A stretch of 64,000 nt of DNA from an uncultured Nitrososphaerota archaeon (GTDB lineage Archaea > Thermoproteota > Nitrososphaeria > Nitrososphaerales > Gagatemarchaeaceae). Shown piece by piece: positions 1 through 64,000 of this stretch. Positions within the stretch are counted from its first letter, which is position 1; every line of letters begins with the position of its first letter. The notes below the pieces were generated by a model that saw only the letters and a list, made by a program, of their open reading frames with translations, had not been told where the DNA came from and made no database searches. A program made the position numbers and the translations under genes. The stretch is taken from contig OY969807.1 in assembly GCA_963703285.1 (NCBI GenBank), positions 1,664,001 to 1,728,000 on the forward strand, written 5' to 3'.

Positions 1-28
1 AAACTGCTGTGACTCGTTCTTAGATCGA

Positions 29-362
29 CCCGCCCGCCCCTACCTTTCCACTGGAACCCTAAAGATGCCCGCAAAATATTTCATATTTTGATATATTAAA
101 GATGCTCGCTCTTGGATGGATTTCTGTTTAGATAATACTAATCATCCATTTCTTGTGACTTTGGCGCGAGTTGGCGCCCTCAAAGCTGAGAAGGAGCCCG
201 AATCGACCTCCACTGGAAACGGAGGGGTGTGGGGGTTCCGGTGAACACCTGTGAACAAAGCAGGCCGGCGGGGGCGATGAAGACTTCTCTGGCCCAAACA
301 GGCCCGTTCCTCCCTCCTTCTGGCGATGGGCGCACCCGCCGACCCCTGTGTTTCCACTGGAG
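29..362. other. oriC: Probable chromosomal replication origin (oriC): three ORB elements and an AT-rich unwinding region
   Basis: ORB-like motifs GTTCCAGTGGAAAGGTAGGGG (37-57, minus), CTCCACTGGAAACGGAGGGGTGTGGGGG (208-235, plus) and CTCCAGTGGAAACACAGGGGT (342-362, minus). AT-rich tract ~74-160 lies between the inverted ORB1 and ORB2. Matches the archaeal ORB consensus TCCA(G/C)TGGAAA..GGGG. Confidence 0.85.
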
Positions 363-516
363 CCTGTGCAGCCTGGGGCCGCAGTGAGCCCGCTGTGAAC
401 CCCTGTGAACGCCTCGAATCCTATCGCAGGGTGGTCAAGACTAGTTTGCAACCCGTTCACAAGTTCACACCACTATACCATTTATCCGCCGTCTCCGGGC
501 GTCCCCCGTCTGTCGC

Positions 517-918
517 TTGCAGAAACGGGTCAAGGTCGAGTTCCAGGACGGCAGGGGCACCAAGTACAGCCTCGCGGTCGAGGGGCGGATATCGAGGGAG
601 AAGGTCCTCAAGATCATGGACCTCATGGAGCTCGTCGAGGGCAACGACGCCATCGAGGAGCCTGCGCCGAACGAGGCGAGCAGCTTCGGGCGCGTCTTCA
701 AGGTCATCGAGACATCGTACATGGGGAAGGAGTTCTCGTCGGCCGACATAGCGAGAGACTACGAGGAGCTCCACGGCGAGCCGATAGGGCTGTCCACAGT
801 CTCGACGTACCTCTCACGGATGGCGGAGCGGGGGGCACTCAAGCGGCAGAAGTTCGGCAACTCTTGGGTGTACAGACGCGTGCACCTAGCGCCAAATCAG
901 GTCCAGACGCTCAAGTAG
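517..918 (+). CDS. Hypothetical protein with C-terminal winged-helix domain
   Basis: 133-aa ORF with GC3-rich codons; FSSADIARDY...LSTVSTYLSRM..RGAL..QKFGNSWVY is a wHTH pattern. Confidence 0.8.
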   Translation: MQKRVKVEFQDGRGTKYSLAVEGRISREKVLKIMDLMELVEGNDAIEEPAPNEASSFGRVFKVIETSYMGKEFSSADIARDYEELHGEPIGLSTVSTYLSRMAERGALKRQKFGNSWVYRRVHLAPNQVQTLK

Positions 919-977
919 AACCGAATCACGTCGACCGGCAGCGAATTAGGTAGCTAATGTTTTCTGTATCCCGATTA

Positions 978-1001
978 TTCGGACAAAACTATTAGTCAAG
1001 G
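978..1001 (+). promoter_or_regulatory. Copy of the dispersed 24-bp motif (TTCGGACAA-AACTAT-TAGTCAAGG)
   Basis: Matches consensus TTCGGACAA-N6-TAATCAGAA; precedes the pseudogene at 1036. Confidence 0.75.
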
Positions 1002-1035
1002 TGAGGCTCTTGAACACTTTCGAGGTTCTTCTCGA

Positions 1036-1191
1036 ATGAACACCCAGCCAACTCGAAGCTTCACTCACCTCACCATAGCAATTGTCGTAGCGGAGGGTGG
1101 TAATTGGGGCTGTCATCCTTCCTCGTCCTACCTCGGGACTGCGACTGCGACAACCGTGACTAGAACCTCGACGACAACCCACGCCGACTAG
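1036..1191 (+). pseudogene. Remnant of a membrane-anchored surface-protein gene
   Basis: MNTQPTRSFTHLTIAIVVA, a frameshifted hydrophobic segment, then SSYLGTATATTVTRTSTTT and an early stop. Confidence 0.55.
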
Positions 1192-1248
1192 CTGCTGCAT
1201 CCAGAGGTCATGTCGGATGGATATCCCATACCTTTCATGAGTATGGAA

Positions 1249-1458
1249 CTACTGCTTGCTCGACAAGTAGCCCCAGAGCATTACCCCGACAAGCATGACC
1301 ATCGACCCCGCCAGACCGGTCACGAACGCGCCCGCCATGTCTGAGCTGAGGCCGACCCCCTGAAACGAGTTGATGATCGACGGTGCCACGAGCCAGGCGA
1401 CGAAGCCCAGAGCGTACCCAATCAGCCAGAATACGAACAATGCAGCTTTTCGACCCAA
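1249..1458 (-). CDS. Small two-TM membrane protein
   Basis: 69 aa with two clear hydrophobic helices. Confidence 0.7.
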   Translation of the reverse strand: MGRKAALFVFWLIGYALGFVAWLVAPSIINSFQGVGLSSDMAGAFVTGLAGSMVMLVGVMLWGYLSSKQ

Positions 1459-1752
1459 TCTTGATTACCGATACATGATGGGACGGGAATGGAGTAAATG
1501 CAACGAGAGTTGAATCCCTTAACCTTCAGGTCGAATTTCTGGACGACCCGGATAAATATTTTGCATCAGACGAGCCGCATTTATCCGGTGACCGAAGGTC
1601 CGAAAGCCGGTCGCACGAATTGCCGATTGATCAAAGAGTCGTCTTGATTGTCGTCCTTACTGCAATTGTAATAGTCGTGGTTAGTGTATGGAAGGCTAGG
1701 GCTCGGGGTTCTTCTTAATAATGTGAGAGACTTGTGATAGAGGTGAAAGAAA

Positions 1753-2031
1753 GTGTCGAAAAACAAATTTGAAATCGGAGAGAAGGAGAAGCACTCGCTC
1801 ACAGTCGATGCCGACCAGGTTATGAAGCGAATCAGTATCGAAGTGGATGGCCAGAAGGTCATTGACGAATCCCTCTTCTCGCTTGGCGCGAAGAAGTTCG
1901 CGTTCGATGTCGGGAGTTCAGAGGTCCACAAAGTCGAAGTCAACCTCGGAATGACGCGCTGGGCATTTGGGAGAAAAATCAGCGTGCTCGTAGATGGCAA
2001 GCCCGCACAGAGCTCAAGTGTGGGTAAGTAA
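1753..2031 (+). CDS. Hypothetical small beta-rich protein
   Basis: 92-aa ORF with SD-like GAGGTGA upstream and an internal repeat (EKHSLTV/EVHKVEV; IEVDGQ/VLVDGK). Confidence 0.65.
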   Translation: MSKNKFEIGEKEKHSLTVDADQVMKRISIEVDGQKVIDESLFSLGAKKFAFDVGSSEVHKVEVNLGMTRWAFGRKISVLVDGKPAQSSSVGK

Positions 2032-2052
2032 AGCGGGGCACTTGCCATCAGT

Positions 2053-2212
2053 GATGCCGCCGGATGAGGTCGCGTTGAGCGACCCTGACAAGCAGAACGC
2101 GGCTGTAATCGAGGTGATCGTCAAGGCCGGAGGGCACATTCAGTCCGTGACGATAGCGGGAGCCTCACTTGAAGACGTTTATCTGAAGCTGGTGAGGGAA
2201 GGGGGAAGCTAG
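2053..2212 (+). pseudogene. C-terminal remnant of an ABC transporter ATP-binding subunit
   Basis: DPDKQNAAVIEVIVKAGGHIQSV...SLEDVYLKLVRE is the typical ABC ATPase tail; no Walker motifs upstream; directly precedes the permease. Confidence 0.7.
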
Positions 2213-2217
2213 GAACC

Positions 2218-2949
2218 GTGCGGCTCTCCAAGTCCTGGATTATTGCAGCAAAGGACCTCAAGACTCTCGGCAAGAAGAAGAGCATAATCTATTTGGTGGC
2301 CTTCATTCCGCTTTTCGTCGCCATTCTCATCCCCACAGTCATAGGCTACGTCGGCCAGAGGAAGACCCCTGCCGAGCTGGTGGTCCTGCTGCCTGCGTTC
2401 CTCTTCTTCTACGTCATTCTGGGCTCGTATCTCTCCACTCCGATAGCATCCTACACCATCGCTGGAGAAAAACTCGAGAAGAGCCTCGAGCCGCTGCTTG
2501 CGACGCCAACGACGGACAGCGAGATTCTACTCGGAAAGGGCATAGCTGCCTTCCTTCCGCCGCTGGCTGCGGTGCTGGGAGGGTCCGCCCTCTTCATGCT
2601 TCTCATGGACCTGACCACCAAGGGCAAGCTTGGTTACTACTACTTCCCGGACTGGAATTCGGCCATCGTCATACTGTTGCTTCTTCCGCTCGCGTTGTTG
2701 ATGAGCGTGCAGGTGAATGTGATCATGTCCTCGAAGGTGACCGACATCAGGGCTGGACAACAACTCGGGGCGCTAACAATCGTTCCATTCATAGGGCTGT
2801 ACGTCTCCGGAGAACTGGGCCTGATCAACCTCGGAGACGCCAGCAACCTGCTGATAATCGCGGGAGCCTTGGTCGTGGTGGACATGCTGCTCTTCTTCGT
2901 CTCGACAGCGACCTTCCGCAGAGAGGAGATACTGACAAAATGGAAGTAG
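2218..2949 (+). CDS. ABC-2 type transporter permease
   Basis: IAAKDL start, IAGEKLEKSLEPLLATP..SEILLGK motif, six TM segments. Confidence 0.9.
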   Translation: MRLSKSWIIAAKDLKTLGKKKSIIYLVAFIPLFVAILIPTVIGYVGQRKTPAELVVLLPAFLFFYVILGSYLSTPIASYTIAGEKLEKSLEPLLATPTTDSEILLGKGIAAFLPPLAAVLGGSALFMLLMDLTTKGKLGYYYFPDWNSAIVILLLLPLALLMSVQVNVIMSSKVTDIRAGQQLGALTIVPFIGLYVSGELGLINLGDASNLLIIAGALVVVDMLLFFVSTATFRREEILTKWK

Positions 2950-3084
2950 GCGCCTCAATTTCAAGACCTGAGACACGAACCTACTGTTTGAGCCATTCCT
3001 TGAGCGTCCTGGGCATAATTCTCAATTGAGGGAGAGCATCCTATAGACTTGACCGGGAATCGGGCGAAGGCGAGAGCCCGCTGA

Positions 3085-3414
3085 CTACCCGCTCTTCGGG
3101 GAAAAACCACGGCGGGCGTTCATCTGGGCAGCCATCCTGAAAACAACGGGCGCCATACCTAAAGCGACGATCATCGCCACGATGAAGTTCTCGAGCGCAG
3201 TAACCGGGCCGACGCTAATCGTAACCGAGCCAATAACCAGACCGATGACTCCTCCGGCCACGAAGAAAGCCATCCACGCTTCAATGAATCTCCAGTACCC
3301 CAGATGCTGCAGCTTCGGGTAGAGCCAATTGAAGAAAATGACTATGCTCACGACTCCTACAGGAATGAGAATCAGCAATGCCTCCAATGGATCCAACAGC
3401 AACTTACTAACCAC
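3085..3414 (-). CDS. Hypothetical membrane protein
   Basis: 109 aa with three hydrophobic helices. Confidence 0.65.
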   Translation of the reverse strand: MVSKLLLDPLEALLILIPVGVVSIVIFFNWLYPKLQHLGYWRFIEAWMAFFVAGGVIGLVIGSVTISVGPVTALENFIVAMIVALGMAPVVFRMAAQMNARRGFSPKSG

Positions 3415-3516
3415 CTTCCAATGGCGAACCCAAGGATATCAACCTAGCTACAAACGCTGTCGCAGACCACAGGCAATCGGGAGTGCCTATTACCGCGGGT
3501 TTCGGTACAGGGGTCG

Positions 3517-3999
3517 ATGCCAAGCTACACCATCCACTTTGGCTTCAGCCAGCGGTTCCCCGTCCCAGCCGCCGAGGCGTACGAGTGGTGCACCGACTAC
3601 GACGCCGGCGACATCGCGCTCGAAGGCATGAAGGGTGCCCGACAGGTAGAGTGGACCGACGATGCCACGGTAATACTGACGGACACGGTGGAGGCCGGCG
3701 CCGTGAAGACCACGAAGGTCAAGGTCGTCCGGCTCTACCCGGCGCTGCTGATGTGGACCAACACGAGGATTTCCAGCCCCGGGAAATATTCCCAGTTCAT
3801 CTACCAGATCGTCCCCGAGGGGAAGAACGCCTCGCGCCTCGACTACAACGGCGCTCAGGTCGAGGAAGGGAAGAGCGTTCCGTCACCGTCCCAGGCTGCC
3901 GCCATGGCGGAGAAACTCACGGAGGAGGACTCCCAGGCGTGGATCAAGCTCGCGGCGGCGATGGAGAAGGATCTCGCCCGGAAACCATCCCGTGCGTGA
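3517..3999 (+). CDS. SRPBCC/START-fold-like protein
   Basis: FPVPAAEAYEWCTDY N-terminus, YQIVPEGKNASRLDY strand pair, C-terminal helix W..LAAAME. Confidence 0.6.
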   Translation: MPSYTIHFGFSQRFPVPAAEAYEWCTDYDAGDIALEGMKGARQVEWTDDATVILTDTVEAGAVKTTKVKVVRLYPALLMWTNTRISSPGKYSQFIYQIVPEGKNASRLDYNGAQVEEGKSVPSPSQAAAMAEKLTEEDSQAWIKLAAAMEKDLARKPSRA

Positions 4000-4020
4000 C
4001 TAGGTTCTAGGCTCGGTGAC

Positions 4021-5037
4021 CTAGGTGGTGCAACTAGGGAGTGGCGACTGTCTTTGCTTGCCTAGCCAGCCGAGAATAGAGTTGGCGCCCTCTTCGTCGA
4101 GCTTGGCGTCCGGCACATTGTAGTGAGCGGCGACGTATTGCGCCGTTAGTTCTTCGACGGGTAGCGCCTCGTGCTTTAGCACGTGATTTGCGTTCTCCGG
4201 ATAGGCGAACGAGACGGTCGTCTTTCCCGCCGTCGCATCTTCGAGCGCCTTCCCGTCCACCTTCCAATTGACCTGGATGTCTTTCTTGCCGATTACGACC
4301 AACACGGGATCATCGACCTCTGCGATGTGCTCTGGGAGACTGTAGGCCCATAGTTCCCTGGCGAACGGCAGGTTGTTTGGATTCTCGAGGCTGCGCAGAA
4401 GCACTTTCAGACCTTCCGGAAGAGACGGGTCCATGGTCATAGGCATGTTGGCCAGGAACTCCGCGATGGCGTCGTCATAGTGTCCAATGACTGTCTCTGC
4501 TTCGGGCAGAGACTTGCCCTGCTCAAGGAGCTGACTCCGAGCCACTTCGCCAACAGCCCTCCCGGGGGCACCGGTCAGTACCATTCCTCTGAAGCGGTTG
4601 TTCTTCGTCCGTAACTGGTAGTTCACGGCATGAATGGCGCCCTCGCTGTTGGTGAGCGCGAAAAGGTGGTCCCCGTCGACATTCCTCTCGGAGAGGATCG
4701 TTTCGACCGCGCCAGTTAGCTCGTCCAGGAATGTTTGCATCCCGACTTTTCCGGAGATTTTGGGCAGATACTCCTTGACGCGAGGTCCCGAACCGAGCTT
4801 GTCATAGCGTAGGGTGACAAAGCCCCAACTCGCCAGAGACTCCGCCAGTATCTTGGCGGTGCCGTTCGACCCGGGCAGAAGAGGGGAGCACCAGTTCCTG
4901 TCGGTTGGACCACTTCCCGCCAGTAAAATAACCGCCGGACGAGGCGCATTGTTTGAAGGTGCGGTCAAGGTTCCGTATACCGGAATATCAAGAGCCTTCC
5001 ATGTCACTTCTTTATCCTCAACGGACGCGGCGCTCAT
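4021..5037 (-). CDS. Alpha/beta hydrolase
   Basis: LAGSGPTDRN, LRYDKLG, nucleophile elbow TNSEG, GKKDIQV, ANHVLK. Confidence 0.85.
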   Translation of the reverse strand: MSAASVEDKEVTWKALDIPVYGTLTAPSNNAPRPAVILLAGSGPTDRNWCSPLLPGSNGTAKILAESLASWGFVTLRYDKLGSGPRVKEYLPKISGKVGMQTFLDELTGAVETILSERNVDGDHLFALTNSEGAIHAVNYQLRTKNNRFRGMVLTGAPGRAVGEVARSQLLEQGKSLPEAETVIGHYDDAIAEFLANMPMTMDPSLPEGLKVLLRSLENPNNLPFARELWAYSLPEHIAEVDDPVLVVIGKKDIQVNWKVDGKALEDATAGKTTVSFAYPENANHVLKHEALPVEELTAQYVAAHYNVPDAKLDEEGANSILGWLGKQRQSPLPSCTT

Positions 5038-5103
5038 GTTTCTTCTTCCAATTCGTCTCGCTGTTCGACAGCTATATAGAAATGAGTAAAGTGCTTCCCC
5101 CTG

Positions 5104-5604
5104 ATGAAACTACTCCGGGTACTGGACGCTCCCAGCACCACTCTGGTGTACGACCTCCACAACCAGATGATACTGAAGGAGCTTGTGGAATCGGAGGGCT
5201 CCGTGACTGAACTCGCGAGAAAGCTGAACATCCCGATGGTGACGCTCTGGAAACGGATGCAGAAACTTCTGGCTGCTAACTTGGTGGAGCTTTCGAGGGT
5301 CAAGAAGTCAGGCAACCTCGAGAAAAAACTGTATCGGGCGACTGCGGCAAGATTCGTCCCTGCGCAGCTCCTGAGCTTCAAACCGAAGGACCGTCACCTC
5401 AGGGAGGCATCCGAGGTTTACTCGCAGATTCAGAATATGGGTGTGAAGCTCCTGACGCAAACATACGAGATACCCGAGGATGCGGATCCCTCTGACTATG
5501 CACTGTACGCAAACTTGCTTGCATTCGTACAGGTCAGCAGGATGCCGGACTTTGAGAGGAGAGTCGCTGAACTTCAGAAGAAGCTCTCCGAGTACAAACC
5601 CTGA
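5104..5604 (+). CDS. ArsR-like winged-helix transcriptional regulator
   Basis: SVTELARKLNIPMVTLWKRMQKLLAANLV...EKKLYRATA; divergent from the hydrolase. Confidence 0.8.
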   Translation: MKLLRVLDAPSTTLVYDLHNQMILKELVESEGSVTELARKLNIPMVTLWKRMQKLLAANLVELSRVKKSGNLEKKLYRATAARFVPAQLLSFKPKDRHLREASEVYSQIQNMGVKLLTQTYEIPEDADPSDYALYANLLAFVQVSRMPDFERRVAELQKKLSEYKP

Positions 5605-5678
5605 CGATATGCGAAGGGTCGTTAGTCAATAAATACTCCCTCCATTTTCTGCCAAAAGCATCGGTTGTACGATTACTA

Positions 5679-6428
5679 TTGCACGCCCAGCCCCAATCAT
5701 CATTCCCTTGTGCCGGCTGCAAGCGGCAATGTACCTCAGAGATGCTGGGAACCTACTTGCTTGTGCTCTTTGGCCCGGGTTCTGTGGTCGCAGCCTCTCT
5801 CTGGGGTTTGTCCCCAGCTGAGACGTTGCTCTTTGTGGCGGCCGTCTTCGGCTCCACAGTTGCTTGCGTAATCGTTGGCCTGGGTCGCTTTTCCGGGGCT
5901 CACATCAATCCGGCGATTTCTGTCGGAAGCGCCGTGGCGGGGTTGCTCAAGCGCGAGTTGTTCGTCCAATACCTCGTCTTCCAGGTCGTCGGCGCGCTGC
6001 TTGCAGGGATATGCCTCAGGGTCATCTTCGGGACAGGGGGATTGGGTACCCATCTTGGTTCGACCGAGCTGGCGGCGGGAATAGGCCCAGTCGAAGGACT
6101 CGCTCTGGAAATCGCTGGAACCTTCTTCCTGGCAATGTCGGCGCTCATAGCAGGCTCTTCCGTAAAGAGCCCAGTGAAGCAGGCCCTCTTGGTCGGGGGG
6201 ACGCTATTCGTCCTCATCCTCTTCATAGGGCCGCTGACCGGGGGTTCGTTCAATCCTGCCAGAAGCCTCGGACCTTCCCTCCTCTCGGGATACCTGAGCG
6301 GTCAGCTCATCTACTATGTGGGGCCGGTCATCGGTGCTGTGTTCGCAGGATTGATGTTCGGAGTGCTGAAGTCATATGGCAAAAAGAGAAGCGGCAAGAC
6401 CAAACTCAATCTTGTTTGTATGTGTTGA
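5679..6428 (+). CDS. MIP/aquaporin family channel (probable arsenite channel)
   Basis: Two NPA motifs (SGAHINPA, GGSFNPARS); overlaps arsC. Confidence 0.9.
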   Translation: MHAQPQSSFPCAGCKRQCTSEMLGTYLLVLFGPGSVVAASLWGLSPAETLLFVAAVFGSTVACVIVGLGRFSGAHINPAISVGSAVAGLLKRELFVQYLVFQVVGALLAGICLRVIFGTGGLGTHLGSTELAAGIGPVEGLALEIAGTFFLAMSALIAGSSVKSPVKQALLVGGTLFVLILFIGPLTGGSFNPARSLGPSLLSGYLSGQLIYYVGPVIGAVFAGLMFGVLKSYGKKRSGKTKLNLVCMC

Positions 6429-6813
6429 GAACGCTGGACGGAGCCAGATGGCGGAGGCGTTCGCAAGAAGGCATGGTCTTCAGGCCTCTAGCGCCGGAAC
6501 CGTCCCCTCTTCGAGAGTAAACCCCGTGGTTGTACAGGCGATGAAAGAGAAGGGCCTTGATATCGCGCAGAACAAGCCCAAGATGCTCACCAGCGAGATG
6601 ATCAAAGACGCCAGTCTGGTGGTGACCATGGGCTGCTCGGTCGAAGAAGCTTGCCCGCGACCCATGCTCGCCCAGATGCAGAAGAAACTCGTCGACTGGG
6701 ACCTCCAGGACCCAAAGGGGAAGCCGATAGAGCAGGTCCGTAAGATCAGGGACGAAATCGAGAGGAGGGTTACCGGTCTCACGAAGGTCGGGTTGCCGGC
6801 TTCTTCGCCTTGA
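6376..6813 (+). CDS. arsC: Arsenate reductase, LMW-PTPase type
   Basis: ILFVCVENAGRSQMAEAF P-loop; VTMGC..ACP; WDLQDP. Confidence 0.9.
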   Translation: MAKREAARPNSILFVCVENAGRSQMAEAFARRHGLQASSAGTVPSSRVNPVVVQAMKEKGLDIAQNKPKMLTSEMIKDASLVVTMGCSVEEACPRPMLAQMQKKLVDWDLQDPKGKPIEQVRKIRDEIERRVTGLTKVGLPASSP

Positions 6814-7528
6814 TGTGCGAGCTGTAATACTTGAAGGGGTACTCCCCTATGTTCGAGTCCGAGATGTGCTCAATCTCGATGTCTGCGAATCCGGCGGCTT
6901 GCAGCTTGCTCCTGTACTCCGAATCCACGAGAGCCCCTGCGATGCAGGCGGACCACGAATCCATGTCCTCCCTCGCGCTATCGGGAATCTCGTTCTGAAG
7001 CGTCACGTCTGCCACGGCGAAGGTTCCACCCTGCCTCAGAACCCGGAATGACTCCCTGAACACGGCCAGCTTTTCCGGAACAAGATTGATTACACAATTC
7101 GAGATGATGTAGTCGACGCTGTCTGATTCAACGGGCAGGTGCTCGATCTCACCCAGCCTGAACTCTACGTTCTGATACTTGCTTCCATACTTCGCCTTTG
7201 TTTCCCTCGCTCTCCAGACCATCTCGGGAGTGGCGTCTACGCCCATGACCTTTCCACTCTCACCCACAAGCCGCGAAGCCCTGAATACGTCGATTCCTCC
7301 CCCGCTGCCCAAATCCAGCACCACATCTCCATCCGTGGGGCTGACCAACATGAGAGGAGACCCGCACCCGGCGTTCACTGAGGACGCCTCGACAGGAACC
7401 GAACTATCCAAGACTATGAGATTCACATCGCCGCAGCAAGCCTCGCTTTCACAACAGTCAGCGCCGGAGGATATCGCTATCTTCGCATATCGTTCCTTCA
7501 CCGCCTTCCTAATTTCTACCTCGGACAT
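6779..7528 (-). CDS. arsM: Arsenite S-adenosylmethyltransferase
   Basis: N-terminal CC pairs, GCGSP, LDLGSGGGID, ISNCVINL, WSACIAGA. Confidence 0.9.
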   Translation of the reverse strand: MSEVEIRKAVKERYAKIAISSGADCCESEACCGDVNLIVLDSSVPVEASSVNAGCGSPLMLVSPTDGDVVLDLGSGGGIDVFRASRLVGESGKVMGVDATPEMVWRARETKAKYGSKYQNVEFRLGEIEHLPVESDSVDYIISNCVINLVPEKLAVFRESFRVLRQGGTFAVADVTLQNEIPDSAREDMDSWSACIAGALVDSEYRSKLQAAGFADIEIEHISDSNIGEYPFKYYSSHIKAKKPATRPS

Positions 7529-7694
7529 TATCAGAACTAGTCTCTCTCTGCGTTATTTATTGACTCCCTCACTGCGTTTTGGTGCTCTGGGACGTGTTCC
7601 AGCGGCTTCATCAAGGCACCAACCCTTAATTTGTGCCCCTGCGAATCTTGTTACCGATTGCCTTGGTAGGCGGCCTGTCGACGAGGATTTGGGA

Positions 7695-8360
7695 ATGAAA
7701 TCTGCAACGCATAGTGCAGAGGTACCTGGCCCCAAACCGAAGGACAGCCCTGAAGTGCCTAGGGTACCCGACTTCGGAACCTACCATCATTCATCAATGA
7801 GAGAGTCCGTGAGCACGAGAACAAAGATCAGGGCCATCTTCGCGGAAGCCTTTGAAGCTCTGCCGTTTGACAGGAACGAGCGCTTACGAATCTTAGACAT
7901 GGGATGCGGACTCGGCTTCCTCTCGACCGTCTGTGCCGAGCGCTATTCCCGCGCCCTCATCACGGGTGTCGACACCTTCGCCCACTCGAGCCTTAAGGGT
8001 TCCAGTATCGCGAGGGCTAAAGAGAATTCTGAGATTCTAGGGTTCTCGGACAGGATAACGTTCGAGGAGGGAGACATTCTAACCGCTGACTTCAGACGAA
8101 AGACGTTCGAGCTTTTCGTCTCCAACCTCGTGTTCCACAATCTCGGAGAAAGACGATTCGAAGCATACCGGAGGGTAGCCTCTTGGATGCCCCCGGAAGC
8201 TTTTTGCTTGCTCGGTGACCTATTCTTCGAGCACAAGGCCGATCTAAAATTCCTCTCGACGATTTTCAACACCATCAAAGAGGTAAAACCCGCGAGAAGC
8301 TTGAGCGAGTACAGCCTCTTCGTGCTATCCGGGGCTCCCGCACCGATTCGTGTAACTTAG
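7695..8360 (+). CDS. Class I SAM-dependent methyltransferase
   Basis: ILDMGCGLG motif I and VSNLVFHN; start taken at ATG 7695 rather than the longer ORF. Confidence 0.8.
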   Translation: MKSATHSAEVPGPKPKDSPEVPRVPDFGTYHHSSMRESVSTRTKIRAIFAEAFEALPFDRNERLRILDMGCGLGFLSTVCAERYSRALITGVDTFAHSSLKGSSIARAKENSEILGFSDRITFEEGDILTADFRRKTFELFVSNLVFHNLGERRFEAYRRVASWMPPEAFCLLGDLFFEHKADLKFLSTIFNTIKEVKPARSLSEYSLFVLSGAPAPIRVT

Positions 8361-8389
8361 GTAGCTAACAATTTTCTGTATCCTAGTTA

Positions 8390-8413
8390 TCCGGACAAAG
8401 GTATTAATCGGAA
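8390..8413 (+). promoter_or_regulatory. Copy of the dispersed 24-bp motif (TCCGGACAA-AGGTAT-TAATCGGAA)
   Basis: Part of a ~55-bp repeat shared with 946-1001; ends 26 nt before GTG 8440. Confidence 0.75.
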
Positions 8414-8439
8414 GTCACCTATCCAAGCACCGATTCGGC

Positions 8440-9240
8440 GTGGAATCTCAACGAAGAGCCATCGGGAAAACAGCGGCAGCCGTAATCATCGTTGCCGTAA
8501 TCCTGGTCGGTGTGACAGCCGTAGAATTACTGACCACTTCCAATTCGTTCTGCGGTCAGCCAGCTTATCTCGTCACACTCGCCTCAAAGGTGGAGCAGAC
8601 GCAAAGCTTCGCCCAGCAGTCGCATGGGTTGAGCTACGTGCTCGCATCGGGCAATAATCAAACCGAGACTGGAGAGGCCAACGGAAACTCAATCTTCTAT
8701 CCGCCGGAGACGGACCTGATCTTCTACTCATACGGTACCGCTTCGACTCCGGCTTGCCCCAACCTTGACACCAGGGGCGTCGTCGGAGCACTCTGGATTC
8801 AAGTCCCAGTCAATATCAACGGTTCATACAATCTCATGACCATGTCGGTCTACTTCACGCCCGGAGTCCTCACCAACAACACGGTACTCACTACAATAAC
8901 CAACAACACAACTTCCCTCCTTGACTATTGTAATAGTACTCAAGGGACTGGCCTCTACGTCACCGTGCTATCGGACGCAGGTCAGCCAATACAAGGAGTT
9001 CAGGTCGGGGGCACCATGGTAGGTCAGATGAATGGCGGAATGTGCTACTATGGCATAGGCCCCTACACCACGAACTCGACGGGCAGCGTCCTCATCACTC
9101 CAAACATCGGCAGCTACTATCTGCTCACCGTGCAGTATCAGGGCAAGAACTACACCGCCAAGGCGCCGATCGAACCGATGTTAACGACCTACGTGACCCT
9201 GAAAGTTCCCTCAGGCAACGTCACTATCACCGAAGAATGA
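8440..9240 (+). CDS. Exported surface protein with N-terminal anchor and C-terminal beta-sandwich module
   Basis: RRA-IG..hydrophobic N-terminus (class III signal-like), many N-x-S/T sequons; last 97 aa ~80% identical to the C-terminal module of 49281..50486. Confidence 0.85.
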   Translation: MESQRRAIGKTAAAVIIVAVILVGVTAVELLTTSNSFCGQPAYLVTLASKVEQTQSFAQQSHGLSYVLASGNNQTETGEANGNSIFYPPETDLIFYSYGTASTPACPNLDTRGVVGALWIQVPVNINGSYNLMTMSVYFTPGVLTNNTVLTTITNNTTSLLDYCNSTQGTGLYVTVLSDAGQPIQGVQVGGTMVGQMNGGMCYYGIGPYTTNSTGSVLITPNIGSYYLLTVQYQGKNYTAKAPIEPMLTTYVTLKVPSGNVTITEE

Positions 9241-9345
9241 CCTAGCACTCGCGGACCGTTAGAAACGTCCTCATTGCGGATTCCGACAGACCGGTGAGCT
9301 TTCGAATCTCAGAATCGACTCCCGACAGCCCGAAGGTGGAGGTGT

Positions 9346-9684
9346 CTATATGGCGAGGCCGAACTTGGCCACGAACGCCTCGATCTCCTTTACCCGATTA
9401 ACGAAGTCGAGGCCCCTCGTGGTGAGCGTGTATGTCTTGGTGGAGCCGTCCCGCTTCTCCTGTATCAGTCTCTGCGAGACCAGCTCTCTCAGATACTTGG
9501 CCGATCTCCCCCCTGAGAGGTTCGCATAGGAGACTATCTTGGATGACTTGCTTGGGCCTTCGTCCCTTATGGACTGGAGGATGTCGAGACGTATCTTGAG
9601 GGCTGTCCTGGGGCGCTCATCCGGCGGCACCGCCGCTTTGGCAGGAGGAGGTTGATGGGGAGACCGAGCCCGGGAGGCTGACAC
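9346..9684 (-). CDS. Winged-helix transcriptional regulator
   Basis: RTALKIRLDIL...SKIVSYANLS...KYLREL...YTLTTRGLDF. Confidence 0.8.
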   Translation of the reverse strand: MSASRARSPHQPPPAKAAVPPDERPRTALKIRLDILQSIRDEGPSKSSKIVSYANLSGGRSAKYLRELVSQRLIQEKRDGSTKTYTLTTRGLDFVNRVKEIEAFVAKFGLAI

Positions 9685-9835
9685 GTGAGACTCTCGCGAG
9701 GTTCGGCCGCAGCATATTTACCGGAATTCCCAGAACTCTCCTAAATCGTTAGAGAATCGCGCCCTAATGCTGCATTCGGGGGGTGTAACACTTGACGCCG
9801 TTCTCCATCGACAGTACGACCCAGCCGAGTCGCCG

Positions 9836-9859
9836 TTCGGCCATAACTATTAATCAAGA
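9836..9859 (+). promoter_or_regulatory. Copy of the dispersed 24-bp motif (TTCGGCCAT-AACTAT-TAATCAAGA)
   Basis: Ends 25 nt before GTG 9885. Confidence 0.65.
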
Positions 9860-9884
9860 ATCACCTCCCGACTACTGACCCGGC

Positions 9885-10373
9885 GTGGAAGCTCGACCGA
9901 GAGCAAGGTCCACATTCGACCAAATCTTAGTCATTACCATAGTCGTCCTTTCGGTCGCGGTGGTCGTCATAGGCGTCGGATTGTACATCACCACCGGCCC
10001 ACACCCCTCCACGCTCCCCTGCTTCGAAACCGGGTTCATCGGAACGCTGTACGTCCGGGTGGTCGCGGACGGCACGAACCAGTCTGTCTCTGGGGCCAAA
10101 GTCACCGCAGATATCTCCAACTACTGCGGTTCTGACGAGACCATTGACATGGGTGTGACCAACTCCACGGGGTACTCGAGCGGATGGAGCTGGTCGGCTA
10201 ACTATACCATGTCTGTCGTGTACGTTAGCACGAGCTACACGTTCGCTGTCCAGGTCTCTGGAGGCGTGGACATAGCGACACTTAGCGTTCCGTCTGGCGT
10301 CGTGGTAGAGATTACGACTGGGGTTGGATCCAACAGCACCGCCAATTCTACCACCACAGTCACCGCATATTAA
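9885..10373 (+). CDS. Membrane-anchored surface protein, diverged copy of the same beta-sandwich module
   Basis: TM anchor, then LYVRVVAD..QSVSGAKV...TNSTG...TLSVPSG. Confidence 0.8.
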   Translation: MEARPRARSTFDQILVITIVVLSVAVVVIGVGLYITTGPHPSTLPCFETGFIGTLYVRVVADGTNQSVSGAKVTADISNYCGSDETIDMGVTNSTGYSSGWSWSANYTMSVVYVSTSYTFAVQVSGGVDIATLSVPSGVVVEITTGVGSNSTANSTTTVTAY

Positions 10374-10391
10374 TCGCTCAATTCTGGACGT

Positions 10392-10415
10392 TTTTCATTA
10401 ATAGTTTTGTCCGAA
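10392..10415 (-). promoter_or_regulatory. Orphan inverted copy of the 24-bp motif (TTCGGACAA-AACTAT-TAATGAAAA)
   Basis: Points into the 3' end of 9885..10373; no ORF follows it. Confidence 0.7.
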
Positions 10416-10463
10416 CCAAGACGCTGGGTCAGTGGCGTGTCTGATTGCAGATTCGCCCACACG

Positions 10464-11360
10464 TCAATGGACCCACACGCCCACGAGTACGACGAATCCG
10501 AGCAGCATGGGTATTGGCAATCCCGGGAGAGCAGGATGCTTCCCTGCCCTTAGGATGTAGAACGTGATTAGGGCCCCGAGCACGACCACCGCCATGACCA
10601 ATGCTCCGGTGAGAGCGCTCAGCTCTAGACCCACCATCGTGATTATCGAGTAGAAGACGATATCTCCGAGTCCTATCCCCGATTCGCCTATGTGGGCCAC
10701 GAGCATCTCTCCGATGCTGACTCCGTGCCTCTCACTCGTATCGCGCTTGTCGTCTTCTTTAATGTCGGACACCATCTTGCCGAGCGGCCCTCTCAGCACA
10801 GCGTACAGATCCCAGACGGCCATAATCCCACAGAGCGCCAGGAGGGTCACCAAGGGGAACAGGAGGACCATCAGCATCGCCGTGCCAGTCCCCAGCCAGA
10901 CCTGGAACGGAAGCCTGAGCGCCGAAGACCACAGCCTAGAGATTCCCGACTTGCTGGATAGAAGGAAGGCGACGGCGAGCAAGATTGCAATCGCCACGGC
11001 CGCGTACCACTCGATCCACCAGTAGGCCACCAGCGCAATCAAGAACGAACTGGTCGCGAATGCCGCCCCCGTGATGAGCGGGAGGACCCACGTCTTCCTC
11101 TTCTTCACCAGATAGGCCATGACGAACGTGAAGGCGATTATGGGGACGACATAGATCAGGGCGACGCTGAACTCCGAGGGAGCACTCGTCCCTGCCACAC
11201 TGTACTGAAGGTTGTTGCCGGTTATGTACTGCACGAGCGGGTCGTTCACTTCGTAGAGCACTGCGGCGAGCACCGTAAGGACAAGCACGAACAGGACGGG
11301 CGGGAAGACGTCCGCGAGCACTTTCGCGGCTGTCGGCCTGCCATCTGTCTCGGGGTTCAT
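10464..11360 (-). CDS. Presenilin-family (GxGD) intramembrane aspartyl protease
   Basis: WDLYAVLRGPL, IGLGDIVFY and PALP motifs; ~9 TM segments. Confidence 0.88.
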   Translation of the reverse strand: MNPETDGRPTAAKVLADVFPPVLFVLVLTVLAAVLYEVNDPLVQYITGNNLQYSVAGTSAPSEFSVALIYVVPIIAFTFVMAYLVKKRKTWVLPLITGAAFATSSFLIALVAYWWIEWYAAVAIAILLAVAFLLSSKSGISRLWSSALRLPFQVWLGTGTAMLMVLLFPLVTLLALCGIMAVWDLYAVLRGPLGKMVSDIKEDDKRDTSERHGVSIGEMLVAHIGESGIGLGDIVFYSIITMVGLELSALTGALVMAVVVLGALITFYILRAGKHPALPGLPIPMLLGFVVLVGVWVH

Positions 11361-11511
11361 TCCATCACATCCTTCGCTCCTACTTCAATCCATCCCGGCA
11401 ATGGAGGAAGATAACGTTTGCCGGGGCGATACTATTGCCAGCCTCCGTGATTTAAACCGCCGCTTAAACGTTAATCTAAGATGGGGCATCCGGCCCGCCG
11501 GTGCCGATCGG

Positions 11512-12471
11512 GTGGAGCGCGATTCTCACGACATCGAATATTGCGAACTCCGAATGGCCGACGTCCCCTCGTTTGAGAAGGTAGTGCTCCAGGGCATCGG
11601 TAAGTTCGAGCGGGCGACCGGCCTCGATCAGGTGGCGGCTACGCAGTTTCAGTCTCTCGAAAGTCGCAGCAATTGGGCTCTCATCACGTTCGTCCGGAAA
11701 CTAGGCGACGTGTTAGGCATGGCGCCGAACCTCACCTTCGTCGGTGTTTCTCAGGGTCAGGTCTTGGGTACAGCTTCGATAATCTTGCTCCACAAGACCG
11801 GATACATCATGGGCGTCGCGACCGACCCTTCTGCACGCCGCCGCGGAATCGCGACGCATCTCCTCGAGCAGGCGCACCTTGCCGCCCAAAAGAGAGGAAG
11901 GGCATGGCTGGCCCTCGATGTCGAGTCAGAGAACGAAGCCGCCGCCCGCGTCTACCAAAGGCTCGGCTATCGGGAGAAGGCGGTGTTCTCATGGTATACC
12001 GGTCAGCCTCCAGTCATGAACGCCAACGTCACCGGCATCGTGAATGAGGTACCCAATTCCCGGATGGGCGAAGTCGCTTCATGGGTCGCCCACAATCAGA
12101 CCCCGGCAATCCACGAAGCCTTTCCCGCCACGAAACGAAGGCTGTCGCACTTCGAGATCGTCACGAAGCTGCCCGGGTCGCCTGTGAAGACGTGGGAACT
12201 CTCCGGTTCGGGCCGCACCGCGGCGGTGGTCCGAGGATCCTACCTACCAGCCATCAAGGCAGGCTATGTGATTCCAGCATCCCCGGACCAAGCTCTCCCT
12301 GCAGACTCCCTCGTCGCCCTGCTGACCCCGGCAGCGAGTTGGCTCCGCTCTCTCGGAGCCACTCGGATGGTGGTACCCATACCAGAACCCACCGATTCAT
12401 ACACGCCCACCATGGCTGCCCTCGGTCTGACCAAGGCCGTCTCGACCGCGCTCATGATCCGGCCGGCGTGA
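11512..12471 (+). CDS. GNAT family N-acetyltransferase
   Basis: VATDPSARRRGIA, LDVESENEAAARVYQRLGY; start uncertain (ORF open from 11401). Confidence 0.85.
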   Translation: MERDSHDIEYCELRMADVPSFEKVVLQGIGKFERATGLDQVAATQFQSLESRSNWALITFVRKLGDVLGMAPNLTFVGVSQGQVLGTASIILLHKTGYIMGVATDPSARRRGIATHLLEQAHLAAQKRGRAWLALDVESENEAAARVYQRLGYREKAVFSWYTGQPPVMNANVTGIVNEVPNSRMGEVASWVAHNQTPAIHEAFPATKRRLSHFEIVTKLPGSPVKTWELSGSGRTAAVVRGSYLPAIKAGYVIPASPDQALPADSLVALLTPAASWLRSLGATRMVVPIPEPTDSYTPTMAALGLTKAVSTALMIRPA

Positions 12472-12551
12472 AGGCTCTCATTTCAAGCACCTGCCATCCA
12501 ATGCTTATATCGCTCACAACCGTCCAACTGTATCGATACGCTGACCATATC

Positions 12552-12872
12552 ATGATCATCGAAGTCTGGGAAGACATGGTCTGTCCCTGGTGCTACATCG
12601 GCGAGCGACGCCTCGAGACCGCTCTCGAGAGCTTTCCCCACAGATCAGAGGTGCAGATAGTCCGCCGCAGTTTCGAGCTGGACCTCTCCGCCCCCGTGAA
12701 CGCAGGCAAGAAGCAGAACATCCCCGAGATGCTCAGCGCCAAGTACGGCATCAGCCTCGAAGACACGACCCGGCGCGAGATGCAAGTCGCCGGACTGGCC
12801 AATGACGACGGCCTTACAATAAATCCCGACCGCGTGTTCACCAACACCCGCGCGGCGTCCCGCTGTACGTAG
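12552..12872 (+). pseudogene. Truncated DsbA/FrnE-like thiol oxidoreductase
   Basis: IEVWEDMVCPWCYIGERRL, RSFEL, FTNT; stops at 106 aa, about half the usual length. Confidence 0.8.
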
Positions 12873-13105
12873 TGGACCGAAGATACGGCGTGTCGGGTGC
12901 CCAGCCGGCTGCCGTCTTCCTAGAGTTGCTCGAGAGAGCTTGGCAGGACGGGAAAATGGCCGGCCCAACCGCCGAGCCTCCGACGGCGACCAAACCCCCT
13001 GACGCGCCGACGACTTTGCCGCAAGGATAGACGCTACACCAAGTGGAGTCTTTACTAACAATCCCTCTACCATACTAAACCAGAGGACCACCAGCATTAC
13101 TGTGA

Positions 13106-13480
13106 ATGATAACCGCTGCCCGTGCGAGATCATCCTCTGCCGGTAATCGCTCAGCGCGGGCAGGCCCGTTTCTCCTAATGTCTCTCCTAGCCCTAGGGAT
13201 GCTTTCGGCGCTTCTGCGGCGCACGCCGAAGTCCTCGGGAGCTGGAATCCAACTGCAAGCCTTCCGGTCAGTAACACCAGTACATCATGCGCAGCGTATG
13301 GCGGTTACGTCTATTGTCTCGCCGACAATCAGGCGTTCTATGCTGCGCTCTCCTCCTCGGCTGTTGGTGAATGGAATAACACGACGGGCTACCCGGGACC
13401 CGCAAGTTACTATCCTCCATCATGTACGGCTAGCGAGGGCTACATCTTTATTGCGCAACCACGGAACGAGCCAATCTTGA
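13106..13480 (+). pseudogene. Frameshifted remnant of an exported Kelch-like repeat protein
   Basis: Signal-like segment in one frame; WNPTASLP..SCAAYGGYVYC..FYAALSSSAVGEWNNTTGYP..SCTASEGYI in another frame from ~13243. Confidence 0.6.
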
Positions 13481-13530
13481 CCCTGACACGGGTCCTGATT
13501 TGAACAGACACCCGGCGCGTTAGCTCGCTG

Positions 13531-13833
13531 TCACTTTCGTTCCTTCGCGGCGGCCGCTTCCTCCGCTAAGAGCTGAACGAGCAGGCTCTGAGCATTGGAT
13601 ATCTCGCGCAGGTCCCTTCTTGCCTGGAAGACGAGTTGAGCCTGCTCCATCACGAGCTGCTCGATCTTCTCCAGCCATCGAACGGCGACAGGGTCAGAAT
13701 CCTTCAGGTGCTCCTTGGCCGTCTCGACCTCCATCAGCATCACTTGGTCCAAGTTTATGGAATCGTGCAGGGACTTGTCGGTCTTCTGGTAGAGCGATGA
13801 CAATTGTTTGGTAACGCCGGGAAGGCGAACCAA
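13531..13833 (-). CDS. Hypothetical helical/coiled-coil protein
   Basis: 100-aa ORF with amphipathic heptads and an AT-rich promoter-like region upstream. Confidence 0.65.
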   Translation of the reverse strand: MVRLPGVTKQLSSLYQKTDKSLHDSINLDQVMLMEVETAKEHLKDSDPVAVRWLEKIEQLVMEQAQLVFQARRDLREISNAQSLLVQLLAEEAAAAKERK

Positions 13834-13995
13834 TTTTTTGATAATTTAACCGTTTGGAACATTGTTCTATGGCCGCGACCCTAGCCTCGGAAACCCGATT
13901 TTGCGTATCATACCCAACGTGGTCCGCCACCATCGCGGTACATTTCCCCCATCTTTTGTTGTGTAACACTTATATTGGCCTAGTATATCCATCAT

Positions 13996-14090
13996 CCTGA
14001 GCGGCTTCGGAAGAGGCCGTGGAGGCAGAGCTGGGGGAGGACGTATACTCTCCCCTATGACTCTCCGAAAACTCCAGATTTCTCAAGACA
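13996..14090 (+). ncRNA. Candidate structured small RNA
   Basis: Helices TGAG/CTCA, CGGCTTC-GGAA-GAGGCCG, TGGAG/CTCCA, AGAG/CTCT, GGGGAG/CTCCCC; TTATATT ~25 nt upstream. Confidence 0.4.
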
Positions 14091-14092
14091 TG

Positions 14093-14587
14093 CTAAGTGA
14101 TTGCAACCACAGGAACTGTCTCAGCAGCATCACCTTGATTTTGAAATAGAACGATTATTACCAAGTTGTAGTTCATCCCGGCTGTGACGTTCCACACAGG
14201 AATCGACCCCGTCGCGGTTGCGCCCACGGGCAGAACATTCACAGGGCTGACTAAATTCCCGTCATAGCTCAGCCCTATTGCCGTCGCTCCAGGCACATCG
14301 GTAGCGTTGGTAACCCACACCCTCGCTATGGGTAGGGAGGCCGAATTCAGGACGGTCATGTTGAGTTGGCTGGAACCCTGTGGAGGCGCGGTTATCACCG
14401 CAGCCACACTCACAAAAAGGTACGGTCCGGGTCCATCGCCGCTCAAGGGAGCAGGCCTCCCAATCAGACCGGCTTCGTCGGCATATCCAAACGCCCCCAT
14501 GGCGATGATTGCGGCCATGACCAACGCCGACGCAACTACCCGGTGAGTGCTTTTCGTGCCCGACTTCCCCGCTGCACGCGTTTGCAG
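14093..14587 (-). CDS. Membrane-anchored exported protein (pilin/Ig-like)
   Basis: Basic N-terminus, TM helix, LNMTVLNSASLPI..., AGMNYNLVIIVLFQN; start uncertain (CTG 14587 after AAGGAG chosen). Confidence 0.6.
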   Translation of the reverse strand: MQTRAAGKSGTKSTHRVVASALVMAAIIAMGAFGYADEAGLIGRPAPLSGDGPGPYLFVSVAAVITAPPQGSSQLNMTVLNSASLPIARVWVTNATDVPGATAIGLSYDGNLVSPVNVLPVGATATGSIPVWNVTAGMNYNLVIIVLFQNQGDAAETVPVVAIT

Positions 14588-14693
14588 ACGCTCCTTTAGG
14601 AATTCTCCCTCGAGGACAAACGGCAGTACCTCGAAACAGCCAGGAATCACCAACAGGTTTAGAGGGGCCCCGGTAGCACCTCCAAAACGAAGA

Positions 14694-15353
14694 TTGTACA
14701 ACCCGCGCTGGTTCAAAGAAGACAGGCTCGAGTTCCTCCATGCCGAGATGAAAAAGATCGGCTTCGGCACCCTCATCACCACCACGCCCGACTCTGCAAT
14801 TTTCGCCAGTCACATCCCAATCATGCTGGACAAGACGAAGGGAGAACACGGGACGCTCTTCGGGCACATCGCGCGTGGGAATGCGCAGTGGCGGAAGACG
14901 AGCGCTGGCAGCGAGGCCCTGGTGGTGTTCCTTGGGCCCGACGCCTACATAACGCCGAGGTGGTACCAGACCAAGAAGGAGGACGGCAAGGTGGTTCCGA
15001 CTTGGAACTACGTGGCGATTCACGTCAGAGGCCCCATCACCTTCTTCGAGGACCCCGAGCGCCTGAGGGAGGCGGTCACGAGGCTGACGGACCACCACGA
15101 ATCGGCAGCCGGCGACCCGTGGGAGGTGAGCGACGCCCCTGCCGGCTACATAGAGGCGCAACTCAGGTCGATAGTCGGCTTCGAGATTCCTGTCTCGAGC
15201 ATCGAAGGCAAGTGGAAGATGAACCAGAACCGCCCCGACACTGACCGCGCAGGCGTGATCGCCGGTCTGGAGGAGCGCGACCTGGCGCGCGACCGGGATG
15301 TCTCCACGGAAATGCGAGCGGGGAGCGACGATCCGAAGGCGCGCAGGAATTAA
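14694..15353 (+). CDS. FMN-binding negative transcriptional regulator (PaiB family)
   Basis: MYNPRWF, ASHIP, GHIARGN, YITPRWY, VPTWNY, KWKMNQNR. Confidence 0.9.
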   Translation: MYNPRWFKEDRLEFLHAEMKKIGFGTLITTTPDSAIFASHIPIMLDKTKGEHGTLFGHIARGNAQWRKTSAGSEALVVFLGPDAYITPRWYQTKKEDGKVVPTWNYVAIHVRGPITFFEDPERLREAVTRLTDHHESAAGDPWEVSDAPAGYIEAQLRSIVGFEIPVSSIEGKWKMNQNRPDTDRAGVIAGLEERDLARDRDVSTEMRAGSDDPKARRN

Positions 15354-15382
15354 ATGGCAGACATCCACGGCGTGCCCACTCA

Positions 15383-15643
15383 GTGGTCCAGGTGACAATC
15401 CGCGTAAAGGTGCTCTACTTCGCGCAGGTCAGAGATGCCGCGGGAACCTACGAAGAATCGTACACTCTTCTTGATGGTGCGACGGTAGCCGAGCTGCTGA
15501 GCAGGATTTCATCCTCACACCAGAAGATTGGCAAGATAAGACGGATGATAAAGGCGGCCGTGAACGAAGACATGGCGGAGCCCGACCACCCGCTTCAGGA
15601 CAGGGACACGGTCGCGTTGTTCCCTCCGATCGCGGGCGGGTGA
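15383..15643 (+). CDS. MoaD/ThiS/SAMP ubiquitin-like protein
   Basis: VKVLYFA..., AVNE, C-terminal FPPIAGG. Confidence 0.9.
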   Translation: MVQVTIRVKVLYFAQVRDAAGTYEESYTLLDGATVAELLSRISSSHQKIGKIRRMIKAAVNEDMAEPDHPLQDRDTVALFPPIAGG

Positions 15644-15680
15644 GTCGGCGAAGGCTGTACGACCGACGGAAGCGCTCTGA

Positions 15681-15959
15681 CTAGCCGAGGCAAACGACCC
15701 GAGCCCCCGACGATGGGAGCCACCAGAGGTAATCTCCTCTGAGGAGGAGGACCACCCCAGTACGGAGCGACGTATACGAAGCCGAGGCGAAAATCTCCGA
15801 CGTGGGAGCCGGAGTAACTAGGATTCCGCCGTAGCACGAACCATGCTGCTCGTACAGGCCAGGAGTGGGTACCCGCATCGGGACGACGGGAATGAAGAAG
15901 AAGGCCAGAACAACGAGGATGCAGAGTCCGGCTATCGTGGCCGCTCTTCTACGCCTCAT
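15681..15959 (-). CDS. Small membrane protein (FxxPVV...SxSY family)
   Basis: TM helix followed by FFFIPVVP and FASASY; similar to 40801..41073 and 53194..53532. Confidence 0.7.
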   Translation of the reverse strand: MRRRRAATIAGLCILVVLAFFFIPVVPMRVPTPGLYEQHGSCYGGILVTPAPTSEIFASASYTSLRTGVVLLLRGDYLWWLPSSGARVVCLG

Positions 15960-15984
15960 GAAATCACTTGATTCGGGCGCATCG

Positions 15985-16008
15985 GTCTGATTAGAAGCTT
16001 TGTCCGAA
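15985..16008 (-). promoter_or_regulatory. Copy of the 24-bp motif (TTCGGACAA-AGCTTC-TAATCAGAC)
   Basis: Ends 25 nt before ATG 15959. Confidence 0.7.
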
Positions 16009-16078
16009 TATGATGCAATTTGGATTGGAATGGAGTGCCGATATCTTTACAATCTCCGACACGGCCTTTCTAATCGAA

Positions 16079-16477
16079 TTGAAACGACTTCCGGATTCCG
16101 TCAAGAAACTCATCGCGTCGAAGACCTTCGCGAACGTCGCGACGCTAATGCCCGATGGGTCTCCTCAGGTGACGCAGACGTGGGTCGACCACGACGGCGA
16201 CATCGTCCTGATCAACACGCCCGAAGGAAGCCAGAAACACAGGAACGTCCTCAGGGATCCTAGAATCGCGCTCGACGTCTGTGACCCGACCAATCCTTTC
16301 AACGTCGCAGTGATTCGCGGGCGCGTCAAGGAGGTAACCTTTGAAGGCGCCGAGGAACACATCGACAAGATGGCGAAGAAATACATGGGTCTTGACAAAT
16401 ACCAAAGGCGGCAGCCGGGAAGACGCGTCCTCATCAAGGTCGAACCGACACACGTAACGGCTCCGTGGGGTTCCTGA
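16079..16477 (+). CDS. PPOX-class F420-dependent oxidoreductase
   Basis: ATLMPDGSPQVT..W, K.RNVLRDPR, HIDKMAKKY, RRVLIKVEP. Confidence 0.9.
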   Translation: MKRLPDSVKKLIASKTFANVATLMPDGSPQVTQTWVDHDGDIVLINTPEGSQKHRNVLRDPRIALDVCDPTNPFNVAVIRGRVKEVTFEGAEEHIDKMAKKYMGLDKYQRRQPGRRVLIKVEPTHVTAPWGS

Positions 16478-16560
16478 TAGTAGTGCGTCCGTCTGGGGAA
16501 CGGGGGAACACTTCTCGCTGAAGCTAAGCCTTTATCCTCCCTCCGAGGCTCACACGCTCT

Positions 16561-19500
16561 ATGCCCTTCTCAGCCGAGGCGTCTTGGGAGCGCACCAAAC
16601 GCCTTACGGCGTTCCCCCCTCACCTAGACGATTACTACAAGGGCATACTGGCCGAATACGAGTCTACCTTCAACGCGGCCGAGAAGGCGAAGGCCAAGGG
16701 GCTCGACCCGAACGAGTTCGTAGAGTCTAAGGCTGTCTTCGATCTGGCTGACCGAGTCAACCAGATGCTCGGCCTGACCCAATTCGAGGGTCTGGCAGAG
16801 AGACTGCGCGAACTCCTGAAATCCACTTCGAAAGAGAGAGCGACCCTGACCATAGCAGAGGAGATAGCCCTTGGAAAGTTCGGGCCGATGAAGGTCGAAC
16901 AGGCGCTGGATCAGGCGGTACGGGCAGGGCTCGCGGTCATCACGGACGGCGTGACGGTGGCGCCGGTCCAGGGCATCTACACGGTATCGATCAAGAGGAA
17001 CGACGACAACAGCGAGTACGCCTCGATCTCCTACGCGGGTCCCATACGCTCGGCCGGAGGGACCGAAGCCGCGCTATCGGTTCTGATCGGGGACGTCGTG
17101 GCGAAGAAGCTGGGCCTCTCTCCGTACAGGGCGCGAAGAAGAGATCGGGCGGTACATCGAAGAGCTACGAGTGTACGAGCGCGAGGTGGGCAACTTCCAG
17201 TACAGGGTCACCGACGAAGACGTGCGCGTCGCCATTTCGAACCTCCCCGTCGAGATCGACGGAGTGGAGACGGACCCCGTCGAAGTTGTCGTACACCGCA
17301 ACCTCAAGAGGGTGAACACCGACAGGGTCAGGGGCGGAGCGCTCAGGGTGCTCAACGACGGAATCATCGGGCGCGCCCACAAGATATCCAAGGTCCTCCG
17401 CATACTAGAGATACCAGGCTGGGAATGGCTGTCCCAGCTCAAGGGCGGAAAGCAGGAGTCCACCAACGAGACAGAGAAGGCCGGCGCCCACTTCGAGGAG
17501 GTCATCTCGGGCCGCGCCGTTCTTTCCTCGCACGAGGCCAGAGGGGGTTTCAGGATCAGGTACGGCAGGGCCGTCAACACCGGGCTCTCCACCCTGGGCA
17601 TCCATCCGGCGCTCGCCACCCTGCTCGACGACGCCGTCGTCGCCGGGACCCAAGTGAAGGTGGACACGCCGGGCAAGTCAGCGACGATAGCCTTCGTGGA
17701 CTCGCTAGAGGGTCCGACCGTCGCGCTGCGCGACGGCTCCGTACGAAGGATAAACACGGTGAAGGAGGCGGAGGCGTTCCACGACCGGGTGCTCCGCATC
17801 ATCGACCTCGGGGATGCGCTGATCAGTTTCGGCGATTTCCTTGAGAACAACAAGACCATCCAGCCCTCTCCTTACGTGCAGGAATGGTGGCTGCAAGACC
17901 TCGAGCGCGCCCTCGGTGGCCGCGAGAATGCCGGGGTCGAGGCGACTACAATCCCGAGCGCGAGGATGGCAGAGATCCGGACCGGCGGTCTCCCGACGGC
18001 TCAGGAGGCGTTGGAGATATCCGAAGACCTGGACATACCAATCAACCCATACTACAACCCGCGCTTCGACAGGCTCTCGGTGTCCGACCTCAAGACCCTG
18101 AGGAGCTGCATGAACCTCGCCGGTCGCGAGATAAGGATAGAGATCGCGTCGAATCAGACAGAGGCGATGTTACGGAGCCTCTTGGTCCCGTACACGCGTC
18201 AGGCCGACACGGCCATCATAGATGGAGAGACGGCGCTCGTTCTCACCAGGCTGTTGCGACTGGGCGAGAACACAGATTCCGAGGCCGAATATGAGAACAC
18301 GCTGGAGATGGTGAAGAAGACCTCAGGAATCCGAGTGACCCATCAGACGACAGCCACGGTCGGGATGCGCGTTGGCAGGCCGGAGAAGGCCATGCTGAGA
18401 CACCTGAAACCACCCGTCCACGTCCTCTTTCCGGTCGGCACCGGAGGCGGCACCACGAGGGACCTGCTGCTGGCTGCCAAGCAGGGGACCGTCCCGATCG
18501 ACGTCGTGAACGTGATATGCCCTTCGTGCGGGCAGCGGAAGCTCTCTAGCAAGTGCCAGGAATGCAGCGAAGCCACGATACGCTTTCTCAGCTGTCCGAG
18601 GTGCGGTCAGATCCTGAAGGAGGAGAGGACCTGTCCGAATTGCAAGGTTGACGGGGTCAGGCACTCGAGCTATGGATATGACCTCAAGGGTGGAATGGAA
18701 CGTGCGCTCCGGAGGGTGCCCGACCTAGGCCAGAAGCCTATCAAAGGTGTCCGTGGGCTGTCGAGCGAGTCGAAATTCTGCGAGCTGATAGAGAAGGGCG
18801 CCCTGCGAAGCAAACACGACATCTACGTCTACAAGGACGGGACGACCAGGATAGACCTCACGAACGCGACGCTCACGCACTTCCGCCCGCGGGACGTCCA
18901 CGGCGACGTGGAGAAGCTCAGGTCACTCGGTTACACAAGCGACGTGCACCAAGAGCCCCTGACCAGTCCGGACCAGATACTCGAACTCAAACCCCAGGAC
19001 ATCATCATCCCTGAGAACATAGCGGCCGACCTCGTCAGGATTGCAAAGTTCGCCGACGAGGAACTGGAGACAATCTACAGCCTCGAGAGAGTCTACAACA
19101 TAGCCGGCGTCTCGGACCTCCTCGGCAGGATTGCGGTCGGGCTGGCTCCCCACACCTCCGTCGGCGTCGTCGGGAGGATAGTCGGTTTCACGAACGCTCA
19201 GGTCTGCTTCGCAAACCCATGCTGGCACGCGGCAAAGAGGAGAGACTGCGACGGCGACGGTGACTCTCTCCTGCTTCTCCTCGACGTGCTGCTGAACTTC
19301 TCTGTCGAGTTCATCCCCAACCAGATAGGCGGCCTGATGGACACACCCTTGCTGATTCAGCCGATTCTGCTGCCGGCGGAAGTGGACGACCAGGCCCACA
19401 ACTTCGACATATCTTGGAGGTACCCGCTGGAGTTCTACCAGCTAAGCCTGGAGTCACCCAACCCATCAAAGGTCTCGCCCCTCATTGAGCGGATAGGCGA

Positions 19501-20008
19501 CAGGCTCAACAAGGAGGGACAGCTCTCCGGCTACGGCTTCACCAATCCCACCGAATCGATAACCATCAGGCACTCTCGGAGCGCATATCCAACACTGACC
19601 AGCCTCAACGAGAAGATATCCAAGCAGATTGAGGTAGCGGAGAAAATCGAGGCCGTCTCGACCAAGGAAGTGGTCGAATCGATAATCAAGACCCACCTAA
19701 TCAGAGACATAATGGGCAACACAAAGAAGTACGCCACCCAATCGTTCAAGTGCAGAGGGTGCGGGCGGTCCTTCAGGAGGCCGACCATATCGGGCAGGTG
19801 CGACGTGTGCGGCGAGGAGCTTAGGGAGACCCTGACGCGGGGCTCGGTGGAGAAGTACCTATCCCTCGCAAGGAAGCTCGCCAACGACTACGACGTCGAC
19901 GACTACATCAAGGGCCGGCTTGACCTCCTCGTCAGGGAGCTAAACCAGTTGTTTGACGAGCGCGAACGTTCGACTCAGCTCGAGCTGACGGACTTCAACC
20001 CCGCCTGA
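16561..20008 (+). CDS. polC: DNA polymerase D large subunit DP2, with one frameshift at ~17134
   Basis: GPIRSAGGT in frame 1; EEIGRYIEEL, RVRGGA, GRPEKA, KDGTTR, HAAKRRDCDGD, GGLMDTPL in frame 2. Confidence 0.95.
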
Positions 20009-21300
20009 TTATAGAAGTACGCAGGCGTATCCTTGAACGAGTAGTGGACGTCCTGGTGCGACTTGCGCAGCCTCCGGACGCGCCGCTTGACCTCTGCCCC
20101 GTCCTCCGAGCCCAGAGCCAGGTGAAGGATGTCTGCCACCTCGCGCATCTCGTCCTTCTTCATTCCCAGCCTAGTTAACTCAGAGACACCCAACCTTACG
20201 CCGCCAGGGTTCGTGTAGTGCCTCCCCGCCTGCAGGTCGCCGGGCAGCAGCTGCCTGTTAGCTATTATGTTCATGGATTCGAGCTTCTTCTCGACCAGCC
20301 CCCCATCCCCATATCGGGTCACGTCGAGGGCGACCTGGTGGGATTTGGTGAAGCCTGCCTTCTCCCCGATCACGACCTCGCCGAGTTCCGAGAGCCGTTC
20401 GGCGAGGGCCAGGGCGTTCCCCGTGACGTCCCTCGCGTAAGCTCGACCGTATTGCAGGAACTCCGCGAACGTCATCGCCTTGGCGGCGACGTTGTGGAGG
20501 TGGTGGTTGCTGGAGGTTCCCGGGAAGACGGCCTTCTTCAAGCTCTCGCCGTACTGCGCCTTCGCCACGATGGCGCCCCCCTGAGGACCGAAGAGGGTTT
20601 TGTGCGTGCTGAAGGTCATCAGGTCGGCTCCTTCACGGAGAGGGTCCTGGAACTGCCTTCCCGCGATGAGGCCCGCGACGTGCGCAGCGTCATAGCACGG
20701 GACGGCTCCGGCGTCCCTGATGGCCTCGCTCAGTTCGCGCACAGGCTGCGGGAAGAGGAGGAGGCTCCCTCCAAACATGACTATCTTCAGCTTCCCTCCG
20801 GCCTTGAGAGCCCTCAGTTTCTTCTTGGTCTCATCGACATCGATGTTCATGCTCTCCCTGTCGAACGAGAAGTACTCTATCTGCAGACCGTGCACCAGGC
20901 CGGCCGTACCTGAGAAATCCTTCTTCGCGGCGGAGACGTGACCACCGTTGGGGATGGAAAGGGCCATCAAGGTGTCGTTGGGGTCGGAGAGCGCGGAGTA
21001 GAGGGCGAGGTTCGCGCAGGCTCCTGAGACGGGCCTGACATCGACGAATTCCGCCCTGAAGAGCTTCTTGGCCAGATCGATGGCGAGCAGCTCGATTTGG
21101 TCGATGTATCTGCAACCGGCATACACCCTCTCGCCCGGCCATCCTTCGGCGTACCGCTGCCCAAGGTCGGAGGAAAGAACCTCCCTGACTCCGCGCGAGG
21201 CAACGTTCTCGCTTGCGACGAGCGGGAGGCTCTCGGAGAACCACCTCTCATGGTCGTTCACCAGACGAGCGATTTTCCTGAAATCAGAGGCATAGGACAT
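19975..21300 (-). CDS. glyA: Serine hydroxymethyltransferase
   Basis: LVASEN, RYAEG, YDAAH, STHKTLFGPQGG. Confidence 0.97.
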   Translation of the reverse strand: MSYASDFRKIARLVNDHERWFSESLPLVASENVASRGVREVLSSDLGQRYAEGWPGERVYAGCRYIDQIELLAIDLAKKLFRAEFVDVRPVSGACANLALYSALSDPNDTLMALSIPNGGHVSAAKKDFSGTAGLVHGLQIEYFSFDRESMNIDVDETKKKLRALKAGGKLKIVMFGGSLLLFPQPVRELSEAIRDAGAVPCYDAAHVAGLIAGRQFQDPLREGADLMTFSTHKTLFGPQGGAIVAKAQYGESLKKAVFPGTSSNHHLHNVAAKAMTFAEFLQYGRAYARDVTGNALALAERLSELGEVVIGEKAGFTKSHQVALDVTRYGDGGLVEKKLESMNIIANRQLLPGDLQAGRHYTNPGGVRLGVSELTRLGMKKDEMREVADILHLALGSEDGAEVKRRVRRLRKSHQDVHYSFKDTPAYFYNQAGLKSVSSS

Positions 21301-21420
21301 AGGGTCCCTCCAACCCCAATTTCGCTAATTATGTCTTTGCGGAAGGGATGGTAAATTTTCTGCACAACGTATTTAGAAGGGTCCTGCGACCACCGGAACG
21401 AGCGTAGGGAGCGACCAACA

Positions 21421-21585
21421 ATGAGCAACAAGAAGAAGAACGCGCCGATGCCCGCATCCAGCGCAGGTCTACTGCGCTTCTTCGAAGACGAGACTGAAGG
21501 AGTGAAGATAGCGCCGCAGTTCGTGCTGGGCGCGTGCATGGCTCTGATCATCGGCTCCATAATAATCAATCTGCTCTTCAGGTAG
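21421..21585 (+). CDS. secG: Preprotein translocase subunit Sec61beta
   Basis: Hand-translated MSNKKKNAPMPASSAGLLRFFEDETEGVKIAP followed by a TM helix. Confidence 0.92.
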   Translation: MSNKKKNAPMPASSAGLLRFFEDETEGVKIAPQFVLGACMALIIGSIIINLLFR

Positions 21586-21591
21586 GTCCAA

Positions 21592-23340
21592 CTGTACGGG
21601 GAATCAACGGACCAGCTAGCACGGAGATACAGACATCTCTTCATCCTGCCTTCGTTCGCCGTCTCCTTCCTGATGGTCGTCGGCGCGAGCGCGGCTCTTA
21701 TGGGGCTGACATATCTCGCCAGACAGACTTCGCCGGCCGTCGCTGCCGCTGGGGTCCTGGCCCCGCTCGTCGCAGGATTCCTGGCGGCTGGCCTGATCCG
21801 AATCATCGATCATAGGTCAATCGCGTCCTCCAGGAGGCTCTTCGGTCTGTTCTTCGTGTCCACAGTGATCTGGATCGTACCCTTGGTAATCGGGCTGGTC
21901 GCAGCTGACTTTGGGCTGACCAGCGCGGGCATCAACGAGTTCGTGTTCGGAGCGTTCCTAGCGTGGGGGTTCGAAACCATCGTAATCAACGGAGCCTTCA
22001 TCGCCAGCTCCCCCACGAGCCTGGCGCTAGGCGCGATACACCCCATCCCAATCCTGCTCATCGTGCTGTCCGCTACGGGGCACCTGTACCTCTACCCGGC
22101 CGTGACCGGGTTGCTGGCCATGGCGCTGATGATGGCATTCCTGCTCAGGCTCGAGGGCCTGAAGACAAGGCGCGGGGTGCCTGCATTGCGGCTCCTTCGG
22201 GCCTTCCTCAAGACCTGGGTGGGTCACAATCCCGAAGACCTTGAAGGATACTTCTCGAGCTACGCAAACAAGGAACGAGTGGCCACCGACGTCATGGTGG
22301 CAGAAGGCGGGCAGAACAAGGTCGTCTTCGTGCTACCAGGCGTACACCCAGGTCCCTTCTACCCTGTGGGGAGTTACAACCTCTCAGAACTAATCTACCG
22401 CGCCCTCGCCGACGAGGGGGCAAGTCCGGTCGTGCTTCACGGGACGGGCGGGCACGAGAGGAACACGCCGGCAAACAGCCAGGCTGCGTCATATGCCGCC
22501 GAGATTTCAGGCTTCGTCAGCTCCCTCAACGCTTCCGAGCGCATGATGAGGGGCCCCGTGTACGACAAAATCGGGATAACCAACATAACCTCCATGGCGT
22601 TCGGAAAAGGAATCCTGTCAATCCTCTCCAACTCGCCCTTTCTCTCCGACGATCTCGATCCAAAGACCATAACCGAAGCCTCGGACGTAGCGTCGAAGCT
22701 CGGGTTCACCCTCTCCATGATCGACGCCCACAACTCGGTGGACGGCGAAAGTCGCCCCCAGACGCAGATAACAAAAGACGCCTGGGAGGCCATGTTCACG
22801 AGGCTCTTGGCGCTTCCGGAGAGGGCGTTCAGCATCGGCTTCGCGAGCTCGACCAAGACAAACCTGAAGCTAGGTCCCGATGTCAGCGAAGGTGGAATCA
22901 ACGTCGCCCTCTTCTCCACCCAGGAGTCCAAGAACGCGCTCGTGTGTGCGGACTCCAACAACGCGGTGTCATGTCTGCGGGAAAGAATCGCGGAGGCACT
23001 TGGGAAGGATGGGATAGGGTTCCTCGAACTTTGCACCTCTGACACTCATAGTTCGGCGGCGCGGGGCCTTACGGACAGAGGCTACCTAGCGCTGGGCGAA
23101 GGCACCGGGATGGACGCTGTGATAGAAGCGGTAAGCAAGCTCGCCGGCATAGCGGAGAGCAACATCGCTCCCTGTGACTTCGTTCTCGCCCGGTTCGAGA
23201 CCGAGACGCCCCTCATCGGCTCGGAATCGCTCGACGAGTTTGCAGGACTGACCAAGAACGCGATATCATATTCCAAGACCTACGCGAAGCTGCTCGGCCT
23301 GACCATCGTCGTTCTGGCTGCCATAACACTCTTTTACTGA
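21592..23340 (+). CDS. DUF2070 family membrane protein
   Basis: HPGPF, H..GGHE, DAHNS, DSNN, TSDTH motifs; frame is open upstream of ATG 21673 (LARRYRHLFILP), so CTG 21592 is taken as start. Confidence 0.85.
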   Translation: MYGESTDQLARRYRHLFILPSFAVSFLMVVGASAALMGLTYLARQTSPAVAAAGVLAPLVAGFLAAGLIRIIDHRSIASSRRLFGLFFVSTVIWIVPLVIGLVAADFGLTSAGINEFVFGAFLAWGFETIVINGAFIASSPTSLALGAIHPIPILLIVLSATGHLYLYPAVTGLLAMALMMAFLLRLEGLKTRRGVPALRLLRAFLKTWVGHNPEDLEGYFSSYANKERVATDVMVAEGGQNKVVFVLPGVHPGPFYPVGSYNLSELIYRALADEGASPVVLHGTGGHERNTPANSQAASYAAEISGFVSSLNASERMMRGPVYDKIGITNITSMAFGKGILSILSNSPFLSDDLDPKTITEASDVASKLGFTLSMIDAHNSVDGESRPQTQITKDAWEAMFTRLLALPERAFSIGFASSTKTNLKLGPDVSEGGINVALFSTQESKNALVCADSNNAVSCLRERIAEALGKDGIGFLELCTSDTHSSAARGLTDRGYLALGEGTGMDAVIEAVSKLAGIAESNIAPCDFVLARFETETPLIGSESLDEFAGLTKNAISYSKTYAKLLGLTIVVLAAITLFY

Positions 23341-23360
23341 AGACGGCCGAGTCGAGCTCG

Positions 23361-23975
23361 TTGAATCGCAAGGGGCGAATAGTCGCGATAGAGGGAATAG
23401 ATGCCGTAGGAAAGCAAACACAGAGCCTCCTCTTGCAGACGTGGCTGAAGAACCAGGGCCGTAACGCAGCGTCACTCTCCTTCCCCGATTACGGGACCCA
23501 GATTGGGAAGGAGATCAGGTCCTTCCTGGCTGGCAAGAGAGACTACGGAGCCGAGGTAAGGCACATGCTTTTCGCGGCCAACAGGTGGGAGAAGGTGCCA
23601 TTGATCAGGGAGTTCCAAACCGAGAACGAAGTAGTCATCGTCAACAGGTACACCGAATCGAACCTAGCCTACGGCGTCGCGAACGGGCTGCGCCTCGAAT
23701 GGCTGGTCGCGCTGGAGGAAGGCATGCCGAAATCAGACTTGGTGATAGTCCTCGACGCCCCATCCGCCAGCCTAATCTCGAGGAGGCGCGGCCCGAAGGA
23801 TTCCTACGAGAAGGACCGGAGGCTGCAGGCACGCGTCCAGACGTCCTACAGGGAGCTCGCGACGGAGTTTGGCTGGGTAATCATCGACGGGTCTAGGAGC
23901 GTGAAATCGGTGCACAACTCGATAGTGGAAGTCGTGACTGACAGCATCGGGAAACCACGGGGAGCGAGAGCATGA
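23361..23975 (+). CDS. tmk: Thymidylate kinase
   Basis: IEGIDAVGKQTQ, FPDY, LFAANRWE, NRYTESNLAY. Confidence 0.95.
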   Translation: MNRKGRIVAIEGIDAVGKQTQSLLLQTWLKNQGRNAASLSFPDYGTQIGKEIRSFLAGKRDYGAEVRHMLFAANRWEKVPLIREFQTENEVVIVNRYTESNLAYGVANGLRLEWLVALEEGMPKSDLVIVLDAPSASLISRRRGPKDSYEKDRRLQARVQTSYRELATEFGWVIIDGSRSVKSVHNSIVEVVTDSIGKPRGARA

Positions 23976-25264
23976 CCCTCCGATACGTGGCAGAGATCAG
24001 GGACCCAGTGCACGGGTACATCAGAATCACCCAAGTGGAACGCGCCGTGATAGATTCGCCTTTCGTTCAGAGGCTGAGGAGGATTCACCAGTTGGCCGGC
24101 GCGTACATGGTCTACCCCGGCGGGGTCCACAGCAGATTCGAGCACGTGTTGGGAACGATGCACGTGGCGGGACTGATAGCGGAGTCGATCGCTGACAAGG
24201 TGGACCTCGACGAAGGACAGATACAGGAACTCAGGCTCGCCGCTCTCTTGCACGACGTGGGCCACGGACCGTTCTCGCATCTCTTCGAGGAGGTGCTCAC
24301 CGAAAAGACCGGCCTCACTCACGAGGACATGTCCCAGCGGATAGTCATCGAATCAGACATCAAGGGGATACTCGAGAAACAGGGGATATCCTCGAAAGAG
24401 ATGTCACAGCTCTGCGTCGGGAAGAAGAAGGCCCAGCCCTTCATGAACGAGGTGATAGCCGGCGGCCTGAGTGCCGACATCATGGACTACTTGCTCAGAG
24501 ACTCATACTTCACAGGTGTCGAGTACGGCAAGGTGGACATCCGTCGCGTGATCGACTCGCTTGACGTGATGGACGGCCACATGGTCCTCGACCAGGCCGC
24601 TCTGTACGCCTTCGAGGCCCTCCTCATCGCCAGATACGAGATGTTCAAGGCGGTCTACTTCCACAGGACCGTCAGGGCGGCGGAATTGATGCTCGCTCAC
24701 TCGATGGCCCTAGCCGACGAAGAGCTCGGACTCACAGACGTCTCAAGGATTGACAACTATCTGAAGCTGACCGACGAGGTGGTCGTCTATCGTCTCACCT
24801 CTCTTCGCCTCAAGAACCAGAGGCTACGGCTCGCACGAAAACTGGCCGAGAACTACAACAACAGAAAGCTCGTAAAATGCGTCTTTGAGAGGGTGATGCA
24901 GCGAAAGGACCGCGTCGTCGAGAGGATCTTCAGCCAAAAGAGGTTCAGGAACAAGCTCATCGAGGACATAGCCAGAGAGGCGAAGGTGGAGCCCGCCGAC
25001 GTCTACGTAGACGTCCCGACGACCCCCTCGGTGCCCCACACATATACGAGGGAGGCCTTTAACTCAATCACGCTCGTCTCGAACGACTTCAGCGGGAAGC
25101 ACACCGAGAAAATCTCGATCACGGAGCTCCCTCTGGTGGGGTCCATCACTGGCTTCACCGACGTCCTCCGAGTCTACTCCGTCCCGGACCACAGGGATAA
25201 GGTCGCGCGAGCGGTCCAGACGATATTCGGGAGGGAGGATTTCACTTCCCGGGTCTCTCTCTAA
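23972..25264 (+). CDS. HD-domain phosphohydrolase (SAMHD1/dGTPase-like)
   Basis: IRDPVHG, QRLRRIHQL, HSRFEH, LLHDVGHGPFSH, DYLLRD, VYFH. Confidence 0.92.
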   Translation: MTLRYVAEIRDPVHGYIRITQVERAVIDSPFVQRLRRIHQLAGAYMVYPGGVHSRFEHVLGTMHVAGLIAESIADKVDLDEGQIQELRLAALLHDVGHGPFSHLFEEVLTEKTGLTHEDMSQRIVIESDIKGILEKQGISSKEMSQLCVGKKKAQPFMNEVIAGGLSADIMDYLLRDSYFTGVEYGKVDIRRVIDSLDVMDGHMVLDQAALYAFEALLIARYEMFKAVYFHRTVRAAELMLAHSMALADEELGLTDVSRIDNYLKLTDEVVVYRLTSLRLKNQRLRLARKLAENYNNRKLVKCVFERVMQRKDRVVERIFSQKRFRNKLIEDIAREAKVEPADVYVDVPTTPSVPHTYTREAFNSITLVSNDFSGKHTEKISITELPLVGSITGFTDVLRVYSVPDHRDKVARAVQTIFGREDFTSRVSL

Positions 25265-25304
25265 CCTTGGTTTGCCCTAAAATACCCTGCCAGACTGCAA
25301 ACGC

Positions 25305-27164
25305 GTGGAAATCAACGAACTGTTCCCATACGCCTCCTTCAGGGAAGGACAGCGAGACCTCACAAGCTCGGTATACGAGGCTTGCAAAGACGGGAACAGA
25401 CTCGTCATCGAAGCAATGAGCGGCTTTGGGAAGACGGCCCCCGTTCTCACCGGGTCCGTCCTCGCGGCCGAGGAGGACGACAGCCGCGTGATTTACGCCT
25501 GCAGGACAAAGAGGCAGGTCTTCAGGGTGATGGAGGAGCTGGAGCGAATGCAGAGGAAGATCCCCCTGCGCACCACTTACCTGTTCTCCAAGAACGACTA
25601 CTGCCTGCTGAAGGAGACGTCCAAGTTCCCCGTCAGCCAGGAGTCCTTCAAGTGGTACTGCAGCTTCAACGTCACGAACAACCTCTGCTCCTACTTCCTG
25701 AACCTGAGCCTGGTGAGCAAGGAGGTCGATTCACTCGTGAGAGACTTCGGCTCTTCGGTGCGCCCCCACTCGAGCTTCCTTGAGACGTGCAGGGCCACCC
25801 ACGTCTGCCCCTACGAAGTCGCCCGTCTCGCCATAAGCAGCTCAAGGGTGCTGGTCACCACCTACCACTACCTCTTCGACGACGCGTCGAGATCAATCCT
25901 TCTGAACGGCGCTCGCTGGAGCCCTTCCGAGACGATCGTCGTCATAGACGAGGCACACAACCTCAGAGATTTCATGAGAGACTCATCCACCACCGAGCTT
26001 TCCTTTGCGGACATCGAACTCGCCTTGAGAGACTCTCGCGAACTCTACTTGGAACGGATCGAGAAATCCCTCGCCGAAATTCTGGAGTCAATCCGCGATT
26101 TCTGCGCCAGGGACGCGTCTTGGTACGTGGACAAGAACCGGTTTGTGGAGGGGATGGCCGGGTCGCACGACGCGACCTGGCTGCCAAACATCGCGTTCGA
26201 GCTCTCGACCTGCTCGGGTGTGGCATGGCAATCGATTGCGACGGGAAAGAACCTTCCAACCTCGATCACGCGAGTAGGCGACTTCCTGCGGGACCTTCTC
26301 TCCTCGATAGCGTTGGAGAAGACAATCCTTGCGAAGTCTGACAGAGCGCTGTTTCTCGTAAACACGGACACGTCAAACAGATTCCTCAGCTGCGTGCAGG
26401 GTTACAAGAGCCTGGTGTTGCTCTCTGCTACGATAAACCCCAGTGAGCTGTTCCTGAAGTCAATCGGCCTGGATGAGCGCACGCGGGTCCACAAGGTCAA
26501 TCCAGGCCGGACATTTCGAGTCAGGACGGTCATCGACGTAGGAGTCAGCACGCGTTTCAAGCTGCGAACGCCCGAGATGTTCCGCAGGATGTCAGACAAG
26601 ATAGCGGCGATATGCAACGCCGTCCAGGGAGGCGTAGGCATCTTCGCCCCCTCGTACGGGGTCCTCGAGTCGCTCCGGCCCCTCCTATTGAATCTGGGGA
26701 ACCGAAACCTATTGACCGAGTCTCGCAGCCTTGGCAACGTCGAGGCGGACGAGATGATGGAATCATTCAAGTCGAGTCCCGGTTCCATACTCCTCGCCGT
26801 CCAAGGAGCGCGCTTCTCAGAAGGAGAGGACTTCCCTGGGGAACAGATGGCCGCGTCCGTCATCGTAGGTCTCTCTCTACCTCCACCTTCCCCCACGATG
26901 TACGCAGAATACATCAGGTCCGGTTTCAGCAAGCACGACGCCTACCTGGTCATATCTTTGCTCCCCGCCGTGAGGAAGGCAATCCAATCAGCAGGGAGGC
27001 ACATGCGAAGCCCCGACAAGCGGGGGCTGGTCTTCCTACTTGACTCGAGATTCCACGACCAAGAGGTAATCGAGATGCTCCCGCATTGGCTCAAACAGGA
27101 CCTTCACGAAGGTGACTTCAAGCCCCTCGAAGTCGAACGAATCGTGAAGGAGTTCGCAATCTGA
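25305..27164 (+). CDS. XPD/Rad3-related Fe-S DNA helicase
   Basis: FPY..FREGQ, SGFGKT, Cys ligands ending in CPYE, DEAHN, SATI, QSAGR.MR. Confidence 0.92.
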   Translation: MEINELFPYASFREGQRDLTSSVYEACKDGNRLVIEAMSGFGKTAPVLTGSVLAAEEDDSRVIYACRTKRQVFRVMEELERMQRKIPLRTTYLFSKNDYCLLKETSKFPVSQESFKWYCSFNVTNNLCSYFLNLSLVSKEVDSLVRDFGSSVRPHSSFLETCRATHVCPYEVARLAISSSRVLVTTYHYLFDDASRSILLNGARWSPSETIVVIDEAHNLRDFMRDSSTTELSFADIELALRDSRELYLERIEKSLAEILESIRDFCARDASWYVDKNRFVEGMAGSHDATWLPNIAFELSTCSGVAWQSIATGKNLPTSITRVGDFLRDLLSSIALEKTILAKSDRALFLVNTDTSNRFLSCVQGYKSLVLLSATINPSELFLKSIGLDERTRVHKVNPGRTFRVRTVIDVGVSTRFKLRTPEMFRRMSDKIAAICNAVQGGVGIFAPSYGVLESLRPLLLNLGNRNLLTESRSLGNVEADEMMESFKSSPGSILLAVQGARFSEGEDFPGEQMAASVIVGLSLPPPSPTMYAEYIRSGFSKHDAYLVISLLPAVRKAIQSAGRHMRSPDKRGLVFLLDSRFHDQEVIEMLPHWLKQDLHEGDFKPLEVERIVKEFAI

Positions 27165-27779
27165 CTAATTCGAACGTCGGTTGGGGGAGGTGCCCTTTCG
27201 AAAGGCTATCCTCTCCGCTGCACGCTGGTCCTTTGTCAGACCCTTGGACCTTATCCTGTTGATGGTCGTTCCCCTCTCATCGACGACCTCGACCCTGGCC
27301 TCAGGAAGTTGCTCCGTCATCGTCCTGATTATCCTCCTCGAAAGCTTCGGAGCTCCGTCTCCCACCTTGATTATGACTTCGGCGTGAGGTATGTTGCGCA
27401 CCAGGCTGACCACCTTCCACTGGAGCAGGTCGGGCGAGTTGACAGTGAATGAGCCCAGGGCGGAACCCCCATAGATGACCACGACCCCTATCCTCAAACC
27501 CGGATCCACGCCCACGAGGATGACCTGCCTGTCCTCTCTCAGGGTCTTCGACAGTATCTGCCCTTCCATGATCAGGGGGTTCTCGTCCAAGTCCTCTATC
27601 GGTATTGATACGACGCTGAAAAGCCCGAGCTCGTTCTTGGTTGTTATTATCGGCTCGGGGACCACATCGGCCACCTGGGAAGGCGTCAAGCTTACGAAAC
27701 TCAGGTTGGTCTCCTTCAACCTAGATAGAATCGAGTAGTATGCCCTGCTATCGGAGGTTGCGACGCCAACAACCTTCAT
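27165..27779 (-). CDS. Hypothetical protein with RNase H-like fold
   Basis: VGVDPG..IG, IKVGDG, VDERGTT, D..AA..IA. Confidence 0.75.
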   Translation of the reverse strand: MKVVGVATSDSRAYYSILSRLKETNLSFVSLTPSQVADVVPEPIITTKNELGLFSVVSIPIEDLDENPLIMEGQILSKTLREDRQVILVGVDPGLRIGVVVIYGGSALGSFTVNSPDLLQWKVVSLVRNIPHAEVIIKVGDGAPKLSRRIIRTMTEQLPEARVEVVDERGTTINRIRSKGLTKDQRAAERIAFRKGTSPNRRSN

Positions 27780-27805
27780 ATCTTCTGCCGGAACGCTCGC
27801 TCCTA

Positions 27806-28423
27806 ATGAGCGTTCCTACCTCTAGGCAGGCGTTCGCCTTCCTCGCTCCGCTCAGGAGGAAGACTTCGGTCTTCATCGCGCAGAACAGGAGGGGAAACTT
27901 AGAGGTCGCCCGTTTCCTTCTAGGGTGTCTCGCGGCATCCAGGAAGCGCACGGTCATATTCGATACGAGCGCCTTCTACGGCGCCAACATCAGAGACCTT
28001 GCCGAGTCCTTGCCGAAGGACTTCCTCCAGCGGTCGGTGCTAGTCACTCCGCAGGACGACCAAAATCTGGAAGATTCGATAACGGACGTGCTGAGCATGA
28101 AGACGGATGCAATCCTGATCGACGACCTCAACTCCCTGCACTATCTCCTCTCTTCGAATACGCCGAAATCAGGGATTCACGAACTGTTCACCCTGCTTCG
28201 GATCCTCTCCTACTACGCAAGGATCAACAACGTGTCCGTCCTCGGAACGGTCTACAGGTCGGAGAGAGAGCCTGCGGCCGAAAGAGGGACGAGGCGGTCG
28301 CTCTCCGCCGCCGCCGATTTGCAGATTTCCACCGACGTCCGTGGCGACCAGCTCACGTTCAGGTGCAACGAGATAAAGAGCTGGCCGAACAACAAGTTCA
28401 GCGCGCGGTTTACTTCTGAGTGA
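27806..28423 (+). CDS. Degenerate RecA-like P-loop protein
   Basis: VIFDT, ILIDDLNSL, SLSAAADLQI; Walker A degenerate. Confidence 0.6.
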   Translation: MSVPTSRQAFAFLAPLRRKTSVFIAQNRRGNLEVARFLLGCLAASRKRTVIFDTSAFYGANIRDLAESLPKDFLQRSVLVTPQDDQNLEDSITDVLSMKTDAILIDDLNSLHYLLSSNTPKSGIHELFTLLRILSYYARINNVSVLGTVYRSEREPAAERGTRRSLSAAADLQISTDVRGDQLTFRCNEIKSWPNNKFSARFTSE

Positions 28424-28805
28424 GCACGTAGTATCCCATGTACACAGCTATCGCGATGAGCACCAGCCCGATACCGAGCAAGAAGTTGACCATCCTCGGC
28501 TTGGTGGTCTGCCTCCCGCTGAGGTATGACATGTATATGCCCACCGCCCCTATGATGATGGTGAGGGCGTCGACTCCGGTCTCAGTTGCCGACTGCGCGC
28601 CTGTTGACGGGAATATCACATAGCCGAAATTGACAGGTTGAATCACTGCGCTGACCAACCCCGCCGTCATCAGGACTATCCCCAAGACGTAGAGTACCTG
28701 CATCCATTCGGTCTTGATTTCGGAGACCAGTCCGCTCTTGCCGGTGGCCTTGTCCAGTCTCCTCCAGACCGCATTCAGGTGGGAATCGACCCAACTTCTT
28801 ATCAT
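28410..28805 (-). CDS. Three-TM protein resembling the OST3/OST6/OSTC (DC2) membrane domain
   Basis: IFPSTGAQSATE..L...GAVG...FLLGIGLVLI...K pattern recalls the OSTC Q...E motif and TM layout. Confidence 0.55.
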   Translation of the reverse strand: MIRSWVDSHLNAVWRRLDKATGKSGLVSEIKTEWMQVLYVLGIVLMTAGLVSAVIQPVNFGYVIFPSTGAQSATETGVDALTIIIGAVGIYMSYLSGRQTTKPRMVNFLLGIGLVLIAIAVYMGYYVLTQK

Positions 28806-29017
28806 TGGCTGGTCTCCTCCAAGTTGATCACTTCTTTTATCCACTGACCCGTCTCGTCAAGAGCTTTAACTCTATTCAAGTAATCTTTCCACGACATGCC
28901 GGAATAGGCTTCCTGCCAGCTCGAATATGCCCTTTTAAGCGCATCTCTCGCCTCCGAGTGATGGCCGCAGAGGTCGCCGTCTGTCCTAGCTTCTCTCTTG
29001 CACACTCTGCACTGCAT
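28802..29017 (-). CDS. Small Zn-binding hypothetical protein coupled to topA
   Basis: MQCRVC...LCGHH...W..AY...W..YL...ETGQWIKEV. Confidence 0.75.
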   Translation of the reverse strand: MQCRVCKREARTDGDLCGHHSEARDALKRAYSSWQEAYSGMSWKDYLNRVKALDETGQWIKEVINLEETSQ

Positions 29018-31091
29018 GTTTTCTCTCCACCTTGCTCGGACATTTGAAGTTGACGCACAGCCTCCATGGGTATCTGCCCGCCCTGACATACACCACCGGC
29101 CATCCGCAGAGCTTACAGGGCCGGTTCGTGGTCTTTATGGTCCCCCGCTGAGGAAGTGGCGCGGAGGCCCTGCACCCGTTCGGATAGTTGGTGCAACCGA
29201 CGAACCTCTTCTTGGTTTTGAAGGATCGGATGATTCTGAGCCGGCCCGTCCCGCACACGGGGCAGACACCGAGGACGCTCTGGGAGATTGTTGTCTGAAC
29301 CGCCGAATCGTTCATCCTGCGGCCGATTTCAAGCTCGTTCAGCTTCAGCCTCTCAATCTGCTTCGATAAGAGGTCGACGACCCGCTCTATGAGGACCGCC
29401 CCTTCGCCAGCCCCGCTCTCGATCTCGTCGAGCGCGCTCTCCGTCTCTCGGGTCAGCGCTGTGGAAACTATCTGAGGGCAGTATTCCTGCATCATCTCGT
29501 ACACGGATATTCCCAGGTCGGTGGCGACCAGGCTGTCGCCCGACGCGTAACCTCTGGTCACCAGGGTCGAGATAATGTCGGCCCGGGTCGCCTTCGTGCC
29601 GATCGATTCGCTCTCCATCTTCTCGAGCAGGCTGCTCTGGTTGTACCTCCGAGGGGCGCCCTCGAACTTCTCGGCGGAATCCACCTTCAGGACCGAGAGG
29701 ACGTCGTCCTCCTTCAGCGACGGGATGCTCTTGTCCTCTATTCCCGTGTACTTCCTGTAGTATCTCATCCACCCGGCCTTGAGGGTTCTTCTTCCGGTGA
29801 TTCGGAACAGATGCGCTCCCACCTCGATGTCCGCGTTCACCCTCTCGCGGATGGCCTCCTTCCCGAAGCACGCAAGGAAGCGCCGCACCACCAGGTCAAA
29901 CAACCTGCGCGCGTTAGAATCGAGGTTCCGCTTCGGCGATTCGCCGGTCGGGTAGATGGCGGGGTGCGCCTGGTCCGATTTGTCGCCCTCTCTCGGCCTC
30001 AGGTCTTCCTTCAGCAGTTCCTCGACCAGAAGGCTGTACTCCTGCATCCTGCCGATGTTCGATATTGTCTCATGGTACCTGAGAGAGGCCGGAAGCTTCT
30101 GGCTGCTCGTCCTGGGATACGATATCAGGGCGTCGAGATAGAGCCTCTCGGCGATTTGAAGGGTCCTGCTGGGCGTATATCCGAAGTTCCTGTATGCCTC
30201 TCTCTGAAGGTCTCCTAAGTTGAAGGGTGGCGGAGGGGGCTCCTTGTAGACGCTCCTTGAGAGCCCTGAGACGCGAGCGTTCCTCCCCTCGCATTCGTCC
30301 CTGACGGACTCGGCGTCGGCCCTCCTACCAAACCTAGACTCGGCGCTCGGCGCTTCGAACCTGAATCCATCCTTCTCGAAGAGCCCGGTGACGGTCCAGT
30401 AAGGCGTCGGCACGAAGCTCCGGATCTCTACCTCGCGCTCTACCACAAAACCAAGGGTGGGACCTTGCACGCGACCCATGCTGACGGTTCTGTATCCCGA
30501 ATACGCTGTCGCAAGAGACGAGGAGAGAGCCCGGGATAGGTTGATTCCCCACATGAAATCCAGCGCGTGTCTGATTCTGCCGGCCCTCGCTAGGCCCTCG
30601 CCGAGACCGGTCGCTGCTTCGTCGAAGGCCTTCACAAGTTCCTCCTTCGTCAATGTGGAGAACTTGGCCCGGAGAGCCTCAGCCTCTCTCCCGCCACAGG
30701 CGTATCTTAGGATGTTATAGCCGATGGTCTCTCCCTCCACGTCGAAGTCGCAGGCGTTGACGAGAGAACCCGCTCTTGCGGCGAGCCTTTCTATGGACTG
30801 AATGCGCTTCTCGATGTTCTTCGCTTTCTTATCGATCATGTGAACAGGATACCACTCGAGATCGAAGACTGGGTAGATGTCCCTCCCGCGGAAAGAATCT
30901 GAAATCGCGTATAGATGACCTATCGCGGAGCAGACCACGTAGTCGTGACCATCCCTTGTGAAGCCAAACACCTGAACGCCGTTGACGTTCATCGCCCTCG
31001 TCCCATCGACAGCCAGTGCGTCGGCGACCCTCCTGGCCGCGTCAGGTTTCTCACAGATGACCAGACGGTAGTCGGAGGGTAGCTTGTCCAT
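28986..31091 (-). CDS. topA: DNA topoisomerase IA
   Basis: ICEKP, ACDFDVEGE, SMGRVQGP, ISYPRT, AHPAIYPT, GTKATR, C-terminal Zn ribbons. Confidence 0.96.
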   Translation of the reverse strand: MDKLPSDYRLVICEKPDAARRVADALAVDGTRAMNVNGVQVFGFTRDGHDYVVCSAIGHLYAISDSFRGRDIYPVFDLEWYPVHMIDKKAKNIEKRIQSIERLAARAGSLVNACDFDVEGETIGYNILRYACGGREAEALRAKFSTLTKEELVKAFDEAATGLGEGLARAGRIRHALDFMWGINLSRALSSSLATAYSGYRTVSMGRVQGPTLGFVVEREVEIRSFVPTPYWTVTGLFEKDGFRFEAPSAESRFGRRADAESVRDECEGRNARVSGLSRSVYKEPPPPPFNLGDLQREAYRNFGYTPSRTLQIAERLYLDALISYPRTSSQKLPASLRYHETISNIGRMQEYSLLVEELLKEDLRPREGDKSDQAHPAIYPTGESPKRNLDSNARRLFDLVVRRFLACFGKEAIRERVNADIEVGAHLFRITGRRTLKAGWMRYYRKYTGIEDKSIPSLKEDDVLSVLKVDSAEKFEGAPRRYNQSSLLEKMESESIGTKATRADIISTLVTRGYASGDSLVATDLGISVYEMMQEYCPQIVSTALTRETESALDEIESGAGEGAVLIERVVDLLSKQIERLKLNELEIGRRMNDSAVQTTISQSVLGVCPVCGTGRLRIIRSFKTKKRFVGCTNYPNGCRASAPLPQRGTIKTTNRPCKLCGWPVVYVRAGRYPWRLCVNFKCPSKVERKHAVQSVQERS

Positions 31092-31160
31092 GGAAAAGGT
31101 CACTGTGGGCGAACAATGCATTTATTCCAATGCTTTAAAGACTGAGGCGCTGTCTCACCG

Positions 31161-31337
31161 TTGACGTACGAACTCATCTGCTCAAAATGCGGCCACACGA
31201 TATACTCAGGATTCGACCTACGTTCGCCCAACGATATCCTGAAGCCGATGGGCTACTCCTGCAAGAAATGCGGCACCAAGCTGACCCCGAGCAACTTCAA
31301 GGTCGATGTCATGAAGCTCGAGGGAAGGTTCGCCTAG
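31161..31337 (+). CDS. Small Zn-ribbon protein
   Basis: Hand-translated MTYELICSKCGHTIYSG...SCKKCGTKL (58 aa), divergent from topA. Confidence 0.8.
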   Translation: MTYELICSKCGHTIYSGFDLRSPNDILKPMGYSCKKCGTKLTPSNFKVDVMKLEGRFA

Positions 31338-32100
31338 CCGAATAACCAAGGCTCCTCATGTACACGCATTGATCCGCCCGAACGGAGAAACTCGACGCTG
31401 AATAGCTGGCCTGCCCGACGAGGCTGCTCTCCACCCCCCTCACCAAGACGAAGGGAGTGGCCTGGTCAGATTCTCCCATGACGAGCTGGGCCGCGGAGCA
31501 AAGGTCGTCGGCTATTGCCTGGCTGGTAACCCTCAGGATGTTACCGAACAAATCCTTCTTTCCCCGCAGGTCCAGTACCGCCTCCAGACCTGCGGCGGCA
31601 AGGGCTACGCCTATGGTGCCCCGGCGGGTGGGCATCAACCTGCTGTCGGAGACGACGACGCCCACTCGCACACCGTGCCGGAACTCCATCGCTTCAACGA
31701 GGGCAGATGCCGACTCGAGCGCGTTTCTCGGGTAGAGCACGACCTTTCCTGGTTCTATGTTTGATTTGTCGATTCCCGCGTTCGGAGAGAGGAGTCCGTC
31801 CTTGGATGCGAGTACGAACCCGGTGACCCCCCCGAGCACTTCGTCCGACTCCCTGATTATCAGCTCGCAAAGCCGAGGCGGAATGTTGAACCTGGATGAG
31901 AGTTCCCCCGCATATTCCGACGGTATCACGGTGTCCAGTGACAAGACCCTCCCTTCGGAGATCGCGATGAATTTGCTCGACGCTACCAGGACGTCTCCGC
32001 TCCTAAGTCTCCTCCCGATGAGCCCGTCCAGAAGGTCGACGAGATTGAAGGGGGAACTCCTTCTCCCTGTCTTAATCGGCGAGAGCGTGATCATCGCCAC
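31309..32100 (-). CDS. cofE: Coenzyme F420-0:L-glutamate ligase
   Basis: VASSKFIAISEGR, NAGIDKSN, SDS..PTRRG, ADDLCSAA.LVMGE. Confidence 0.93.
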   Translation of the reverse strand: MAMITLSPIKTGRRSSPFNLVDLLDGLIGRRLRSGDVLVASSKFIAISEGRVLSLDTVIPSEYAGELSSRFNIPPRLCELIIRESDEVLGGVTGFVLASKDGLLSPNAGIDKSNIEPGKVVLYPRNALESASALVEAMEFRHGVRVGVVVSDSRLMPTRRGTIGVALAAAGLEAVLDLRGKKDLFGNILRVTSQAIADDLCSAAQLVMGESDQATPFVLVRGVESSLVGQASYSASSFSVRADQCVYMRSLGYSARRTFPRAS

Positions 32101-32146
32101 GGTTCCGTGCTCCGCTTAAATAAAGAGGGCAGCACAGCTCGAAGAG

Positions 32147-33262
32147 ATGAAGCGAACCCCCCTCTTTGGTTTTCACGCTTCGCACGGAAAGATGGTCGAA
32201 TTCGCGGGCTACGACATGCCGATCTGGTACTCGAGCATAACCGAAGAGCACCTCGCAGTCCGAAATCACTCGGGCATCTTTGATGTCTCTCACATGGGGA
32301 GGCTGATAGTCCGCGGCGCCGACGCGACGAACGTGGTCGAGAGGCTCGTACCGACAGGGAGCTCCTCACATCCGGTCGGCAAGTCATTCTACACGCTACT
32401 GCTCAATCCGGCAGGAGGGATAATCGACGACATCATAATCATCAAGAGACCCGACGACTACCTTCTGGTCGTGAACGCGGCGAACCGGTCGAAGGACCTT
32501 GAGCACGTGAGGAGCGTAGCGCAAGGGTCGGTCGTGGAGATAGACGACATAACGGAGGACACCACAATGATAGCAGTCCAGGGACCCGAGGCGACCCAAG
32601 CGCTCCAGCCTCTGACCGCAGTCGACCTTCCCGGCGTCAAGAGGTTCACGCACGTGGAGTCGAGCGTGGGGGGGAGCGAGGCTACGATTACGAGAACGGG
32701 ATATACCGGTGAGGACGGATTCGAGATAATACTCCATGACTCTGGCACGGAGGACGCAGCAATCGCCATGGCTGTCTGGAGCGACCTTGCGACGAGAGCT
32801 CGCCCGTGCGGTCTGGGCGCGAGGGATTCCCTTCGCATCGAGGCTGGCCTCCCGCTCTACGGTTCTGACATCGACGAAACCACAAATCCGATCGAAGCCG
32901 AGTTATCCTGGGTCCTCTCAAAGGGGAAGACGGGGTATGTCGGAGACGAGGCCATCGCACGGTACAGAATGGGACCGTCTAGACGCTACAGGAGGGGCAT
33001 CCTGATGACCGACAAGATTCCACGCCACGGCTTCGCGATAACCGACGACTCGGGAGGAAAGATAGGCGAGATAACCAGCGGGACATTCTCGCCGCTTCTC
33101 AAGAGGGGGATAGCGATGGGGTACATCGACGCGCCCAATTCGCAAGTGGGCGGGACCGTCGAAGTCGTTGTCAGGGGGTCCCCGAGCCAGGGCAGGGTAG
33201 TAAAGCCACCATTCTACGACGAAACTGTCTACGGCTGGAAGCGTACAGCATCGCAAGGATAA
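32147..33262 (+). CDS. gcvT: Glycine cleavage system T protein
   Basis: KRTPL, FAGYDMP, FDVSHMG, RTGYTGEDGFE, GLGARDSLRIEAG. Confidence 0.96.
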   Translation: MKRTPLFGFHASHGKMVEFAGYDMPIWYSSITEEHLAVRNHSGIFDVSHMGRLIVRGADATNVVERLVPTGSSSHPVGKSFYTLLLNPAGGIIDDIIIIKRPDDYLLVVNAANRSKDLEHVRSVAQGSVVEIDDITEDTTMIAVQGPEATQALQPLTAVDLPGVKRFTHVESSVGGSEATITRTGYTGEDGFEIILHDSGTEDAAIAMAVWSDLATRARPCGLGARDSLRIEAGLPLYGSDIDETTNPIEAELSWVLSKGKTGYVGDEAIARYRMGPSRRYRRGILMTDKIPRHGFAITDDSGGKIGEITSGTFSPLLKRGIAMGYIDAPNSQVGGTVEVVVRGSPSQGRVVKPPFYDETVYGWKRTASQG

Positions 33263-33292
33263 TAGTCTCTGGAGTCTGGACCGGGCGCCCGC

Positions 33293-33691
33293 ATGACCGA
33301 CCCGATTACAATCCCGCCGGACCTCCTGTACACGAGGGAGCACGAGTGGACCAGGCTCGAAGGCTCGACGGCGCGCGTGGGGATTACCGAGTACGCAGCG
33401 AAGACGCTGAATGACGTGGTCTATCTCTCCCTGCCCTCTTCCGGAGAGAAACTGAAGCAGCTAACGTCCTTCGGCACGGTGGAATCGATAAAGGCTGTCT
33501 CAGAGCTTTACTCGCCCCTCTCCGGCACCGTGAAGAGGGTGAACTCCGAACTGCTGAACCATCCGGAGCTCGTCAACCAGTCTCCCTACGGAGAGGGCTG
33601 GATCCTGGAGCTCGAAGTGTCGGACATCACAGAGAAGGCGGCTCTGTTAGACTCGAAACAGTACGCAGAGTTCATTTCCACCCTCGAGTAG
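33293..33691 (+). CDS. gcvH: Glycine cleavage system H protein
   Basis: YTREHEW, VESIKAVSE lipoyl site, NQSPYGEGW. Confidence 0.96.
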   Translation: MTDPITIPPDLLYTREHEWTRLEGSTARVGITEYAAKTLNDVVYLSLPSSGEKLKQLTSFGTVESIKAVSELYSPLSGTVKRVNSELLNHPELVNQSPYGEGWILELEVSDITEKAALLDSKQYAEFISTLE

Positions 33692-33799
33692 TAGGCTGAC
33701 CCGTCGGCGGCAAACACGAGCCTTTTGAAGACCAAGAGAATTGAACAGGACTCAAGATTAGAAAACCTCATAAGGTGATGTGCGGGGCTCTCGCCGAAT

Positions 33800-36151
33800 T
33801 TGAAGCTGGCGAGCCAGTTACGGGCCCTCCTGAGGAGGCCCACGATATCAAGGCAAAGCATGATAATCGCCTTGACGCTAACCAGCATATTCGTCGTCGC
33901 CCTCTTCATAAGGTCGTTCCCGGCCAAGTACGGCTTCTACCTCAACGAGTTCGACCCATACTACGATTACAAGTCCGCCCTATACATAGTCAACTCGTTC
34001 GACACCAGTCTGGCCGCTGGCCACGGGGGCTTCCCCGGTCTTCTGAGCTACTTCCACTGGACCGACTACACCACGTGGTATCCCGAAGGCAGGGCGGTGG
34101 CTCCGACCTCGCAGGACGGCCTCCAGTTCGCGGGCGCCCTGAGCTACCTGTTCCTGAGGGATGTCTTCGGGCTGAACTTCTGCACCTCAGCGGCGTCCTG
34201 CACGACCGCCGACGGCCTGTACAACTACCTCGTGCTGTTCCCAGTCTTCGTCGGGTCCCTGACGTGCGTCGCGCTCTTCTACTTGGTCAAGCGGATCGCA
34301 GGGGCGGCGGGCGGCCTCTTCGCGGCCCTCATGTTCGCGGTCTCCCCGCCAATCCTCGAGAGGGGCAACCTCGGGTGGTTCAAGTCGGAACCGCTCGGCA
34401 TCTTCCTGTTCGTCGTCGCCGCGTACATCTTCCTGACAATCCTCGACAGCGACATGAGCTCGCTGCAAAGGGTGGCAAGAGGGCTGTTCGCGGGCTTCCT
34501 TCTGGGCTATGCGAACACCGCGTGGGGCGGTGCCGAATACTTCACGGTCGCCTTTGGGCTGTTCTTCATAGCGCTTCCGTTCCTCGGAGACCTGGACCTG
34601 TCCAAGCTCTCGATAGCCGCCCTGTTTTTCACCGCGGGGGACATCTTCGGCAGCGCAATCTTCCCGGAAATCGGCGTCGGGGTGGTGCACAGCGCCGAGG
34701 GACTCGCGATAATCGGTGGTACTCTCTTCATAATAGTGGCGAGCTGGCTGAAGACGTGGGTCAAGCCGGACGACTACAAGAAGACCCTGTTGAAGGTCAT
34801 TTTCGGGGCAGCGCTGGCAGCTGTGGCGCTCATCAGTTTTGGGTCGGTTTCGACGCTCTCCGCTCGGTACCTGTCGGTGATATTCCCGTGGGTCAGGAGC
34901 AACAACCCGCTCGTGGAGTCCGTAGCTGAGCAGCAGCTACCGACAGGGAGCGACTACTTCTCGTCGTATCTCCTGCTCCTCTTTCTGGGCATCTTCGGGG
35001 CGATAATCGCCTTCAGGAGACGGAACCCGGCGACGATCTTCGCTCTAATCACGGCGATCCTGATGATTTACGCTTCGGGCGGCTTCTCGCGCCTGCTGGT
35101 GTACTCGACCATCGCGTTCGTCCTCCTTGCAGGAATCGGATTCGCCGAGCTTGCCTTCTCGCTCATGAAGCCCGCATCTTCCTCGATGGTCAAGCGGAAA
35201 CCCGCCTACAGCACGGGAAGCGAGATGCGCGCCGTCTATTCGGTGGCCTTCATCTTCCTCCTCGCGTTCCCGGCGAGCATATACTGGATTCCCAACCCCG
35301 TCGCCTGCACGTCCAGCAGCCAACTCTGCGACCAGAGCCCGGCAGACTACGGGGTAAGCATCGCCAACGGAGGGACGGTCTTCGCCCATTCAGAGCTGCC
35401 CGACTGGCTGGACGCACTGAACTGGATCAAGTACAACACGCCGCAGAACGCTGTGATAATCGCGTGGTGGGACTATGGATACTGGATTAACGTCATGGGC
35501 AACAGGAGCACGGTCGCAGACAACGCCACGCTCAACGACACGCGAATTGCGGAGATAGGACAGATGTTCATGTCCAACCCCGCCCAGGCCTATACCCTTG
35601 CGAAGGACATGGGAGACGGTCGTCCCGTGTACGTGCTGACCTTCCTCACAGGGAGCGTGCTCACCGAGGACGGGACACCCGTCTACTACACCCTGCAGAT
35701 ACCCGCAGGTAACGGATTCACCGCCGGCGGAGGCGACGAGAGCAAGAAGCAGTGGTTCATCCGCATATCCGGGCTGAACGAGTCAGAGTTCCTGGAGTGT
35801 CCGCAGATAACCGCCACCTGCACCAACGTGGACGACTTCAACCTGACCCCCACAGCGCTGTCGAACACCCTCTTCGGCGAGATGATCCCCTTCACCTTCT
35901 CTTCATGGTACAGCCTCTCGAACCAGACCACCAGCACGACGTATTCGTTCGATTCCAACAACAACCCGCCCCTGGAGCTCTTCAGCTATCCTGCCACCTA
36001 CCAGCTCAACGGGACCGCCAGTCCGTTCCAGATAGCGTACACGTCACCGAGCCTCACCAACCCCATACAGTGCGGCGGGAGCTCGACCAGCCCGATAGAC
36101 TGCTTCACGTCGGTTCTGGTGTACCAGCTGAACTCCAACTACACGGGCTAA
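33800..36151 (+). CDS. aglB: Oligosaccharyltransferase STT3/AglB
   Basis: LNEFDPY, WYPEGR, SVAEQQ, WWDYGYWI, ADN.T. Confidence 0.95.
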   Translation: MKLASQLRALLRRPTISRQSMIIALTLTSIFVVALFIRSFPAKYGFYLNEFDPYYDYKSALYIVNSFDTSLAAGHGGFPGLLSYFHWTDYTTWYPEGRAVAPTSQDGLQFAGALSYLFLRDVFGLNFCTSAASCTTADGLYNYLVLFPVFVGSLTCVALFYLVKRIAGAAGGLFAALMFAVSPPILERGNLGWFKSEPLGIFLFVVAAYIFLTILDSDMSSLQRVARGLFAGFLLGYANTAWGGAEYFTVAFGLFFIALPFLGDLDLSKLSIAALFFTAGDIFGSAIFPEIGVGVVHSAEGLAIIGGTLFIIVASWLKTWVKPDDYKKTLLKVIFGAALAAVALISFGSVSTLSARYLSVIFPWVRSNNPLVESVAEQQLPTGSDYFSSYLLLLFLGIFGAIIAFRRRNPATIFALITAILMIYASGGFSRLLVYSTIAFVLLAGIGFAELAFSLMKPASSSMVKRKPAYSTGSEMRAVYSVAFIFLLAFPASIYWIPNPVACTSSSQLCDQSPADYGVSIANGGTVFAHSELPDWLDALNWIKYNTPQNAVIIAWWDYGYWINVMGNRSTVADNATLNDTRIAEIGQMFMSNPAQAYTLAKDMGDGRPVYVLTFLTGSVLTEDGTPVYYTLQIPAGNGFTAGGGDESKKQWFIRISGLNESEFLECPQITATCTNVDDFNLTPTALSNTLFGEMIPFTFSSWYSLSNQTTSTTYSFDSNNNPPLELFSYPATYQLNGTASPFQIAYTSPSLTNPIQCGGSSTSPIDCFTSVLVYQLNSNYTG

Positions 36152-36152
36152 G

Positions 36153-36317
36153 CTAGCCTTCGTCCTTGTAGGCCCGTGGGTTCCGGTATCGGGCGTACTT
36201 GTCATCCGGCGAGTACTTGGCCGGGTGCGCAACGACCGCGGTTGCGCCGCACCTGGGACAGGCTTCCTTCATCGTGTAGCTGTGGCAGACCGAGCACCTG
36301 AGGAGGAGCGCCTTCAG
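36153..36317 (-). CDS. nop10: H/ACA RNP protein Nop10
   Basis: Hand-translated KALLLRCSVCHSYTMKEACPRCG...HPAKYSPDDKYARYR; CTG start overlaps the aIF2a stop. Confidence 0.93.
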   Translation of the reverse strand: MKALLLRCSVCHSYTMKEACPRCGATAVVAHPAKYSPDDKYARYRNPRAYKDEG

Positions 36318-37132
36318 GCTACCCCACCATACTTGCGTGACATCTCCCTCTTGCTGCTGAAGGTCCCATGCTTCCCGATTTCTTCCTGGATGCGCTCGAG
36401 CGCAGAGTTCATTAGCTTGTCAGCCTGCTTGTAGTCGTCCGCCACGACCCTGAGACGGTACCTCGGGGCGCCGACATAACTCACCTTGATCTCAGCGTTC
36501 GAAGAGACCGCAGTCGAGGCTTCCAACGCATCCTTGATCTGCTGGATGCCATCGGAGGCCTTCGAGCTTATCTCCACCACCGCGCCCACCTCGTACTTGG
36601 GCGAGGTTATCTTCTCCTTGGCAGCCTCGACTATCTCCTTCAGGGCCGGCTCCGGAATCTCCAGGGAGGCGAGGGCTTTCTCGCCCTTCTTCGACGCGGC
36701 CTCCAGGGCGTCGTAGAGCGAGCCATACTCCTTCTCGAGCTTGACAACGATTTCGTTGAACTGCGCGTCTCCGAGGGCGAGCTTCTTCTTGATCGTTCCC
36801 ATGATCGTCGTAGCCCGCTCCTTCTGCTTCCACTCTATGAGCTTGTTCCGCTTCTCTTCGTTCGTGACCTGACGAAGGGACAGGTCGACCTCCCTCCTCG
36901 ACCTCTCGGCCCTGATTACCTTGAGGACGAGCTTCTGCTGCACTTTCGCCACTCTGTCGATGTTCCTGACCCAGCCCGTGGAAATCTCCGAGATGTGAAG
37001 GAAACCGTTCATGTTGTTGTACTCGTCGAGGTCCACATAGATCCCGTGCGGCGTGATCTCCCTGACGGTGCAGAGGACAATCTCCCCGCGGTCGGGCAGC
37101 TCGGCTACTTCCATGAACTCTTCACCTATCAC
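36314..37132 (-). CDS. eif2a: Translation initiation factor 2 alpha subunit
   Basis: S1 domain LDEY...HISEISTGWVRNI, VDLSLR, YVGAPRY. Confidence 0.96.
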   Translation of the reverse strand: MIGEEFMEVAELPDRGEIVLCTVREITPHGIYVDLDEYNNMNGFLHISEISTGWVRNIDRVAKVQQKLVLKVIRAERSRREVDLSLRQVTNEEKRNKLIEWKQKERATTIMGTIKKKLALGDAQFNEIVVKLEKEYGSLYDALEAASKKGEKALASLEIPEPALKEIVEAAKEKITSPKYEVGAVVEISSKASDGIQQIKDALEASTAVSSNAEIKVSYVGAPRYRLRVVADDYKQADKLMNSALERIQEEIGKHGTFSSKREMSRKYGGVA

Positions 37133-37157
37133 TACATGCCTTTAGCTATTGCGAACG

Positions 37158-37355
37158 CTAGTCGAGTCTCTTGATGACCTGCGCGTCGACCCTTACCTTG
37201 CCTCCCGTCCTCTCGGCGAGCTTCCTTCCGCAACCCTTGCAAGTGACCTCCCTCGTCGATGCGGAGAACATCACCCGCTCCTCCCCGCAGTCAGGGCACT
37301 TGATCAGGACGAAGCTGCTGCGCGGCTTCGGGATGAACTCTCGCTCCCTCTTCAC
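37158..37355 (-). CDS. rps27e: 30S ribosomal protein S27e
   Basis: IPKPRSSFVLIKCPDC...CKGCG..LAERTGGK; GTG start overlaps the L44e stop. Confidence 0.96.
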   Translation of the reverse strand: MKREREFIPKPRSSFVLIKCPDCGEERVMFSASTREVTCKGCGRKLAERTGGKVRVDAQVIKRLD

Positions 37356-37630
37356 TGGGCAATCTCCGCCTTTCTCAACCTCATCCCCTTGCGCATGACC
37401 TCCTTGTTGCAGGTCTTGCACTTCAACTTCAGCGTCGCCTTCTTCGTGGTCTTTGCCGTCCTCACGAGCTCAGGGAACTTCTGACCACCATATCCCGTCT
37501 TCCTGCGGGCCTGACGTCGCGCACCCCAGGAGGAGGCCCTCTCCTTGCCCTTCTTGTAAAGGCTGACGGAGTGCAAGGTGTGCTTGTGACAGTGCGCACA
37601 GAACGTGTTTAGCTCCTTGGGGATTTTCAT
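37352..37630 (-). CDS. rpl44e: 50S ribosomal protein L44e
   Basis: MKIPK..TFC..C..HT.H, GYGGQKFP, AKTTKK. Confidence 0.97.
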   Translation of the reverse strand: MKIPKELNTFCAHCHKHTLHSVSLYKKGKERASSWGARRQARRKTGYGGQKFPELVRTAKTTKKATLKLKCKTCNKEVMRKGMRLRKAEIAQ

Positions 37631-37801
37631 AGTTTTCAGGCGAGTCGAAACCAGTCCAAATTTATGCGTTGTGGTCGTCCAAACCGATTCGGCGGTTCAT
37701 CGGCTTTGCCCGCCGCCGTCAGGTCCAACCATCTCCCCCGTTGGTTCCCACAGAAACCCAAAACCTATTTACCGGCGAGCCTCGGACCCGGACCGAATTC
37801 C

Positions 37802-38557
37802 TTGCTGTTTACCAAGACCTCTAGCGCAGTCGAGTGGAAAGCCGTTGCATCCGCGATAAAGACACTGGTTGAGGAGGCTACCTTCGAGGCGTCGAGCGAG
37901 GCGCTCATCTTCAGGGCGATGGACCCTTCGCACATAGCTCTCGTCGACCTGATGTGGCCCAACGCCGCTTTCGAGAGGTACGAGTGCGACAAGCCGTTCA
38001 AGTTCAGCATCCGCGTGGAGGACTTCGTGAAGTTGATCGGCAGGACCGATGCCAAGGACAGCATCGAGCTCACTTCGACCGAGGAGGACGCCCTACTCCT
38101 GAGGCTGATGGACGGCTACAAGAGGGAGTTCAGAATCCACCTGATCGAGAGCACGTCCGGGACGGCGCCGCTCCCGAAGCTCGACTTCGACGCGAGCATC
38201 TCCATGAGCAAGAGCATATTCGAGAAGGTTCTCGGCGACATCTCCGTCGTCGCGGACCAGGTAGCGATAAGCGCACTGAAGGACAGCATCTCGTTCGGCG
38301 GCAAGAGCGACATCGGAGCCGCCACGATACAGCTGGACAAGAACGGGGCCGACGTGCTGGAGATGGACGTGAAGGCCGAGGCGAAGGCGTCCTACAACAT
38401 CGATTATCTAGTTTCGATTTCGCGGGCCCTTGGCTCGACCACCGAGACAGTCCTGCTGCAATTCTCCAGCAAGAAGCCGGCGAAGCTGAGCTTCAAATTG
38501 AATGAACAGGGTGCAATAATAAACTACTTTTTAGCGCCGAGAATATCAGATACTTAA
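37802..38557 (+). CDS. pcn: DNA polymerase sliding clamp PCNA
   Basis: LVEEATF, RAMDPSHIALVD, C-terminal YFLAPR. Confidence 0.96.
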   Translation: MLFTKTSSAVEWKAVASAIKTLVEEATFEASSEALIFRAMDPSHIALVDLMWPNAAFERYECDKPFKFSIRVEDFVKLIGRTDAKDSIELTSTEEDALLLRLMDGYKREFRIHLIESTSGTAPLPKLDFDASISMSKSIFEKVLGDISVVADQVAISALKDSISFGGKSDIGAATIQLDKNGADVLEMDVKAEAKASYNIDYLVSISRALGSTTETVLLQFSSKKPAKLSFKLNEQGAIINYFLAPRISDT

Positions 38558-38571
38558 TATTTCGTACGATT

Positions 38572-40311
38572 TCATCCAATATTTGGAGCACTAGTGTCTC
38601 CGGCCGGCGAGATGAGCTTCTTTCCCTTCTCGTTCAGCTTCTTTATTGCTCCATAGAGCGTATCCAGCTTCTCGTAATACCAGCCCGGTTGTCCACTTCT
38701 GCTTGGGACGAATTTCTCGTCGACGAACCGAAGGTACTCAAGGACATAACCGGCCACCTCGCGTTTGACGATCAAATACGACATCACTTGAGGGAGAATC
38801 GTCCGGAGTACGCCCGAGTTCGCATTGTACTCCCATCTTGTTTTAGTCACCGCATCCCCTCTGCGAGCTAGGTTCACGGTTCCCTCTCCGATAATCTCCA
38901 TCACCTTCACGCAGAAGTCCCGGTTGGAGTTGGTCACGTTGAGCTGCGGCCGATAGAAGTATCCCCTACTGTACGCCGCGTGGATAACCTTGGAGAGGAA
39001 TATCAATCCTTCTCCATCTATCACCCCTGCCAGCCAAGAGCTTTCCTCTTTAGTCAATGTCCTAGTATCCGTCGCTCTTCCACCCCGCCCTCTGTTCTTC
39101 AGGCTCTTCGGCAGCGCAAGCATAGCTGCCATCGTCTCCGGCGACGGGTCCCTCCCTTTCTCGTTCGTCCGCTTGAGCGCCATGTAGAGTGAGTCAGCTT
39201 TCTCGTAGTAACCCGCCGGAACTTCCATGACGCCGATGATTGGATTCGCATCGACGTAAGCAAGGTACTCCAGCATCCTCTCTGCCGCCTCCTTCTTGAT
39301 GAGCAAATGAGGCACCAGCTGCGGCAGCAAACCGCGAAGAACCATGCCTGCTCCCCGATAGCACCATCTATCCTTCCAGTCAAGACGCGTCTCTTTCTGG
39401 AAGTTCACCGACCCCCTTCCGATGACCTCCCTCACCTTCCTCGCAAACTCCTCATTGGAGTTGCTGAGGTTGATGGCGGGGACGTAGGCGAATCCGCGTC
39501 TTCCTTTGGCAGCAGATCCCCTGTTCAACTTCGTTATGAAGATCGAACCCTCTCCATCGATGACTCCTGCCAGCCATTGCCCCTCAACCGCACTCAGTTG
39601 CCTAGGTGGCCCATCCAAGAGTTCCTCTCCGTTCGCTTCATCAACCAGCTTGGATTTGGCGAACCTCCTCCACGACGTGATGTGAATCCCATCCACGAGC
39701 TCGCCCACCGGCTTCTTCGTCTCCACCTGGTCGACGCCGAGTATGGAGAGCTTGTGCACCTCCGAGGGTCTCACCTTGTCGGCGTACTTCACGGGCACAT
39801 AGACAATAAGAGACCGGAAGCCGGTCGTGTAGACATAGCTTTCGAACCCAAAGTCACCATCGACCTTCCCGGATACCCAGTAGAGCTTCTCTGCCTCCAG
39901 CCTCGTTCCTTCTGGGCTTCTGAGCTTCCGCCAAGGGAGTCTGAAAATCAGGTTCGAGCCGAGTTCGCCGTTCTTCTTCGTGTATGTGTGGCCATAGGCC
40001 CTCGCCTGGACTACGCTTGGGTGTGATTCAACCTGCTCTGGCTTCCTCGGCTCCGGCTCTGTTTGGCCATGGGGCTCGTTGTTCTCGTCTCCCGCCTGTT
40101 CTTTCTCAAACCCTCCGAGCGTCGTCTGGACTGTCTCTTCAGACCGTTCGGCTTCCGTCTTACCTTCCGTCCCTTCCGCCCGAGACCCACCATCGCTTCG
40201 AGCCACATCAAAGGCTGGCTCGCCGCCGACCGCCGGGGACGCTACCTCCTTCTCTGAGACCCCTGTTCTCTCCTTGGGGGTCCCTGTCTGGACAGAATCC
40301 TCTTGGTCCAT
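38572..40311 (-). CDS. Free-standing double-LAGLIDADG endonuclease-like protein (copy 1)
   Basis: Two WLAGVIDGEG(S/L)I motifs, each followed by NSN..F..KV.E.IG.G.V...W.Y...L..LP...L..K.E.A; acidic disordered N-terminus; no intron or intein context. Confidence 0.9.
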   Translation of the reverse strand: MDQEDSVQTGTPKERTGVSEKEVASPAVGGEPAFDVARSDGGSRAEGTEGKTEAERSEETVQTTLGGFEKEQAGDENNEPHGQTEPEPRKPEQVESHPSVVQARAYGHTYTKKNGELGSNLIFRLPWRKLRSPEGTRLEAEKLYWVSGKVDGDFGFESYVYTTGFRSLIVYVPVKYADKVRPSEVHKLSILGVDQVETKKPVGELVDGIHITSWRRFAKSKLVDEANGEELLDGPPRQLSAVEGQWLAGVIDGEGSIFITKLNRGSAAKGRRGFAYVPAINLSNSNEEFARKVREVIGRGSVNFQKETRLDWKDRWCYRGAGMVLRGLLPQLVPHLLIKKEAAERMLEYLAYVDANPIIGVMEVPAGYYEKADSLYMALKRTNEKGRDPSPETMAAMLALPKSLKNRGRGGRATDTRTLTKEESSWLAGVIDGEGLIFLSKVIHAAYSRGYFYRPQLNVTNSNRDFCVKVMEIIGEGTVNLARRGDAVTKTRWEYNANSGVLRTILPQVMSYLIVKREVAGYVLEYLRFVDEKFVPSRSGQPGWYYEKLDTLYGAIKKLNEKGKKLISPAGDTSAPNIG

Positions 40312-40362
40312 CGCTATGCTCGTCAGAAACCGTCAAAACCCCCACGCGCCTGGTCCGGCTAT

Positions 40363-40417
40363 GTTGCCATGGCAACTTGGCAACATCGTGGCAACTTCTT
40401 GGCAACTTTGTGGCAAC
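40363..40417. repeat. GTTGCCATGGCAAC palindrome plus TGGCAAC direct-repeat array (copy 1)
   Basis: TGGCAAC starts at 40370, 40378, 40389, 40400, 40411 (spacing 8, 11, 11, 11). Confidence 0.9.
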
Positions 40418-40457
40418 ATCGCCGCTGGTGTGGCTACTTTCTTAGGAATTCTGCAGG

Positions 40458-40631
40458 CTGACGGCCTCTTAGTTCAAAGAGTTCTACGCTTCTTCTGGGC
40501 GGTCCAGTACTCACAATCGGCTCGGCGCATGTTGCCATTCTGGCCGATCTTCGTCGGCACGACGTGAGAAGTTCGGCTTCTCAGGCCGCTCCCTTTGGGG
40601 GCTTTGGACCGTCGTCAGTTCTTAGTTTCTA
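40458..40631 (-). ncRNA. Conserved structured RNA leader upstream of the LAGLIDADG gene (copy 1)
   Basis: ~91% identical to 58631-58803; closing helix CTGACG/CGTCAG, CGGTCCA/TGGACCG, three internal hairpins; TTAAATAC box at 40653-40660. Confidence 0.7.
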
Positions 40632-40800
40632 GCAGGAGAATAGCGACTAGCAGTATTTAACAGGACAAGACTCCATCGCGGGTTCCGTTGCATCTTCGGG
40701 TGATTTGAAGCCGCGTTGCGGATTGGTTATTCATGGCTGTGCGCCTGTCGTGGATAAATTGTTCACAAGGTGTATAACCCGCCCAGAGCACCTTGGCTTG

Positions 40801-41073
40801 ATGACCAGAACGCTTCTCGTGGGTTCATTGGTCATAATCGCAGTCATGTTGGTTGCGTTTGCGATCTCCGTTCCGGTGGTACGAACCTCGTCCCTCGTGG
40901 GAGCCCGACCGTATTGTCCGCAACCTACTGGTGGACTTCTCATTCAGGTTTGCGATAACATAGTTCCTTTGAACGCGCACCATTACGATTCCGTCTCGAT
41001 GGCCATCTTCGGTTTCGGAGCCGCATCCGCAGGAATCTTTGGCTCGGGCTTCTACTACTCATTTTTCTCCTAA
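40801..41073 (+). CDS. Small membrane protein (FxxPVV...SxS family)
   Basis: TM helix, ISVPVV, Cys pair, YDSVSMAIFGFG. Confidence 0.65.
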   Translation: MTRTLLVGSLVIIAVMLVAFAISVPVVRTSSLVGARPYCPQPTGGLLIQVCDNIVPLNAHHYDSVSMAIFGFGAASAGIFGSGFYYSFFS

Positions 41074-41212
41074 AGCGCGGTTTCTGTTGAACCCTTCAAT
41101 AATGCCATCCATTTGTCCTTGAGTTCATACCGATTCCCGCAGCTTGTGCAGGTGTCTGTGCCTCCAAGGCTGCATGCGGTTTGACGAAGTTGTAATGGAC
41201 GCGGGAGATGGA

Positions 41213-41962
41213 TCACGACGTCGAGGTTTCCGACGAATTCAACATGAGCAGGTAGATCCCGTTTTCGATCGGGGGCAGCTGGACGGTCATCGAGCTCGCT
41301 ACCGGCGAGAGACACCCCTCCGCGCCTTCTTCACCGGCGCAGGGCGGAGTCGAGTACCATGGGACGGGGCTCGAATCAATGGTGACCCCATCGTTGGGTA
41401 TCGGCATCAGGCTCGACAGCTGGCCCTCCTCGGCATAAATCGTGAGGTTGTAGCCCGCCGCGTTGATTTGAGGACCCAGGGAGAAGTTGAGCTGCAGGAG
41501 GTACTCTTGGGCCGTCAGATAGTAGATGCCACCACCGCATGCCGCGCCGCAGTACACCGGAAAGCTGGTCTGCGAGTATGTGTACGAGCACAGGGCGTTG
41601 CTGAACGAAGTCATCGGGCTGGCGCTCATGTTGAGCTGGATGCTCCCCTCCGTAGTGTTGACGTCTACGATTGCAGAGGTGTAGTCAGGAATGGACGACT
41701 GGCTCGAAGCAGCGCTCGACTCCGAACCCTGTTGGACGGACTGTCCCAGAATCGTACAGCCATAGTTCACGGCCGTCGTTGTCGAGGAGAAAGCTGACTG
41801 AAGCGATTGAGTGGTCTGTGCAGGCGCCGCCGCCCTGGGTTGCAGGGAATACGCCGCGGCCCCTATGGCCACTACGAGGATGATCGCGACGAAAGCAACT
41901 ATCGCCCTCTCTTTTTTCCCCGGCGTTGCCGTCCCCTGTGAGGGTGCCTCAGATTTCATCAA
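41213..41962 (-). CDS. Membrane-anchored Cys-containing surface protein
   Basis: KKERA-IVAFVAIILVVAIG anchor, Ser/Thr-rich linker, paired Cys. Confidence 0.8.
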   Translation of the reverse strand: MMKSEAPSQGTATPGKKERAIVAFVAIILVVAIGAAAYSLQPRAAAPAQTTQSLQSAFSSTTTAVNYGCTILGQSVQQGSESSAASSQSSIPDYTSAIVDVNTTEGSIQLNMSASPMTSFSNALCSYTYSQTSFPVYCGAACGGGIYYLTAQEYLLQLNFSLGPQINAAGYNLTIYAEEGQLSSLMPIPNDGVTIDSSPVPWYSTPPCAGEEGAEGCLSPVASSMTVQLPPIENGIYLLMLNSSETSTS

Positions 41963-42093
41963 TCATGCACGACGCTCGACCCGCTGGCCTATCGGTGTAA
42001 TGAAGACGCCCTTGCGCTTAACAGTTTTGCTTCGGCAAAAATCTCCATCGCGGCGAGAATCGTTTTTAGGCATCCCGCCGGCGCCGATTCGCA

Positions 42094-43167
42094 ATGGACG
42101 AAAAGGTCCTCTCCTTCCTCCGCAGGGCCTACCGGGAGCACTACTTCAGGCGCCACGACCTGGTCGAGATCCCTTCTGCCATGGCGTCGAGGGAGTTCGG
42201 CTACATCCCCTTCGATGGCGGGATGGTACGCCACCTCTCCTTCAGGAACCCTGGAGAACTCTTCGCGGAGCTCGTCAGACAGGCGCCGTCCTCGGTATTC
42301 TGCTCCAACGCCGTATATGAGAGGCCCACTCTTCAGATGGACGAGAAGGGGTGGAAGGGGGCCGACCTGATCTTCGACATCGACGCCGACGCGATTCCTA
42401 CCCCGTGCAAGTCCACCCACACCTGGTGGTTCTGCGGCAACTGCCACAAGGGAGGCATGGGCGAGGTACCGTCAAGGTGCCCTTACTGCCGGAGCGAGGC
42501 GGTCGAGCAGATGCACTGGAGCTGCTGGGAGTGCCTCAACGAGACGAAGGTCCACGTGAAACGCCTGACAGGGTTCCTCCAAGACGACTTCGGCATAGAC
42601 CGGGAGAGCATCAGGCTGTACTTCTCAGGAAACAGGGGGTACCACGCACAGATTCATGACGAAAGGTACGAGATGGCGGACCCGCAGATGCGAGGCGAGT
42701 TAGCGAACTACGTGAAGGGGACGGGCCTCAGCCTGAAGGCGCAGGAGAGCGCGCCCGGCCGCACAGACCTTGGCTGGTCACGCAGGACCCGCCTGTTTCT
42801 CGTGACGACCGAGGGGGCCTCCCGCTCGAAGAAGACCCAGAAGCTCGCCAACCAGGTAGTCGCTGCCAACGGGGCGCTGATAGACGAATCCGTCACAACC
42901 GACGTGCACCGGGTCTTCCGGATGCCTGGAACGCTCCACGGCAAGTCTGGGCTGCTGAAGATGAGGGTCGAGTCGCTGGAGGAGTTCGACCCGCAGAGCC
43001 AGCCCGTGGTCCTGAGCGGCGAGCCGATCAAGGTGCGGATATACTACTCGCCCGAATTCGTCCTGAACGGGAGAAGGTTCGGACCGTACGAGTCCTCGAC
43101 GGTCGAGATACCTATTTACGCCGCAGTTTTCCTTCTCGCCAGGGGACTGGGTGAACTGGTCGATTGA
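42094..43167 (+). CDS. priS: DNA primase small subunit
   Basis: REFGY, DLIFDIDAD, FSGNRGYH, IDESVTTD.HR.FRMPGTLHGK. Confidence 0.95.
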   Translation: MDEKVLSFLRRAYREHYFRRHDLVEIPSAMASREFGYIPFDGGMVRHLSFRNPGELFAELVRQAPSSVFCSNAVYERPTLQMDEKGWKGADLIFDIDADAIPTPCKSTHTWWFCGNCHKGGMGEVPSRCPYCRSEAVEQMHWSCWECLNETKVHVKRLTGFLQDDFGIDRESIRLYFSGNRGYHAQIHDERYEMADPQMRGELANYVKGTGLSLKAQESAPGRTDLGWSRRTRLFLVTTEGASRSKKTQKLANQVVAANGALIDESVTTDVHRVFRMPGTLHGKSGLLKMRVESLEEFDPQSQPVVLSGEPIKVRIYYSPEFVLNGRRFGPYESSTVEIPIYAAVFLLARGLGELVD

Positions 43168-43733
43168 GCAGGGGAGACGAGACGATTGAGGTCCTGAAGC
43201 AACTGCTCGACGCAGAGGAACAGTCGGAGAACCTGACGAAGCTACCGGCGGATACCTACACCCGAATCGCGGTCTACGTGCAGAAGCTGCGCAAGAGCGG
43301 TGACATCACCGCGGAGGACCCGCTCAGCAGGCTGACGAGAAAGCAGCTCTCCCTCCTGGAGGGTATGGGGAGACAGCTCCTCGACTCCAGGATTTCCAAG
43401 GCCGTGAGCAGGCAAGACATGAGGGACCTTCTTCCCGAAGAGAAGTTTGTCTGCGAATTCTACATGGAGTTCGAGAGGATGCGCAACAGGTTCGGAAAGG
43501 CGCTCGGCAACGGACAGCAGTCGACGTTCGCTGCCCTGCAGAAGGGCCAGATGCAGAAGAAGGTCACGGTCCGGTTCCAAAAGCCGCTCGAGGAGATAGT
43601 CGGGTTCGACCTGAACAAGTATGGCCCCTTCCAGGTCCACGACGTGGCCATCATCCCCGCGGCCAACGCAGAGGTCCTGGTATCCAGCGGCGTCGCGATC
43701 GTGGTCTATTCGAGCGACTCGATCTACGAGTAG
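43164..43733 (+). CDS. GINS complex subunit (Gins51/15-like)
   Basis: LTKLP.D.Y, RISK, LLPEEK, VRF...IVGFDL.KYGPF...DVA.IP..NA.VL; coupled to priS. Confidence 0.85.
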   Translation: MSRGDETIEVLKQLLDAEEQSENLTKLPADTYTRIAVYVQKLRKSGDITAEDPLSRLTRKQLSLLEGMGRQLLDSRISKAVSRQDMRDLLPEEKFVCEFYMEFERMRNRFGKALGNGQQSTFAALQKGQMQKKVTVRFQKPLEEIVGFDLNKYGPFQVHDVAIIPAANAEVLVSSGVAIVVYSSDSIYE

Positions 43734-44068
43734 CTCCGCCACGTATGGTTGCATTTCACGCAGCGGTAGAACTGCGTCGGCGGCTCGTCGCCGCTCCGGG
43801 TCTGCAGGAACCACCACATCGCCTCGCCATGCCCGCACTTGGGGCACTCTGTCTTCGTCGTCGGAAGAGACGTGAGCTTCCCTTCCTTCTCCCCGACCAC
43901 CTTTATCACCGGCGCGTCGGCCAGCTCCTCCTCGGTCGCCTTGGTCACGGTCTTCCCCGCCTTGTCCGAGAAGCCGCAGTTGTCACAGACGAAGGTCATC
44001 GCCGTCCCCTTGTCGAGCTTGACCTGCTTTAGCTTTAGTCTGGTTCCACACTTCGGGCAGAATTTCAT
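43724..44068 (-). CDS. tfs: Transcription factor S
   Basis: MKFCPKCG...CPKCG...QTRSGDEPPTQFYRCVKC.HTWR. Confidence 0.95.
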   Translation of the reverse strand: MKFCPKCGTRLKLKQVKLDKGTAMTFVCDNCGFSDKAGKTVTKATEEELADAPVIKVVGEKEGKLTSLPTTKTECPKCGHGEAMWWFLQTRSGDEPPTQFYRCVKCNHTWRSYS

Positions 44069-44352
44069 TCAGTCACACCGGTGAACGCCTTGTTCACGGC
44101 CTCGAGCAGGTCGTGGGCGTTGCTCTGGGCCCTCTCGAGGCTCGCCAGGAACGCCTTCTCGGGTTTGATTCTCTGGGCCCTCACCTTGATGACGAGCTTC
44201 TTGATCAGTGGGTGCGGGGGAAGGACCCCAGCAAAGGTTACGTTCTTCTCGTCCAGGAGTTCGTGGTGGATTATCTCTCCGAGGGAGTAGTCTTCACCGG
44301 TCACTTCCACGGTGAACTCTCTTTCGCCCTCTCTCAGGACCTGGACTTGCAT
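44065..44352 (-). CDS. rpoL: RNA polymerase subunit Rpo11 (L)
   Basis: GEDYSLG, V.FAG..PHPL; usual position next to tfs and csl4. Confidence 0.88.
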   Translation of the reverse strand: MQVQVLREGEREFTVEVTGEDYSLGEIIHHELLDEKNVTFAGVLPPHPLIKKLVIKVRAQRIKPEKAFLASLERAQSNAHDLLEAVNKAFTGVTE

Positions 44353-44388
44353 GGTTCTGAGGCGTGCGAATTCATTGGGTTATTAAAC

Positions 44389-44961
44389 TCATGGTTGTAC
44401 CGGTTCTCTGCCGAAGTCGTCTGCGAACTTCCGGTCCTCGACGTTCCCGCAGTTGGTGCACTGCGCCCTGCCTCCCGCCGCCACGAGGGGCCTACCACAG
44501 TTGCTGCACAGGGAGGCTATCACGCCGAGGTGCGGTTCGCCGATCGAGAGGTGGATCATCGCATTCATCGTGCTGATGACCTTGGCCCTCACCACGTCGC
44601 CAAGCTTCACGGCGGTCCTCCTCATCCCCCTTCCTCCCCTCTCCTCCCTTAGGAAGAGTATTCCGACGAATCCGGCCTGGGTCGGCTTCCCGTTGAGGTA
44701 GTATATCTTGAGTTGGGACGTGCTCGACTGCGCCACCTCAATCTGCCCCGTGACCACGTCTCCCACGTCGGGCACCTTGGGCACGACCGTCGATTTCACA
44801 TCGATTTCCCTCTCGCGGAGGTCCTTGACGACGACCCCGGCCTGCAGCGCCCTGATTGTCCCGTCCGCGTCGTAGGCGTTGTTGCCGGGAAGGTACTCTT
44901 CGGAGACCGCCATCGGGTCGCCCGGCAGCACTCTCTGTTGCTTCTCTGCGCTCATCTTCAT
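44389..44961 (-). CDS. csl4: Exosome RNA-binding protein Csl4
   Basis: VLPGD...EEYLPG, GDVVRAKV, LGVI...CSNCG...CTNCGNVEDRK. Confidence 0.93.
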   Translation of the reverse strand: MKMSAEKQQRVLPGDPMAVSEEYLPGNNAYDADGTIRALQAGVVVKDLREREIDVKSTVVPKVPDVGDVVTGQIEVAQSSTSQLKIYYLNGKPTQAGFVGILFLREERGGRGMRRTAVKLGDVVRAKVISTMNAMIHLSIGEPHLGVIASLCSNCGRPLVAAGGRAQCTNCGNVEDRKFADDFGREPVQP

Positions 44962-45995
44962 CTCGTCCTCGGTGTCAATCCGGTCGTCAACTCAATCCAC
45001 TTAGGTCTTTCTAGGAACTCCCCCACCTCCCTCCCCTCCATCAGCCTCACCAGAGCGTCCGCCTGAGGTATGGAGAGGACGGGCCTGTCGAACGTGAACC
45101 CGTCAATCGATATCCTGGGGCAGGCCGTCTGGACGAATGCCTCTATGTCCCTGTGGGGCGCCAGGCTGTCCGGGGTTATGTCCCGCATCGCCAGCTGCAC
45201 GACCTCCCGACCGTTCATCTCGAGCCTCTTCGTTATCCACCTCGTCCGCCCCAGCATCTTCTGACCCTCCTTCAGCCCCGTGATGACGCCGAAGACCCGT
45301 GCATCGAGCGCCTTGTACACGGCCAGTATCGACCGCTTCCTCCGAATCTCGGCCTCTTCCTTCATGTCCCTCACCTCCTCGAGATAGGGGTCGAGGAGAT
45401 AGGTTGGCTTCCCGGTGGCGAGGGCGACCCCGACCGCGTGGAACTCGCTCTCCCCGAGGTAGCAGAAGGCGTCGACCTCCCTGCTCATGGGGTAGATGGT
45501 CGAGAAGTCGCAGCCGAAGGTCTGGGACTGGAAGAGGAGGTTGTTCTCCTTCCCAAGGTGCACCTCGAGCCCGGCCGCCTCGAGCTGCCTCTTCGCCGGT
45601 TCCAGCTCGTCGAGATGCTGGCTGAAAGTCGCAAGGCCGATACTCTTGTACTGCCTGAAGACTGGGATTGACTTCTCGATGACGGCGTCGAACTTGATGT
45701 CGTCCTTTGCGTCGATGAGGTGCGTGAACTCGCCGATCTCTTCCACAACGGCGTTGTGACCGATGTGCAGGGCGAGGTCAGCGCCGAGCTTGGTGACGTC
45801 GTCGTCGACGGTGTCGCAAATCCCGAAGCAGGAGTCTCCGACGAGGAAGCACGGGACCCCGTACTCCTTCTCTATCCTCTTGACGAGGTCCTTCGTCTGC
45901 CGCAGCAGGCCGCCGGGAGCGTTGACCACTATGCCCTTTGGCTTCCGCTCTCTGACCAGCCTGAACACTTTCTCTTCGTCGATTCTGACCGTCAA
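44958..45995 (-). CDS. dph2: Diphthamide biosynthesis enzyme Dph2
   Basis: SCFGICD, HIGH, FGCD, FH, K.GQ, TACPRI. Confidence 0.93.
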   Translation of the reverse strand: MTVRIDEEKVFRLVRERKPKGIVVNAPGGLLRQTKDLVKRIEKEYGVPCFLVGDSCFGICDTVDDDVTKLGADLALHIGHNAVVEEIGEFTHLIDAKDDIKFDAVIEKSIPVFRQYKSIGLATFSQHLDELEPAKRQLEAAGLEVHLGKENNLLFQSQTFGCDFSTIYPMSREVDAFCYLGESEFHAVGVALATGKPTYLLDPYLEEVRDMKEEAEIRRKRSILAVYKALDARVFGVITGLKEGQKMLGRTRWITKRLEMNGREVVQLAMRDITPDSLAPHRDIEAFVQTACPRISIDGFTFDRPVLSIPQADALVRLMEGREVGEFLERPKWIELTTGLTPRTR

Positions 45996-46205
45996 ATCCC
46001 CGCTGACCTGGAACCCGCGCTCCTCTCTTCCTTAATTAGGATTCTCGTCCGATGAGGCTGTGCGGCCGCGATAGCGCGGGCCTCACAAAACCTCAGCGAT
46101 TTCATTGCCTGCGTCATCCTGTGATTGAGAGTTGGACGCGTCGCCGGGCGACATGTGGGGACCCTTTTAATACGGACGGGAGTCGCCGCCCGCGATGAGA
46201 TTTCA

Positions 46206-46307
46206 ATGGCAATGTGTGCAAAATGCGGCAAGGAGATTCCTGCAGGAGACGAAGTAAAGAAGGGCTTTCTGACGAAGAAGAGCTACCACAAGGAATGCGC
46301 TGCCTGA
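46206..46307 (+). CDS. 33-aa Zn-finger microprotein (CxxC...HxxC)
   Basis: MAMCAKCGKEI...YHKEC; TTTTAATA box ~30 nt upstream. Confidence 0.65.
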   Translation: MAMCAKCGKEIPAGDEVKKGFLTKKSYHKECAA

Positions 46308-46456
46308 AAAACTCTCGAATCGACTCCTGTTGTTGAAGATTTAATCAGAGAACGCTCTCTGCGTACGCAGTCCGTCCGCGGGCATCAATCAGTTCCGATG
46401 ATGCTTCTCGGCCCGGCAAACCCTTCGCCGACCGCAACACGACCGAGGGCGGAATC

Positions 46457-47875
46457 TCAAGCCTGCTTTGTCACCCATCGTCTAGACGCAACGACCACGA
46501 CTACCAACGACGCAACTCCGATCACGACCGCGATTCCGACGAGCCATAGATTCTGAACTGCCAAGGAGGATGGGCCCCCCGTCGAGGCGATGCTCAGGGT
46601 GGTCGTCTTCGACGAGGTTGCCGAGCCCTGGTACAACGTTCCGTTCTCGTACGTGAGGGGGTAGTGATTCGCCATGAACGGTCCGGGCAGGGTGAGCGCC
46701 GCCCGAGGGGCCTGAGGGAAGTCGAAGGCCTCCATCATGTCGCTCGCCGAAGCGTCCCTAGTCGCCAGCGACGGGACCGAAAAGACCGTCTCGATGAACT
46801 TGAGGATCGAGGTGAAGTCGCCCTGGGCGCCGTCCACGAAACCCTGCTTCGCGTAAGGCGATATCACGAGGCACGGGACCCTGAAACCATAGCCCAAGCC
46901 GTCCACCTGAGGCGGAGTAACGTGGTCATAGAATCCTCCCCAATCGTCCCACGTCACGAAGATGGCGGTAGAGCTCCAATACGAACTCGCCATTATGGCG
47001 TTGATCTCGGAGACGACCGCCTGCTCCCCCAGAGTGATGTTCCCCGGGGGCTCCTCGCTCACAGCGTCGCTGGCTGGCATGACCCACGCCACGCTCGGCA
47101 GGTTCCCATGCTCGACGTCCGTGATGAACTGCCCCGTCTCGACTATGTTGTTCAGAAGCGACGGGTCGCTCCTGACAGACGCGAACGCCGGAAGCGGGTT
47201 CCAGTTGTTCAGGGACTGGTGCTCACCCGCGTAGTATCGCCAGGATACGTTGGCGGCCGCCAGCTCGTTGACTGCGGAGCTGAAGTAGAACGTGCTGTCG
47301 TTCACGTCGCTCGACGTGAAGTTGAACTCCGCGTATCTGGCGTCACCGGTGAGGCCCCCCGACTGTCCGGCGATGAGATAGAGGTGGTTCGGCAGGCTGG
47401 GTCCCATGACCGAGGTGAAGAAGTCGTCCATCAGGACGTACTGGGACGCGTAGTCCCAGTAGTAGGGTATGAAGCGGGAGTCGTAGTACCCCATCGTGAC
47501 CTCCGACCCTCCCTGGCCGGCGATGAACCCCTCCATCGTCCCGTTGTCGTACGCTTCGTGAGCCGCATTCCAGCTGTTGTTTAGATTCTTGCTGAGCACC
47601 GGGGTCGTGAGCAGGTACGGCTCCACGGTTGGTGCGCCGCCGAGCTTGGTGGGCTCAGCGCTAGAGCCGTTGAGGCCGTTGACTCCCGGATAGGTGCCGA
47701 AGTAGTTGTCGAAGGTGTGATTCTCCTCCATTATCACGACCACGTGCTTTATCGGATACCCTGTGCTGGCGACGGCTGCTGCAGCAGGATATGGGATGGC
47801 CGCGGAGACGAGAATCAGGGAGATGAATGCGACAGTGCCTACGCCTAAATCTGCGTCAGACAAGCTCCGCCTCAT
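46457..47875 (-). CDS. Exported phosphoesterase (phospholipase C/acid phosphatase family) with C-terminal anchor
   Basis: [46 protein letters not shown]. Confidence 0.92.
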
Positions 47876-48020
47876 CGCTGGTTAACGTGGTCCCCCACCC
47901 TTTATCCATTATTGAAGCATTCTAGTTCCTTTTGTTCCTGCGGTTCTCTCCCTGCGCCCCGTCATCTGGACCAGACTCCTCCCGACCTTCCATAGAAGGC
48001 CGCAAAATCTTTCATCCTGG

Positions 48021-49136
48021 CTATGAAAAGAACGCCAGATACTGGAAGACGGAGAACAGCCCGGCCAGGCCTATGCACAGCACGACGTAGGTTACCTCGA
48101 GCTTCCTTCCCCTCAGCAGCACCGAGTAGCTGAGGAAGACCGGGAAGGCCGGCAGCAACAGCCTCGGGACGGAGAGGGCGACGAAGCCGACCCAGAAGAG
48201 CAGCGGCAGGGTCACCGACAGGCAGTACACGCACAGGAACACCCTGTGCTTGGCGCCCGTCTTGAGAAGGTACAGGGCGCCAAATAGATAGAAAGCCTCG
48301 AAGCAGATGTTCCTCACCAGCCAGTAGGGCGGGGTGAGACGGAGCCCGTCGGCGGCCCAAGGTTGGCAGGTGTATGAGCCGGGGGAGTTGACGCAGAGCA
48401 GGTAGTAGGCCTGCGTCAGCGGGTTCGCGAGTTTCACCCCCCACGGCGCTTCCAGCCTGATGAGGTCGAGATAGGCTCCTGTCTCGGCCCTGAGCCATAG
48501 CACTATCAGCGCACCCGTAACCAGAGGAAGGCCATAGAAGAGCAGGTCCCTCGGGCGCCGCCGGGTATCCAGGAGCGCGACAAGGAAGGAGGGGAGCGTC
48601 CAGGCGAGGTTGAAGAAGGTGAGGATGGCAGCGCTCACGGTAGCCGAGGCAGAAAGCACCCTGTCCTTCATCAACAGCAAAATCGAAGAAGCGAGGAAGA
48701 CGAGGACGACCACGTCTGAATAGGGAATCGTGGTGAAGAGCAGGTAGGTCGGGAAGAGCTCCGCCAGCAGGGCCGTCCTGTAGCCGAAGGCCTTGTACAG
48801 CAGCACCGGGAAGACGAAACTGAGGGCGTTCGTCACCACGTAAGCCGAGACCCACGCGCTGCCCAGCGCGTAGTAGACCGCCCTGATGAGCGCCGGATAG
48901 AGCGGAGAGAAGACATAGGGCGCTGACGGTCCGTATCCCTGGGTCGCGATGATCTGGTAGAAATCGCCGTCCCACTTTGTCGCCATCAGGTGGAGCAGGT
49001 CGGGCGAGGGGTCGAAGGGATAGACCGCGATGAACACGACCACCTTGCCGACCGCCAGAAGGAGGATGAGACGGAGTACCGGGGAAGCCCAGGCGTTCCG
49101 GAGGAGGTGCAGGCTTCGCCCTCCCTTGGAGTCCAT
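48021..49136 (-). CDS. GT-C membrane glycosyltransferase (PIG-V-like mannosyltransferase)
   Basis: KWDGDFYQIIATQGY...FSPLYP.L, multiple TM segments, SVPR...FP. Confidence 0.82.
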   Translation of the reverse strand: MDSKGGRSLHLLRNAWASPVLRLILLLAVGKVVVFIAVYPFDPSPDLLHLMATKWDGDFYQIIATQGYGPSAPYVFSPLYPALIRAVYYALGSAWVSAYVVTNALSFVFPVLLYKAFGYRTALLAELFPTYLLFTTIPYSDVVVLVFLASSILLLMKDRVLSASATVSAAILTFFNLAWTLPSFLVALLDTRRRPRDLLFYGLPLVTGALIVLWLRAETGAYLDLIRLEAPWGVKLANPLTQAYYLLCVNSPGSYTCQPWAADGLRLTPPYWLVRNICFEAFYLFGALYLLKTGAKHRVFLCVYCLSVTLPLLFWVGFVALSVPRLLLPAFPVFLSYSVLLRGRKLEVTYVVLCIGLAGLFSVFQYLAFFS

Positions 49137-49230
49137 GCCTTACCCCTCCCTGGCTCGGGCATATCTCCATTCAACAACAATCGTCTCGTCCTGAAAGAGT
49201 CTGGAGCCGCTAAGGGTTCTGATTGAACTG

Positions 49231-49254
49231 TTGGGACAAAACTATTAATCAGAA
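49231..49254 (+). promoter_or_regulatory. Copy of the 24-bp motif (TTGGGACAA-AACTAT-TAATCAGAA)
   Basis: Ends 26 nt before ATG 49281. Confidence 0.75.
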
Positions 49255-49280
49255 ACAAGAACCGCCGCAATCGAGTTGGA

Positions 49281-50486
49281 ATGACGCAGCAACGGCAGGG
49301 AATAGGGACGACCTTGATTGTCGTTGCCCTGGTCCTTGTCATCGTGGTGGGGACGATAGGCTTCGTAATGCTCAACCTTCAATCGCTTCCGCTTCCACGG
49401 ACCACCAGCGACTTGTACTCCCAATCCTCGACGTCCTTGGCGTCCACGACCGGACCGTCAGTGTCTTACTCGACAACCTCGTCTTCGGACCTCAGACTGC
49501 AGGTTACGCTGAATTCCAGCAGCATCCAATCGCAGGAGGAGGTCGCGGTCCAGATAGAGGTGCTCAACCTGCAGAGTCAGAACGTCTCCCTCACGGTCGT
49601 TCCCAACCAGAACATCTCGTCGTGGAACGCAGCGGACTTCTTCTGCAGCGTGAACCCCAGTCGCTCCCTCGTGGGCTTCGCCCTCTTCAGCGGGAACTTT
49701 GCAAGCGGGAACATCTCGGCGGCCGGTTCTCCGCTGCAGCTCGCTGCGTCGTCTGTGGTGTTACCGTGCCTCTACAGCCTGCCCCTGAACGACACCACGT
49801 TCCTTCCGGGCAGCGACAAGACCGTGTCCTTGAGCTACTACGGCCAGACCGAGGAGCCACCCTATCAGGTGACGGCGGAGGTGAACGCGTCCACCGGTTA
49901 CTGCGGCGAATCTCTCACGGCTGGGGCCTGTCAGGGGACCTCGGGGATCCTCGGCTACTGGAGCGCCGGTCTCGTAGGGAACTCGTCGCTGGGCTCCAAT
50001 GACTTCACATACCTTCCTGCCGGAGACTACACAATAGCGGCGATGGACGACTGGGGCCAGACTGTCTACGCTCACTTCGACGTGACGCCTGCCGCGATTA
50101 CGACGACCTCAGCATCGAGCGATTGCATCATCAGCGCGGAGGGCACCGGCTTCTACGTGACCGTGCTCTCCGACTCGGGCCAGCCGATACAAGGAGTCCA
50201 AGTCTCGGGCACCCGGGTCACCCAAGTGAACGACGCGACCTGCCAGCAGGGCATAGGCACGTATGTCACGAACTCCACCGGCAGCGTCCTCATCACCCCG
50301 AACATAGGCAGCTACTACCTGCTCTCCATCATGTACCAAGGCAAGAACTATACAACCAAGGCGCCGATCGAGCCCATGACGACCACCTACGTGACCCTCA
50401 AGGTCCCGTCGGGCAATGTCACAATCAGCGAAGTCTTCGAAGGAGGCTGCCAGACGAACTCCGAAGGAGTCAACTGCCCAGGCTAG
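49281..50486 (+). CDS. Two-module exported surface protein
   Basis: QRQG-IG.. class III signal-like N-terminus; first module related to 52021..53013, second to 8440..9240. Confidence 0.88.
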   Translation: MTQQRQGIGTTLIVVALVLVIVVGTIGFVMLNLQSLPLPRTTSDLYSQSSTSLASTTGPSVSYSTTSSSDLRLQVTLNSSSIQSQEEVAVQIEVLNLQSQNVSLTVVPNQNISSWNAADFFCSVNPSRSLVGFALFSGNFASGNISAAGSPLQLAASSVVLPCLYSLPLNDTTFLPGSDKTVSLSYYGQTEEPPYQVTAEVNASTGYCGESLTAGACQGTSGILGYWSAGLVGNSSLGSNDFTYLPAGDYTIAAMDDWGQTVYAHFDVTPAAITTTSASSDCIISAEGTGFYVTVLSDSGQPIQGVQVSGTRVTQVNDATCQQGIGTYVTNSTGSVLITPNIGSYYLLSIMYQGKNYTTKAPIEPMTTTYVTLKVPSGNVTISEVFEGGCQTNSEGVNCPG

Positions 50487-50531
50487 CAGCTCCGGCCTCG
50501 GGGCCCACGCAATTCGCATACTGAAGCCCTG

Positions 50532-50552
50532 TTCGGACAAAACTAATCGAGA
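50532..50552 (+). promoter_or_regulatory. Orphan copy of the motif with a 3-bp spacer deletion (TTCGGACAA-AAC-TAATCGAGA)
   Basis: Downstream of 50486; no sense ORF follows. Confidence 0.65.
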
Positions 50553-50575
50553 TCGAGTTCGCCGTGTTGGGAATC

Positions 50576-51019
50576 TTAGTCAGGGGTGATCTTAATCGCC
50601 TGCGTGATATCAACCGCGACGCTCTGCGAAGTATTTGCCGGTGCTATATCGAAAAAGACAAGATAGTAGGAGCCTTTGGCTAAAGACAAGTTCAGAGCGA
50701 CCGAGTTCACATAACCACTCGAAAAGAAGTAATCAGTCGGAGGCTCATACGGCCCCACGTACCTGAACTGCGTCGAGTTCACTACGAACACCTGAATCTG
50801 AAAGTTCGCCTTTAGTGAACCCGAGACATTCGAAGCTTGGGAAACGGAGAAGGGGATGAATGCATCACTCTCAGGGTTAACGTGCACACTCGTCCCCTGG
50901 GCGGCTATCACACCCGAATTTGCATTCCAGCTCGGTAGGAGCACAAGTCCCAGCAAGGTCAAGGCGAGCAGCATCACCGAGAAGAGAGCGGCCCGCCCCA
51001 TATGCGACCTCAGGTTCAC
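50576..51019 (-). CDS. Small exported beta-sandwich protein
   Basis: Signal/TM segment, VFVVNSTQF, GSYYLVFF. Confidence 0.75.
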   Translation of the reverse strand: MNLRSHMGRAALFSVMLLALTLLGLVLLPSWNANSGVIAAQGTSVHVNPESDAFIPFSVSQASNVSGSLKANFQIQVFVVNSTQFRYVGPYEPPTDYFFSSGYVNSVALNLSLAKGSYYLVFFDIAPANTSQSVAVDITQAIKITPD

Positions 51020-51875
51020 TGGTTCCCACCCTTCTCCTGTGAAGGTCCTCCCGAAGCAAGGGCAGAGGCCGGGTTCACCGGTGGGAAATTCGCTCCGCCT
51101 TTATGTCCAACGACCTCCCGCACATAGTCGAAAAATTCACTGGTCACCAAGACGAGAAGAGCAGCAACGGCTATCCAGAACACATAATCAATCAGGTAGT
51201 ACCCGGCGTTCACCTGGACGCAACTGATGACGCCGAACGTAGTGCTGTCGCAGTAGTTGTAAGCCACGAATGGATTGAAGGGAGAATGGCCATTGAACAG
51301 CTCGGGGTAACCCGAAGAGGAATTGTCAAGCCCGAATGTCAGGAGAATCAGCGTCCCCACTGGAACAGCACCCTTCAAGATGCGGGACAACGACGCCGTA
51401 ACATTCTGCCTCGCCGGCTCAATCCAGCTGGGCATTGCATAGATCATGGCGCCGACCAGAGGCGTCCAGAAGACCACATTGTACCAGATGGTCGAACCGT
51501 CGTAGTATGGACTGCTCGTGCAACTGCTTCCACCGGTAAAGCCCGTCGGTGACGTCGCGTTGGGAATCTGGATGTTGGTACACGAATAGGTAGTCTGATC
51601 TCCTTGTATAGGCGAACCGTTCCCGGCGGTGGCAATGTAGATCAAGAGTATCAGGGAGGGGCGAGGATAATGGTCATCGTGAGGTAGGTCAGGCGCCTCC
51701 CCTTTGGCAGCCCCAGTCCAGCGATGACCAGGGCCAGACTGGCAAGGTAGGCGACCGCCCCTATGAAAAACGGGCCGAACCCCGACGGGTCGGAATAGTA
51801 GACTACGAAGGCGCTGAAGAGTGCTAGAGCGACCAAGGTCCACTCGAAGCCACGAACGTCGCTGTGCGAAGTCAT
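51016..51875 (-). pseudogene. Frameshifted multi-TM membrane protein
   Basis: TM-rich frame MTSHSD...TIILA stops at 51651; TM-rich sequence SLILLIYIAT continues in another frame, break ~51658. Confidence 0.7.
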
Positions 51876-51977
51876 CTGCCATCGGTTGAACCCCACGCGG
51901 TAGGATAAAACACGATTGTGTAGTTCCACTACCTGAGAATACATCTGCCGTGCTAAACAATCGTCTCCACTGGGTCG

Positions 51978-52001
51978 GTCGGACAAAACTATTAATCAGA
52001 A
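51978..52001 (+). promoter_or_regulatory. Copy of the 24-bp motif (GTCGGACAA-AACTAT-TAATCAGAA)
   Basis: Ends 19 nt before GTG 52021. Confidence 0.78.
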
Positions 52002-52020
52002 AAGCGCGCTCGGCCGAATC

Positions 52021-53013
52021 GTGAAGCGCAGGACGCTAGTCCTGTTCGTGGCCGTCGTCACCGTCGCAGCGGCCGCGCTGCTGGCGTCGACGTTCGTGCT
52101 GGTGTCGGGCCTCACGCTCCATGACCAGGGCGCCGTCCGCTTCGGTGCCTCGCTCAACGCTACTACGGTCGCCCAGGCTCAGGCGGTGAGGGTCTACGTC
52201 GACGACTGGAACACGCTCGACTTCAAGAACTCGCTCCCGCTGTCGAATTCGCAGATGGCCGCAGGCCTCTCCTCCGGCCCGTGTGGTGGCCCCTATCCCG
52301 GCGGGATTGCGGTGTACAAGGGGGAGTACGACATGAGCAACGTCTCCTCGGCGACGCCCCTCCCGTTCTATGCCCCTGGGACCTACTTCTGCACTGAGCT
52401 ATCCTTCGCGAACTCGTTCACCTTCGGCCCGCACCAGAACGTCACCGCCTACTTCGACCTCGACGGCTACTACGTGACAACGAACGCTACCGCGGGCGCA
52501 TTTTCATCATATGTGCTCCAGCCGTACGCGCCCGGCGTCTACACGGTCGTCGCCGGCGACCCGCTGGGGCACACCAGGGTCATGTACTTCCGCGTGACCG
52601 GGACGACGGGGACGGCTGTAGCCCAGGAGCGAAGCGGGCCCGTGAGCACCTTCCCCGCGACGTGGCTAAACCCGTGCGACACGAGCGCATCGGGCAACGT
52701 CACCACGGCGGTGTACCTAGGGTTGAACGGAAGCTCTGCCTTCGATCACATCAACCTCGGCCAAGTCTACTCGCAGATCGTCAACTCGTCCGGGTTCTCG
52801 TTCCAGTCCGTTGGGCGGGGATGGGTGGTCTCGACGTGGTACGAGATCGGGGGCACCGGCGATGGCGCGAGCAACGGGCAGGTCGTGGTCTCGTTCATAC
52901 TCATCAGCGACGGCGTGCCCTCGGGGTACGCCAACGCCTACTACAACCCGGCGAGCGGGACGGTGGACGGCGTCACGTCAGGGGCGCTCCCGACGGCGAG
53001 CTGCGCGACCTGA
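52021..53013 (+). CDS. Two-module exported surface protein
   Basis: Signal/TM segment; SLNATTV..AVRV...G.A.Y.G.Y...N.S.A.PL...PGVYTVVAGD.LG...MYF.VT matches the first module of 49281. Confidence 0.85.
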   Translation: MKRRTLVLFVAVVTVAAAALLASTFVLVSGLTLHDQGAVRFGASLNATTVAQAQAVRVYVDDWNTLDFKNSLPLSNSQMAAGLSSGPCGGPYPGGIAVYKGEYDMSNVSSATPLPFYAPGTYFCTELSFANSFTFGPHQNVTAYFDLDGYYVTTNATAGAFSSYVLQPYAPGVYTVVAGDPLGHTRVMYFRVTGTTGTAVAQERSGPVSTFPATWLNPCDTSASGNVTTAVYLGLNGSSAFDHINLGQVYSQIVNSSGFSFQSVGRGWVVSTWYEIGGTGDGASNGQVVVSFILISDGVPSGYANAYYNPASGTVDGVTSGALPTASCAT

Positions 53014-53082
53014 GAGTAGAGCGCGGCTAGGTCGGATTGACCAGAAAAGGAGGTACTCGGCTGGAACCTGCGCTGCCTCCTA

Positions 53083-53154
53083 GGCCCTCCTCATCCCGCT
53101 CCAGGAGCCTGTCAGCGCCGGCGGTGGCGATCATCTTATTCTCCCTAAGGTACG
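53083..53154 (-). pseudogene. Internal fragment of a second rpl10e allele
   Basis: Aligns to 56445-56514 (LRENKMIATAGADRL..GMR) with mostly synonymous differences and indels. Confidence 0.85.
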
Positions 53155-53193
53155 GGTTCCTGTATTGGGTTCATTGCGCCTTCGTGCTTGGCT

Positions 53194-53532
53194 TCATACA
53201 GGCGTCCTGATTTCATTCCCGATCCGCTGCATCGCCTGCCCGCACATCGTACCAGGATTCCCGACCATCACGCAGTACCTGTAGCTCAGAGGTCCAATCA
53301 GCAAAGGCGACATGTCGACCACCCTGACGGCGCCGACGCCGAGACACGCGTACATCACCGATGCAGAGGAGGAACCTGGTGTGGGGTGCCACGTCGCGCA
53401 TCCTGGTCCAGCGAACAGTGTAGAGCTTTCGCACACCGGGGCGGAGACGGAGATCGGCACAATCGGAGCAAGGAAGAGCACAAGGAAAGCGATGGGCGCC
53501 GCCAAGCTGAGGGCTATTCTTGTGGCTCGCAC
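53194..53532 (-). CDS. Small Cys-rich membrane protein (FxxPIV...SxxY family)
   Basis: TM helix, FLAPIVP, SASVMYACLGVG. Confidence 0.7.
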   Translation of the reverse strand: MRATRIALSLAAPIAFLVLFLAPIVPISVSAPVCESSTLFAGPGCATWHPTPGSSSASVMYACLGVGAVRVVDMSPLLIGPLSYRYCVMVGNPGTMCGQAMQRIGNEIRTPV

Positions 53533-53563
53533 CAGAGAACCACCGTAGGTTTCACGACGCGCC

Positions 53564-53587
53564 TTCTGTAATACGTGTTTGTCCGAA
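53564..53587 (-). promoter_or_regulatory. Copy of the 24-bp motif (TTCGGACAA-ACACGT-ATTACAGAA)
   Basis: Ends 31 nt before the start at 53532. Confidence 0.65.
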
Positions 53588-53638
53588 CGCGTTCAGATGC
53601 TCAAAGATTGTTGGAAACGAGCCCCACCAGCAGGTTCC

Positions 53639-54271
53639 TCATGGGTACGCGGTACGATTCTCAAACCAGGTCAACCACAGCGCCCGGAAACGTGCGACAC
53701 CCAGCAAGAGGAAAGGCAGGGTCGAGACCAGCACTAAGATAGACACGAGACCCAGCCCCGCAAGATAGAAGTTGCTCGGGTCGAGCGCGACAGCACCCTC
53801 AAAATAAACGGGGAGCGACAATATGTAGAACTTGATTATGAAGAAGAATGCGAACAGGACGCCGGCGAAGAAAGTGGCGGACGCAAGCAACGTCAAGGCG
53901 TAGACCATCCTTCTGTATCGCTCGACGCCCGGTGGGACGATTCTCTCGAAGAGCACGAAGGCGATGAGGGGGTATCCTATGATGAGGGTGAGAGCGAGAG
54001 AAGCTTCCGCGACGAGCAGGGTAGGCTGGGGAAGTCCGCCTTGTTCGGTGATGCCGGTCGAGCCACCGCTAGAGATCAACACCCACCCCGGCGGCAGAAT
54101 CTGCTCCCTGACCCACGACATGAAGACCGAGGCCAGCGGCACATCCGACGCCCCGCCGAAGAGAAACGACCGCAGGTTGACCGGGAATGCGAACAACACG
54201 AGAAAGAGGGCGGACAGGCTGGCCAGTACGACCTTGACCCTGTGAGCCGCAACGGGGAGCGGCGCCTGCAT
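53639..54271 (-). CDS. TatC-like membrane protein, shortened and divergent
   Basis: LP.GW.LI, SL...IIGYPLI....I.P, FFAGVLFAFF.I, NFY...LP; lacks the C-terminal TM segments of TatC. Confidence 0.55.
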   Translation of the reverse strand: MQAPLPVAAHRVKVVLASLSALFLVLFAFPVNLRSFLFGGASDVPLASVFMSWVREQILPPGWVLISSGGSTGITEQGGLPQPTLLVAEASLALTLIIGYPLIAFVLFERIVPPGVERYRRMVYALTLLASATFFAGVLFAFFFIIKFYILSLPVYFEGAVALDPSNFYLAGLGLVSILVLVSTLPFLLLGVARFRALWLTWFENRTAYP

Positions 54272-54387
54272 TGGAGGTCTGAAAGTGGGCCTCCGAGATA
54301 AAAGCATGTTGGGCTTCTGGGAGCATTCGATCCCAGCGGCGCATCCCTCAGAAGGGGAACGCCGACCTTCAGGTACTCAGGAAGAAC

Positions 54388-54422
54388 GGTCGTGCAGTTC
54401 AGGCGGCGACAGGCGCCTCGGC
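54388..54422 (-). repeat. Copy of the rpl10e 3' end and stop region
   Basis: 30/35 identical to 56224-56258 (AEAPVAA* vs AEAPVAV*); all five differences are transitions. Confidence 0.8.
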
Positions 54423-54469
54423 CGGCACATCATCGACATCACCGTGGGTGCCCTGCTTCTCTCTCCGCC

Positions 54470-55945
54470 TCAGCAGTAGAAGGTGACTATCCATCCCGAC
54501 TGGCCATTGTACGTCCCGTAGACCCCGCCCCAACCCGACATCATCGCCGCTGGTACGGTGCCCTCCGGACCGGCGAAGAAGTAGCTGGACCAGACTCCTC
54601 CGGACCCGTCGCTGCCACTCGGAGCGACCCACGTGTTCCCGTACGCGTCGGTGAACGTCGCTCCCGCGGGCATGAGCGTCCCGTCTGTCGTGCTGGGGCA
54701 GACGAGCATTGGTGCCGCCTCAGAATAGCTCGCTGAGAAGGACGTGGCGCCCGAGACGCTCGACGTGCCGGAGCACCCTCCACTGCAGTCATAGGTCGCA
54801 CTCGCGGCGGTCACGGGGGTGTCGTAGGAATAGTCGAGGCTCCCCGTCATCTGCACGGTGATGCCCGCCCCGGTCCCCGTATAGTCCTCGGAAGGGAAGG
54901 GTCCCCATGAAGCCGTGACCCCCCAGGTCACGCCGGAGGCGGGGACTCCGCTCTGGTCGAAGGTGACGGTGTAACAGGGGACGGCATTCGGGGAGTTCTC
55001 GACGACCCCGGCTGTGAAGTCGCCGCAGTAGTCGTTGACGGTGGCTGCGTTGAGGATGAACGTGCCAAAGGAGCCATTGGGACCCGCCGCGCCAGAGGGT
55101 GAACCATCGCCGCCGTTGCCGCCGAAGCCGCCGGAACCGAACGAGGGCGTAATCCCCCCATCGTTGTTGATTGCGCCAGCGTTCACCATGCCATCGCCTC
55201 CTATTCCACCATCGCCGCCGTTGCCGCCGAAGCCGCTCGAGGCGAAGCCGCCGTTACCGCCGTTGCCACCATCGCCACCGTTACCGGTTATCGCCCCTTG
55301 ATTGTTGATGGTGCCTCCGAAGGGGCCAGCGGAGAGGATCCAAAAGCCGGAGCCCCCGGCGCCGCCGGGTCCGCCATTGCCCCCGTTGCCGCCGAAGCCG
55401 CCCGCTCCGCCAGCGCCACCGTTGCCGCCCGTGCCTATGACGGTCCCTTGGTTGTTGATGGTGGCCAATCCGGCGTCGAGGATGCCGTAGCCACCATCTC
55501 CCCCGGGGCCGCCTCCCGAACTTGACCCAACACCATCGCCGCCGGCACCCCCGTTGCCGCCTGTGCCCGCGAGCGTCCCTTGGATGTTGATCGTGCCTAA
55601 GTTGTCGACGCCGTCGCCACCGTCACCACCCTCTCCGCCTGCACCGGCGCCGGGGGCTCCGACTCCACCATTAGCACCCGAGGCGGCGACGGTCACGCCT
55701 AAACCCACGTCCAGGACCGTCCCCGAGGAGATGGTAAGAGTCGACGCAATCGAGCAAGTGTCGGTCGCCCCACTCCAGGTACCGGATAGAGGGCCGGGGC
55801 ACACAGTCGCGCCGTCAGAAACGGTGACCGAGATGACCGTCTGAGCGTGCGCGGCCGGGACATGCAGTCCGGCCGTGGCAATCAGGAGGAGAAGGGCCAC
55901 GGCGAGCGTCAGCGGGAAGCCCCGAAGCGAGACCGGCTTCCTCAC
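54470..55945 (-). CDS. Secreted glycine-rich (PGRS-like repeat) protein
   Basis: Signal peptide ending AHA-Q; GGNGGAGG tracts alternating with TINNQG strands. Confidence 0.88.
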   Translation of the reverse strand: MRKPVSLRGFPLTLAVALLLLIATAGLHVPAAHAQTVISVTVSDGATVCPGPLSGTWSGATDTCSIASTLTISSGTVLDVGLGVTVAASGANGGVGAPGAGAGGEGGDGGDGVDNLGTINIQGTLAGTGGNGGAGGDGVGSSSGGGPGGDGGYGILDAGLATINNQGTVIGTGGNGGAGGAGGFGGNGGNGGPGGAGGSGFWILSAGPFGGTINNQGAITGNGGDGGNGGNGGFASSGFGGNGGDGGIGGDGMVNAGAINNDGGITPSFGSGGFGGNGGDGSPSGAAGPNGSFGTFILNAATVNDYCGDFTAGVVENSPNAVPCYTVTFDQSGVPASGVTWGVTASWGPFPSEDYTGTGAGITVQMTGSLDYSYDTPVTAASATYDCSGGCSGTSSVSGATSFSASYSEAAPMLVCPSTTDGTLMPAGATFTDAYGNTWVAPSGSDGSGGVWSSYFFAGPEGTVPAAMMSGWGGVYGTYNGQSGWIVTFYC

Positions 55946-56234
55946 GACCGGACTCCGGCCCCCGAAAGACGACCATTTCCTTTCTCTAGAATGAGCCCCG
56001 CCGCAGTCCCGTCACTCAGGATTGCTCCTATGTCGGCCACTGCCTCTCTTTCCTCCTGCCGAGGATAAAAGTCCTTTGAGAGGGGTCTCTCCAGAGGGCC
56101 TCGGGGCCCGACGCGGTTCGCACGTAGAAGCCTGGAGCTCATGTGACGGTAACTCGCAGAGCGATTGAAGCTTCAGCCCGCTGACTTGCGCGCGTGTGCT
56201 AAGGCTCAGGAGATGGTTCCTGTGGTCGCGTAGC

Positions 56235-56780
56235 TCAGACGGCGACAGGCGCTTCGGCTTCCTCGACCTCTGCCTCTGGAGCCTTGGCGTCCTCCGAGAC
56301 CTTGACCTCCGTCAGCATCGGCAGCTTCGCCTTGGCCGCATGCAGCGCCTTCTTCCCCAGCTCGAGGTCGGCCGCCTTCACGTGAAGCTCGAGAACCGTC
56401 GTCCCGATGTCAACCCGCGCAGCGACGCCGATGGGCTTCCCGAACGCCTTCCTCATCCCCTCCTGGAGCCTGTCTGCGCCGGCGGTGGCGATCATTTTAT
56501 TTTCGCGGAGTACGATATGAGGGTACGTCCTCACGACTAGGTAGTACCCTTCCTCTCCCAGAGATACGAGCTTCTTGTTCGCCGCGACGCGGGCCGACTC
56601 CAGCGCGTTCGAGCGAATCTGTACTCTGCCCTTGGAGATCAGTCTTATGACGTAAGCGTAGTCGGTGGCGTACTTACCAGTGGTGAACCTGGCTATCTTC
56701 GGGTTGGGCGTGCCAGGAGCATACTTCTTGGAATATGCCTGACTTTTAACCTCGCGGTAGTTACTCCCGTGGAAGGCTAA
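56235..56780 (-). CDS. rpl10e: 50S ribosomal protein L10e (uL16)
   Basis: HGSNYR, QIRSNALESARVAANK, YPHIVLRENK, GADRLQEGMRKAFGKP; no ATG/GTG/TTG at the expected start. Confidence 0.96.
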   Translation of the reverse strand, partial: LAFHGSNYREVKSQAYSKKYAPGTPNPKIARFTTGKYATDYAYVIRLISKGRVQIRSNALESARVAANKKLVSLGEEGYYLVVRTYPHIVLRENKMIATAGADRLQEGMRKAFGKPIGVAARVDIGTTVLELHVKAADLELGKKALHAAKAKLPMLTEVKVSEDAKAPEAEVEEAEAPVAV

Positions 56781-56848
56781 TCTCCTCTATTTTCTTCGCC
56801 GAGCCCCAGCCGTTTAAATATACTTCGGTGAACTCACGACTCCACGGC

Positions 56849-58537
56849 TCATTTCTCATCGCGTGGAGAACGCCCTTGCCCCGCTTTGGGCTTCCTCGAC
56901 CTCAACGGAAATTCGCTCGCCGGCCAGATTTCTGTCGGTCGCGCTCTCCCTCGATAATATCCATTCGAATCAAAGAATGACAGGGCCTTCTCAGCCTCTC
57001 GCCGCTTGTCTCCCTCGAGAAAGGGAAGTATCTCTCGCAGGAGTCGAATCGCCCTAATCCCATATACAGTCTTGCGCCATATCGGCATCAACTCAGGTCC
57101 TCTGTACTTTGCCTTGACGTGGCTCGACAGTCCGACGAGGTTAGAGAACTTGGAGATGGTCGCTGGGTCAGTATTCCCTATCGTCACCTGCGCACTGGTG
57201 GAATCTGAGGCCGAGACATAGCAGCACGCTATGCACCCCTCACCCTGGATTAGCGCTGCCACCCAAGCTCTATGCTCGATGCTCGGGATTATGACTTCTG
57301 GTACGCCCGATTTGCCGTGCGCGACGCCACGAGGGACTGTCGTTGCCAATCCGATCTGCTCAGCAATTAGAGCCGTGTTCGTGCCGCGTCTCTTCGAGCG
57401 TAGTGGAAACTCCTCGCGCGGCCAGACGTCCCCGTTCCTGAACTCACCCCTGTGATAGCCGCGCGGCCCGAAGAACTCCATTGCCTTTCTGGCTTCCCTC
57501 TCCTTCTGTCCCACAAGCCAAGGCAAGACCTCTTGGAGGACTCGCAATGCCCTCAATCCTGCGATGTTCTTGCGCCATTGCGGCTTCCAGTCGTGGTTCC
57601 TGGTTGGTGTCAAAGACGGAGCGACTCCCAGATAGCCGGCCAGCCTGTTGATGGGTCCAGCATCAGTCATCGAGGTGTGCACCTCAAGATATGTCGTGTC
57701 GCTCTCCTTCCTGTAGATGCTCTGAATGCATCCCTCTCCCTGTATCAGGGCTGCTACCCACGCCCGGCCCACCGTCGTCTGGATCACGGTCTCAGGTATG
57801 TCCTGCTGCATAAGGCGGCCGAGGTGCGGCCTCCGTCTCCACTCTTCGGGTGGCTTGATGCCGTGCTTCTTCATATGCCGCCTCATTGCGCCTGGCTGAC
57901 GGTACCCCATCCTGCGGGCCGCCTCCCGGGGATTCTTGCTCGTCCTTACGACGCTCTCGAGGAACGGGGCGAACTCAGGACTCGAGACCAGAGGCCGTAG
58001 CATCGACTCTTCACCATCGGGTCCCTCGACCGCCGACACTCTCAGCGACCGGGAACCACCTGTGGAGTCCTCGCTGATGAAGACCCAGCTGCCCTGCTCC
58101 TTCATCTCCATGAGCTTCGGACTCGCCTTGTAGAGCCAACTCCTGCCCGAACCGAACCGAGCCCTCTCTCCGACGACCAGCGCATCCCGTTCAAGGTGAC
58201 CCAGGTGGAGTATCACCGTCGGCTTGCTCACCCCGAGCTTCTCCGCGAACTCGCTCCGCGTGGTGCCTGCAAGCCGGTCGTCCTCAAGCATCGCCTTCGC
58301 CATCCTGGTACAGCACAGGTCCATCCTCGGGTTCTTTCCGGGTGGGCGCTCTCCTCTGCTCAAGCGACCAGCCAGCTCGTCGGAGCTGATATCCGCCACC
58401 ATTGTCAGGGACCCGGACTCTCGGAGAGCCTCAGAAATGACAGGCTCGCCTCGAACCTCCGGGGCATCGACCGCTTCGGAGACCCCCGCTCCCTGCTTCG
58501 GGGTCTCGTCCTGGACACGGCTGCTATCTTCGTCCAT
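56849..58537 (-). CDS. Free-standing wHTH plus double-LAGLIDADG endonuclease-like protein (copy 2)
   Basis: TRSEFAEKLGVSKPTVILHL wHTH; two repeated domains RAWVAALIQGEGCI...WRK...G.RA.R.L.E.LP.L.G.K.REA.KA..FF; N-terminus homologous to copy 1. Confidence 0.88.
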   Translation of the reverse strand: MDEDSSRVQDETPKQGAGVSEAVDAPEVRGEPVISEALRESGSLTMVADISSDELAGRLSRGERPPGKNPRMDLCCTRMAKAMLEDDRLAGTTRSEFAEKLGVSKPTVILHLGHLERDALVVGERARFGSGRSWLYKASPKLMEMKEQGSWVFISEDSTGGSRSLRVSAVEGPDGEESMLRPLVSSPEFAPFLESVVRTSKNPREAARRMGYRQPGAMRRHMKKHGIKPPEEWRRRPHLGRLMQQDIPETVIQTTVGRAWVAALIQGEGCIQSIYRKESDTTYLEVHTSMTDAGPINRLAGYLGVAPSLTPTRNHDWKPQWRKNIAGLRALRVLQEVLPWLVGQKEREARKAMEFFGPRGYHRGEFRNGDVWPREEFPLRSKRRGTNTALIAEQIGLATTVPRGVAHGKSGVPEVIIPSIEHRAWVAALIQGEGCIACCYVSASDSTSAQVTIGNTDPATISKFSNLVGLSSHVKAKYRGPELMPIWRKTVYGIRAIRLLREILPFLEGDKRREAEKALSFFDSNGYYRGRARPTEIWPASEFPLRSRKPKAGQGRSPRDEK

Positions 58538-58551
58538 CAGAAAGCCCTGGG

Positions 58552-58590
58552 GAAGTTGCCATGGCAACTTCTTGGCAACTTTGTGGCAAC
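58552..58590. repeat. 20-bp palindrome GAAGTTGCCATGGCAACTTC plus TGGCAAC array (copy 2)
   Basis: TGGCAAC starts at 58562, 58573, 58584 (11-bp period). Confidence 0.9.
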
Positions 58591-58630
58591 ATCGCTGCTG
58601 GTTTGGCTATGTTGTTAGGAATCCTGCAGG

Positions 58631-58803
58631 CTGACGGCCTCTTAGTTCAAATAATTCTACGCTTCTTCAGGGCGGTTCAGCACTCACAATCGGCTCGGCG
58701 CATGTTGCCATTCTGGCCGATCTTGGTCGGCCCGACGTGAGAAGCCAAGCTTCTCATGCCGTTCCCTTGGGGACTTTGGACCGTCGTCAGTTCTTAGTTT
58801 CTA
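58631..58803 (-). ncRNA. Conserved structured RNA leader upstream of the LAGLIDADG gene (copy 2)
   Basis: Same helices as copy 1, one C-G to U-A compensatory pair, most other changes in loops; TTAAATAC box at identical spacing. Confidence 0.7.
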
Positions 58804-58828
58804 GCAAGAGAACAGCGGCTGGTCGTAT

Positions 58829-59134
58829 TTAACGGAACAAGCTCTGTTGAGGGCTCTGTTCCGTCTCTGGGTTATTTGAATCGCCGTTCCACTTGGGTGA
58901 TGCGCTCAAAATCGTCAGTCTGACTCGCTCCATGAGTCGGCAAAGTTCGTAGTCTCGTTGCGGCTGGATATCGTATCGCTCGCAATGCCTCAGAAATTCT
59001 GTCACAAGTCCAGAGAATTCCTCGGTCAATCTCTCGTATCTCCCTTGCCACTTTAGGGCGAGTTCGATTTCTTGCGCCAATGCCAACTTGAGCTGGTATT
59101 CGCTTGACATAGGGGAATCACTTGTTCCCATCAA
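58829..59134 (-). CDS. Hypothetical helical protein
   Basis: 101 aa, overlaps the upstream ORF; its stop codon lies within the TATA box of the RNA module. Confidence 0.6.
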   Translation of the reverse strand: MMGTSDSPMSSEYQLKLALAQEIELALKWQGRYERLTEEFSGLVTEFLRHCERYDIQPQRDYELCRLMERVRLTILSASPKWNGDSNNPETEQSPQQSLFR

Positions 59135-59627
59135 GAAAATCCTTGCCTTGTTCTTTGAACGCGTTTAGAAGAGCATCTACCACTTCAAGTTGTTCCTTCG
59201 TTGGTTGCCGAGTCTCCATTTCCTTGAGCTTGTTACGAAGTTCGCCTATCTTCGTCTCATTTCGGGTGGAGAGTGCGTCGAACAGTTCCAGCGTGAGTTG
59301 GTGCTCCTTGGTAACGTGTCTGTTTACTGCTTCCATCCAGACAGCTAGCCAAGCCCTTGTCAAGACGATAGTGTGCTCGACCATTGCGATGAGTGCACTT
59401 TGAGGGTCAGCGGCCGCGCGAACTACATCGACCCACCGCTCCATGTCCTTGATGTTTTTGTCATAAGTCATTTGAAACAGAAGCCCGCTGTTCGTCGGGT
59501 TGCTCATGATAATGGAGAATAGAGCTTCCTTGTCCTCGTTCATCAGTCTGAGGGCTTGCTCGTCGTTTCTCATCATCTTGATGGATTCTTCTACCTTCTC
59601 TTTGTCCATCCCACCGAATAGCTTCAT
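59118..59627 (-). CDS. Hypothetical coiled-coil protein
   Basis: 169 aa helical; SD-like GGAGAGG upstream; coupled to the RHH gene. Confidence 0.7.
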   Translation of the reverse strand: MKLFGGMDKEKVEESIKMMRNDEQALRLMNEDKEALFSIIMSNPTNSGLLFQMTYDKNIKDMERWVDVVRAAADPQSALIAMVEHTIVLTRAWLAVWMEAVNRHVTKEHQLTLELFDALSTRNETKIGELRNKLKEMETRQPTKEQLEVVDALLNAFKEQGKDFLDGNK

Positions 59628-59628
59628 C

Positions 59629-59790
59629 CTACCTCTCCTTCTTGCGTTGCTGTTCTAGCCACTTGAGCAAGGCGCGGTTGAGAACGTCCTGAAGGGTTAT
59701 CCCCTCGTCAATCGCGGCCTTCTTCGCTTCCTTCCATACCTCCTTATCCACTTTCATGGATGTTACAATCGTCTCTTTTTCGTCTCCCAT
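59629..59790 (-). CDS. Ribbon-helix-helix (CopG/ParG-like) DNA-binding protein
   Basis: Hand-translated MGDEKETIVTSMKVDKEVWKEAKKAAIDEGITLQDVLNRALLKWLEQQRKKER. Confidence 0.82.
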   Translation of the reverse strand: MGDEKETIVTSMKVDKEVWKEAKKAAIDEGITLQDVLNRALLKWLEQQRKKER

Positions 59791-60108
59791 GCTATTTCAC
59801 TTGGTCAGGGGTGCGCATGGAGTAGCATTTATACCCCGTAGTAGTCATTGGCTACTATGTCAAATGTCCGATGTGAGTAGTATTCATGGACTTCTGTATT
59901 CATATACCCCATGCTACAATACTACTGCCATGAAGTCAAACGCACAGTGGAAGGCCGTTAGCAGAATCCGCAAGTGCCGAAGCATGAGGAGTTGGTAAGG
60001 ATGGCCGCCTCCTCCGCCTTCGGTTCGGACGTTCGGATGAGCTTGGGGGCGGTGCCGCAACCGGCGCGTATATACCAAACTGATGGAACTCTCGGTGAGA
60101 CCAAGCAG

Positions 60109-60690
60109 ATGGGTTTGAGCGTGAACGTCCTGCTGCAGCGATATTTCTACGTCGACGAGGTCAAGGCTGCCCTGAGTGACATCGGAGAGTCGTCGTCAGG
60201 AAACAAGCCGCAACTAGTAAACCGCCTTGTGGCGAGCTGGCAAGCTCATAACAGGAACTTCTACGAGTTGTTCGATTACCTGGACACCCAGACACTGAGA
60301 GTCATCTCGGAGGATTATGGGCTTGATCATCACGGCGACAGATCCACCCTCTTGCGAAGAATCCGTCGAGCAGATCTGTTAGTGATTAACAAAAAGACCA
60401 ATGCCGAGAGTGAAGCAGATTCGGATTCTAAGCAGTCTCAATCGCCGCTCCCACCTGCTAAGACTGGCGTGCAACTGACTGAGGAATCACCATCTGTGTC
60501 ATCGGGTCTTTCCGAGATTCGGAGACTGCGCTTCAGATGGCCGCTCTTGGTCAGTATCGTATTGACTGCGCTGATATATTTTGTACTACCGCTTCTTGGT
60601 CTAACTGCGGTTCTTTATCACATAGGCGCTGCCACCGTTTGCTTCATTGGTCTGTGGAGTGGGCTGCGGTACCTATCCGAAAGAACATGA
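60109..60690 (+). CDS. Tandem SAP-like domain protein with C-terminal TM hairpin
   Basis: VDEVKAALSDIGESSSGNKPQLVNRL and TQTLRVISEDYGLDHHGDRSTLLRRI; two C-terminal TM segments. Confidence 0.65.
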   Translation: MGLSVNVLLQRYFYVDEVKAALSDIGESSSGNKPQLVNRLVASWQAHNRNFYELFDYLDTQTLRVISEDYGLDHHGDRSTLLRRIRRADLLVINKKTNAESEADSDSKQSQSPLPPAKTGVQLTEESPSVSSGLSEIRRLRFRWPLLVSIVLTALIYFVLPLLGLTAVLYHIGAATVCFIGLWSGLRYLSERT

Positions 60691-60855
60691 ATCAAGACCT
60701 ACCAACGCCCAATCCAGTATGTTCTCGAAGTCGAGCGAGTTTAGGATTTCGAGAGTTCTCTAAGCGCAGCCGAATGTAGCTAACAGGATAACGAAGATAG
60801 AGGACACAACGATTTGTCATCAGAATGAGAAGGGCGTAAATGGCATCCCAATTCT

Positions 60856-63546
60856 GTGGTCGTGGGGATAGATTCGCCCGCCCGCTACCTCCTGTTGTTG
60901 CTTGCGCTCTTAGTGTTAGCGCCATACGTCGCTGACGTTCATGCACAACCAGCTCGCCCCGTCGAGGTCGCCACGCAGGTCTGCAGCAGCTGCCAGCCGC
61001 TCGAGCCGGATGGAGAACAGGTCCCGCCGCCACCTCGGGAGATGTCCAATGGCCCTTCTACCAGCTATGACGAGCAGTTGGGCATGACTTTCACGCAGAG
61101 CTTCACGTCCATGCTGTACAACTCAACCGCGGTTGAGCAGAGCGACTCGTCCTCAGGCGTGGGACCTGGCTACCTTCTCAACGGCCTTTCGAACACAGGT
61201 TACTGGTATCAGGTCGGTTTGGATTACAATTGGATTTACACTTCCGGCGGATACGACGCCGGATTCCACATGGGCTATGAGGTTTTCAACCCGAGTGGGA
61301 ATTCCATCTTTCCAATCGTGTGTTGCGGCGGTCTCCTCTCCTTCTCTGGTCCTGTAAACGAGGGTGATGTTGTCGCGCTGAACCTGTACTTCACAAGTTC
61401 GGGCCAGGTGGTATTCCTTGCCAAGGACTATAACACCGGTGCGTACGCCTCAGAGACGTACAGCGCCGAAGGAGCCACCTACTTCACAGGCCTGGACCAA
61501 ACCGCGAACTCATACGGTTTCTTCACCGGGCTTATGACTGAATGGTATCACCCGAGCGCATACTATGGTGGCGAGCAGGAGGTGACCTACTCCTCGACTT
61601 TTGCCCTCTCTTCCGCGTACATGTGGATGGACGAGTTCGAGTCCAACGGTCAGACCAACGGTACGTTGCTCTTTTCGGCGGGATCAGGTCTCCTCTCTTA
61701 CTCTGACCCGACACAACTGCAGGCGTTCTCTTCCAATGGCGCGACCGAGTACAGTGATGCGTACGAGTTCCTGACGGGGGCGTTGAGTCAAATTCCCCTG
61801 ACCGTGAGCTACTCCGTCCAAGGGAGCGACATCGGCTACTCGCCGCCGATTCTCACCTACGTCACAGGCGGTGAGACAAAGACTTCCACTCTTGGGACAT
61901 CGTCGTCTGTCTTCAACTGTGATCCTGGAAGTAGCTGGTCGGTTCAGCCCATGCTCGGAGGCAGCAACTCCAGCGAAAGATGGGAGACGGTTCAGGGGAC
62001 CTCCGGGACGGCTTCGGTGCCACAAGCCCTAGCCTTTGTCTACTACAACCAATACTATCCGAGTTTCCAGATTACAGCTGCCGCACAGACCAAGTTTGAT
62101 AGCGACATGACGCTCGTCATCACAGCGACTCAGTTCGGGACGCCGGGTACGTCAGTCTGCCAAATCATCACCTCGTCGGCAGCAACGGCCAGCTGCCAAG
62201 CCTGGGTCGATGAAGGCGGGCTGGTCGTCTTCCCTCAATTCCTGAACAACCCACCAGCAGACACGCGGTGGCAAAACGCAGCCGGCGCGCTTTCTGCGAG
62301 CCAGGTTCTTTCCTCTTCTAGTGTGACCGCCGACTACTACGAACAGGTCTTGGAGGCTGTCTCATACTCGATATCCGACACTACGCCCGGATACTCGGTC
62401 CCGACTCTCGATTACACGAGCCTTGGATATCAGTTGACAAACTATCCGATGTCGACGACCCCGTCGCCGGTCTGGCTCGACTACGGCACCACGTGGATGG
62501 TGACTCCCAACCTGCTAACGGGCTCAACTTCGACCCAGAGGTGGGAAGGCGCCTCCGGCACTTCGGGCCTCGCTTCACAGGGTGGGACCATCAATCCGGA
62601 ATACTTCCATCAGTTCCTCACCACTCTCAGCTATTCGGTCGTCGGAGGAGGGTCACCGGGGGCGCCGGTCATCAACGAGACTGCGTTCGGAATAACTGCT
62701 GAGGACACCCTGACATCCTCGCCTCTGCCCACATGGGTCGACTCCGGATCCATCGTGAACCTCCCATCGTCGTTGTTCCCTTCGAGCGCCTCAGAGAGGT
62801 GGGCTACGAACTCTATGCTCACCATCGAGGTCGATTCGGCCGTCACGGAGTCGGCTGTCTACCAGCACCAGTATTACGTGGAAGCCGAGAGTGCTATGAC
62901 GGGTGGGGGGTCCGTCTCGCCGGGGAGTCGGTGGTACGACGCGGCGAGCATCCTGAGCCTCATTGCCACTCCTTCCCCGAACTGGAGTCTCGGCACTTGG
63001 GTTGGAACTGGATCTGGCTCGTACTCCGGAACCAATGCCAGCCTTGCCTTCGAGGTGGAGGGGCCGGTTAACGAGACGGCGGTGTTCTATCCGGGCATCA
63101 ATCTGACGGTGGAGGCGGGCGGTTCCGTAACCTACAGTTATGGCACGACCTCGGGCCAGGCGGCACCGGGACAGCGGGTTCTTTACGTTCCGCCGGGAAC
63201 GAACGTTACCCTCGTCGCAAATCCGTCGTCCCTGCTCTACTCCTTCGGAGGGTGGGCCGCCTCGCACTCGCCTTCAGCATCGACGATGGTGATCACCGTC
63301 AGCGCGCCTACGACCACAGAGGCGAAGTTCTCCTACAACCTACTTACGATCGGGGCGCTGGTGGGAGCTGTCTTGGTCATAGCGGCAGCCATTGTTATCT
63401 ACAGAGCCAGAACGCAAGGACGGAGACATCGAGCACAAGAAAGGAAAACTTTCCATACTGGAACCTTAGAAGCTAGGTCTTCTGGCCGGAATCGATCGAC
63501 TTCACGAGTGCCATCAACTCGCTCGCAAGTCTCTTGTGCATGGTGA
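60856..63546 (+). CDS. Large cell-surface protein with repeated beta-sandwich modules and C-terminal anchor
   Basis: Signal peptide; repeats of V.YS....P.L.Y...W.D.G..W...ERW...Y..Q(Y/F); C-terminal TM followed by a basic tail. Confidence 0.88.
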   Translation: MVVGIDSPARYLLLLLALLVLAPYVADVHAQPARPVEVATQVCSSCQPLEPDGEQVPPPPREMSNGPSTSYDEQLGMTFTQSFTSMLYNSTAVEQSDSSSGVGPGYLLNGLSNTGYWYQVGLDYNWIYTSGGYDAGFHMGYEVFNPSGNSIFPIVCCGGLLSFSGPVNEGDVVALNLYFTSSGQVVFLAKDYNTGAYASETYSAEGATYFTGLDQTANSYGFFTGLMTEWYHPSAYYGGEQEVTYSSTFALSSAYMWMDEFESNGQTNGTLLFSAGSGLLSYSDPTQLQAFSSNGATEYSDAYEFLTGALSQIPLTVSYSVQGSDIGYSPPILTYVTGGETKTSTLGTSSSVFNCDPGSSWSVQPMLGGSNSSERWETVQGTSGTASVPQALAFVYYNQYYPSFQITAAAQTKFDSDMTLVITATQFGTPGTSVCQIITSSAATASCQAWVDEGGLVVFPQFLNNPPADTRWQNAAGALSASQVLSSSSVTADYYEQVLEAVSYSISDTTPGYSVPTLDYTSLGYQLTNYPMSTTPSPVWLDYGTTWMVTPNLLTGSTSTQRWEGASGTSGLASQGGTINPEYFHQFLTTLSYSVVGGGSPGAPVINETAFGITAEDTLTSSPLPTWVDSGSIVNLPSSLFPSSASERWATNSMLTIEVDSAVTESAVYQHQYYVEAESAMTGGGSVSPGSRWYDAASILSLIATPSPNWSLGTWVGTGSGSYSGTNASLAFEVEGPVNETAVFYPGINLTVEAGGSVTYSYGTTSGQAAPGQRVLYVPPGTNVTLVANPSSLLYSFGGWAASHSPSASTMVITVSAPTTTEAKFSYNLLTIGALVGAVLVIAAAIVIYRARTQGRRHRAQERKTFHTGTLEARSSGRNRSTSRVPSTRSQVSCAW

Positions 63547-63883
63547 ACGCGACCGCCGTCCCGCCTTGAGGGACGAGCCTGACCGTCATAGCATTGAGAA
63601 TGTCGTGTTCCAGCTCGATTCGGGCCCCTTTGAATGGAATCGCGAAGTTGTTCTTGTCTGCCGCTAGTAGCTCGTCGAGGCTCAGATTGTCGTCGTAGGG
63701 CTTAAATCGCGCCTTGTCAACTAACTCGCCGACGACAGCACCTAGGACTCCGCCTCCCAGGTTGTAGTTTCGATGGCGGCTGTCAATGAAGACGAAGCGT
63801 CGCCCTGGGCCGTCAACGTATAGCTCCCCCGGCTTGCCCTTGAAACGTGCCACGAACTTCGGATTTTTTTGTTCCTGGGCCAA
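63473..63883 (-). CDS. Hypothetical protein, possibly PH-like fold
   Basis: GELYV...RFVF, GGGVLGAVVG, LDELLAADKNNFAIPF; TTAAATA box upstream. Confidence 0.65.
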   Translation of the reverse strand: MAQEQKNPKFVARFKGKPGELYVDGPGRRFVFIDSRHRNYNLGGGVLGAVVGELVDKARFKPYDDNLSLDELLAADKNNFAIPFKGARIELEHDILNAMTVRLVPQGGTAVAFTMHKRLASELMALVKSIDSGQKT

Positions 63884-64000
63884 GTTATCCGACCCCCAAC
63901 AAAAATGTCATCTTATTTAACCACTGACCTCGGACCCGTCAACTCCCAGGACCCTTCCTCGGATTGCTTGACGCGCCCCTGGAGAGACGCGGGCTTATAC

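Follow-up and report, generated by a model that had tools for sequence, protein, structure and literature searches.

What is a short DNA sequence for that recurs, dispersed, beside accessory genes in a soil archaeon? The question is raised by a window of 64,000 nucleotides (the whole stretch of DNA that was analysed) from a non-ammonia-oxidising soil Thaumarchaeota related to Ca. Gagatemarchaeum, in which an earlier note listed nine copies of a 24-bp pseudo-palindrome and proposed either a site for cassette recombination or a dedicated promoter that defines a regulon. To our knowledge, the soil Thaumarchaeota group around Ca. Gagatemarchaeum is uncultured and without genetics. The word 'promoter' did not turn up in a term search of the family-defining genomics paper (PMC10640624), and the literature matches listed first in searches by topic held no description of the motif or of the winged-helix regulators discussed below. 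Here, we argue from sequence comparison that the motif is most probably a composite regulon promoter, in which a regulator half-site is joined to a TATA box, for genes of secreted or membrane-anchored proteins. The promoter and regulon half of the earlier proposal is retained, and the recombination-site half is set aside.

A related sequence lies at all nine of the positions listed earlier, but only five of them (8390, 10392(-), 15985(-), 49231 and 51978) fit the consensus given there at ≤3 mismatches. These five matches in the window compare with 0.04 expected, and 0 of 100 shuffles gave five. The nine copies are as follows.

978 to 1001, forward strand: motif copy, PWM 34.7 bits, with a weakened TATA (TATTAGT), 34 nt before gene 1036-1191.
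8390 to 8413, forward strand: motif copy, PWM 31.3 bits, 26 nt before gene 8440-9240.
9836 to 9859, forward strand: motif copy, PWM 34.9 bits, 25 nt before gene 9885-10373 (162 aa, N-terminal anchor).
10392 to 10415, reverse strand: orphan motif copy, PWM 40.7 bits, near-perfect in sequence.
15985 to 16008, reverse strand: motif copy, PWM 26.3 bits, 25 nt before the small anchor-protein gene 15681-15959 (92 aa).
49231 to 49254, forward strand: motif copy, PWM 38.5 bits, 26 nt before gene 49281-50486 (401 aa, RQGIG anchor).
50532 to 50555, forward strand: decayed motif copy, PWM 14.7 bits, with an intact 5' arm and a TATA part that, by eye, has lost 3 nt.
51978 to 52001, forward strand: motif copy, PWM 38.2 bits, 19 nt before gene 52021-53013 (330 aa, N-terminal anchor).
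53564 to 53587, reverse strand: degenerate motif copy, PWM 6.9 bits, with an exact 10-nt 5' arm and a TATA shifted by 1 nt.

Seven copies end 19-34 nt upstream of genes for exported or membrane proteins, as had been noted, with the reservation that the anchor-protein gene after copy 978 (1036-1191) is truncated or frameshifted, as judged from its reading frames; its N-terminus still matches that of a motif gene of a relative at 74% over 19 aa. The product of gene 8440-9240 (266 aa, Ser/Thr-rich, with an RRAIG N-terminal anchor) belongs to no family in Pfam or NCBIfam. Copies 978 and 8390 have ~35 nt in common upstream of the motif. Genes of relatives whose N-termini resemble that of the 49281-50486 product carry the same motif in front. 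The score of copy 53564(-) is in the chance range, and what speaks for it is only the exact 5' arm and the context, 31 nt before a small anchor-protein gene (53194-53532) whose product has an N-terminal anchor and matches the 1334-kb motif gene product at 48% over 27 aa.

The two remaining copies head no gene. Copy 10392(-) is directed antisense into the 3' end of 9885-10373 and lies 48 nt past the stop of a presenilin-like gene (10464-11360); downstream of it we found just a 42-aa ORF and no remnant of a motif-family gene, and we take it for the relic of a promoter or for one that reads antisense. Downstream of copy 50532 neither a gene nor a gene remnant was found, and in one relative (G010) a full motif sits directly 3' of the related gene and heads one more gene. 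A further degenerate copy proposed near 60800 (PWM 8.2 bits) is indistinguishable from chance. The reported absence of the motif from housekeeping blocks is borne out: no match of ≥13 bits occurs within 17-46 kb, which encodes PolD, SHMT, topoisomerase, GcvT/H, AglB, eIF2a, PCNA, primase, GINS, TFS and RpoL.

Genome-wide, a PWM scan yielded 27 strong sites (≥20 bits) in 2.25 Mb; real and simulated counts are equal only at ~8 bits and below (120 against 110 sites at ≥8 bits). As a rule, 18-36 nt separate the end of the motif from the start codon of a gene whose product has a hydrophobic anchor at its N-terminus. An ORF of ≥50 aa starts 0-60 nt downstream at 24 of the 27 sites, compared with 12 in the reverse direction, and carries an N-terminal hydrophobic segment at 21 sites in the forward direction versus 2 in reverse. 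The same direction is seen in relatives, at loci chosen for motif density (20 pieces from 7 genomes): 72 of 77 sites have a downstream ORF (33 in reverse) and 66 an anchor protein (5 in reverse), and 49 of the 66 distances from motif to anchor gene are 24-36 nt. On home-made, crude gene calls, an N-terminal anchor is found in 15/17 motif genes versus 331/2143 other genes (Fisher 9e-11). When the mature parts of the 27 downstream products are compared by BLAST, 20 clusters result: 18 singletons, one group of three and one of six. Two copies precede genes for cytosolic enzymes, MetE-like (32.1 bits) and TyrRS (20.5 bits), and three good or once-good copies are without a downstream gene, namely 10392(-), the one at genome position 1,660,951 and the decayed 50532.

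The earlier description of conserved arms around a variable centre does not survive the larger sample: over the 27 genome copies the central AACTAT matches the arms in conservation, and within the 3' arm positions 22-23 drop to near 0.1-0.7 bits (logo of 27 own and 80 related copies). The palindrome inside the motif is weak, with only 4-5 of the 6 outer positions able to pair. The full element is 26 nt long, g-TTCGGACA[A/T]AACTATTAATCA-n-R-AA, and has sharp edges; positions 0-3 and 20-25 are conserved in relatives despite lying outside the search pattern, and the flanks are at ~0 bits. The whole BRE/TATA part is nearly invariant, like the upstream arm. Between gene families only these 26 nt are kept, and the spacer to the start codon is not conserved. 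At ≤1 mismatch, a 16-mer of the motif is present in 16/18 genomes of the genus and 0/12 genomes of other families, with 0-1 matches per genome for a reversed-pattern control, and the motif persists between species that share only ~64-91% DNA identity in their conserved genes. The motif islands are poorly syntenic between species.

A general promoter profile learned from 1337 motif-free upstream regions of this genome reads AAA-N3-TTWWAT. It aligns with the motif in one register at 24/27 sites, where the TATA hexamer falls on ATTAAT, and its mean score on motif sites (7.5 bits) is between the 50th and 75th percentile of all genes. Compared with the modal general promoter, the motif has its TATA ~6 nt farther from the start codon. 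What marks an archaeal BRE/TATA is found here, an AT-rich TATA element behind an A-rich BRE that follows the genome's own promoter consensus in register, together with a fixed orientation and a narrow distance to the gene. In archaeal core promoters, transcription starts ~25 nt downstream of the TATA box; here it would start ~6 nt before the start codon. We favour the promoter and regulon reading because of the co-orientation and narrow distance, the fixed-register BRE/TATA match, the genus-wide conservation and the link to a transcription-factor operator that is described below. The composite promoter of ~26 bp would consist of the half-site TTCGGACA directly joined to a BRE/TATA core, AAA-ACT-ATTAAT, with the tail CA-n-R-AA. 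The genus-specific regulon driven by such a module would comprise ~25 genes here and, in relatives, as many as ~40 per genome. With few exceptions, its predicted products are Ser/Thr-rich, belong to unknown families and start with a basic N-terminus that leads into a hydrophobic anchor; other members would be a GT39-like protein mannosyltransferase, a beta-propeller protein and the candidate regulators.

Three genes are candidates for the regulator, two of them from a membrane-anchored winged-helix family.

491,286 to 492,071 (genome coordinates): membrane-anchored winged-helix gene, candidate regulator.
1,333,046 to 1,333,660 (genome coordinates): membrane-anchored winged-helix gene, candidate regulator.
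9346 to 9684 (window), reverse strand: small soluble winged-helix gene (HTH_45 / Sso10a-like; Pfam HTH_45 E 8.7e-14, NCBIfam Sso10a_fam E 2.1e-12).

The membrane-anchored, MarR/ArsR-like family, which we consider the likeliest trans-factor, occurs in 18/18 genomes of the genus and 0/12 others, and its proteins are predicted to run from TM1 through a Ser/Thr-rich external loop and TM2 to a cytoplasmic winged helix. An AlphaFold model (mean pLDDT 73, domain 85-90) has two long helices and then the winged helix, for which the best Foldseek matches in the PDB are MarR, ArsR/SmtB and Sso10a regulators (E ~2e-4 to 1e-3; best probability 1.0). Sequence matches of the family are weak and below curated cut-offs (NCBIfam ArsR/SmtB E 9e-4; Pfam HTH_45 E 0.002-0.007). 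A motif variant lies upstream of the winged-helix gene at 20/26 loci, in 18 of them 11-30 nt before the start, and in these promoters the 5' arm of the motif is one half of a 10+10 inverted repeat. The half-site and its inverted copy 4 nt upstream are complementary at a mean of 7.2/10 positions, versus 2.0-3.6 at other registers, and at ≥6/10 positions in 21/24 winged-helix promoters. The two halves co-vary (TCGGAC / TCGGAA / TCTGAC), the observed total being reached by 1/10,000 permutations in a test that ignores the shared ancestry of the promoters. The motif-island loci (20; 319 kb) hold eight winged-helix paralogues, in 7 of the 20, versus ~0.56 expected. Motif and paralogue counts correlate (rho 0.81) over 19 genomes that are kin, and larger genomes have more of both (rho 0.72 and 0.64). 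A genus-specific gene co-occurs with any genus-specific motif, which weakens the link between motif and regulator.

An operator palindrome is found in the winged-helix genes' own promoters and one half-site only in the regulon promoters, so that dimer binding at palindromes is not simply transferable to the latter. Judged from these patterns in the sequence, the chance that the membrane-anchored family is the cognate factor of the module seems to us evenly balanced. Its proteins would bind the half-site and palindrome, autoregulate, and either help or block TBP/TFB at regulon promoters, with the possible outcome that surface-protein expression follows the state of the cell envelope. A membrane-tethered winged-helix factor must still reach the DNA. 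The small soluble gene, which lies inside a motif island and has an ordinary promoter of its own, as judged from its upstream sequence, encodes a candidate alternative regulator.

The regulon promoter has to be weighed against other accounts of the same copies. It is very unlikely that the motif is a Xer/dif-like or integron-like site at which surface-gene cassettes are inserted, excised or inverted, with the promoter a by-product. Orphaned or decayed copies do exist (10392(-) and 50532), the motif islands have little synteny between species, and the earlier note had remarked that one gene lies between inverted copies and one between direct copies, but the sites are always 5' of a gene, co-oriented and at a narrow distance. 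The arm-spacer-arm symmetry is weak, and the geometry dissolves once all copies are used, with the centre conserved and positions 22-23 not. A scan of ORFs in the window turned up neither a recombinase nor a transposase, and the single tyrosine recombinase in the genome (PF00589), at 1,627.8 kb, lies ~36 kb before the window and outside the islands. The sole insertion-like scar in the window is an rpl10e-derived repeat, not the motif. As for strain breakpoints, the relatives are too diverged for base-level junctions, and the lone perfect duplication, 3,315 bp long and carrying a copy, ends 146 nt beyond the motif. We also regard it as highly improbable that the copies are an ordinary promoter inherited with duplicated genes, without common regulation. 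Some downstream genes are indeed paralogous (the clusters of 6 and 3) and copies 978 and 8390 are alike over ~35 nt upstream of the motif, but BLAST finds no relationship between most of the downstream products (18 of the 27 are singletons), conservation between families covers the 26 nt and not the spacer, and the motif is retained across species at ~64-91% DNA identity of conserved genes.

An action as RNA, either as a 5' leader element or as a small-RNA target, was considered because the element is close to start codons; nothing specific speaks for it, and we give it next to no credence. Four motif-to-start stretches fold no better than shuffles (z +0.8 to +2.4), the element has no Rfam match, the sequence after the motif is unconserved, and the spacing between the TATA-like core and the start codon is that of a promoter. 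If a dedicated pair of TFB and TBP paralogues read this class of promoter, no gene-specific regulator would be required, and the extended conservation would reflect narrow specificity of the pair. The genome encodes five TFB and three TBP paralogues, the general promoter profile fits the motif in a fixed register, and the BRE/TATA part is nearly invariant throughout, beyond the upstream arm alone, an invariance that exceeds what a regulator half-site alone explains. Such a pair is nevertheless unlikely to be the whole account: it leaves unexplained both the 5' arm as a co-varying palindrome in winged-helix promoters and the place of the winged-helix genes inside islands, and this analysis linked none of the TFB or TBP paralogues to the motif. 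The TFB/TBP-pair and winged-helix regulator readings are compatible and can both be true.

Beyond the composite regulon promoter itself, a wider picture can be drawn, which we offer as a doubtful one. The membrane-tethered winged-helix family, seen as a diversifying one, with its co-varying half-sites on standard TATA modules, might be an archaeal counterpart of ECF sigma / anti-sigma envelope signalling, and the 26-bp module a portable plug-in that enrols newly acquired secreted-protein genes. Through homologous exchange between its many identical copies, surface-protein genes might also be shuffled, which would account for the promoter relics and the scrambled islands. If the composite-promoter reading itself is right, a 26-bp sequence predicts, genus-wide, which genes of unknown function share one surface or envelope programme, a testable regulator family is named, and the operator code becomes readable from sequence. 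The module could also become a ready-made pair of promoter and operator for work on Thaumarchaeota.

Among known systems, the Thermococcales glycolytic motif of TrmBL1/Tgr is an archaeal regulon motif next to BRE/TATA. The EarA sites of fla promoters are likewise an archaeal regulon motif near BRE/TATA. Both resemble the present element as short cis-elements with a fixed place relative to the core promoter that mark a functional gene set and are conserved in a lineage, but they stand apart from the TATA box, which varies, whereas here half-site, BRE and TATA form one 26-bp block. Xer/dif and integron attC sites share the length of ~24-28 bp and some outer dyad symmetry; the element differs from them in having no two well-conserved inverted arms, a conserved centre, a 5'-only co-oriented placement and no recombinase nearby. 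MarR and ArsR/SmtB winged-helix proteins act as dimers on palindromes. The predicted C-terminal fold and the palindromic operator in the regulator's own promoter are alike here, but the present proteins are membrane-anchored, with an external Ser/Thr-rich loop, and the target is a single half-site fused to a TATA box. ArnR and ArnR1 of Sulfolobus acidocaldarius are described as membrane-bound one-component activators of surface-structure genes that recognise inverted repeats located 5' of BRE/TATA, with TCGAC-N5-GTCGA as the flaB site (PMC6396743). The likeness lies in an HTH domain and two TM segments in one factor, in paralogous pairs and in promoters of cell-surface structures as targets, whereas the domain order differs, ArnR having the HTH, a HAMP/sensor part and two C-terminal TMs and the present proteins N-terminal TMs and a C-terminal winged helix. 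Pfam finds no HAMP or sensor domain in the membrane-anchored winged-helix proteins, and the NCBIfam ArnR model matches only the soluble protein of the window (E 0.015) and not the membrane-anchored P0001. The likeness to ArnR would be functional only. Unlike at the ArnR sites, the half-site here directly adjoins the BRE/TATA, in a module that hardly varies across ~25 promoters.

The genome under study is a single contig of 2.25 Mb with a G+C content of 60.6%. Its TyrRS protein shares 83% identity with the TyrRS of an uncultured Nitrososphaerota MAG and 74% with the one from Ca. Gagatemarchaeum stordalenia, and on these identities the host is assigned to the Ca. Gagatemarchaeum group, as a non-ammonia-oxidising soil thaumarchaeon. 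The window is centred on a housekeeping block:

Window 17-46 kb: PolD DP2, SHMT, thymidylate kinase, XPD-like helicase, topoisomerase, GcvT/H
Window 17-46 kb, further genes: AglB/STT3, eIF2a, L44e, PCNA, primase, GINS, TFS, RpoL

Within the window, copies of a 26-nt motif are confined to the two accessory parts that flank this block. The earlier note had described the motif as absent from housekeeping blocks, and a scan with a position weight matrix (PWM) built from the motif copies agrees, finding no site of at least 13 bits there. Scans of the window for tRNAs and for Rfam families gave no matches. The repetition itself is real: five sites with at most three mismatches to the pattern of the earlier note stand against 0.04 expected, and none of 100 shuffles reaches five. 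These five are among the nine sites originally listed (978, 8390, 9836, 10392(-), 15985(-), 49231, 50532, 51978 and 53564(-)), the other four being more degenerate relatives of the consensus. By PWM score the window holds seven strong copies (34.7, 31.3, 34.9, 40.7, 26.3, 38.5 and 38.2 bits), with 50532 (14.7 bits) and 53564(-) (6.9 bits) as outliers. A further degenerate copy claimed near 60800, which stands before a signal-peptide gene, scores 8.2 bits and on that score is not distinguishable from chance; site counts in the real and a simulated genome are equal only at ~8 bits and below (247 versus 253 at 6 bits, 120 versus 110 at 8 bits, 47 versus 21 at 12 bits). Genome-wide, 27 sites score at least 20 bits, the threshold for a strong site. 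The word GGACAAA by itself was rejected as a general promoter word, given that most of its 150 occurrences have no TATA behind them.

The logo of the 27 own copies and 80 related ones reads g-TTCGGACA[A/T]AACTATTAATCA-n-R-AA, the related copies coming from 20 fetched pieces of seven related genomes and having been picked by a 16-mer that spans motif positions 4-19 (of 0-25). Because positions 0-3 and 20-25 are conserved in the related copies despite falling outside the selection 16-mer, and the flanks carry ~0 bits, the motif is a sharply bounded block of ~26 nt. The 6-bp centre, once thought to be variable, is conserved to the same degree as the arms (counts out of 27: A 25, A 22, C 20, T 24, A 23 and T 24). 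Information content is low at positions 22-23, in the 3' arm, so what survives of the pseudo-palindrome is a weak internal symmetry.

The motif behaves as a directional promoter element. In the motif direction, an ORF of at least 50 aa starts 0-60 nt downstream of 24 of the 27 strong sites, and 21 of these ORFs open with a hydrophobic segment; the opposite direction gives 12 ORFs, two of them with a hydrophobic start. At 77 sites in relatives, the forward direction yields 72 ORFs with 66 anchored and the reverse 33 with five, and the distance from motif to start is 24-36 nt in 49 of the 66. Counted on crude home-made gene calls, an N-terminal anchor is found in 15 of 17 motif genes versus 331 of 2143 other genes (Fisher 9e-11). 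An EM search of upstream regions gave AAA-N3-TTWWAT(a) as the general promoter of the genome, with a TATA hexamer that begins ~31 nt before the start codon, a spacing that points to mostly leaderless mRNAs. When the profile was re-learned from 1337 upstream regions without the motif, it fitted the motif in one register at 24 of 27 sites, with AAA at positions 8-10 and ATTAAT as the TATA hexamer. Its score at the motif is ordinary: the mean of 7.5 bits lies above the median for all genes and below their upper quartile. Measured from the start codon, the TATA of the motif is ~6 nt more distant than the modal TATA, and for the motif genes we infer short leaders of ~6 nt. RNA folding of four motif-to-start stretches found no structure better than shuffles.

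Most products of the motif genes begin with a short basic N-terminus (RRAIG-like or TR-x-Y-like) followed by a 20-residue hydrophobic stretch, and most have Ser/Thr-rich bodies with Cys. These N-termini bear some likeness to class III or Tat signals, and a pilin nature of the products is conceivable. Pfam Pilin_N gave no match, and a prepilin peptidase has only a sub-threshold match in the genome, adjoining a T2SSE ATPase at ~101-105 kb, far from the motif-dense accessory islands. Window motif genes matched no family in Pfam or NCBIfam, and in the ESM Atlas their products matched hypothetical Nitrososphaerota clusters only, with scores of at most 0.85. The products that can be named are a mannosyltransferase (PMT_2, GT39-like) and a PQQ_2 beta-propeller, with a MetE-like protein and TyrRS (site of 20.5 bits) as outliers. 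Secreted enzymes in the supplements of PMC10640624 might include some members of the regulon. The mature parts of the 27 downstream products form 20 BLAST clusters, so the motif is not just inherited within one duplicated gene family. The C-terminal ~97 aa of the motif proteins 8440-9240 and 49281-50486 (window 8944-9235 and 50143-50434) share 77% DNA identity while their N-terminal parts differ, which points to domain shuffling among surface proteins.

Two genes of interest directly adjoin motif copies: a presenilin/signal-peptide-peptidase-like gene at window 10464-11360 (-) (E 2.4e-10) and a weak TatC-like gene at 53639-54307 (-) (E 1.8e-4, below cut-off). As pure speculation, an intramembrane protease beside the regulon could matter to a membrane-tethered regulator.

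The motif is a trait of the genus. Its 16-mer with at most one mismatch occurs in 16 of 18 genus genomes, in up to 39 copies, though few in some species, and often with T at position 9, and in none of 12 genomes from other families of the order; a reversed-pattern control gave 0-1 hits. In the relatives, whose loci are a chosen sample and whose kinship inflates every cross-genome count, the copies likewise precede anchor-protein genes, some with N-termini like those of the window.

The earlier note had also offered the motif as a possible recombination site for cassettes. The arm-spacer-arm geometry behind that proposal dissolves in the logo, where the centre is as conserved as the arms, and the sites lie exclusively 5' of a gene and co-oriented with it. 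No recombinase is found among the window ORFs scanned, as had been stated, and the single tyrosine recombinase of the genome lies ~36 kb before the window. A perfect inverted duplication that carries a motif gene ends 146 nt beyond the motif:

1,882,206-1,885,520 (genome): one copy, 3,315 bp
2,039,889-2,043,203 (genome): the other copy, ~154 kb away

Inside the duplication are an ORF of a group II intron, with RT, maturase and HNH domains, and the motif-driven gene, which encodes an anchor protein of 188 aa. Just outside one copy lies a TFB gene. Accessory-part genes map to scattered contigs of relatives at 64-91% identity, and as base-level breakpoints are unreadable through such divergence we hold recombination to be very improbable instead of giving it no weight at all.

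Some copies have no intact gene to drive. Copy 978 precedes a frameshifted gene, 50532 has an intact 5' arm and, by eye, lacks 3 nt in its TATA part, and 10392(-) is directed at a convergent motif gene, towards its 3' end; such orphans look like relics of gene turnover. A remnant search with 104 motif-gene products matched only the truncated gene after 978 and found nothing behind 50532 and 10392(-). In the comparison with relatives, pairwise alignment beyond the 49281 gene shows similarity in the motif alone. Copies 978 and 8390 share ~35 nt of additional upstream similarity (window 944-977 and 8355-8389; TTAGGTAGCTAA...TTTTCTGTATCC); the words TTAGGTAGCTAA and TTTTCTGTATCC occur together nowhere else in the genome, which makes this a local duplication of a promoter region. 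Outside the window, 3 kb ahead of it on the same contig, a good motif copy of 36.1 bits at G000:C1:1660951 is followed by no plausible ORF in the next 130 nt and could be the promoter of a non-coding transcript or another relic.

About 60 nt inside the L10e gene (56235-56534, minus strand), at window 56446-56504, recur with 90% identity at 53082-53146, 3.3 kb away and in direct orientation. The two repeats enclose a small motif gene, the TatC-like gene and a 491-aa gene with no function assigned, an arrangement that resembles a scar left by insertion into or beside rpl10e. The L10e ORF as called is without its N-terminal third. It adjoins one of two LAGLIDADG ORFs, at 56849-58567 (-) (572 aa), the other lying at 38572-40311 (-) (579 aa); LAGLIDADG homing endonuclease is their only Pfam match, save a weak HTH_20 in the 572-aa ORF, and both could encode homing endonucleases of the free-standing kind or be related to inteins. 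Window 1163-2957, which contains the gene of an ABC-2 permease and those around it, resembles places in two related genomes at 88-91% identity, with adjacent genes at ~70-80%. Because it recurs several times in both genomes, the segment may have spread recently or be multi-copy.

A candidate regulator is encoded by motif genes themselves:

491,286-492,071 (genome): motif gene for a winged-helix protein
1,333,046-1,333,660 (genome): motif gene for a second winged-helix protein

Both proteins open with a TM helix; then come a stretch rich in Ser/Thr, another hydrophobic helix with RGRMRSRW after it and, at the C-terminus, a winged helix at roughly residues 95-190. Their matches to Pfam HTH_45 (E 0.002-0.007) and NCBIfam ArsR/SmtB (E 9e-4) are all below curated cut-offs. 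An AlphaFold model that drew on 20 members of the family (20 of 21 references; locus L132, with a masked stretch, was omitted) predicts the same layout with a mean pLDDT of 73, and 85-90 over the domain, and its best Foldseek matches are MarR, SmtB and Sso10a regulators. The query used detects the family in 18 of 18 genomes of the genus and in 0 of 12 others. Of 26 family loci, 20 have a motif variant (TTCGGACAAAAGTATTTAT or CTCGGAATAAAGTATTTAT) upstream of the gene, and in 18 of these it stands 11-30 nt from the start; the remaining six yielded no motif, either because the locus was cut or because the ORF start lay out of reach. Within such promoters the motif's 5' arm forms the right-hand part of an inverted repeat, 10+10 positions around a gap of 4 nt. 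In a set of 24 promoters, made up of 23 of these 26 loci and the 491-kb promoter from this genome, mean complementarity is 7.2 of 10 versus 2.0-3.6 at six other registers, and 21 of the 24 reach at least 6. The half-sites co-vary in pairs (TCGGAC/TCGGAC 13 times, TCGGAA/TCGGAA seven times, TCTGAC types three times); on re-pairing the halves, 1 in 10,000 trials reaches the observed total, which is no true probability given that the promoters are related. Eight paralogue copies fall in seven of 20 motif-island pieces (319 kb) versus ~0.56 expected from family copy numbers, the pieces having been chosen by a pattern that winged-helix gene promoters fail (2-4 mismatches). Motif and paralogue counts correlate over 19 genomes (rho 0.81), and both also increase with genome size.

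We propose to read the motif as a composite promoter that fuses a putative half-site of a membrane-tethered MarR/ArsR-like factor to a standard BRE/TATA. The factor would bind the full palindrome of its own promoter as a dimer, giving autoregulation, and at regulon promoters would contact a single half-site beside TFB/TBP. A dedicated TFB/TBP general-factor pair may also read the motif, possibly together with the regulator, and the genome encodes five TFB and three TBP paralogues. For the tethered factor, the sequence would fit repression by occlusion just as well; we lean towards activation by recruitment because of the analogy with ArnR/ArnR1. According to PMC6396743, these membrane-bound Sulfolobus regulators govern surface structures and recognise inverted repeats that lie upstream of BRE/TATA. 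The candidate factor described here would resemble them in its membrane attachment and in the surface proteins under its putative control.

Follow-up and report, generated by a model that had tools for sequence, protein, structure and literature searches.

We suggest that the conserved stretch repeated ahead of two LAGLIDADG genes in this DNA is a portable cis-regulatory 5' cassette that restrains free-standing nuclease genes and has here been homogenised by gene conversion. We give this reading a probability of a little over one half (about 0.55). The DNA examined, hereafter the window, is a 64-kb stretch from the 2.25-Mb genome of a peat-soil archaeon, and both copies lie on its minus strand. 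The element is a leader that has no match in Rfam and heads unrelated nuclease genes, and it is larger than first described. It would be the 5' part of an mRNA, made up of a TATA-type promoter, a 190-nt core, a linker, heptads and about 45 codons, and within a single genus of peat Thaumarchaeota it would head a number of distinct free-standing nuclease genes. By way of the RNA structure, nucleases that may be harmful would be expressed only weakly or under certain conditions, and the cassette would move between genes by recombination. If this is true, the structure serves to restrain genes able to harm the cell, and not to guide a nuclease. An earlier sequence-only reading of the window had offered four roles, namely cofactor, guide, ribozyme and expression switch, and the last of these fits best.

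The two loci that the earlier reading had paired are real, and on the minus strand they have the same order: TTAAATAC, a gap of 22 nt, the core, an array of GTTGCCA heptads and a double-LAGLIDADG ORF. In copy 1 the TATA-box-like TTAAATAC is read directly at positions 40653 to 40660, and the 190-nt structured core lies at 40441 to 40630 (covariance model R1, 218.5 bits). In copy 2 the same features lie at 58825 to 58832 and at 58614 to 58802 (189 nt, 223.3 bits). The array of copy 1 holds five GUUGCCA heptads with a terminal inverted copy (GUUGCCAUGGCAAC; 40363 to 40417), and that of copy 2 holds three with a terminal inverted copy (58555 to 58590). A shared module had been recognised correctly but drawn too small, as the likeness starts about 87 nt 5' of the core and continues through about 45 codons. 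Upstream, a conserved stretch spans 40661 to 40717 in copy 1, which is the 5' limit of homology to copy 2 (blastn and identity), and 58833 to 58889 in copy 2 (blastn), where it overlaps the end of a 101-aa ORF. Downstream of the array in copy 1 there is a spacer with a degenerate promoter-like block (40312 to 40362), followed by the first 45 codons (N45; 40177 to 40311) with a start-codon hairpin and a second hairpin; N45 of copy 2 is at 58403 to 58537. Identity between the copies is 92% in the core (189 aligned positions), 73% in the 89 nt upstream of it, 77% over the linker with the array and 66% over the first 135 nucleotides of coding sequence, and blastn of both upstream regions gives a single 87-nt match of 73.6% that abuts the core. 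A chance origin of this likeness is excluded, because the covariance model scores are 218 and 223 bits and because clusters of at least three heptads are found in the 2.25-Mb genome only at these two loci. In total, the leader is about 270-350 nt long, including the multi-helix core and the heptad array.

The core is predicted to form a multi-branched fold with conserved or invariant unpaired stretches. Its minimum free energy is -59 kcal/mol in copy 1 (z = -2.49) and -59.4 kcal/mol in copy 2 (z = -2.03); these sense-strand z-scores are modest (-2.0 to -2.5) and are equalled by the antisense strand (z = -2.6). We aligned nine distinct sequences, all from one genus, in an alignment that was fitted to the model and in which most pairs never vary. 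There, 89.3% of 411 pair cells are paired, compared with 33-43% when the partners are slid, and 11 pairs have changed on both sides, compared with 4.5 ± 1.5 in shuffles (0 of 500 reach 11). Covariation in these nine sequences is modest, and it exceeds the controls. Since 37 of 414 pair cells are G-U, which would be C-A on the opposite strand, and since the changes on both sides exceed those in shuffles, the proposal that the conserved stretch behaves as a sense-strand RNA is supported at the level of sequence comparison. The long hairpin (helix 3; UGAGAAG/CUUCUCA stacked on CGGC/GUCG; 40559 to 40589, minus strand, in copy 1) is nearly invariant. Its 13 pairs are formed in 95.7% of cells, including a G-U pair that eight of the nine sequences retain and a single pair with changes at both positions; helices 1 and 4 also change on both sides. 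Around GCCGA/UCGGC there are two mutually exclusive helices, both compatible with the sequences. The CUGACG/CGUCAG helix proposed previously holds in both window copies, but it is broken or shifted in the alignment rows of several homologs. A search of the 64-kb window against Rfam 15 gave no match at the gathering threshold, and at E values up to 10 the single match in the region 40250-40760 was to CRISPR-DR26, on the opposite strand (16.1 bits, threshold 39). Riboswitch leaders likewise have a conserved multi-helix junction in which unpaired stretches are invariant and two helices exclude each other. However, the Rfam search matched no known aptamer family, the downstream genes are nucleases and not metabolic or transport genes, and no ligand can be proposed.

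The ORF behind copy 1, P0001 (579 aa; 38572 to 40311, minus strand), has a disordered N-terminus, a beta-rich domain (about residues 99-200) and a monomeric double-LAGLIDADG nuclease (about 241-565). It matches Pfam LAGLIDADG_1 (E = 3.4e-8) and I-MsoI in the PDB (E = 3.9e-9). The AF2 model has a pLDDT of 73 overall and mostly 84-97 over 241-565, with dips to 54-76. The best Foldseek match is single-chain I-MsoI (E = 2.4e-18, TM(target) 0.71), and the top matches, which also include engineered I-CreI, I-PanMI and I-SmaMI, have TM(target) values of 0.70-0.80. The motif LAGVIDGEG occurs twice (about 247-255 and 427-435), and in a comparison with 24 homologs D252, G253, G255, D432, G433, E434 and G435 show no variation and E254 is kept in at least 90%. 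The modelled protein thus has the two helices ending in catalytic acidic residues and the alpha-beta-beta-alpha-beta-beta-alpha double-domain fold of LAGLIDADG enzymes. Compared with monomeric double-LAGLIDADG enzymes (single-chain I-MsoI/I-CreI type, I-OnuI and I-SmaMI), P0001 is alike in the fold of 241-565 (TM 0.7-0.8), in its retained acidic residues (E434 and E254) and in the presence or absence of its gene at one intergenic site. It differs in an N-terminal extension of about 240 aa, comprising the disordered peptide and the beta domain, and in that its gene is not in an intron or intein and has long occupied one and the same site in two genera.

Behind copy 2, P0002 (562 aa from its ATG; 56849 to 58537, minus strand) starts with N45, followed by a winged-helix-like HTH, another HTH and a probable double LAGLIDADG part from a different lineage. 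Its Pfam matches are below threshold (HTH_20, E = 2e-4, 21.7 bits, cut-off 27; LAGLIDADG_3, E = 7.5e-4, 20.1 bits, cut-off 22.5), it matches phrog_5046 of PHROG (E = 4.8e-26), the motif ALIQGEG occurs twice, and a PDB sequence search gave no match. The nuclease parts of P0001 and P0002 are about 20% identical. The earlier statement that the RNA is far better conserved than the proteins is true at these copies, but the reason is that the proteins come from separate LAGLIDADG lineages and that homogenisation within the genome has kept the cores alike. Two further proteins follow leaders elsewhere, P0037 (597 aa, no Pfam match) and P0039, which is endonuclease-VII/HNH-like; the beta-rich domain is found in P0001, P0037 and P0039. 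In PADLOC, P0001 matches "homing endonuclease" models, and P0002 and P0037 have no match.

N45 is the sole protein part common to all leader-headed proteins. It is acidic and predicted to be disordered (pLDDT about 30), it is 48% identical in amino acids between the two copies over 44 residues, and its indels are multiples of three. Among the 23 genomes of the genus it is found only at the seven leader loci and in G005, apart from two marginal matches (E = 0.03 and 0.07). The start-codon hairpin (UGGAC/GUCCA) and the second hairpin in the coding sequence are paired in about 95.6-95.7% of cells in the nine sequences. Their covariation does not reach significance (the observed value is equalled or exceeded in 152 of 500 shuffles), and the start-codon hairpin is uninformative in this respect because it is invariant.

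The leader is present as nine distinct copies in a single thaumarchaeal genus, in five of 23 genomes and in peat metagenome contigs. The downstream ORF can be read for eight of these, the ninth being on a truncated contig: four are type-1 LAGLIDADG genes, two are type-2 LAGLIDADG genes, one encodes P0039 and one P0037. The leader precedes four different protein bodies, at least three of them unrelated.

We propose that the RNA restrains these genes because of the long hairpin, the mutually exclusive GCCGA/UCGGC helices, the possible pairing of UGGCAAC with a downstream heptad and the hairpin at the start codon. A precedent that supports such restraint is provided by phage T4, where passages of PMC2988022 (section 12) describe how both free-standing and intron-encoded homing endonuclease genes are kept in check: when transcription starts at a distal promoter, a hairpin hides the ribosome-binding site, and a proximal promoter lies inside. 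As far as those passages go, the T4-like set (I-TevI, I-TevII, I-TevIII, segB and mobE) and the present genes are alike in the insertion of nuclease genes beside conserved genes, in a structured transcript from a distal promoter (inferred here), in a possible proximal promoter near the start (in type-1 copies), in a hairpin over the translation start (predicted here) and in the restraint of a risky nuclease as the purpose (proposed here). The host here is an archaeon, however, and no Shine-Dalgarno sequence is present to be sequestered. In addition, the leader is about 270-350 nt long, with its 190-nt core and heptads, against the single hairpin in those passages, and it moves along with 45 codons and stands before several nuclease bodies that are not related to one another.

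The heptads can be read in two ways. Leader arrays hold three to five GUUGCCA units, and the apical loop of the copy 1 core carries an anti-heptad, UGGCAAC (40531 to 40537, minus strand), that is complementary to the downstream heptads and could pair with them. Between G002a and G002b, the 3' neighbour of the anti-heptad (A/G) covaries with the 5' neighbour of the heptad (U/C). Alternatively, the region may act mainly as DNA, with the heptads, direct and inverted, as operators for a repressor or activator supplied by the host or encoded by one of these genes, and the RNA fold secondary. We regard this as unlikely, though it survives better than the other alternatives. The first four heptads of copy 1 have a period of about 11 nt, close to one helical turn, which suits a DNA-binding protein; the terminal 14-bp unit of copy 1 is a perfect palindrome; and the confinement of heptad clusters to the two loci is also as expected of operators. 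Some encoded proteins have candidate DNA-binding parts, namely the sub-threshold HTH of P0002 and the beta-rich domain, and I-TevI autorepresses at an operator in its own promoter. Of this, the passages of PMC2988022 considered above name only an I-TevI operator site. However, the encoded proteins do not all have a DNA-binding domain in common (the wHTH of P0002 is absent from P0038, and the type-1 protein of G001 is too short for the beta domain), and more than 200 nt separate the predicted start site from the array downstream of it. In G010, the deviant units GGGUAAC and GUUGUCA still allow RNA pairing by means of G-U, although the DNA word is broken. In G001 the core anti-heptad is mutated, and the RNA hairpin to which it belongs has a compensating change (GCA/UGC to ACA/UGU).

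The promoter-like elements raise a further alternative. TTAAATA is invariant and at a fixed spacing in all seven aligned homologs, and the leader lies between it and the ORF in seven of seven genomic copies; we infer that it is an archaeal TATA-type promoter that drives transcription. In two leaderless orthologs, G005 and G012, and also in G014, the ATG is preceded at about 20-40 nt by a G-run and then CTTTTCTA; copy 1 has GGGGGTTTTGAC at this place. This block, which is probably a promoter, is found in type-1 copies only. In type-2 copies only about 20 nt separate the end of the array from the ATG, too little for a second promoter. Type-1 copies may keep the proximal promoter, in which case the leader is possibly a separate upstream transcript. 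Carried further, the core might be an independent small RNA gene that acts in trans or by transcriptional interference, an idea we consider slightly less likely than that of DNA operators. It would account for the strong TATA-like box at its fixed spacing, for the type-1 block, which must drive the gene in leaderless orthologs, and for the T4 runs that follow the array in some copies. Neither window copy has a run of five or more T between core and ATG. The type-2 and P0037 copies, on the other hand, leave no room for a second promoter, and the core is inherited with N45 in seven of seven genomic copies. No stand-alone leader was found in the 23 genomes of the genus or in 150 others sampled from the order, and a trans target is not evident, the heptad not being clustered elsewhere in the genome.

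As to the history of the leader, the core of one window copy (G000a) is 92% identical to that of the other (G000b) and 79% identical to that of its ortholog in G001, against 94% for the array and 93% for the coding sequence of the same ortholog. From this mosaic we conclude, by comparison of sequences, that the two window cores have been homogenised by gene conversion. Such conversion, together with the confinement of the element to five of 23 genomes in one genus, might be taken to mean that the RNA is a functionless relic of a recent duplication, but we find this improbable. PCNA-PriS orthologs in four species keep the full-length core, with R2 scores of 135-207 bits (135-214 bits over all seven genomic copies). 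Orthologous cores are 61-63% identical, whereas the 90 nt of flanking non-coding DNA upstream have decayed to 40-47%, and the near-invariance of the long hairpin and the two-sided changes in helices 1 and 4 also speak against a relic.

The leader can also be lost. G005 has an intact 594-aa ortholog with N45 and an intergenic space of about 130 nt, in which core and array are absent (no covariance-model hits with filters off), and there is no copy elsewhere in that genome. In the PCNA tree G005 nests within the leader-bearing clade (support 96/93), and therefore the leader can be lost while the gene stays intact. It is thus very improbable that the RNA is a physical partner of the nuclease, be it a guide, a cofactor, a maturase-type ligand or an inhibitor resembling a type III antitoxin. 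The RNA does adjoin nuclease genes in every assessable copy, LAGLIDADG maturases bind structured RNA, and ToxIN-type loci likewise have a repeat array between promoter and nuclease gene. However, the four protein bodies share only a disordered acidic peptide, and in either LAGLIDADG lineage the leader is missing from most homologs; on these grounds, and given G005, we do not retain the guide and cofactor roles of the sequence-only reading. HEARO/omegaRNA systems (IscB, TnpB) also have a conserved structured RNA beside the nuclease gene of a mobile-looking element. Here, in contrast, the RNA runs into the ORF from its 5' side without a break, neither a transposon end nor a guide segment is present (the nine-sequence alignment shows no variable stretch between parts of a conserved scaffold), the nuclease folds recognise DNA by protein contacts, and the RNA goes with unrelated proteins. 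Membership among guide-RNA nucleases was rejected for the four bodies, the RNA-less G005 and the lack of a variable guide. Type III toxin-antitoxin loci have tandem RNA repeats of about 36 nt, a terminator and a ToxN-like RNase. The present loci share with them the order of promoter, repeated RNA units and nuclease gene, but the units are 7 nt long at an 11-nt period, no terminator separates array and gene, and the proteins have DNA-endonuclease folds. This class too was rejected, on the 7-nt words, the DNA-endonuclease proteins and a PADLOC result limited to homing endonuclease (P0001). Least probable of all is that the core cleaves itself as a ribozyme or is what remains of a group I intron in which the LAGLIDADG gene formerly resided: such genes are common in group I introns and the fold is multi-branched with conserved unpaired stretches, but no Rfam ribozyme or intron family is matched at E up to 10, no conserved sequence 3' of the ORF is common to both copies, and empty sites point to plain intergenic insertion.

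The sites of both genes are consistent with insertion of the cassette-bearing nucleases beside conserved genes. PCNA (37664 to 38557, plus strand; Pfam PCNA_N and PCNA_C) converges on copy 1, with stop codons 14 nt apart, and PriS, the DNA primase small subunit (42094 to 43167, plus strand; Pfam DNA_primase_S and synteny), is on the other flank. In G017 and G018, which have no LAGLIDADG gene here, PCNA is followed directly by PriS, so that no gene is interrupted. The copy-1-type gene is found in eleven genomes (E < 1e-70) and adjoins PCNA in every one examined, including seven of seven loci. Directly downstream of copy 2 is a gene (56235 to 56780, minus strand) that we take to encode ribosomal protein L10e, from its translation and conserved homologs. 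Both LAGLIDADG genes look like insertions, at PCNA/PriS and upstream of L10e, and resemble free-standing homing-endonuclease genes, with homing and cleavage putative. The L10e homologs are 73-88% identical; the gene lies directly downstream of the type-2 LAGLIDADG gene in three of five other genomes searched, nearby in G014 and on a different contig in G002.

On the minus strand of the window, two loci carry the box TTAAATAC (40653-40660 in copy 1; 58825-58832 in copy 2), then exactly 22 nt, and then a core that begins AGAAAC (40441-40630; 58614-58802). The core is followed by an array of GUUGCCA heptads (40363-40417; 58555-58590) and a double-LAGLIDADG ORF (38572-40311; 56849-58537) with two LAGLIDADG-type motifs in each copy. 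All parts described in the sequence-only reading, from the box and 22-nt gap to the ORF, were found, and a covariance model from five homologs gives full-length core scores of 218.5 bits for copy 1 and 223.3 bits for copy 2. There are five heptads in copy 1 and three in copy 2, an inverted copy terminates each array, and these are the only clusters of at least three heptads in the 2.25-Mb genome. The shared unit had been drawn too small, since it reaches ~87 nt upstream of the core and, on the 3' side, through the first ~44 codons, where the two proteins have 48% amino-acid identity. Past this point, P0001 (the copy-1, type-1 protein) and P0002 (the copy-2, type-2 protein) are ~20% identical and belong to separate LAGLIDADG lineages.

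Among the readings considered, we prefer that of a portable 5' cassette that would regulate free-standing nuclease genes. The leader (core and array) is inherited together with its putative TATA-type promoter and first codons, stands before unrelated protein bodies, can be lost and never occurs alone, which fits a cis-acting expression module. In a more novel form of this reading, to which we give a probability of about one in five, the leader would represent a class of structured regulatory RNA not described before. It would act as a sensor or safety catch in which the apical UGGCAAC loop chooses among a tunable row of GUUGCCA heptads, and would travel as a mobile 5' cassette with a short N-terminal peptide that joins whichever nuclease module holds the homing site.

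The element is real, is missing from Rfam and is limited to one lineage. The proposed comparison with Rfam 15 gave no match anywhere in the window at gathering thresholds and a single 16-bit chance match in permissive mode, and ARAGORN found no tRNA or tmRNA. BLAST against the window's own genome gave the two copies. The archaeal genome search that had been called for places all copies in one genus: the first core model finds seven full-length places in five of 97 family genomes, and the second, built from nine sequences, finds the identical seven in the 23 genomes of the genus. No covariance-model match occurs in the other 74 family genomes, and the second model with stricter filters finds none in 150 other genomes sampled from the order. 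A pattern scan of species-representative genomes returned three contigs, from one Candidatus Gagatemarchaeum MAG and two Nitrososphaerales MAGs. The same scan returned nine stretches in metagenome contigs, six of which the model confirms; the other three (L024, L026 and L028) are chance hits in GC-rich bacterial contigs, with no model match and with similarity limited to the pattern. Nine distinct leaders were left after identical sequences had been dropped. To our knowledge, structured regulatory leaders have rarely been described in archaea. Our literature searches turned up no account of RNA control of homing endonuclease genes in archaea and none of this element, which is not mentioned in the titles and abstract openings of papers including PMC10640624 (Gagatemarchaeaceae genomics) and PMC3384342 (a review of homing-endonuclease relatives).

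In the alignment of nine related sequences from one genus, aligned to the model itself, standard pairs fill 89.3% of 411 pair cells, compared with 33-43% when the partners are slid. Changes on both sides occur in 11 of 46 pairs (4.5 +/- 1.5 in shuffles), a count reached by 0 of 500 shuffles. We take these pairing statistics as support for an RNA structure, not proof of it. The best-supported elements are a long near-invariant hairpin (13 pairs, 95.7% paired, with a G-U pair kept in eight of nine sequences), the enclosing helix 1, and helix 4. A local hairpin, GCCGA/UCGGC, is mutually exclusive with helix 4, is compatible with every sequence and has compensating changes in G014 and G002b (leaders from two other genomes); two alternative folds are therefore possible. 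Another helix of the sequence-only reading, CUGACG/CGUCAG, is formed in both window copies; on reading the aligned rows, it is not maintained in the metagenome leaders m23 and m29 or in G001 and G014, and it was excluded from the model. The sense strand is favoured by the G-U pairs, which fill 37 of 414 cells. Folding energies alone give no strand choice: the two sense z-scores are -2.5 and -2.0, and the antisense one is -2.6. One hairpin, UGGAC/GUCCA, encloses the start codon and another spans codons 11-20; each is ~96% paired, but both are near-invariant and so carry no statistical weight. A small ORF in the core (MATC...) was rejected, as the rows read by eye have varying stop positions and non-synonymous changes that compensate in an RNA helix.

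UGGCAAC, which lies in an apical loop of the core, complements the heptads, and the bases next to the two words also correspond. The 3' neighbour of UGGCAAC and the 5' neighbour of the heptad are A/U in G000-type copies, G/C in both leaders of G002, and G/U in G014 and G010. This suggests that the loop may pair long-range with a heptad, several heptads competing for the one partner. The main rival to the RNA reading is that the heptads are operators at the DNA level, and the two may coexist. However, the heptad variants of G010 tolerate G-U, the mutated anti-heptad of G001 is matched by a compensating change within the RNA hairpin to which it belongs, and the encoded proteins have no DNA-binding domain common to all. 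We also rejected the idea that the heptad imitates the homing site, since no heptad-like word occurs in empty sites at the junction of PCNA and PriS (primase small subunit).

The proteins behind the leader share their beginning and differ in the rest. An ORF start of the form MD(Q/E)(E/D)...VQ..TPK...GVSE follows all seven genomic copies and all five metagenome contigs that are long enough; the sixth, L029, ends too early to show a downstream ORF. The first ~45 residues (N45) are acidic and predicted to be disordered (pLDDT ~30), and within the genus they are found at leader loci and in G005 only, besides two marginal matches. Type-1 LAGLIDADG bodies follow the leaders G000a (copy 1), G001, G014 and G002b, and type-2 bodies follow G000b (copy 2) and G002a. 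In the protein behind m23 at the PCNA-PriS site (P0039; L023:5823-7100, plus strand), N45 and a beta domain are kept, followed by a Cys-rich C-terminus with the words VDH..NN and C..CN..KG. P0039 has weak PHROG matches to endonuclease VII (E = 1.1e-3 and 2e-3) and neither a Pfam nor a PDB match. We read this as a fixed PCNA-PriS site at which the nuclease module is swapped, a putative endonuclease-VII/HNH-like C-terminus replacing LAGLIDADG. The 597-aa protein behind the G010 leader (P0037) has no match in Pfam, PADLOC or NCBIfam. The pattern conserved among its homologs, read by eye from the alignment against the known motif, is one that we take to be PD-(D/E)xK-like. Its single-sequence AF2 model is unusable (pLDDT 33), ESM Atlas gave no named family (scores at most 0.79), and a profile of eight homologs found no PDB sequence and nothing in Pfam; the tentative PD-(D/E)xK assignment therefore comes from reading the motif. 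So far, the modules would comprise two LAGLIDADG lineages, a domain that resembles endonuclease VII/HNH and, possibly, one of PD-(D/E)xK type.

P0037 homologs in three other genomes have a different conserved leader, pyrimidine-rich and very roughly 200-350 nt by eye (L082:780-1330; L083:3050-3600 and L085:2990-3540, both minus strand). It has its own TATA-like box, upstream inverted repeats and a doubled CGTTAC right before the ATG, and the N-terminal peptide is distantly similar (MADVISSITATPKLG..VSDA..). Genes of this family may generally carry a long leader and a conserved first peptide. In G002b, a 142-aa N-terminal part and a 616-aa LAGLIDADG open frame are in different frames with an overlap of ~20 nt (L020:7256-7684 and 5427-7277, minus strand), and L022, with an identical core, has a matching N-terminal ORF of 142 aa. 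Possible explanations are a frameshifted pseudogene, an assembly error and recoding.

The nuclease genes predate the leader. The C-terminal 340 residues of P0001 match monomeric meganucleases, with both motif acidic residues kept across 24 homologs, and close homologs (E < 1e-70) are spread over two genera, in 11 of the family's 97 genomes. At every locus examined, the P0001-type gene lies between PCNA and PriS or adjoins PCNA. The site spans 37664-43167 in the window, with the LAGLIDADG gene on the opposite strand, and was also seen at loci L034-L041, L112 and L113. Where the gene is absent (G017 and G018), PriS directly follows PCNA, 208 and 44 nt apart. A free-standing homing endonuclease gene would be expected to show this pattern of insertion and absence, and the PCNA-PriS junction looks like a long-lived site of this kind beside replication genes. 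Seven further P0001-homolog loci have no leader, even with filters off. In the PCNA tree, the leader-bearing G002, G000, G001 and G014 form one clade with G005 (support 86/88), in which G005 is nested (96/93). G005 has an intact gene with N45, and 28 nt of its ~130-nt intergenic DNA are a relic of the core's 3' end. The simplest history is a single gain of the leader, then a single deletion. The type-2 gene is directly upstream of a gene that we read as ribosomal protein L10e in G000, G001, G005 and G010, with the leader there in G000b only, and G002a has the leader before a type-2 gene at a contig end. Leaderless type-2 versions start at about ...VADK..., which puts the cassette's 3' junction close to codon 45.

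These unrelated nuclease bodies, together with the loss of the leader from an intact gene, argue against the earlier proposal of a guide or cofactor RNA, as they do against an antitoxin, each of which would need one particular protein. A bolder version of the new-class reading, in which the nuclease is licensed by a complex of the RNA with the shared N-terminal region, is highly improbable.

Compared with its ortholog G001, G000a is 94% identical in the array, 93% over the initial 135 nt of coding sequence and 79% in the core, whereas its core is 92% identical to that of the paralog G000b. From this we conclude that the two loci, 18 kb apart, have exchanged the core and the part upstream of it by gene conversion. 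The RNA had been described as far better conserved than the proteins; the figures agree (92% for the core, ~20% for the proteins), and this exchange explains the contrast.

For the regulatory cassette, the closest precedent is found in phage T4, whose homing endonuclease genes are controlled by hairpins and have a distal and a proximal promoter (PMC2988022). Like the T4 proximal promoter, a promoter-like block is kept ~20-40 nt before the ATG in type-1 copies, and where the leader is missing, in the orthologs G005 and G012, this putative promoter would have to drive an mRNA that is nearly leaderless. Should the cassette control expression, archaeal chromosomes would restrain selfish nucleases by RNA structure, as T4 phages do, and a control module with its first codons would be transferable as a unit among unrelated nuclease genes. 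Practical value is limited at present. These archaea have not been cultured, and the element occurs in a single genus. One chromosomal position offers a natural series for experiments, from a gene with the leader through an ortholog that has lost it and homologs without it to empty sites.

Some features of the neighbourhoods are also recorded here. The conserved N-terminal part of L10e (56741-56800, minus strand) has no in-frame ATG, GTG or TTG upstream, the ORF call begins only at 56534, and the true start may be non-canonical. On L029, a short metagenome contig, a 135-aa ORF (705-1112, plus strand) lies ~300 nt upstream of the leader; read by eye, it resembles a fragment of an IS-type transposase. 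Directly upstream of copy 2 are ORFs of 101 and 169 aa without a Pfam match (58829-59627, minus strand). At its end, the 101-aa ORF runs into the conserved stretch upstream of copy 2, of which copy 1 has a frameshifted remnant. A 238-aa ORF near copy 2 (59974-60690, plus strand) has a SAP DNA-binding domain (Pfam E = 7.7e-8).
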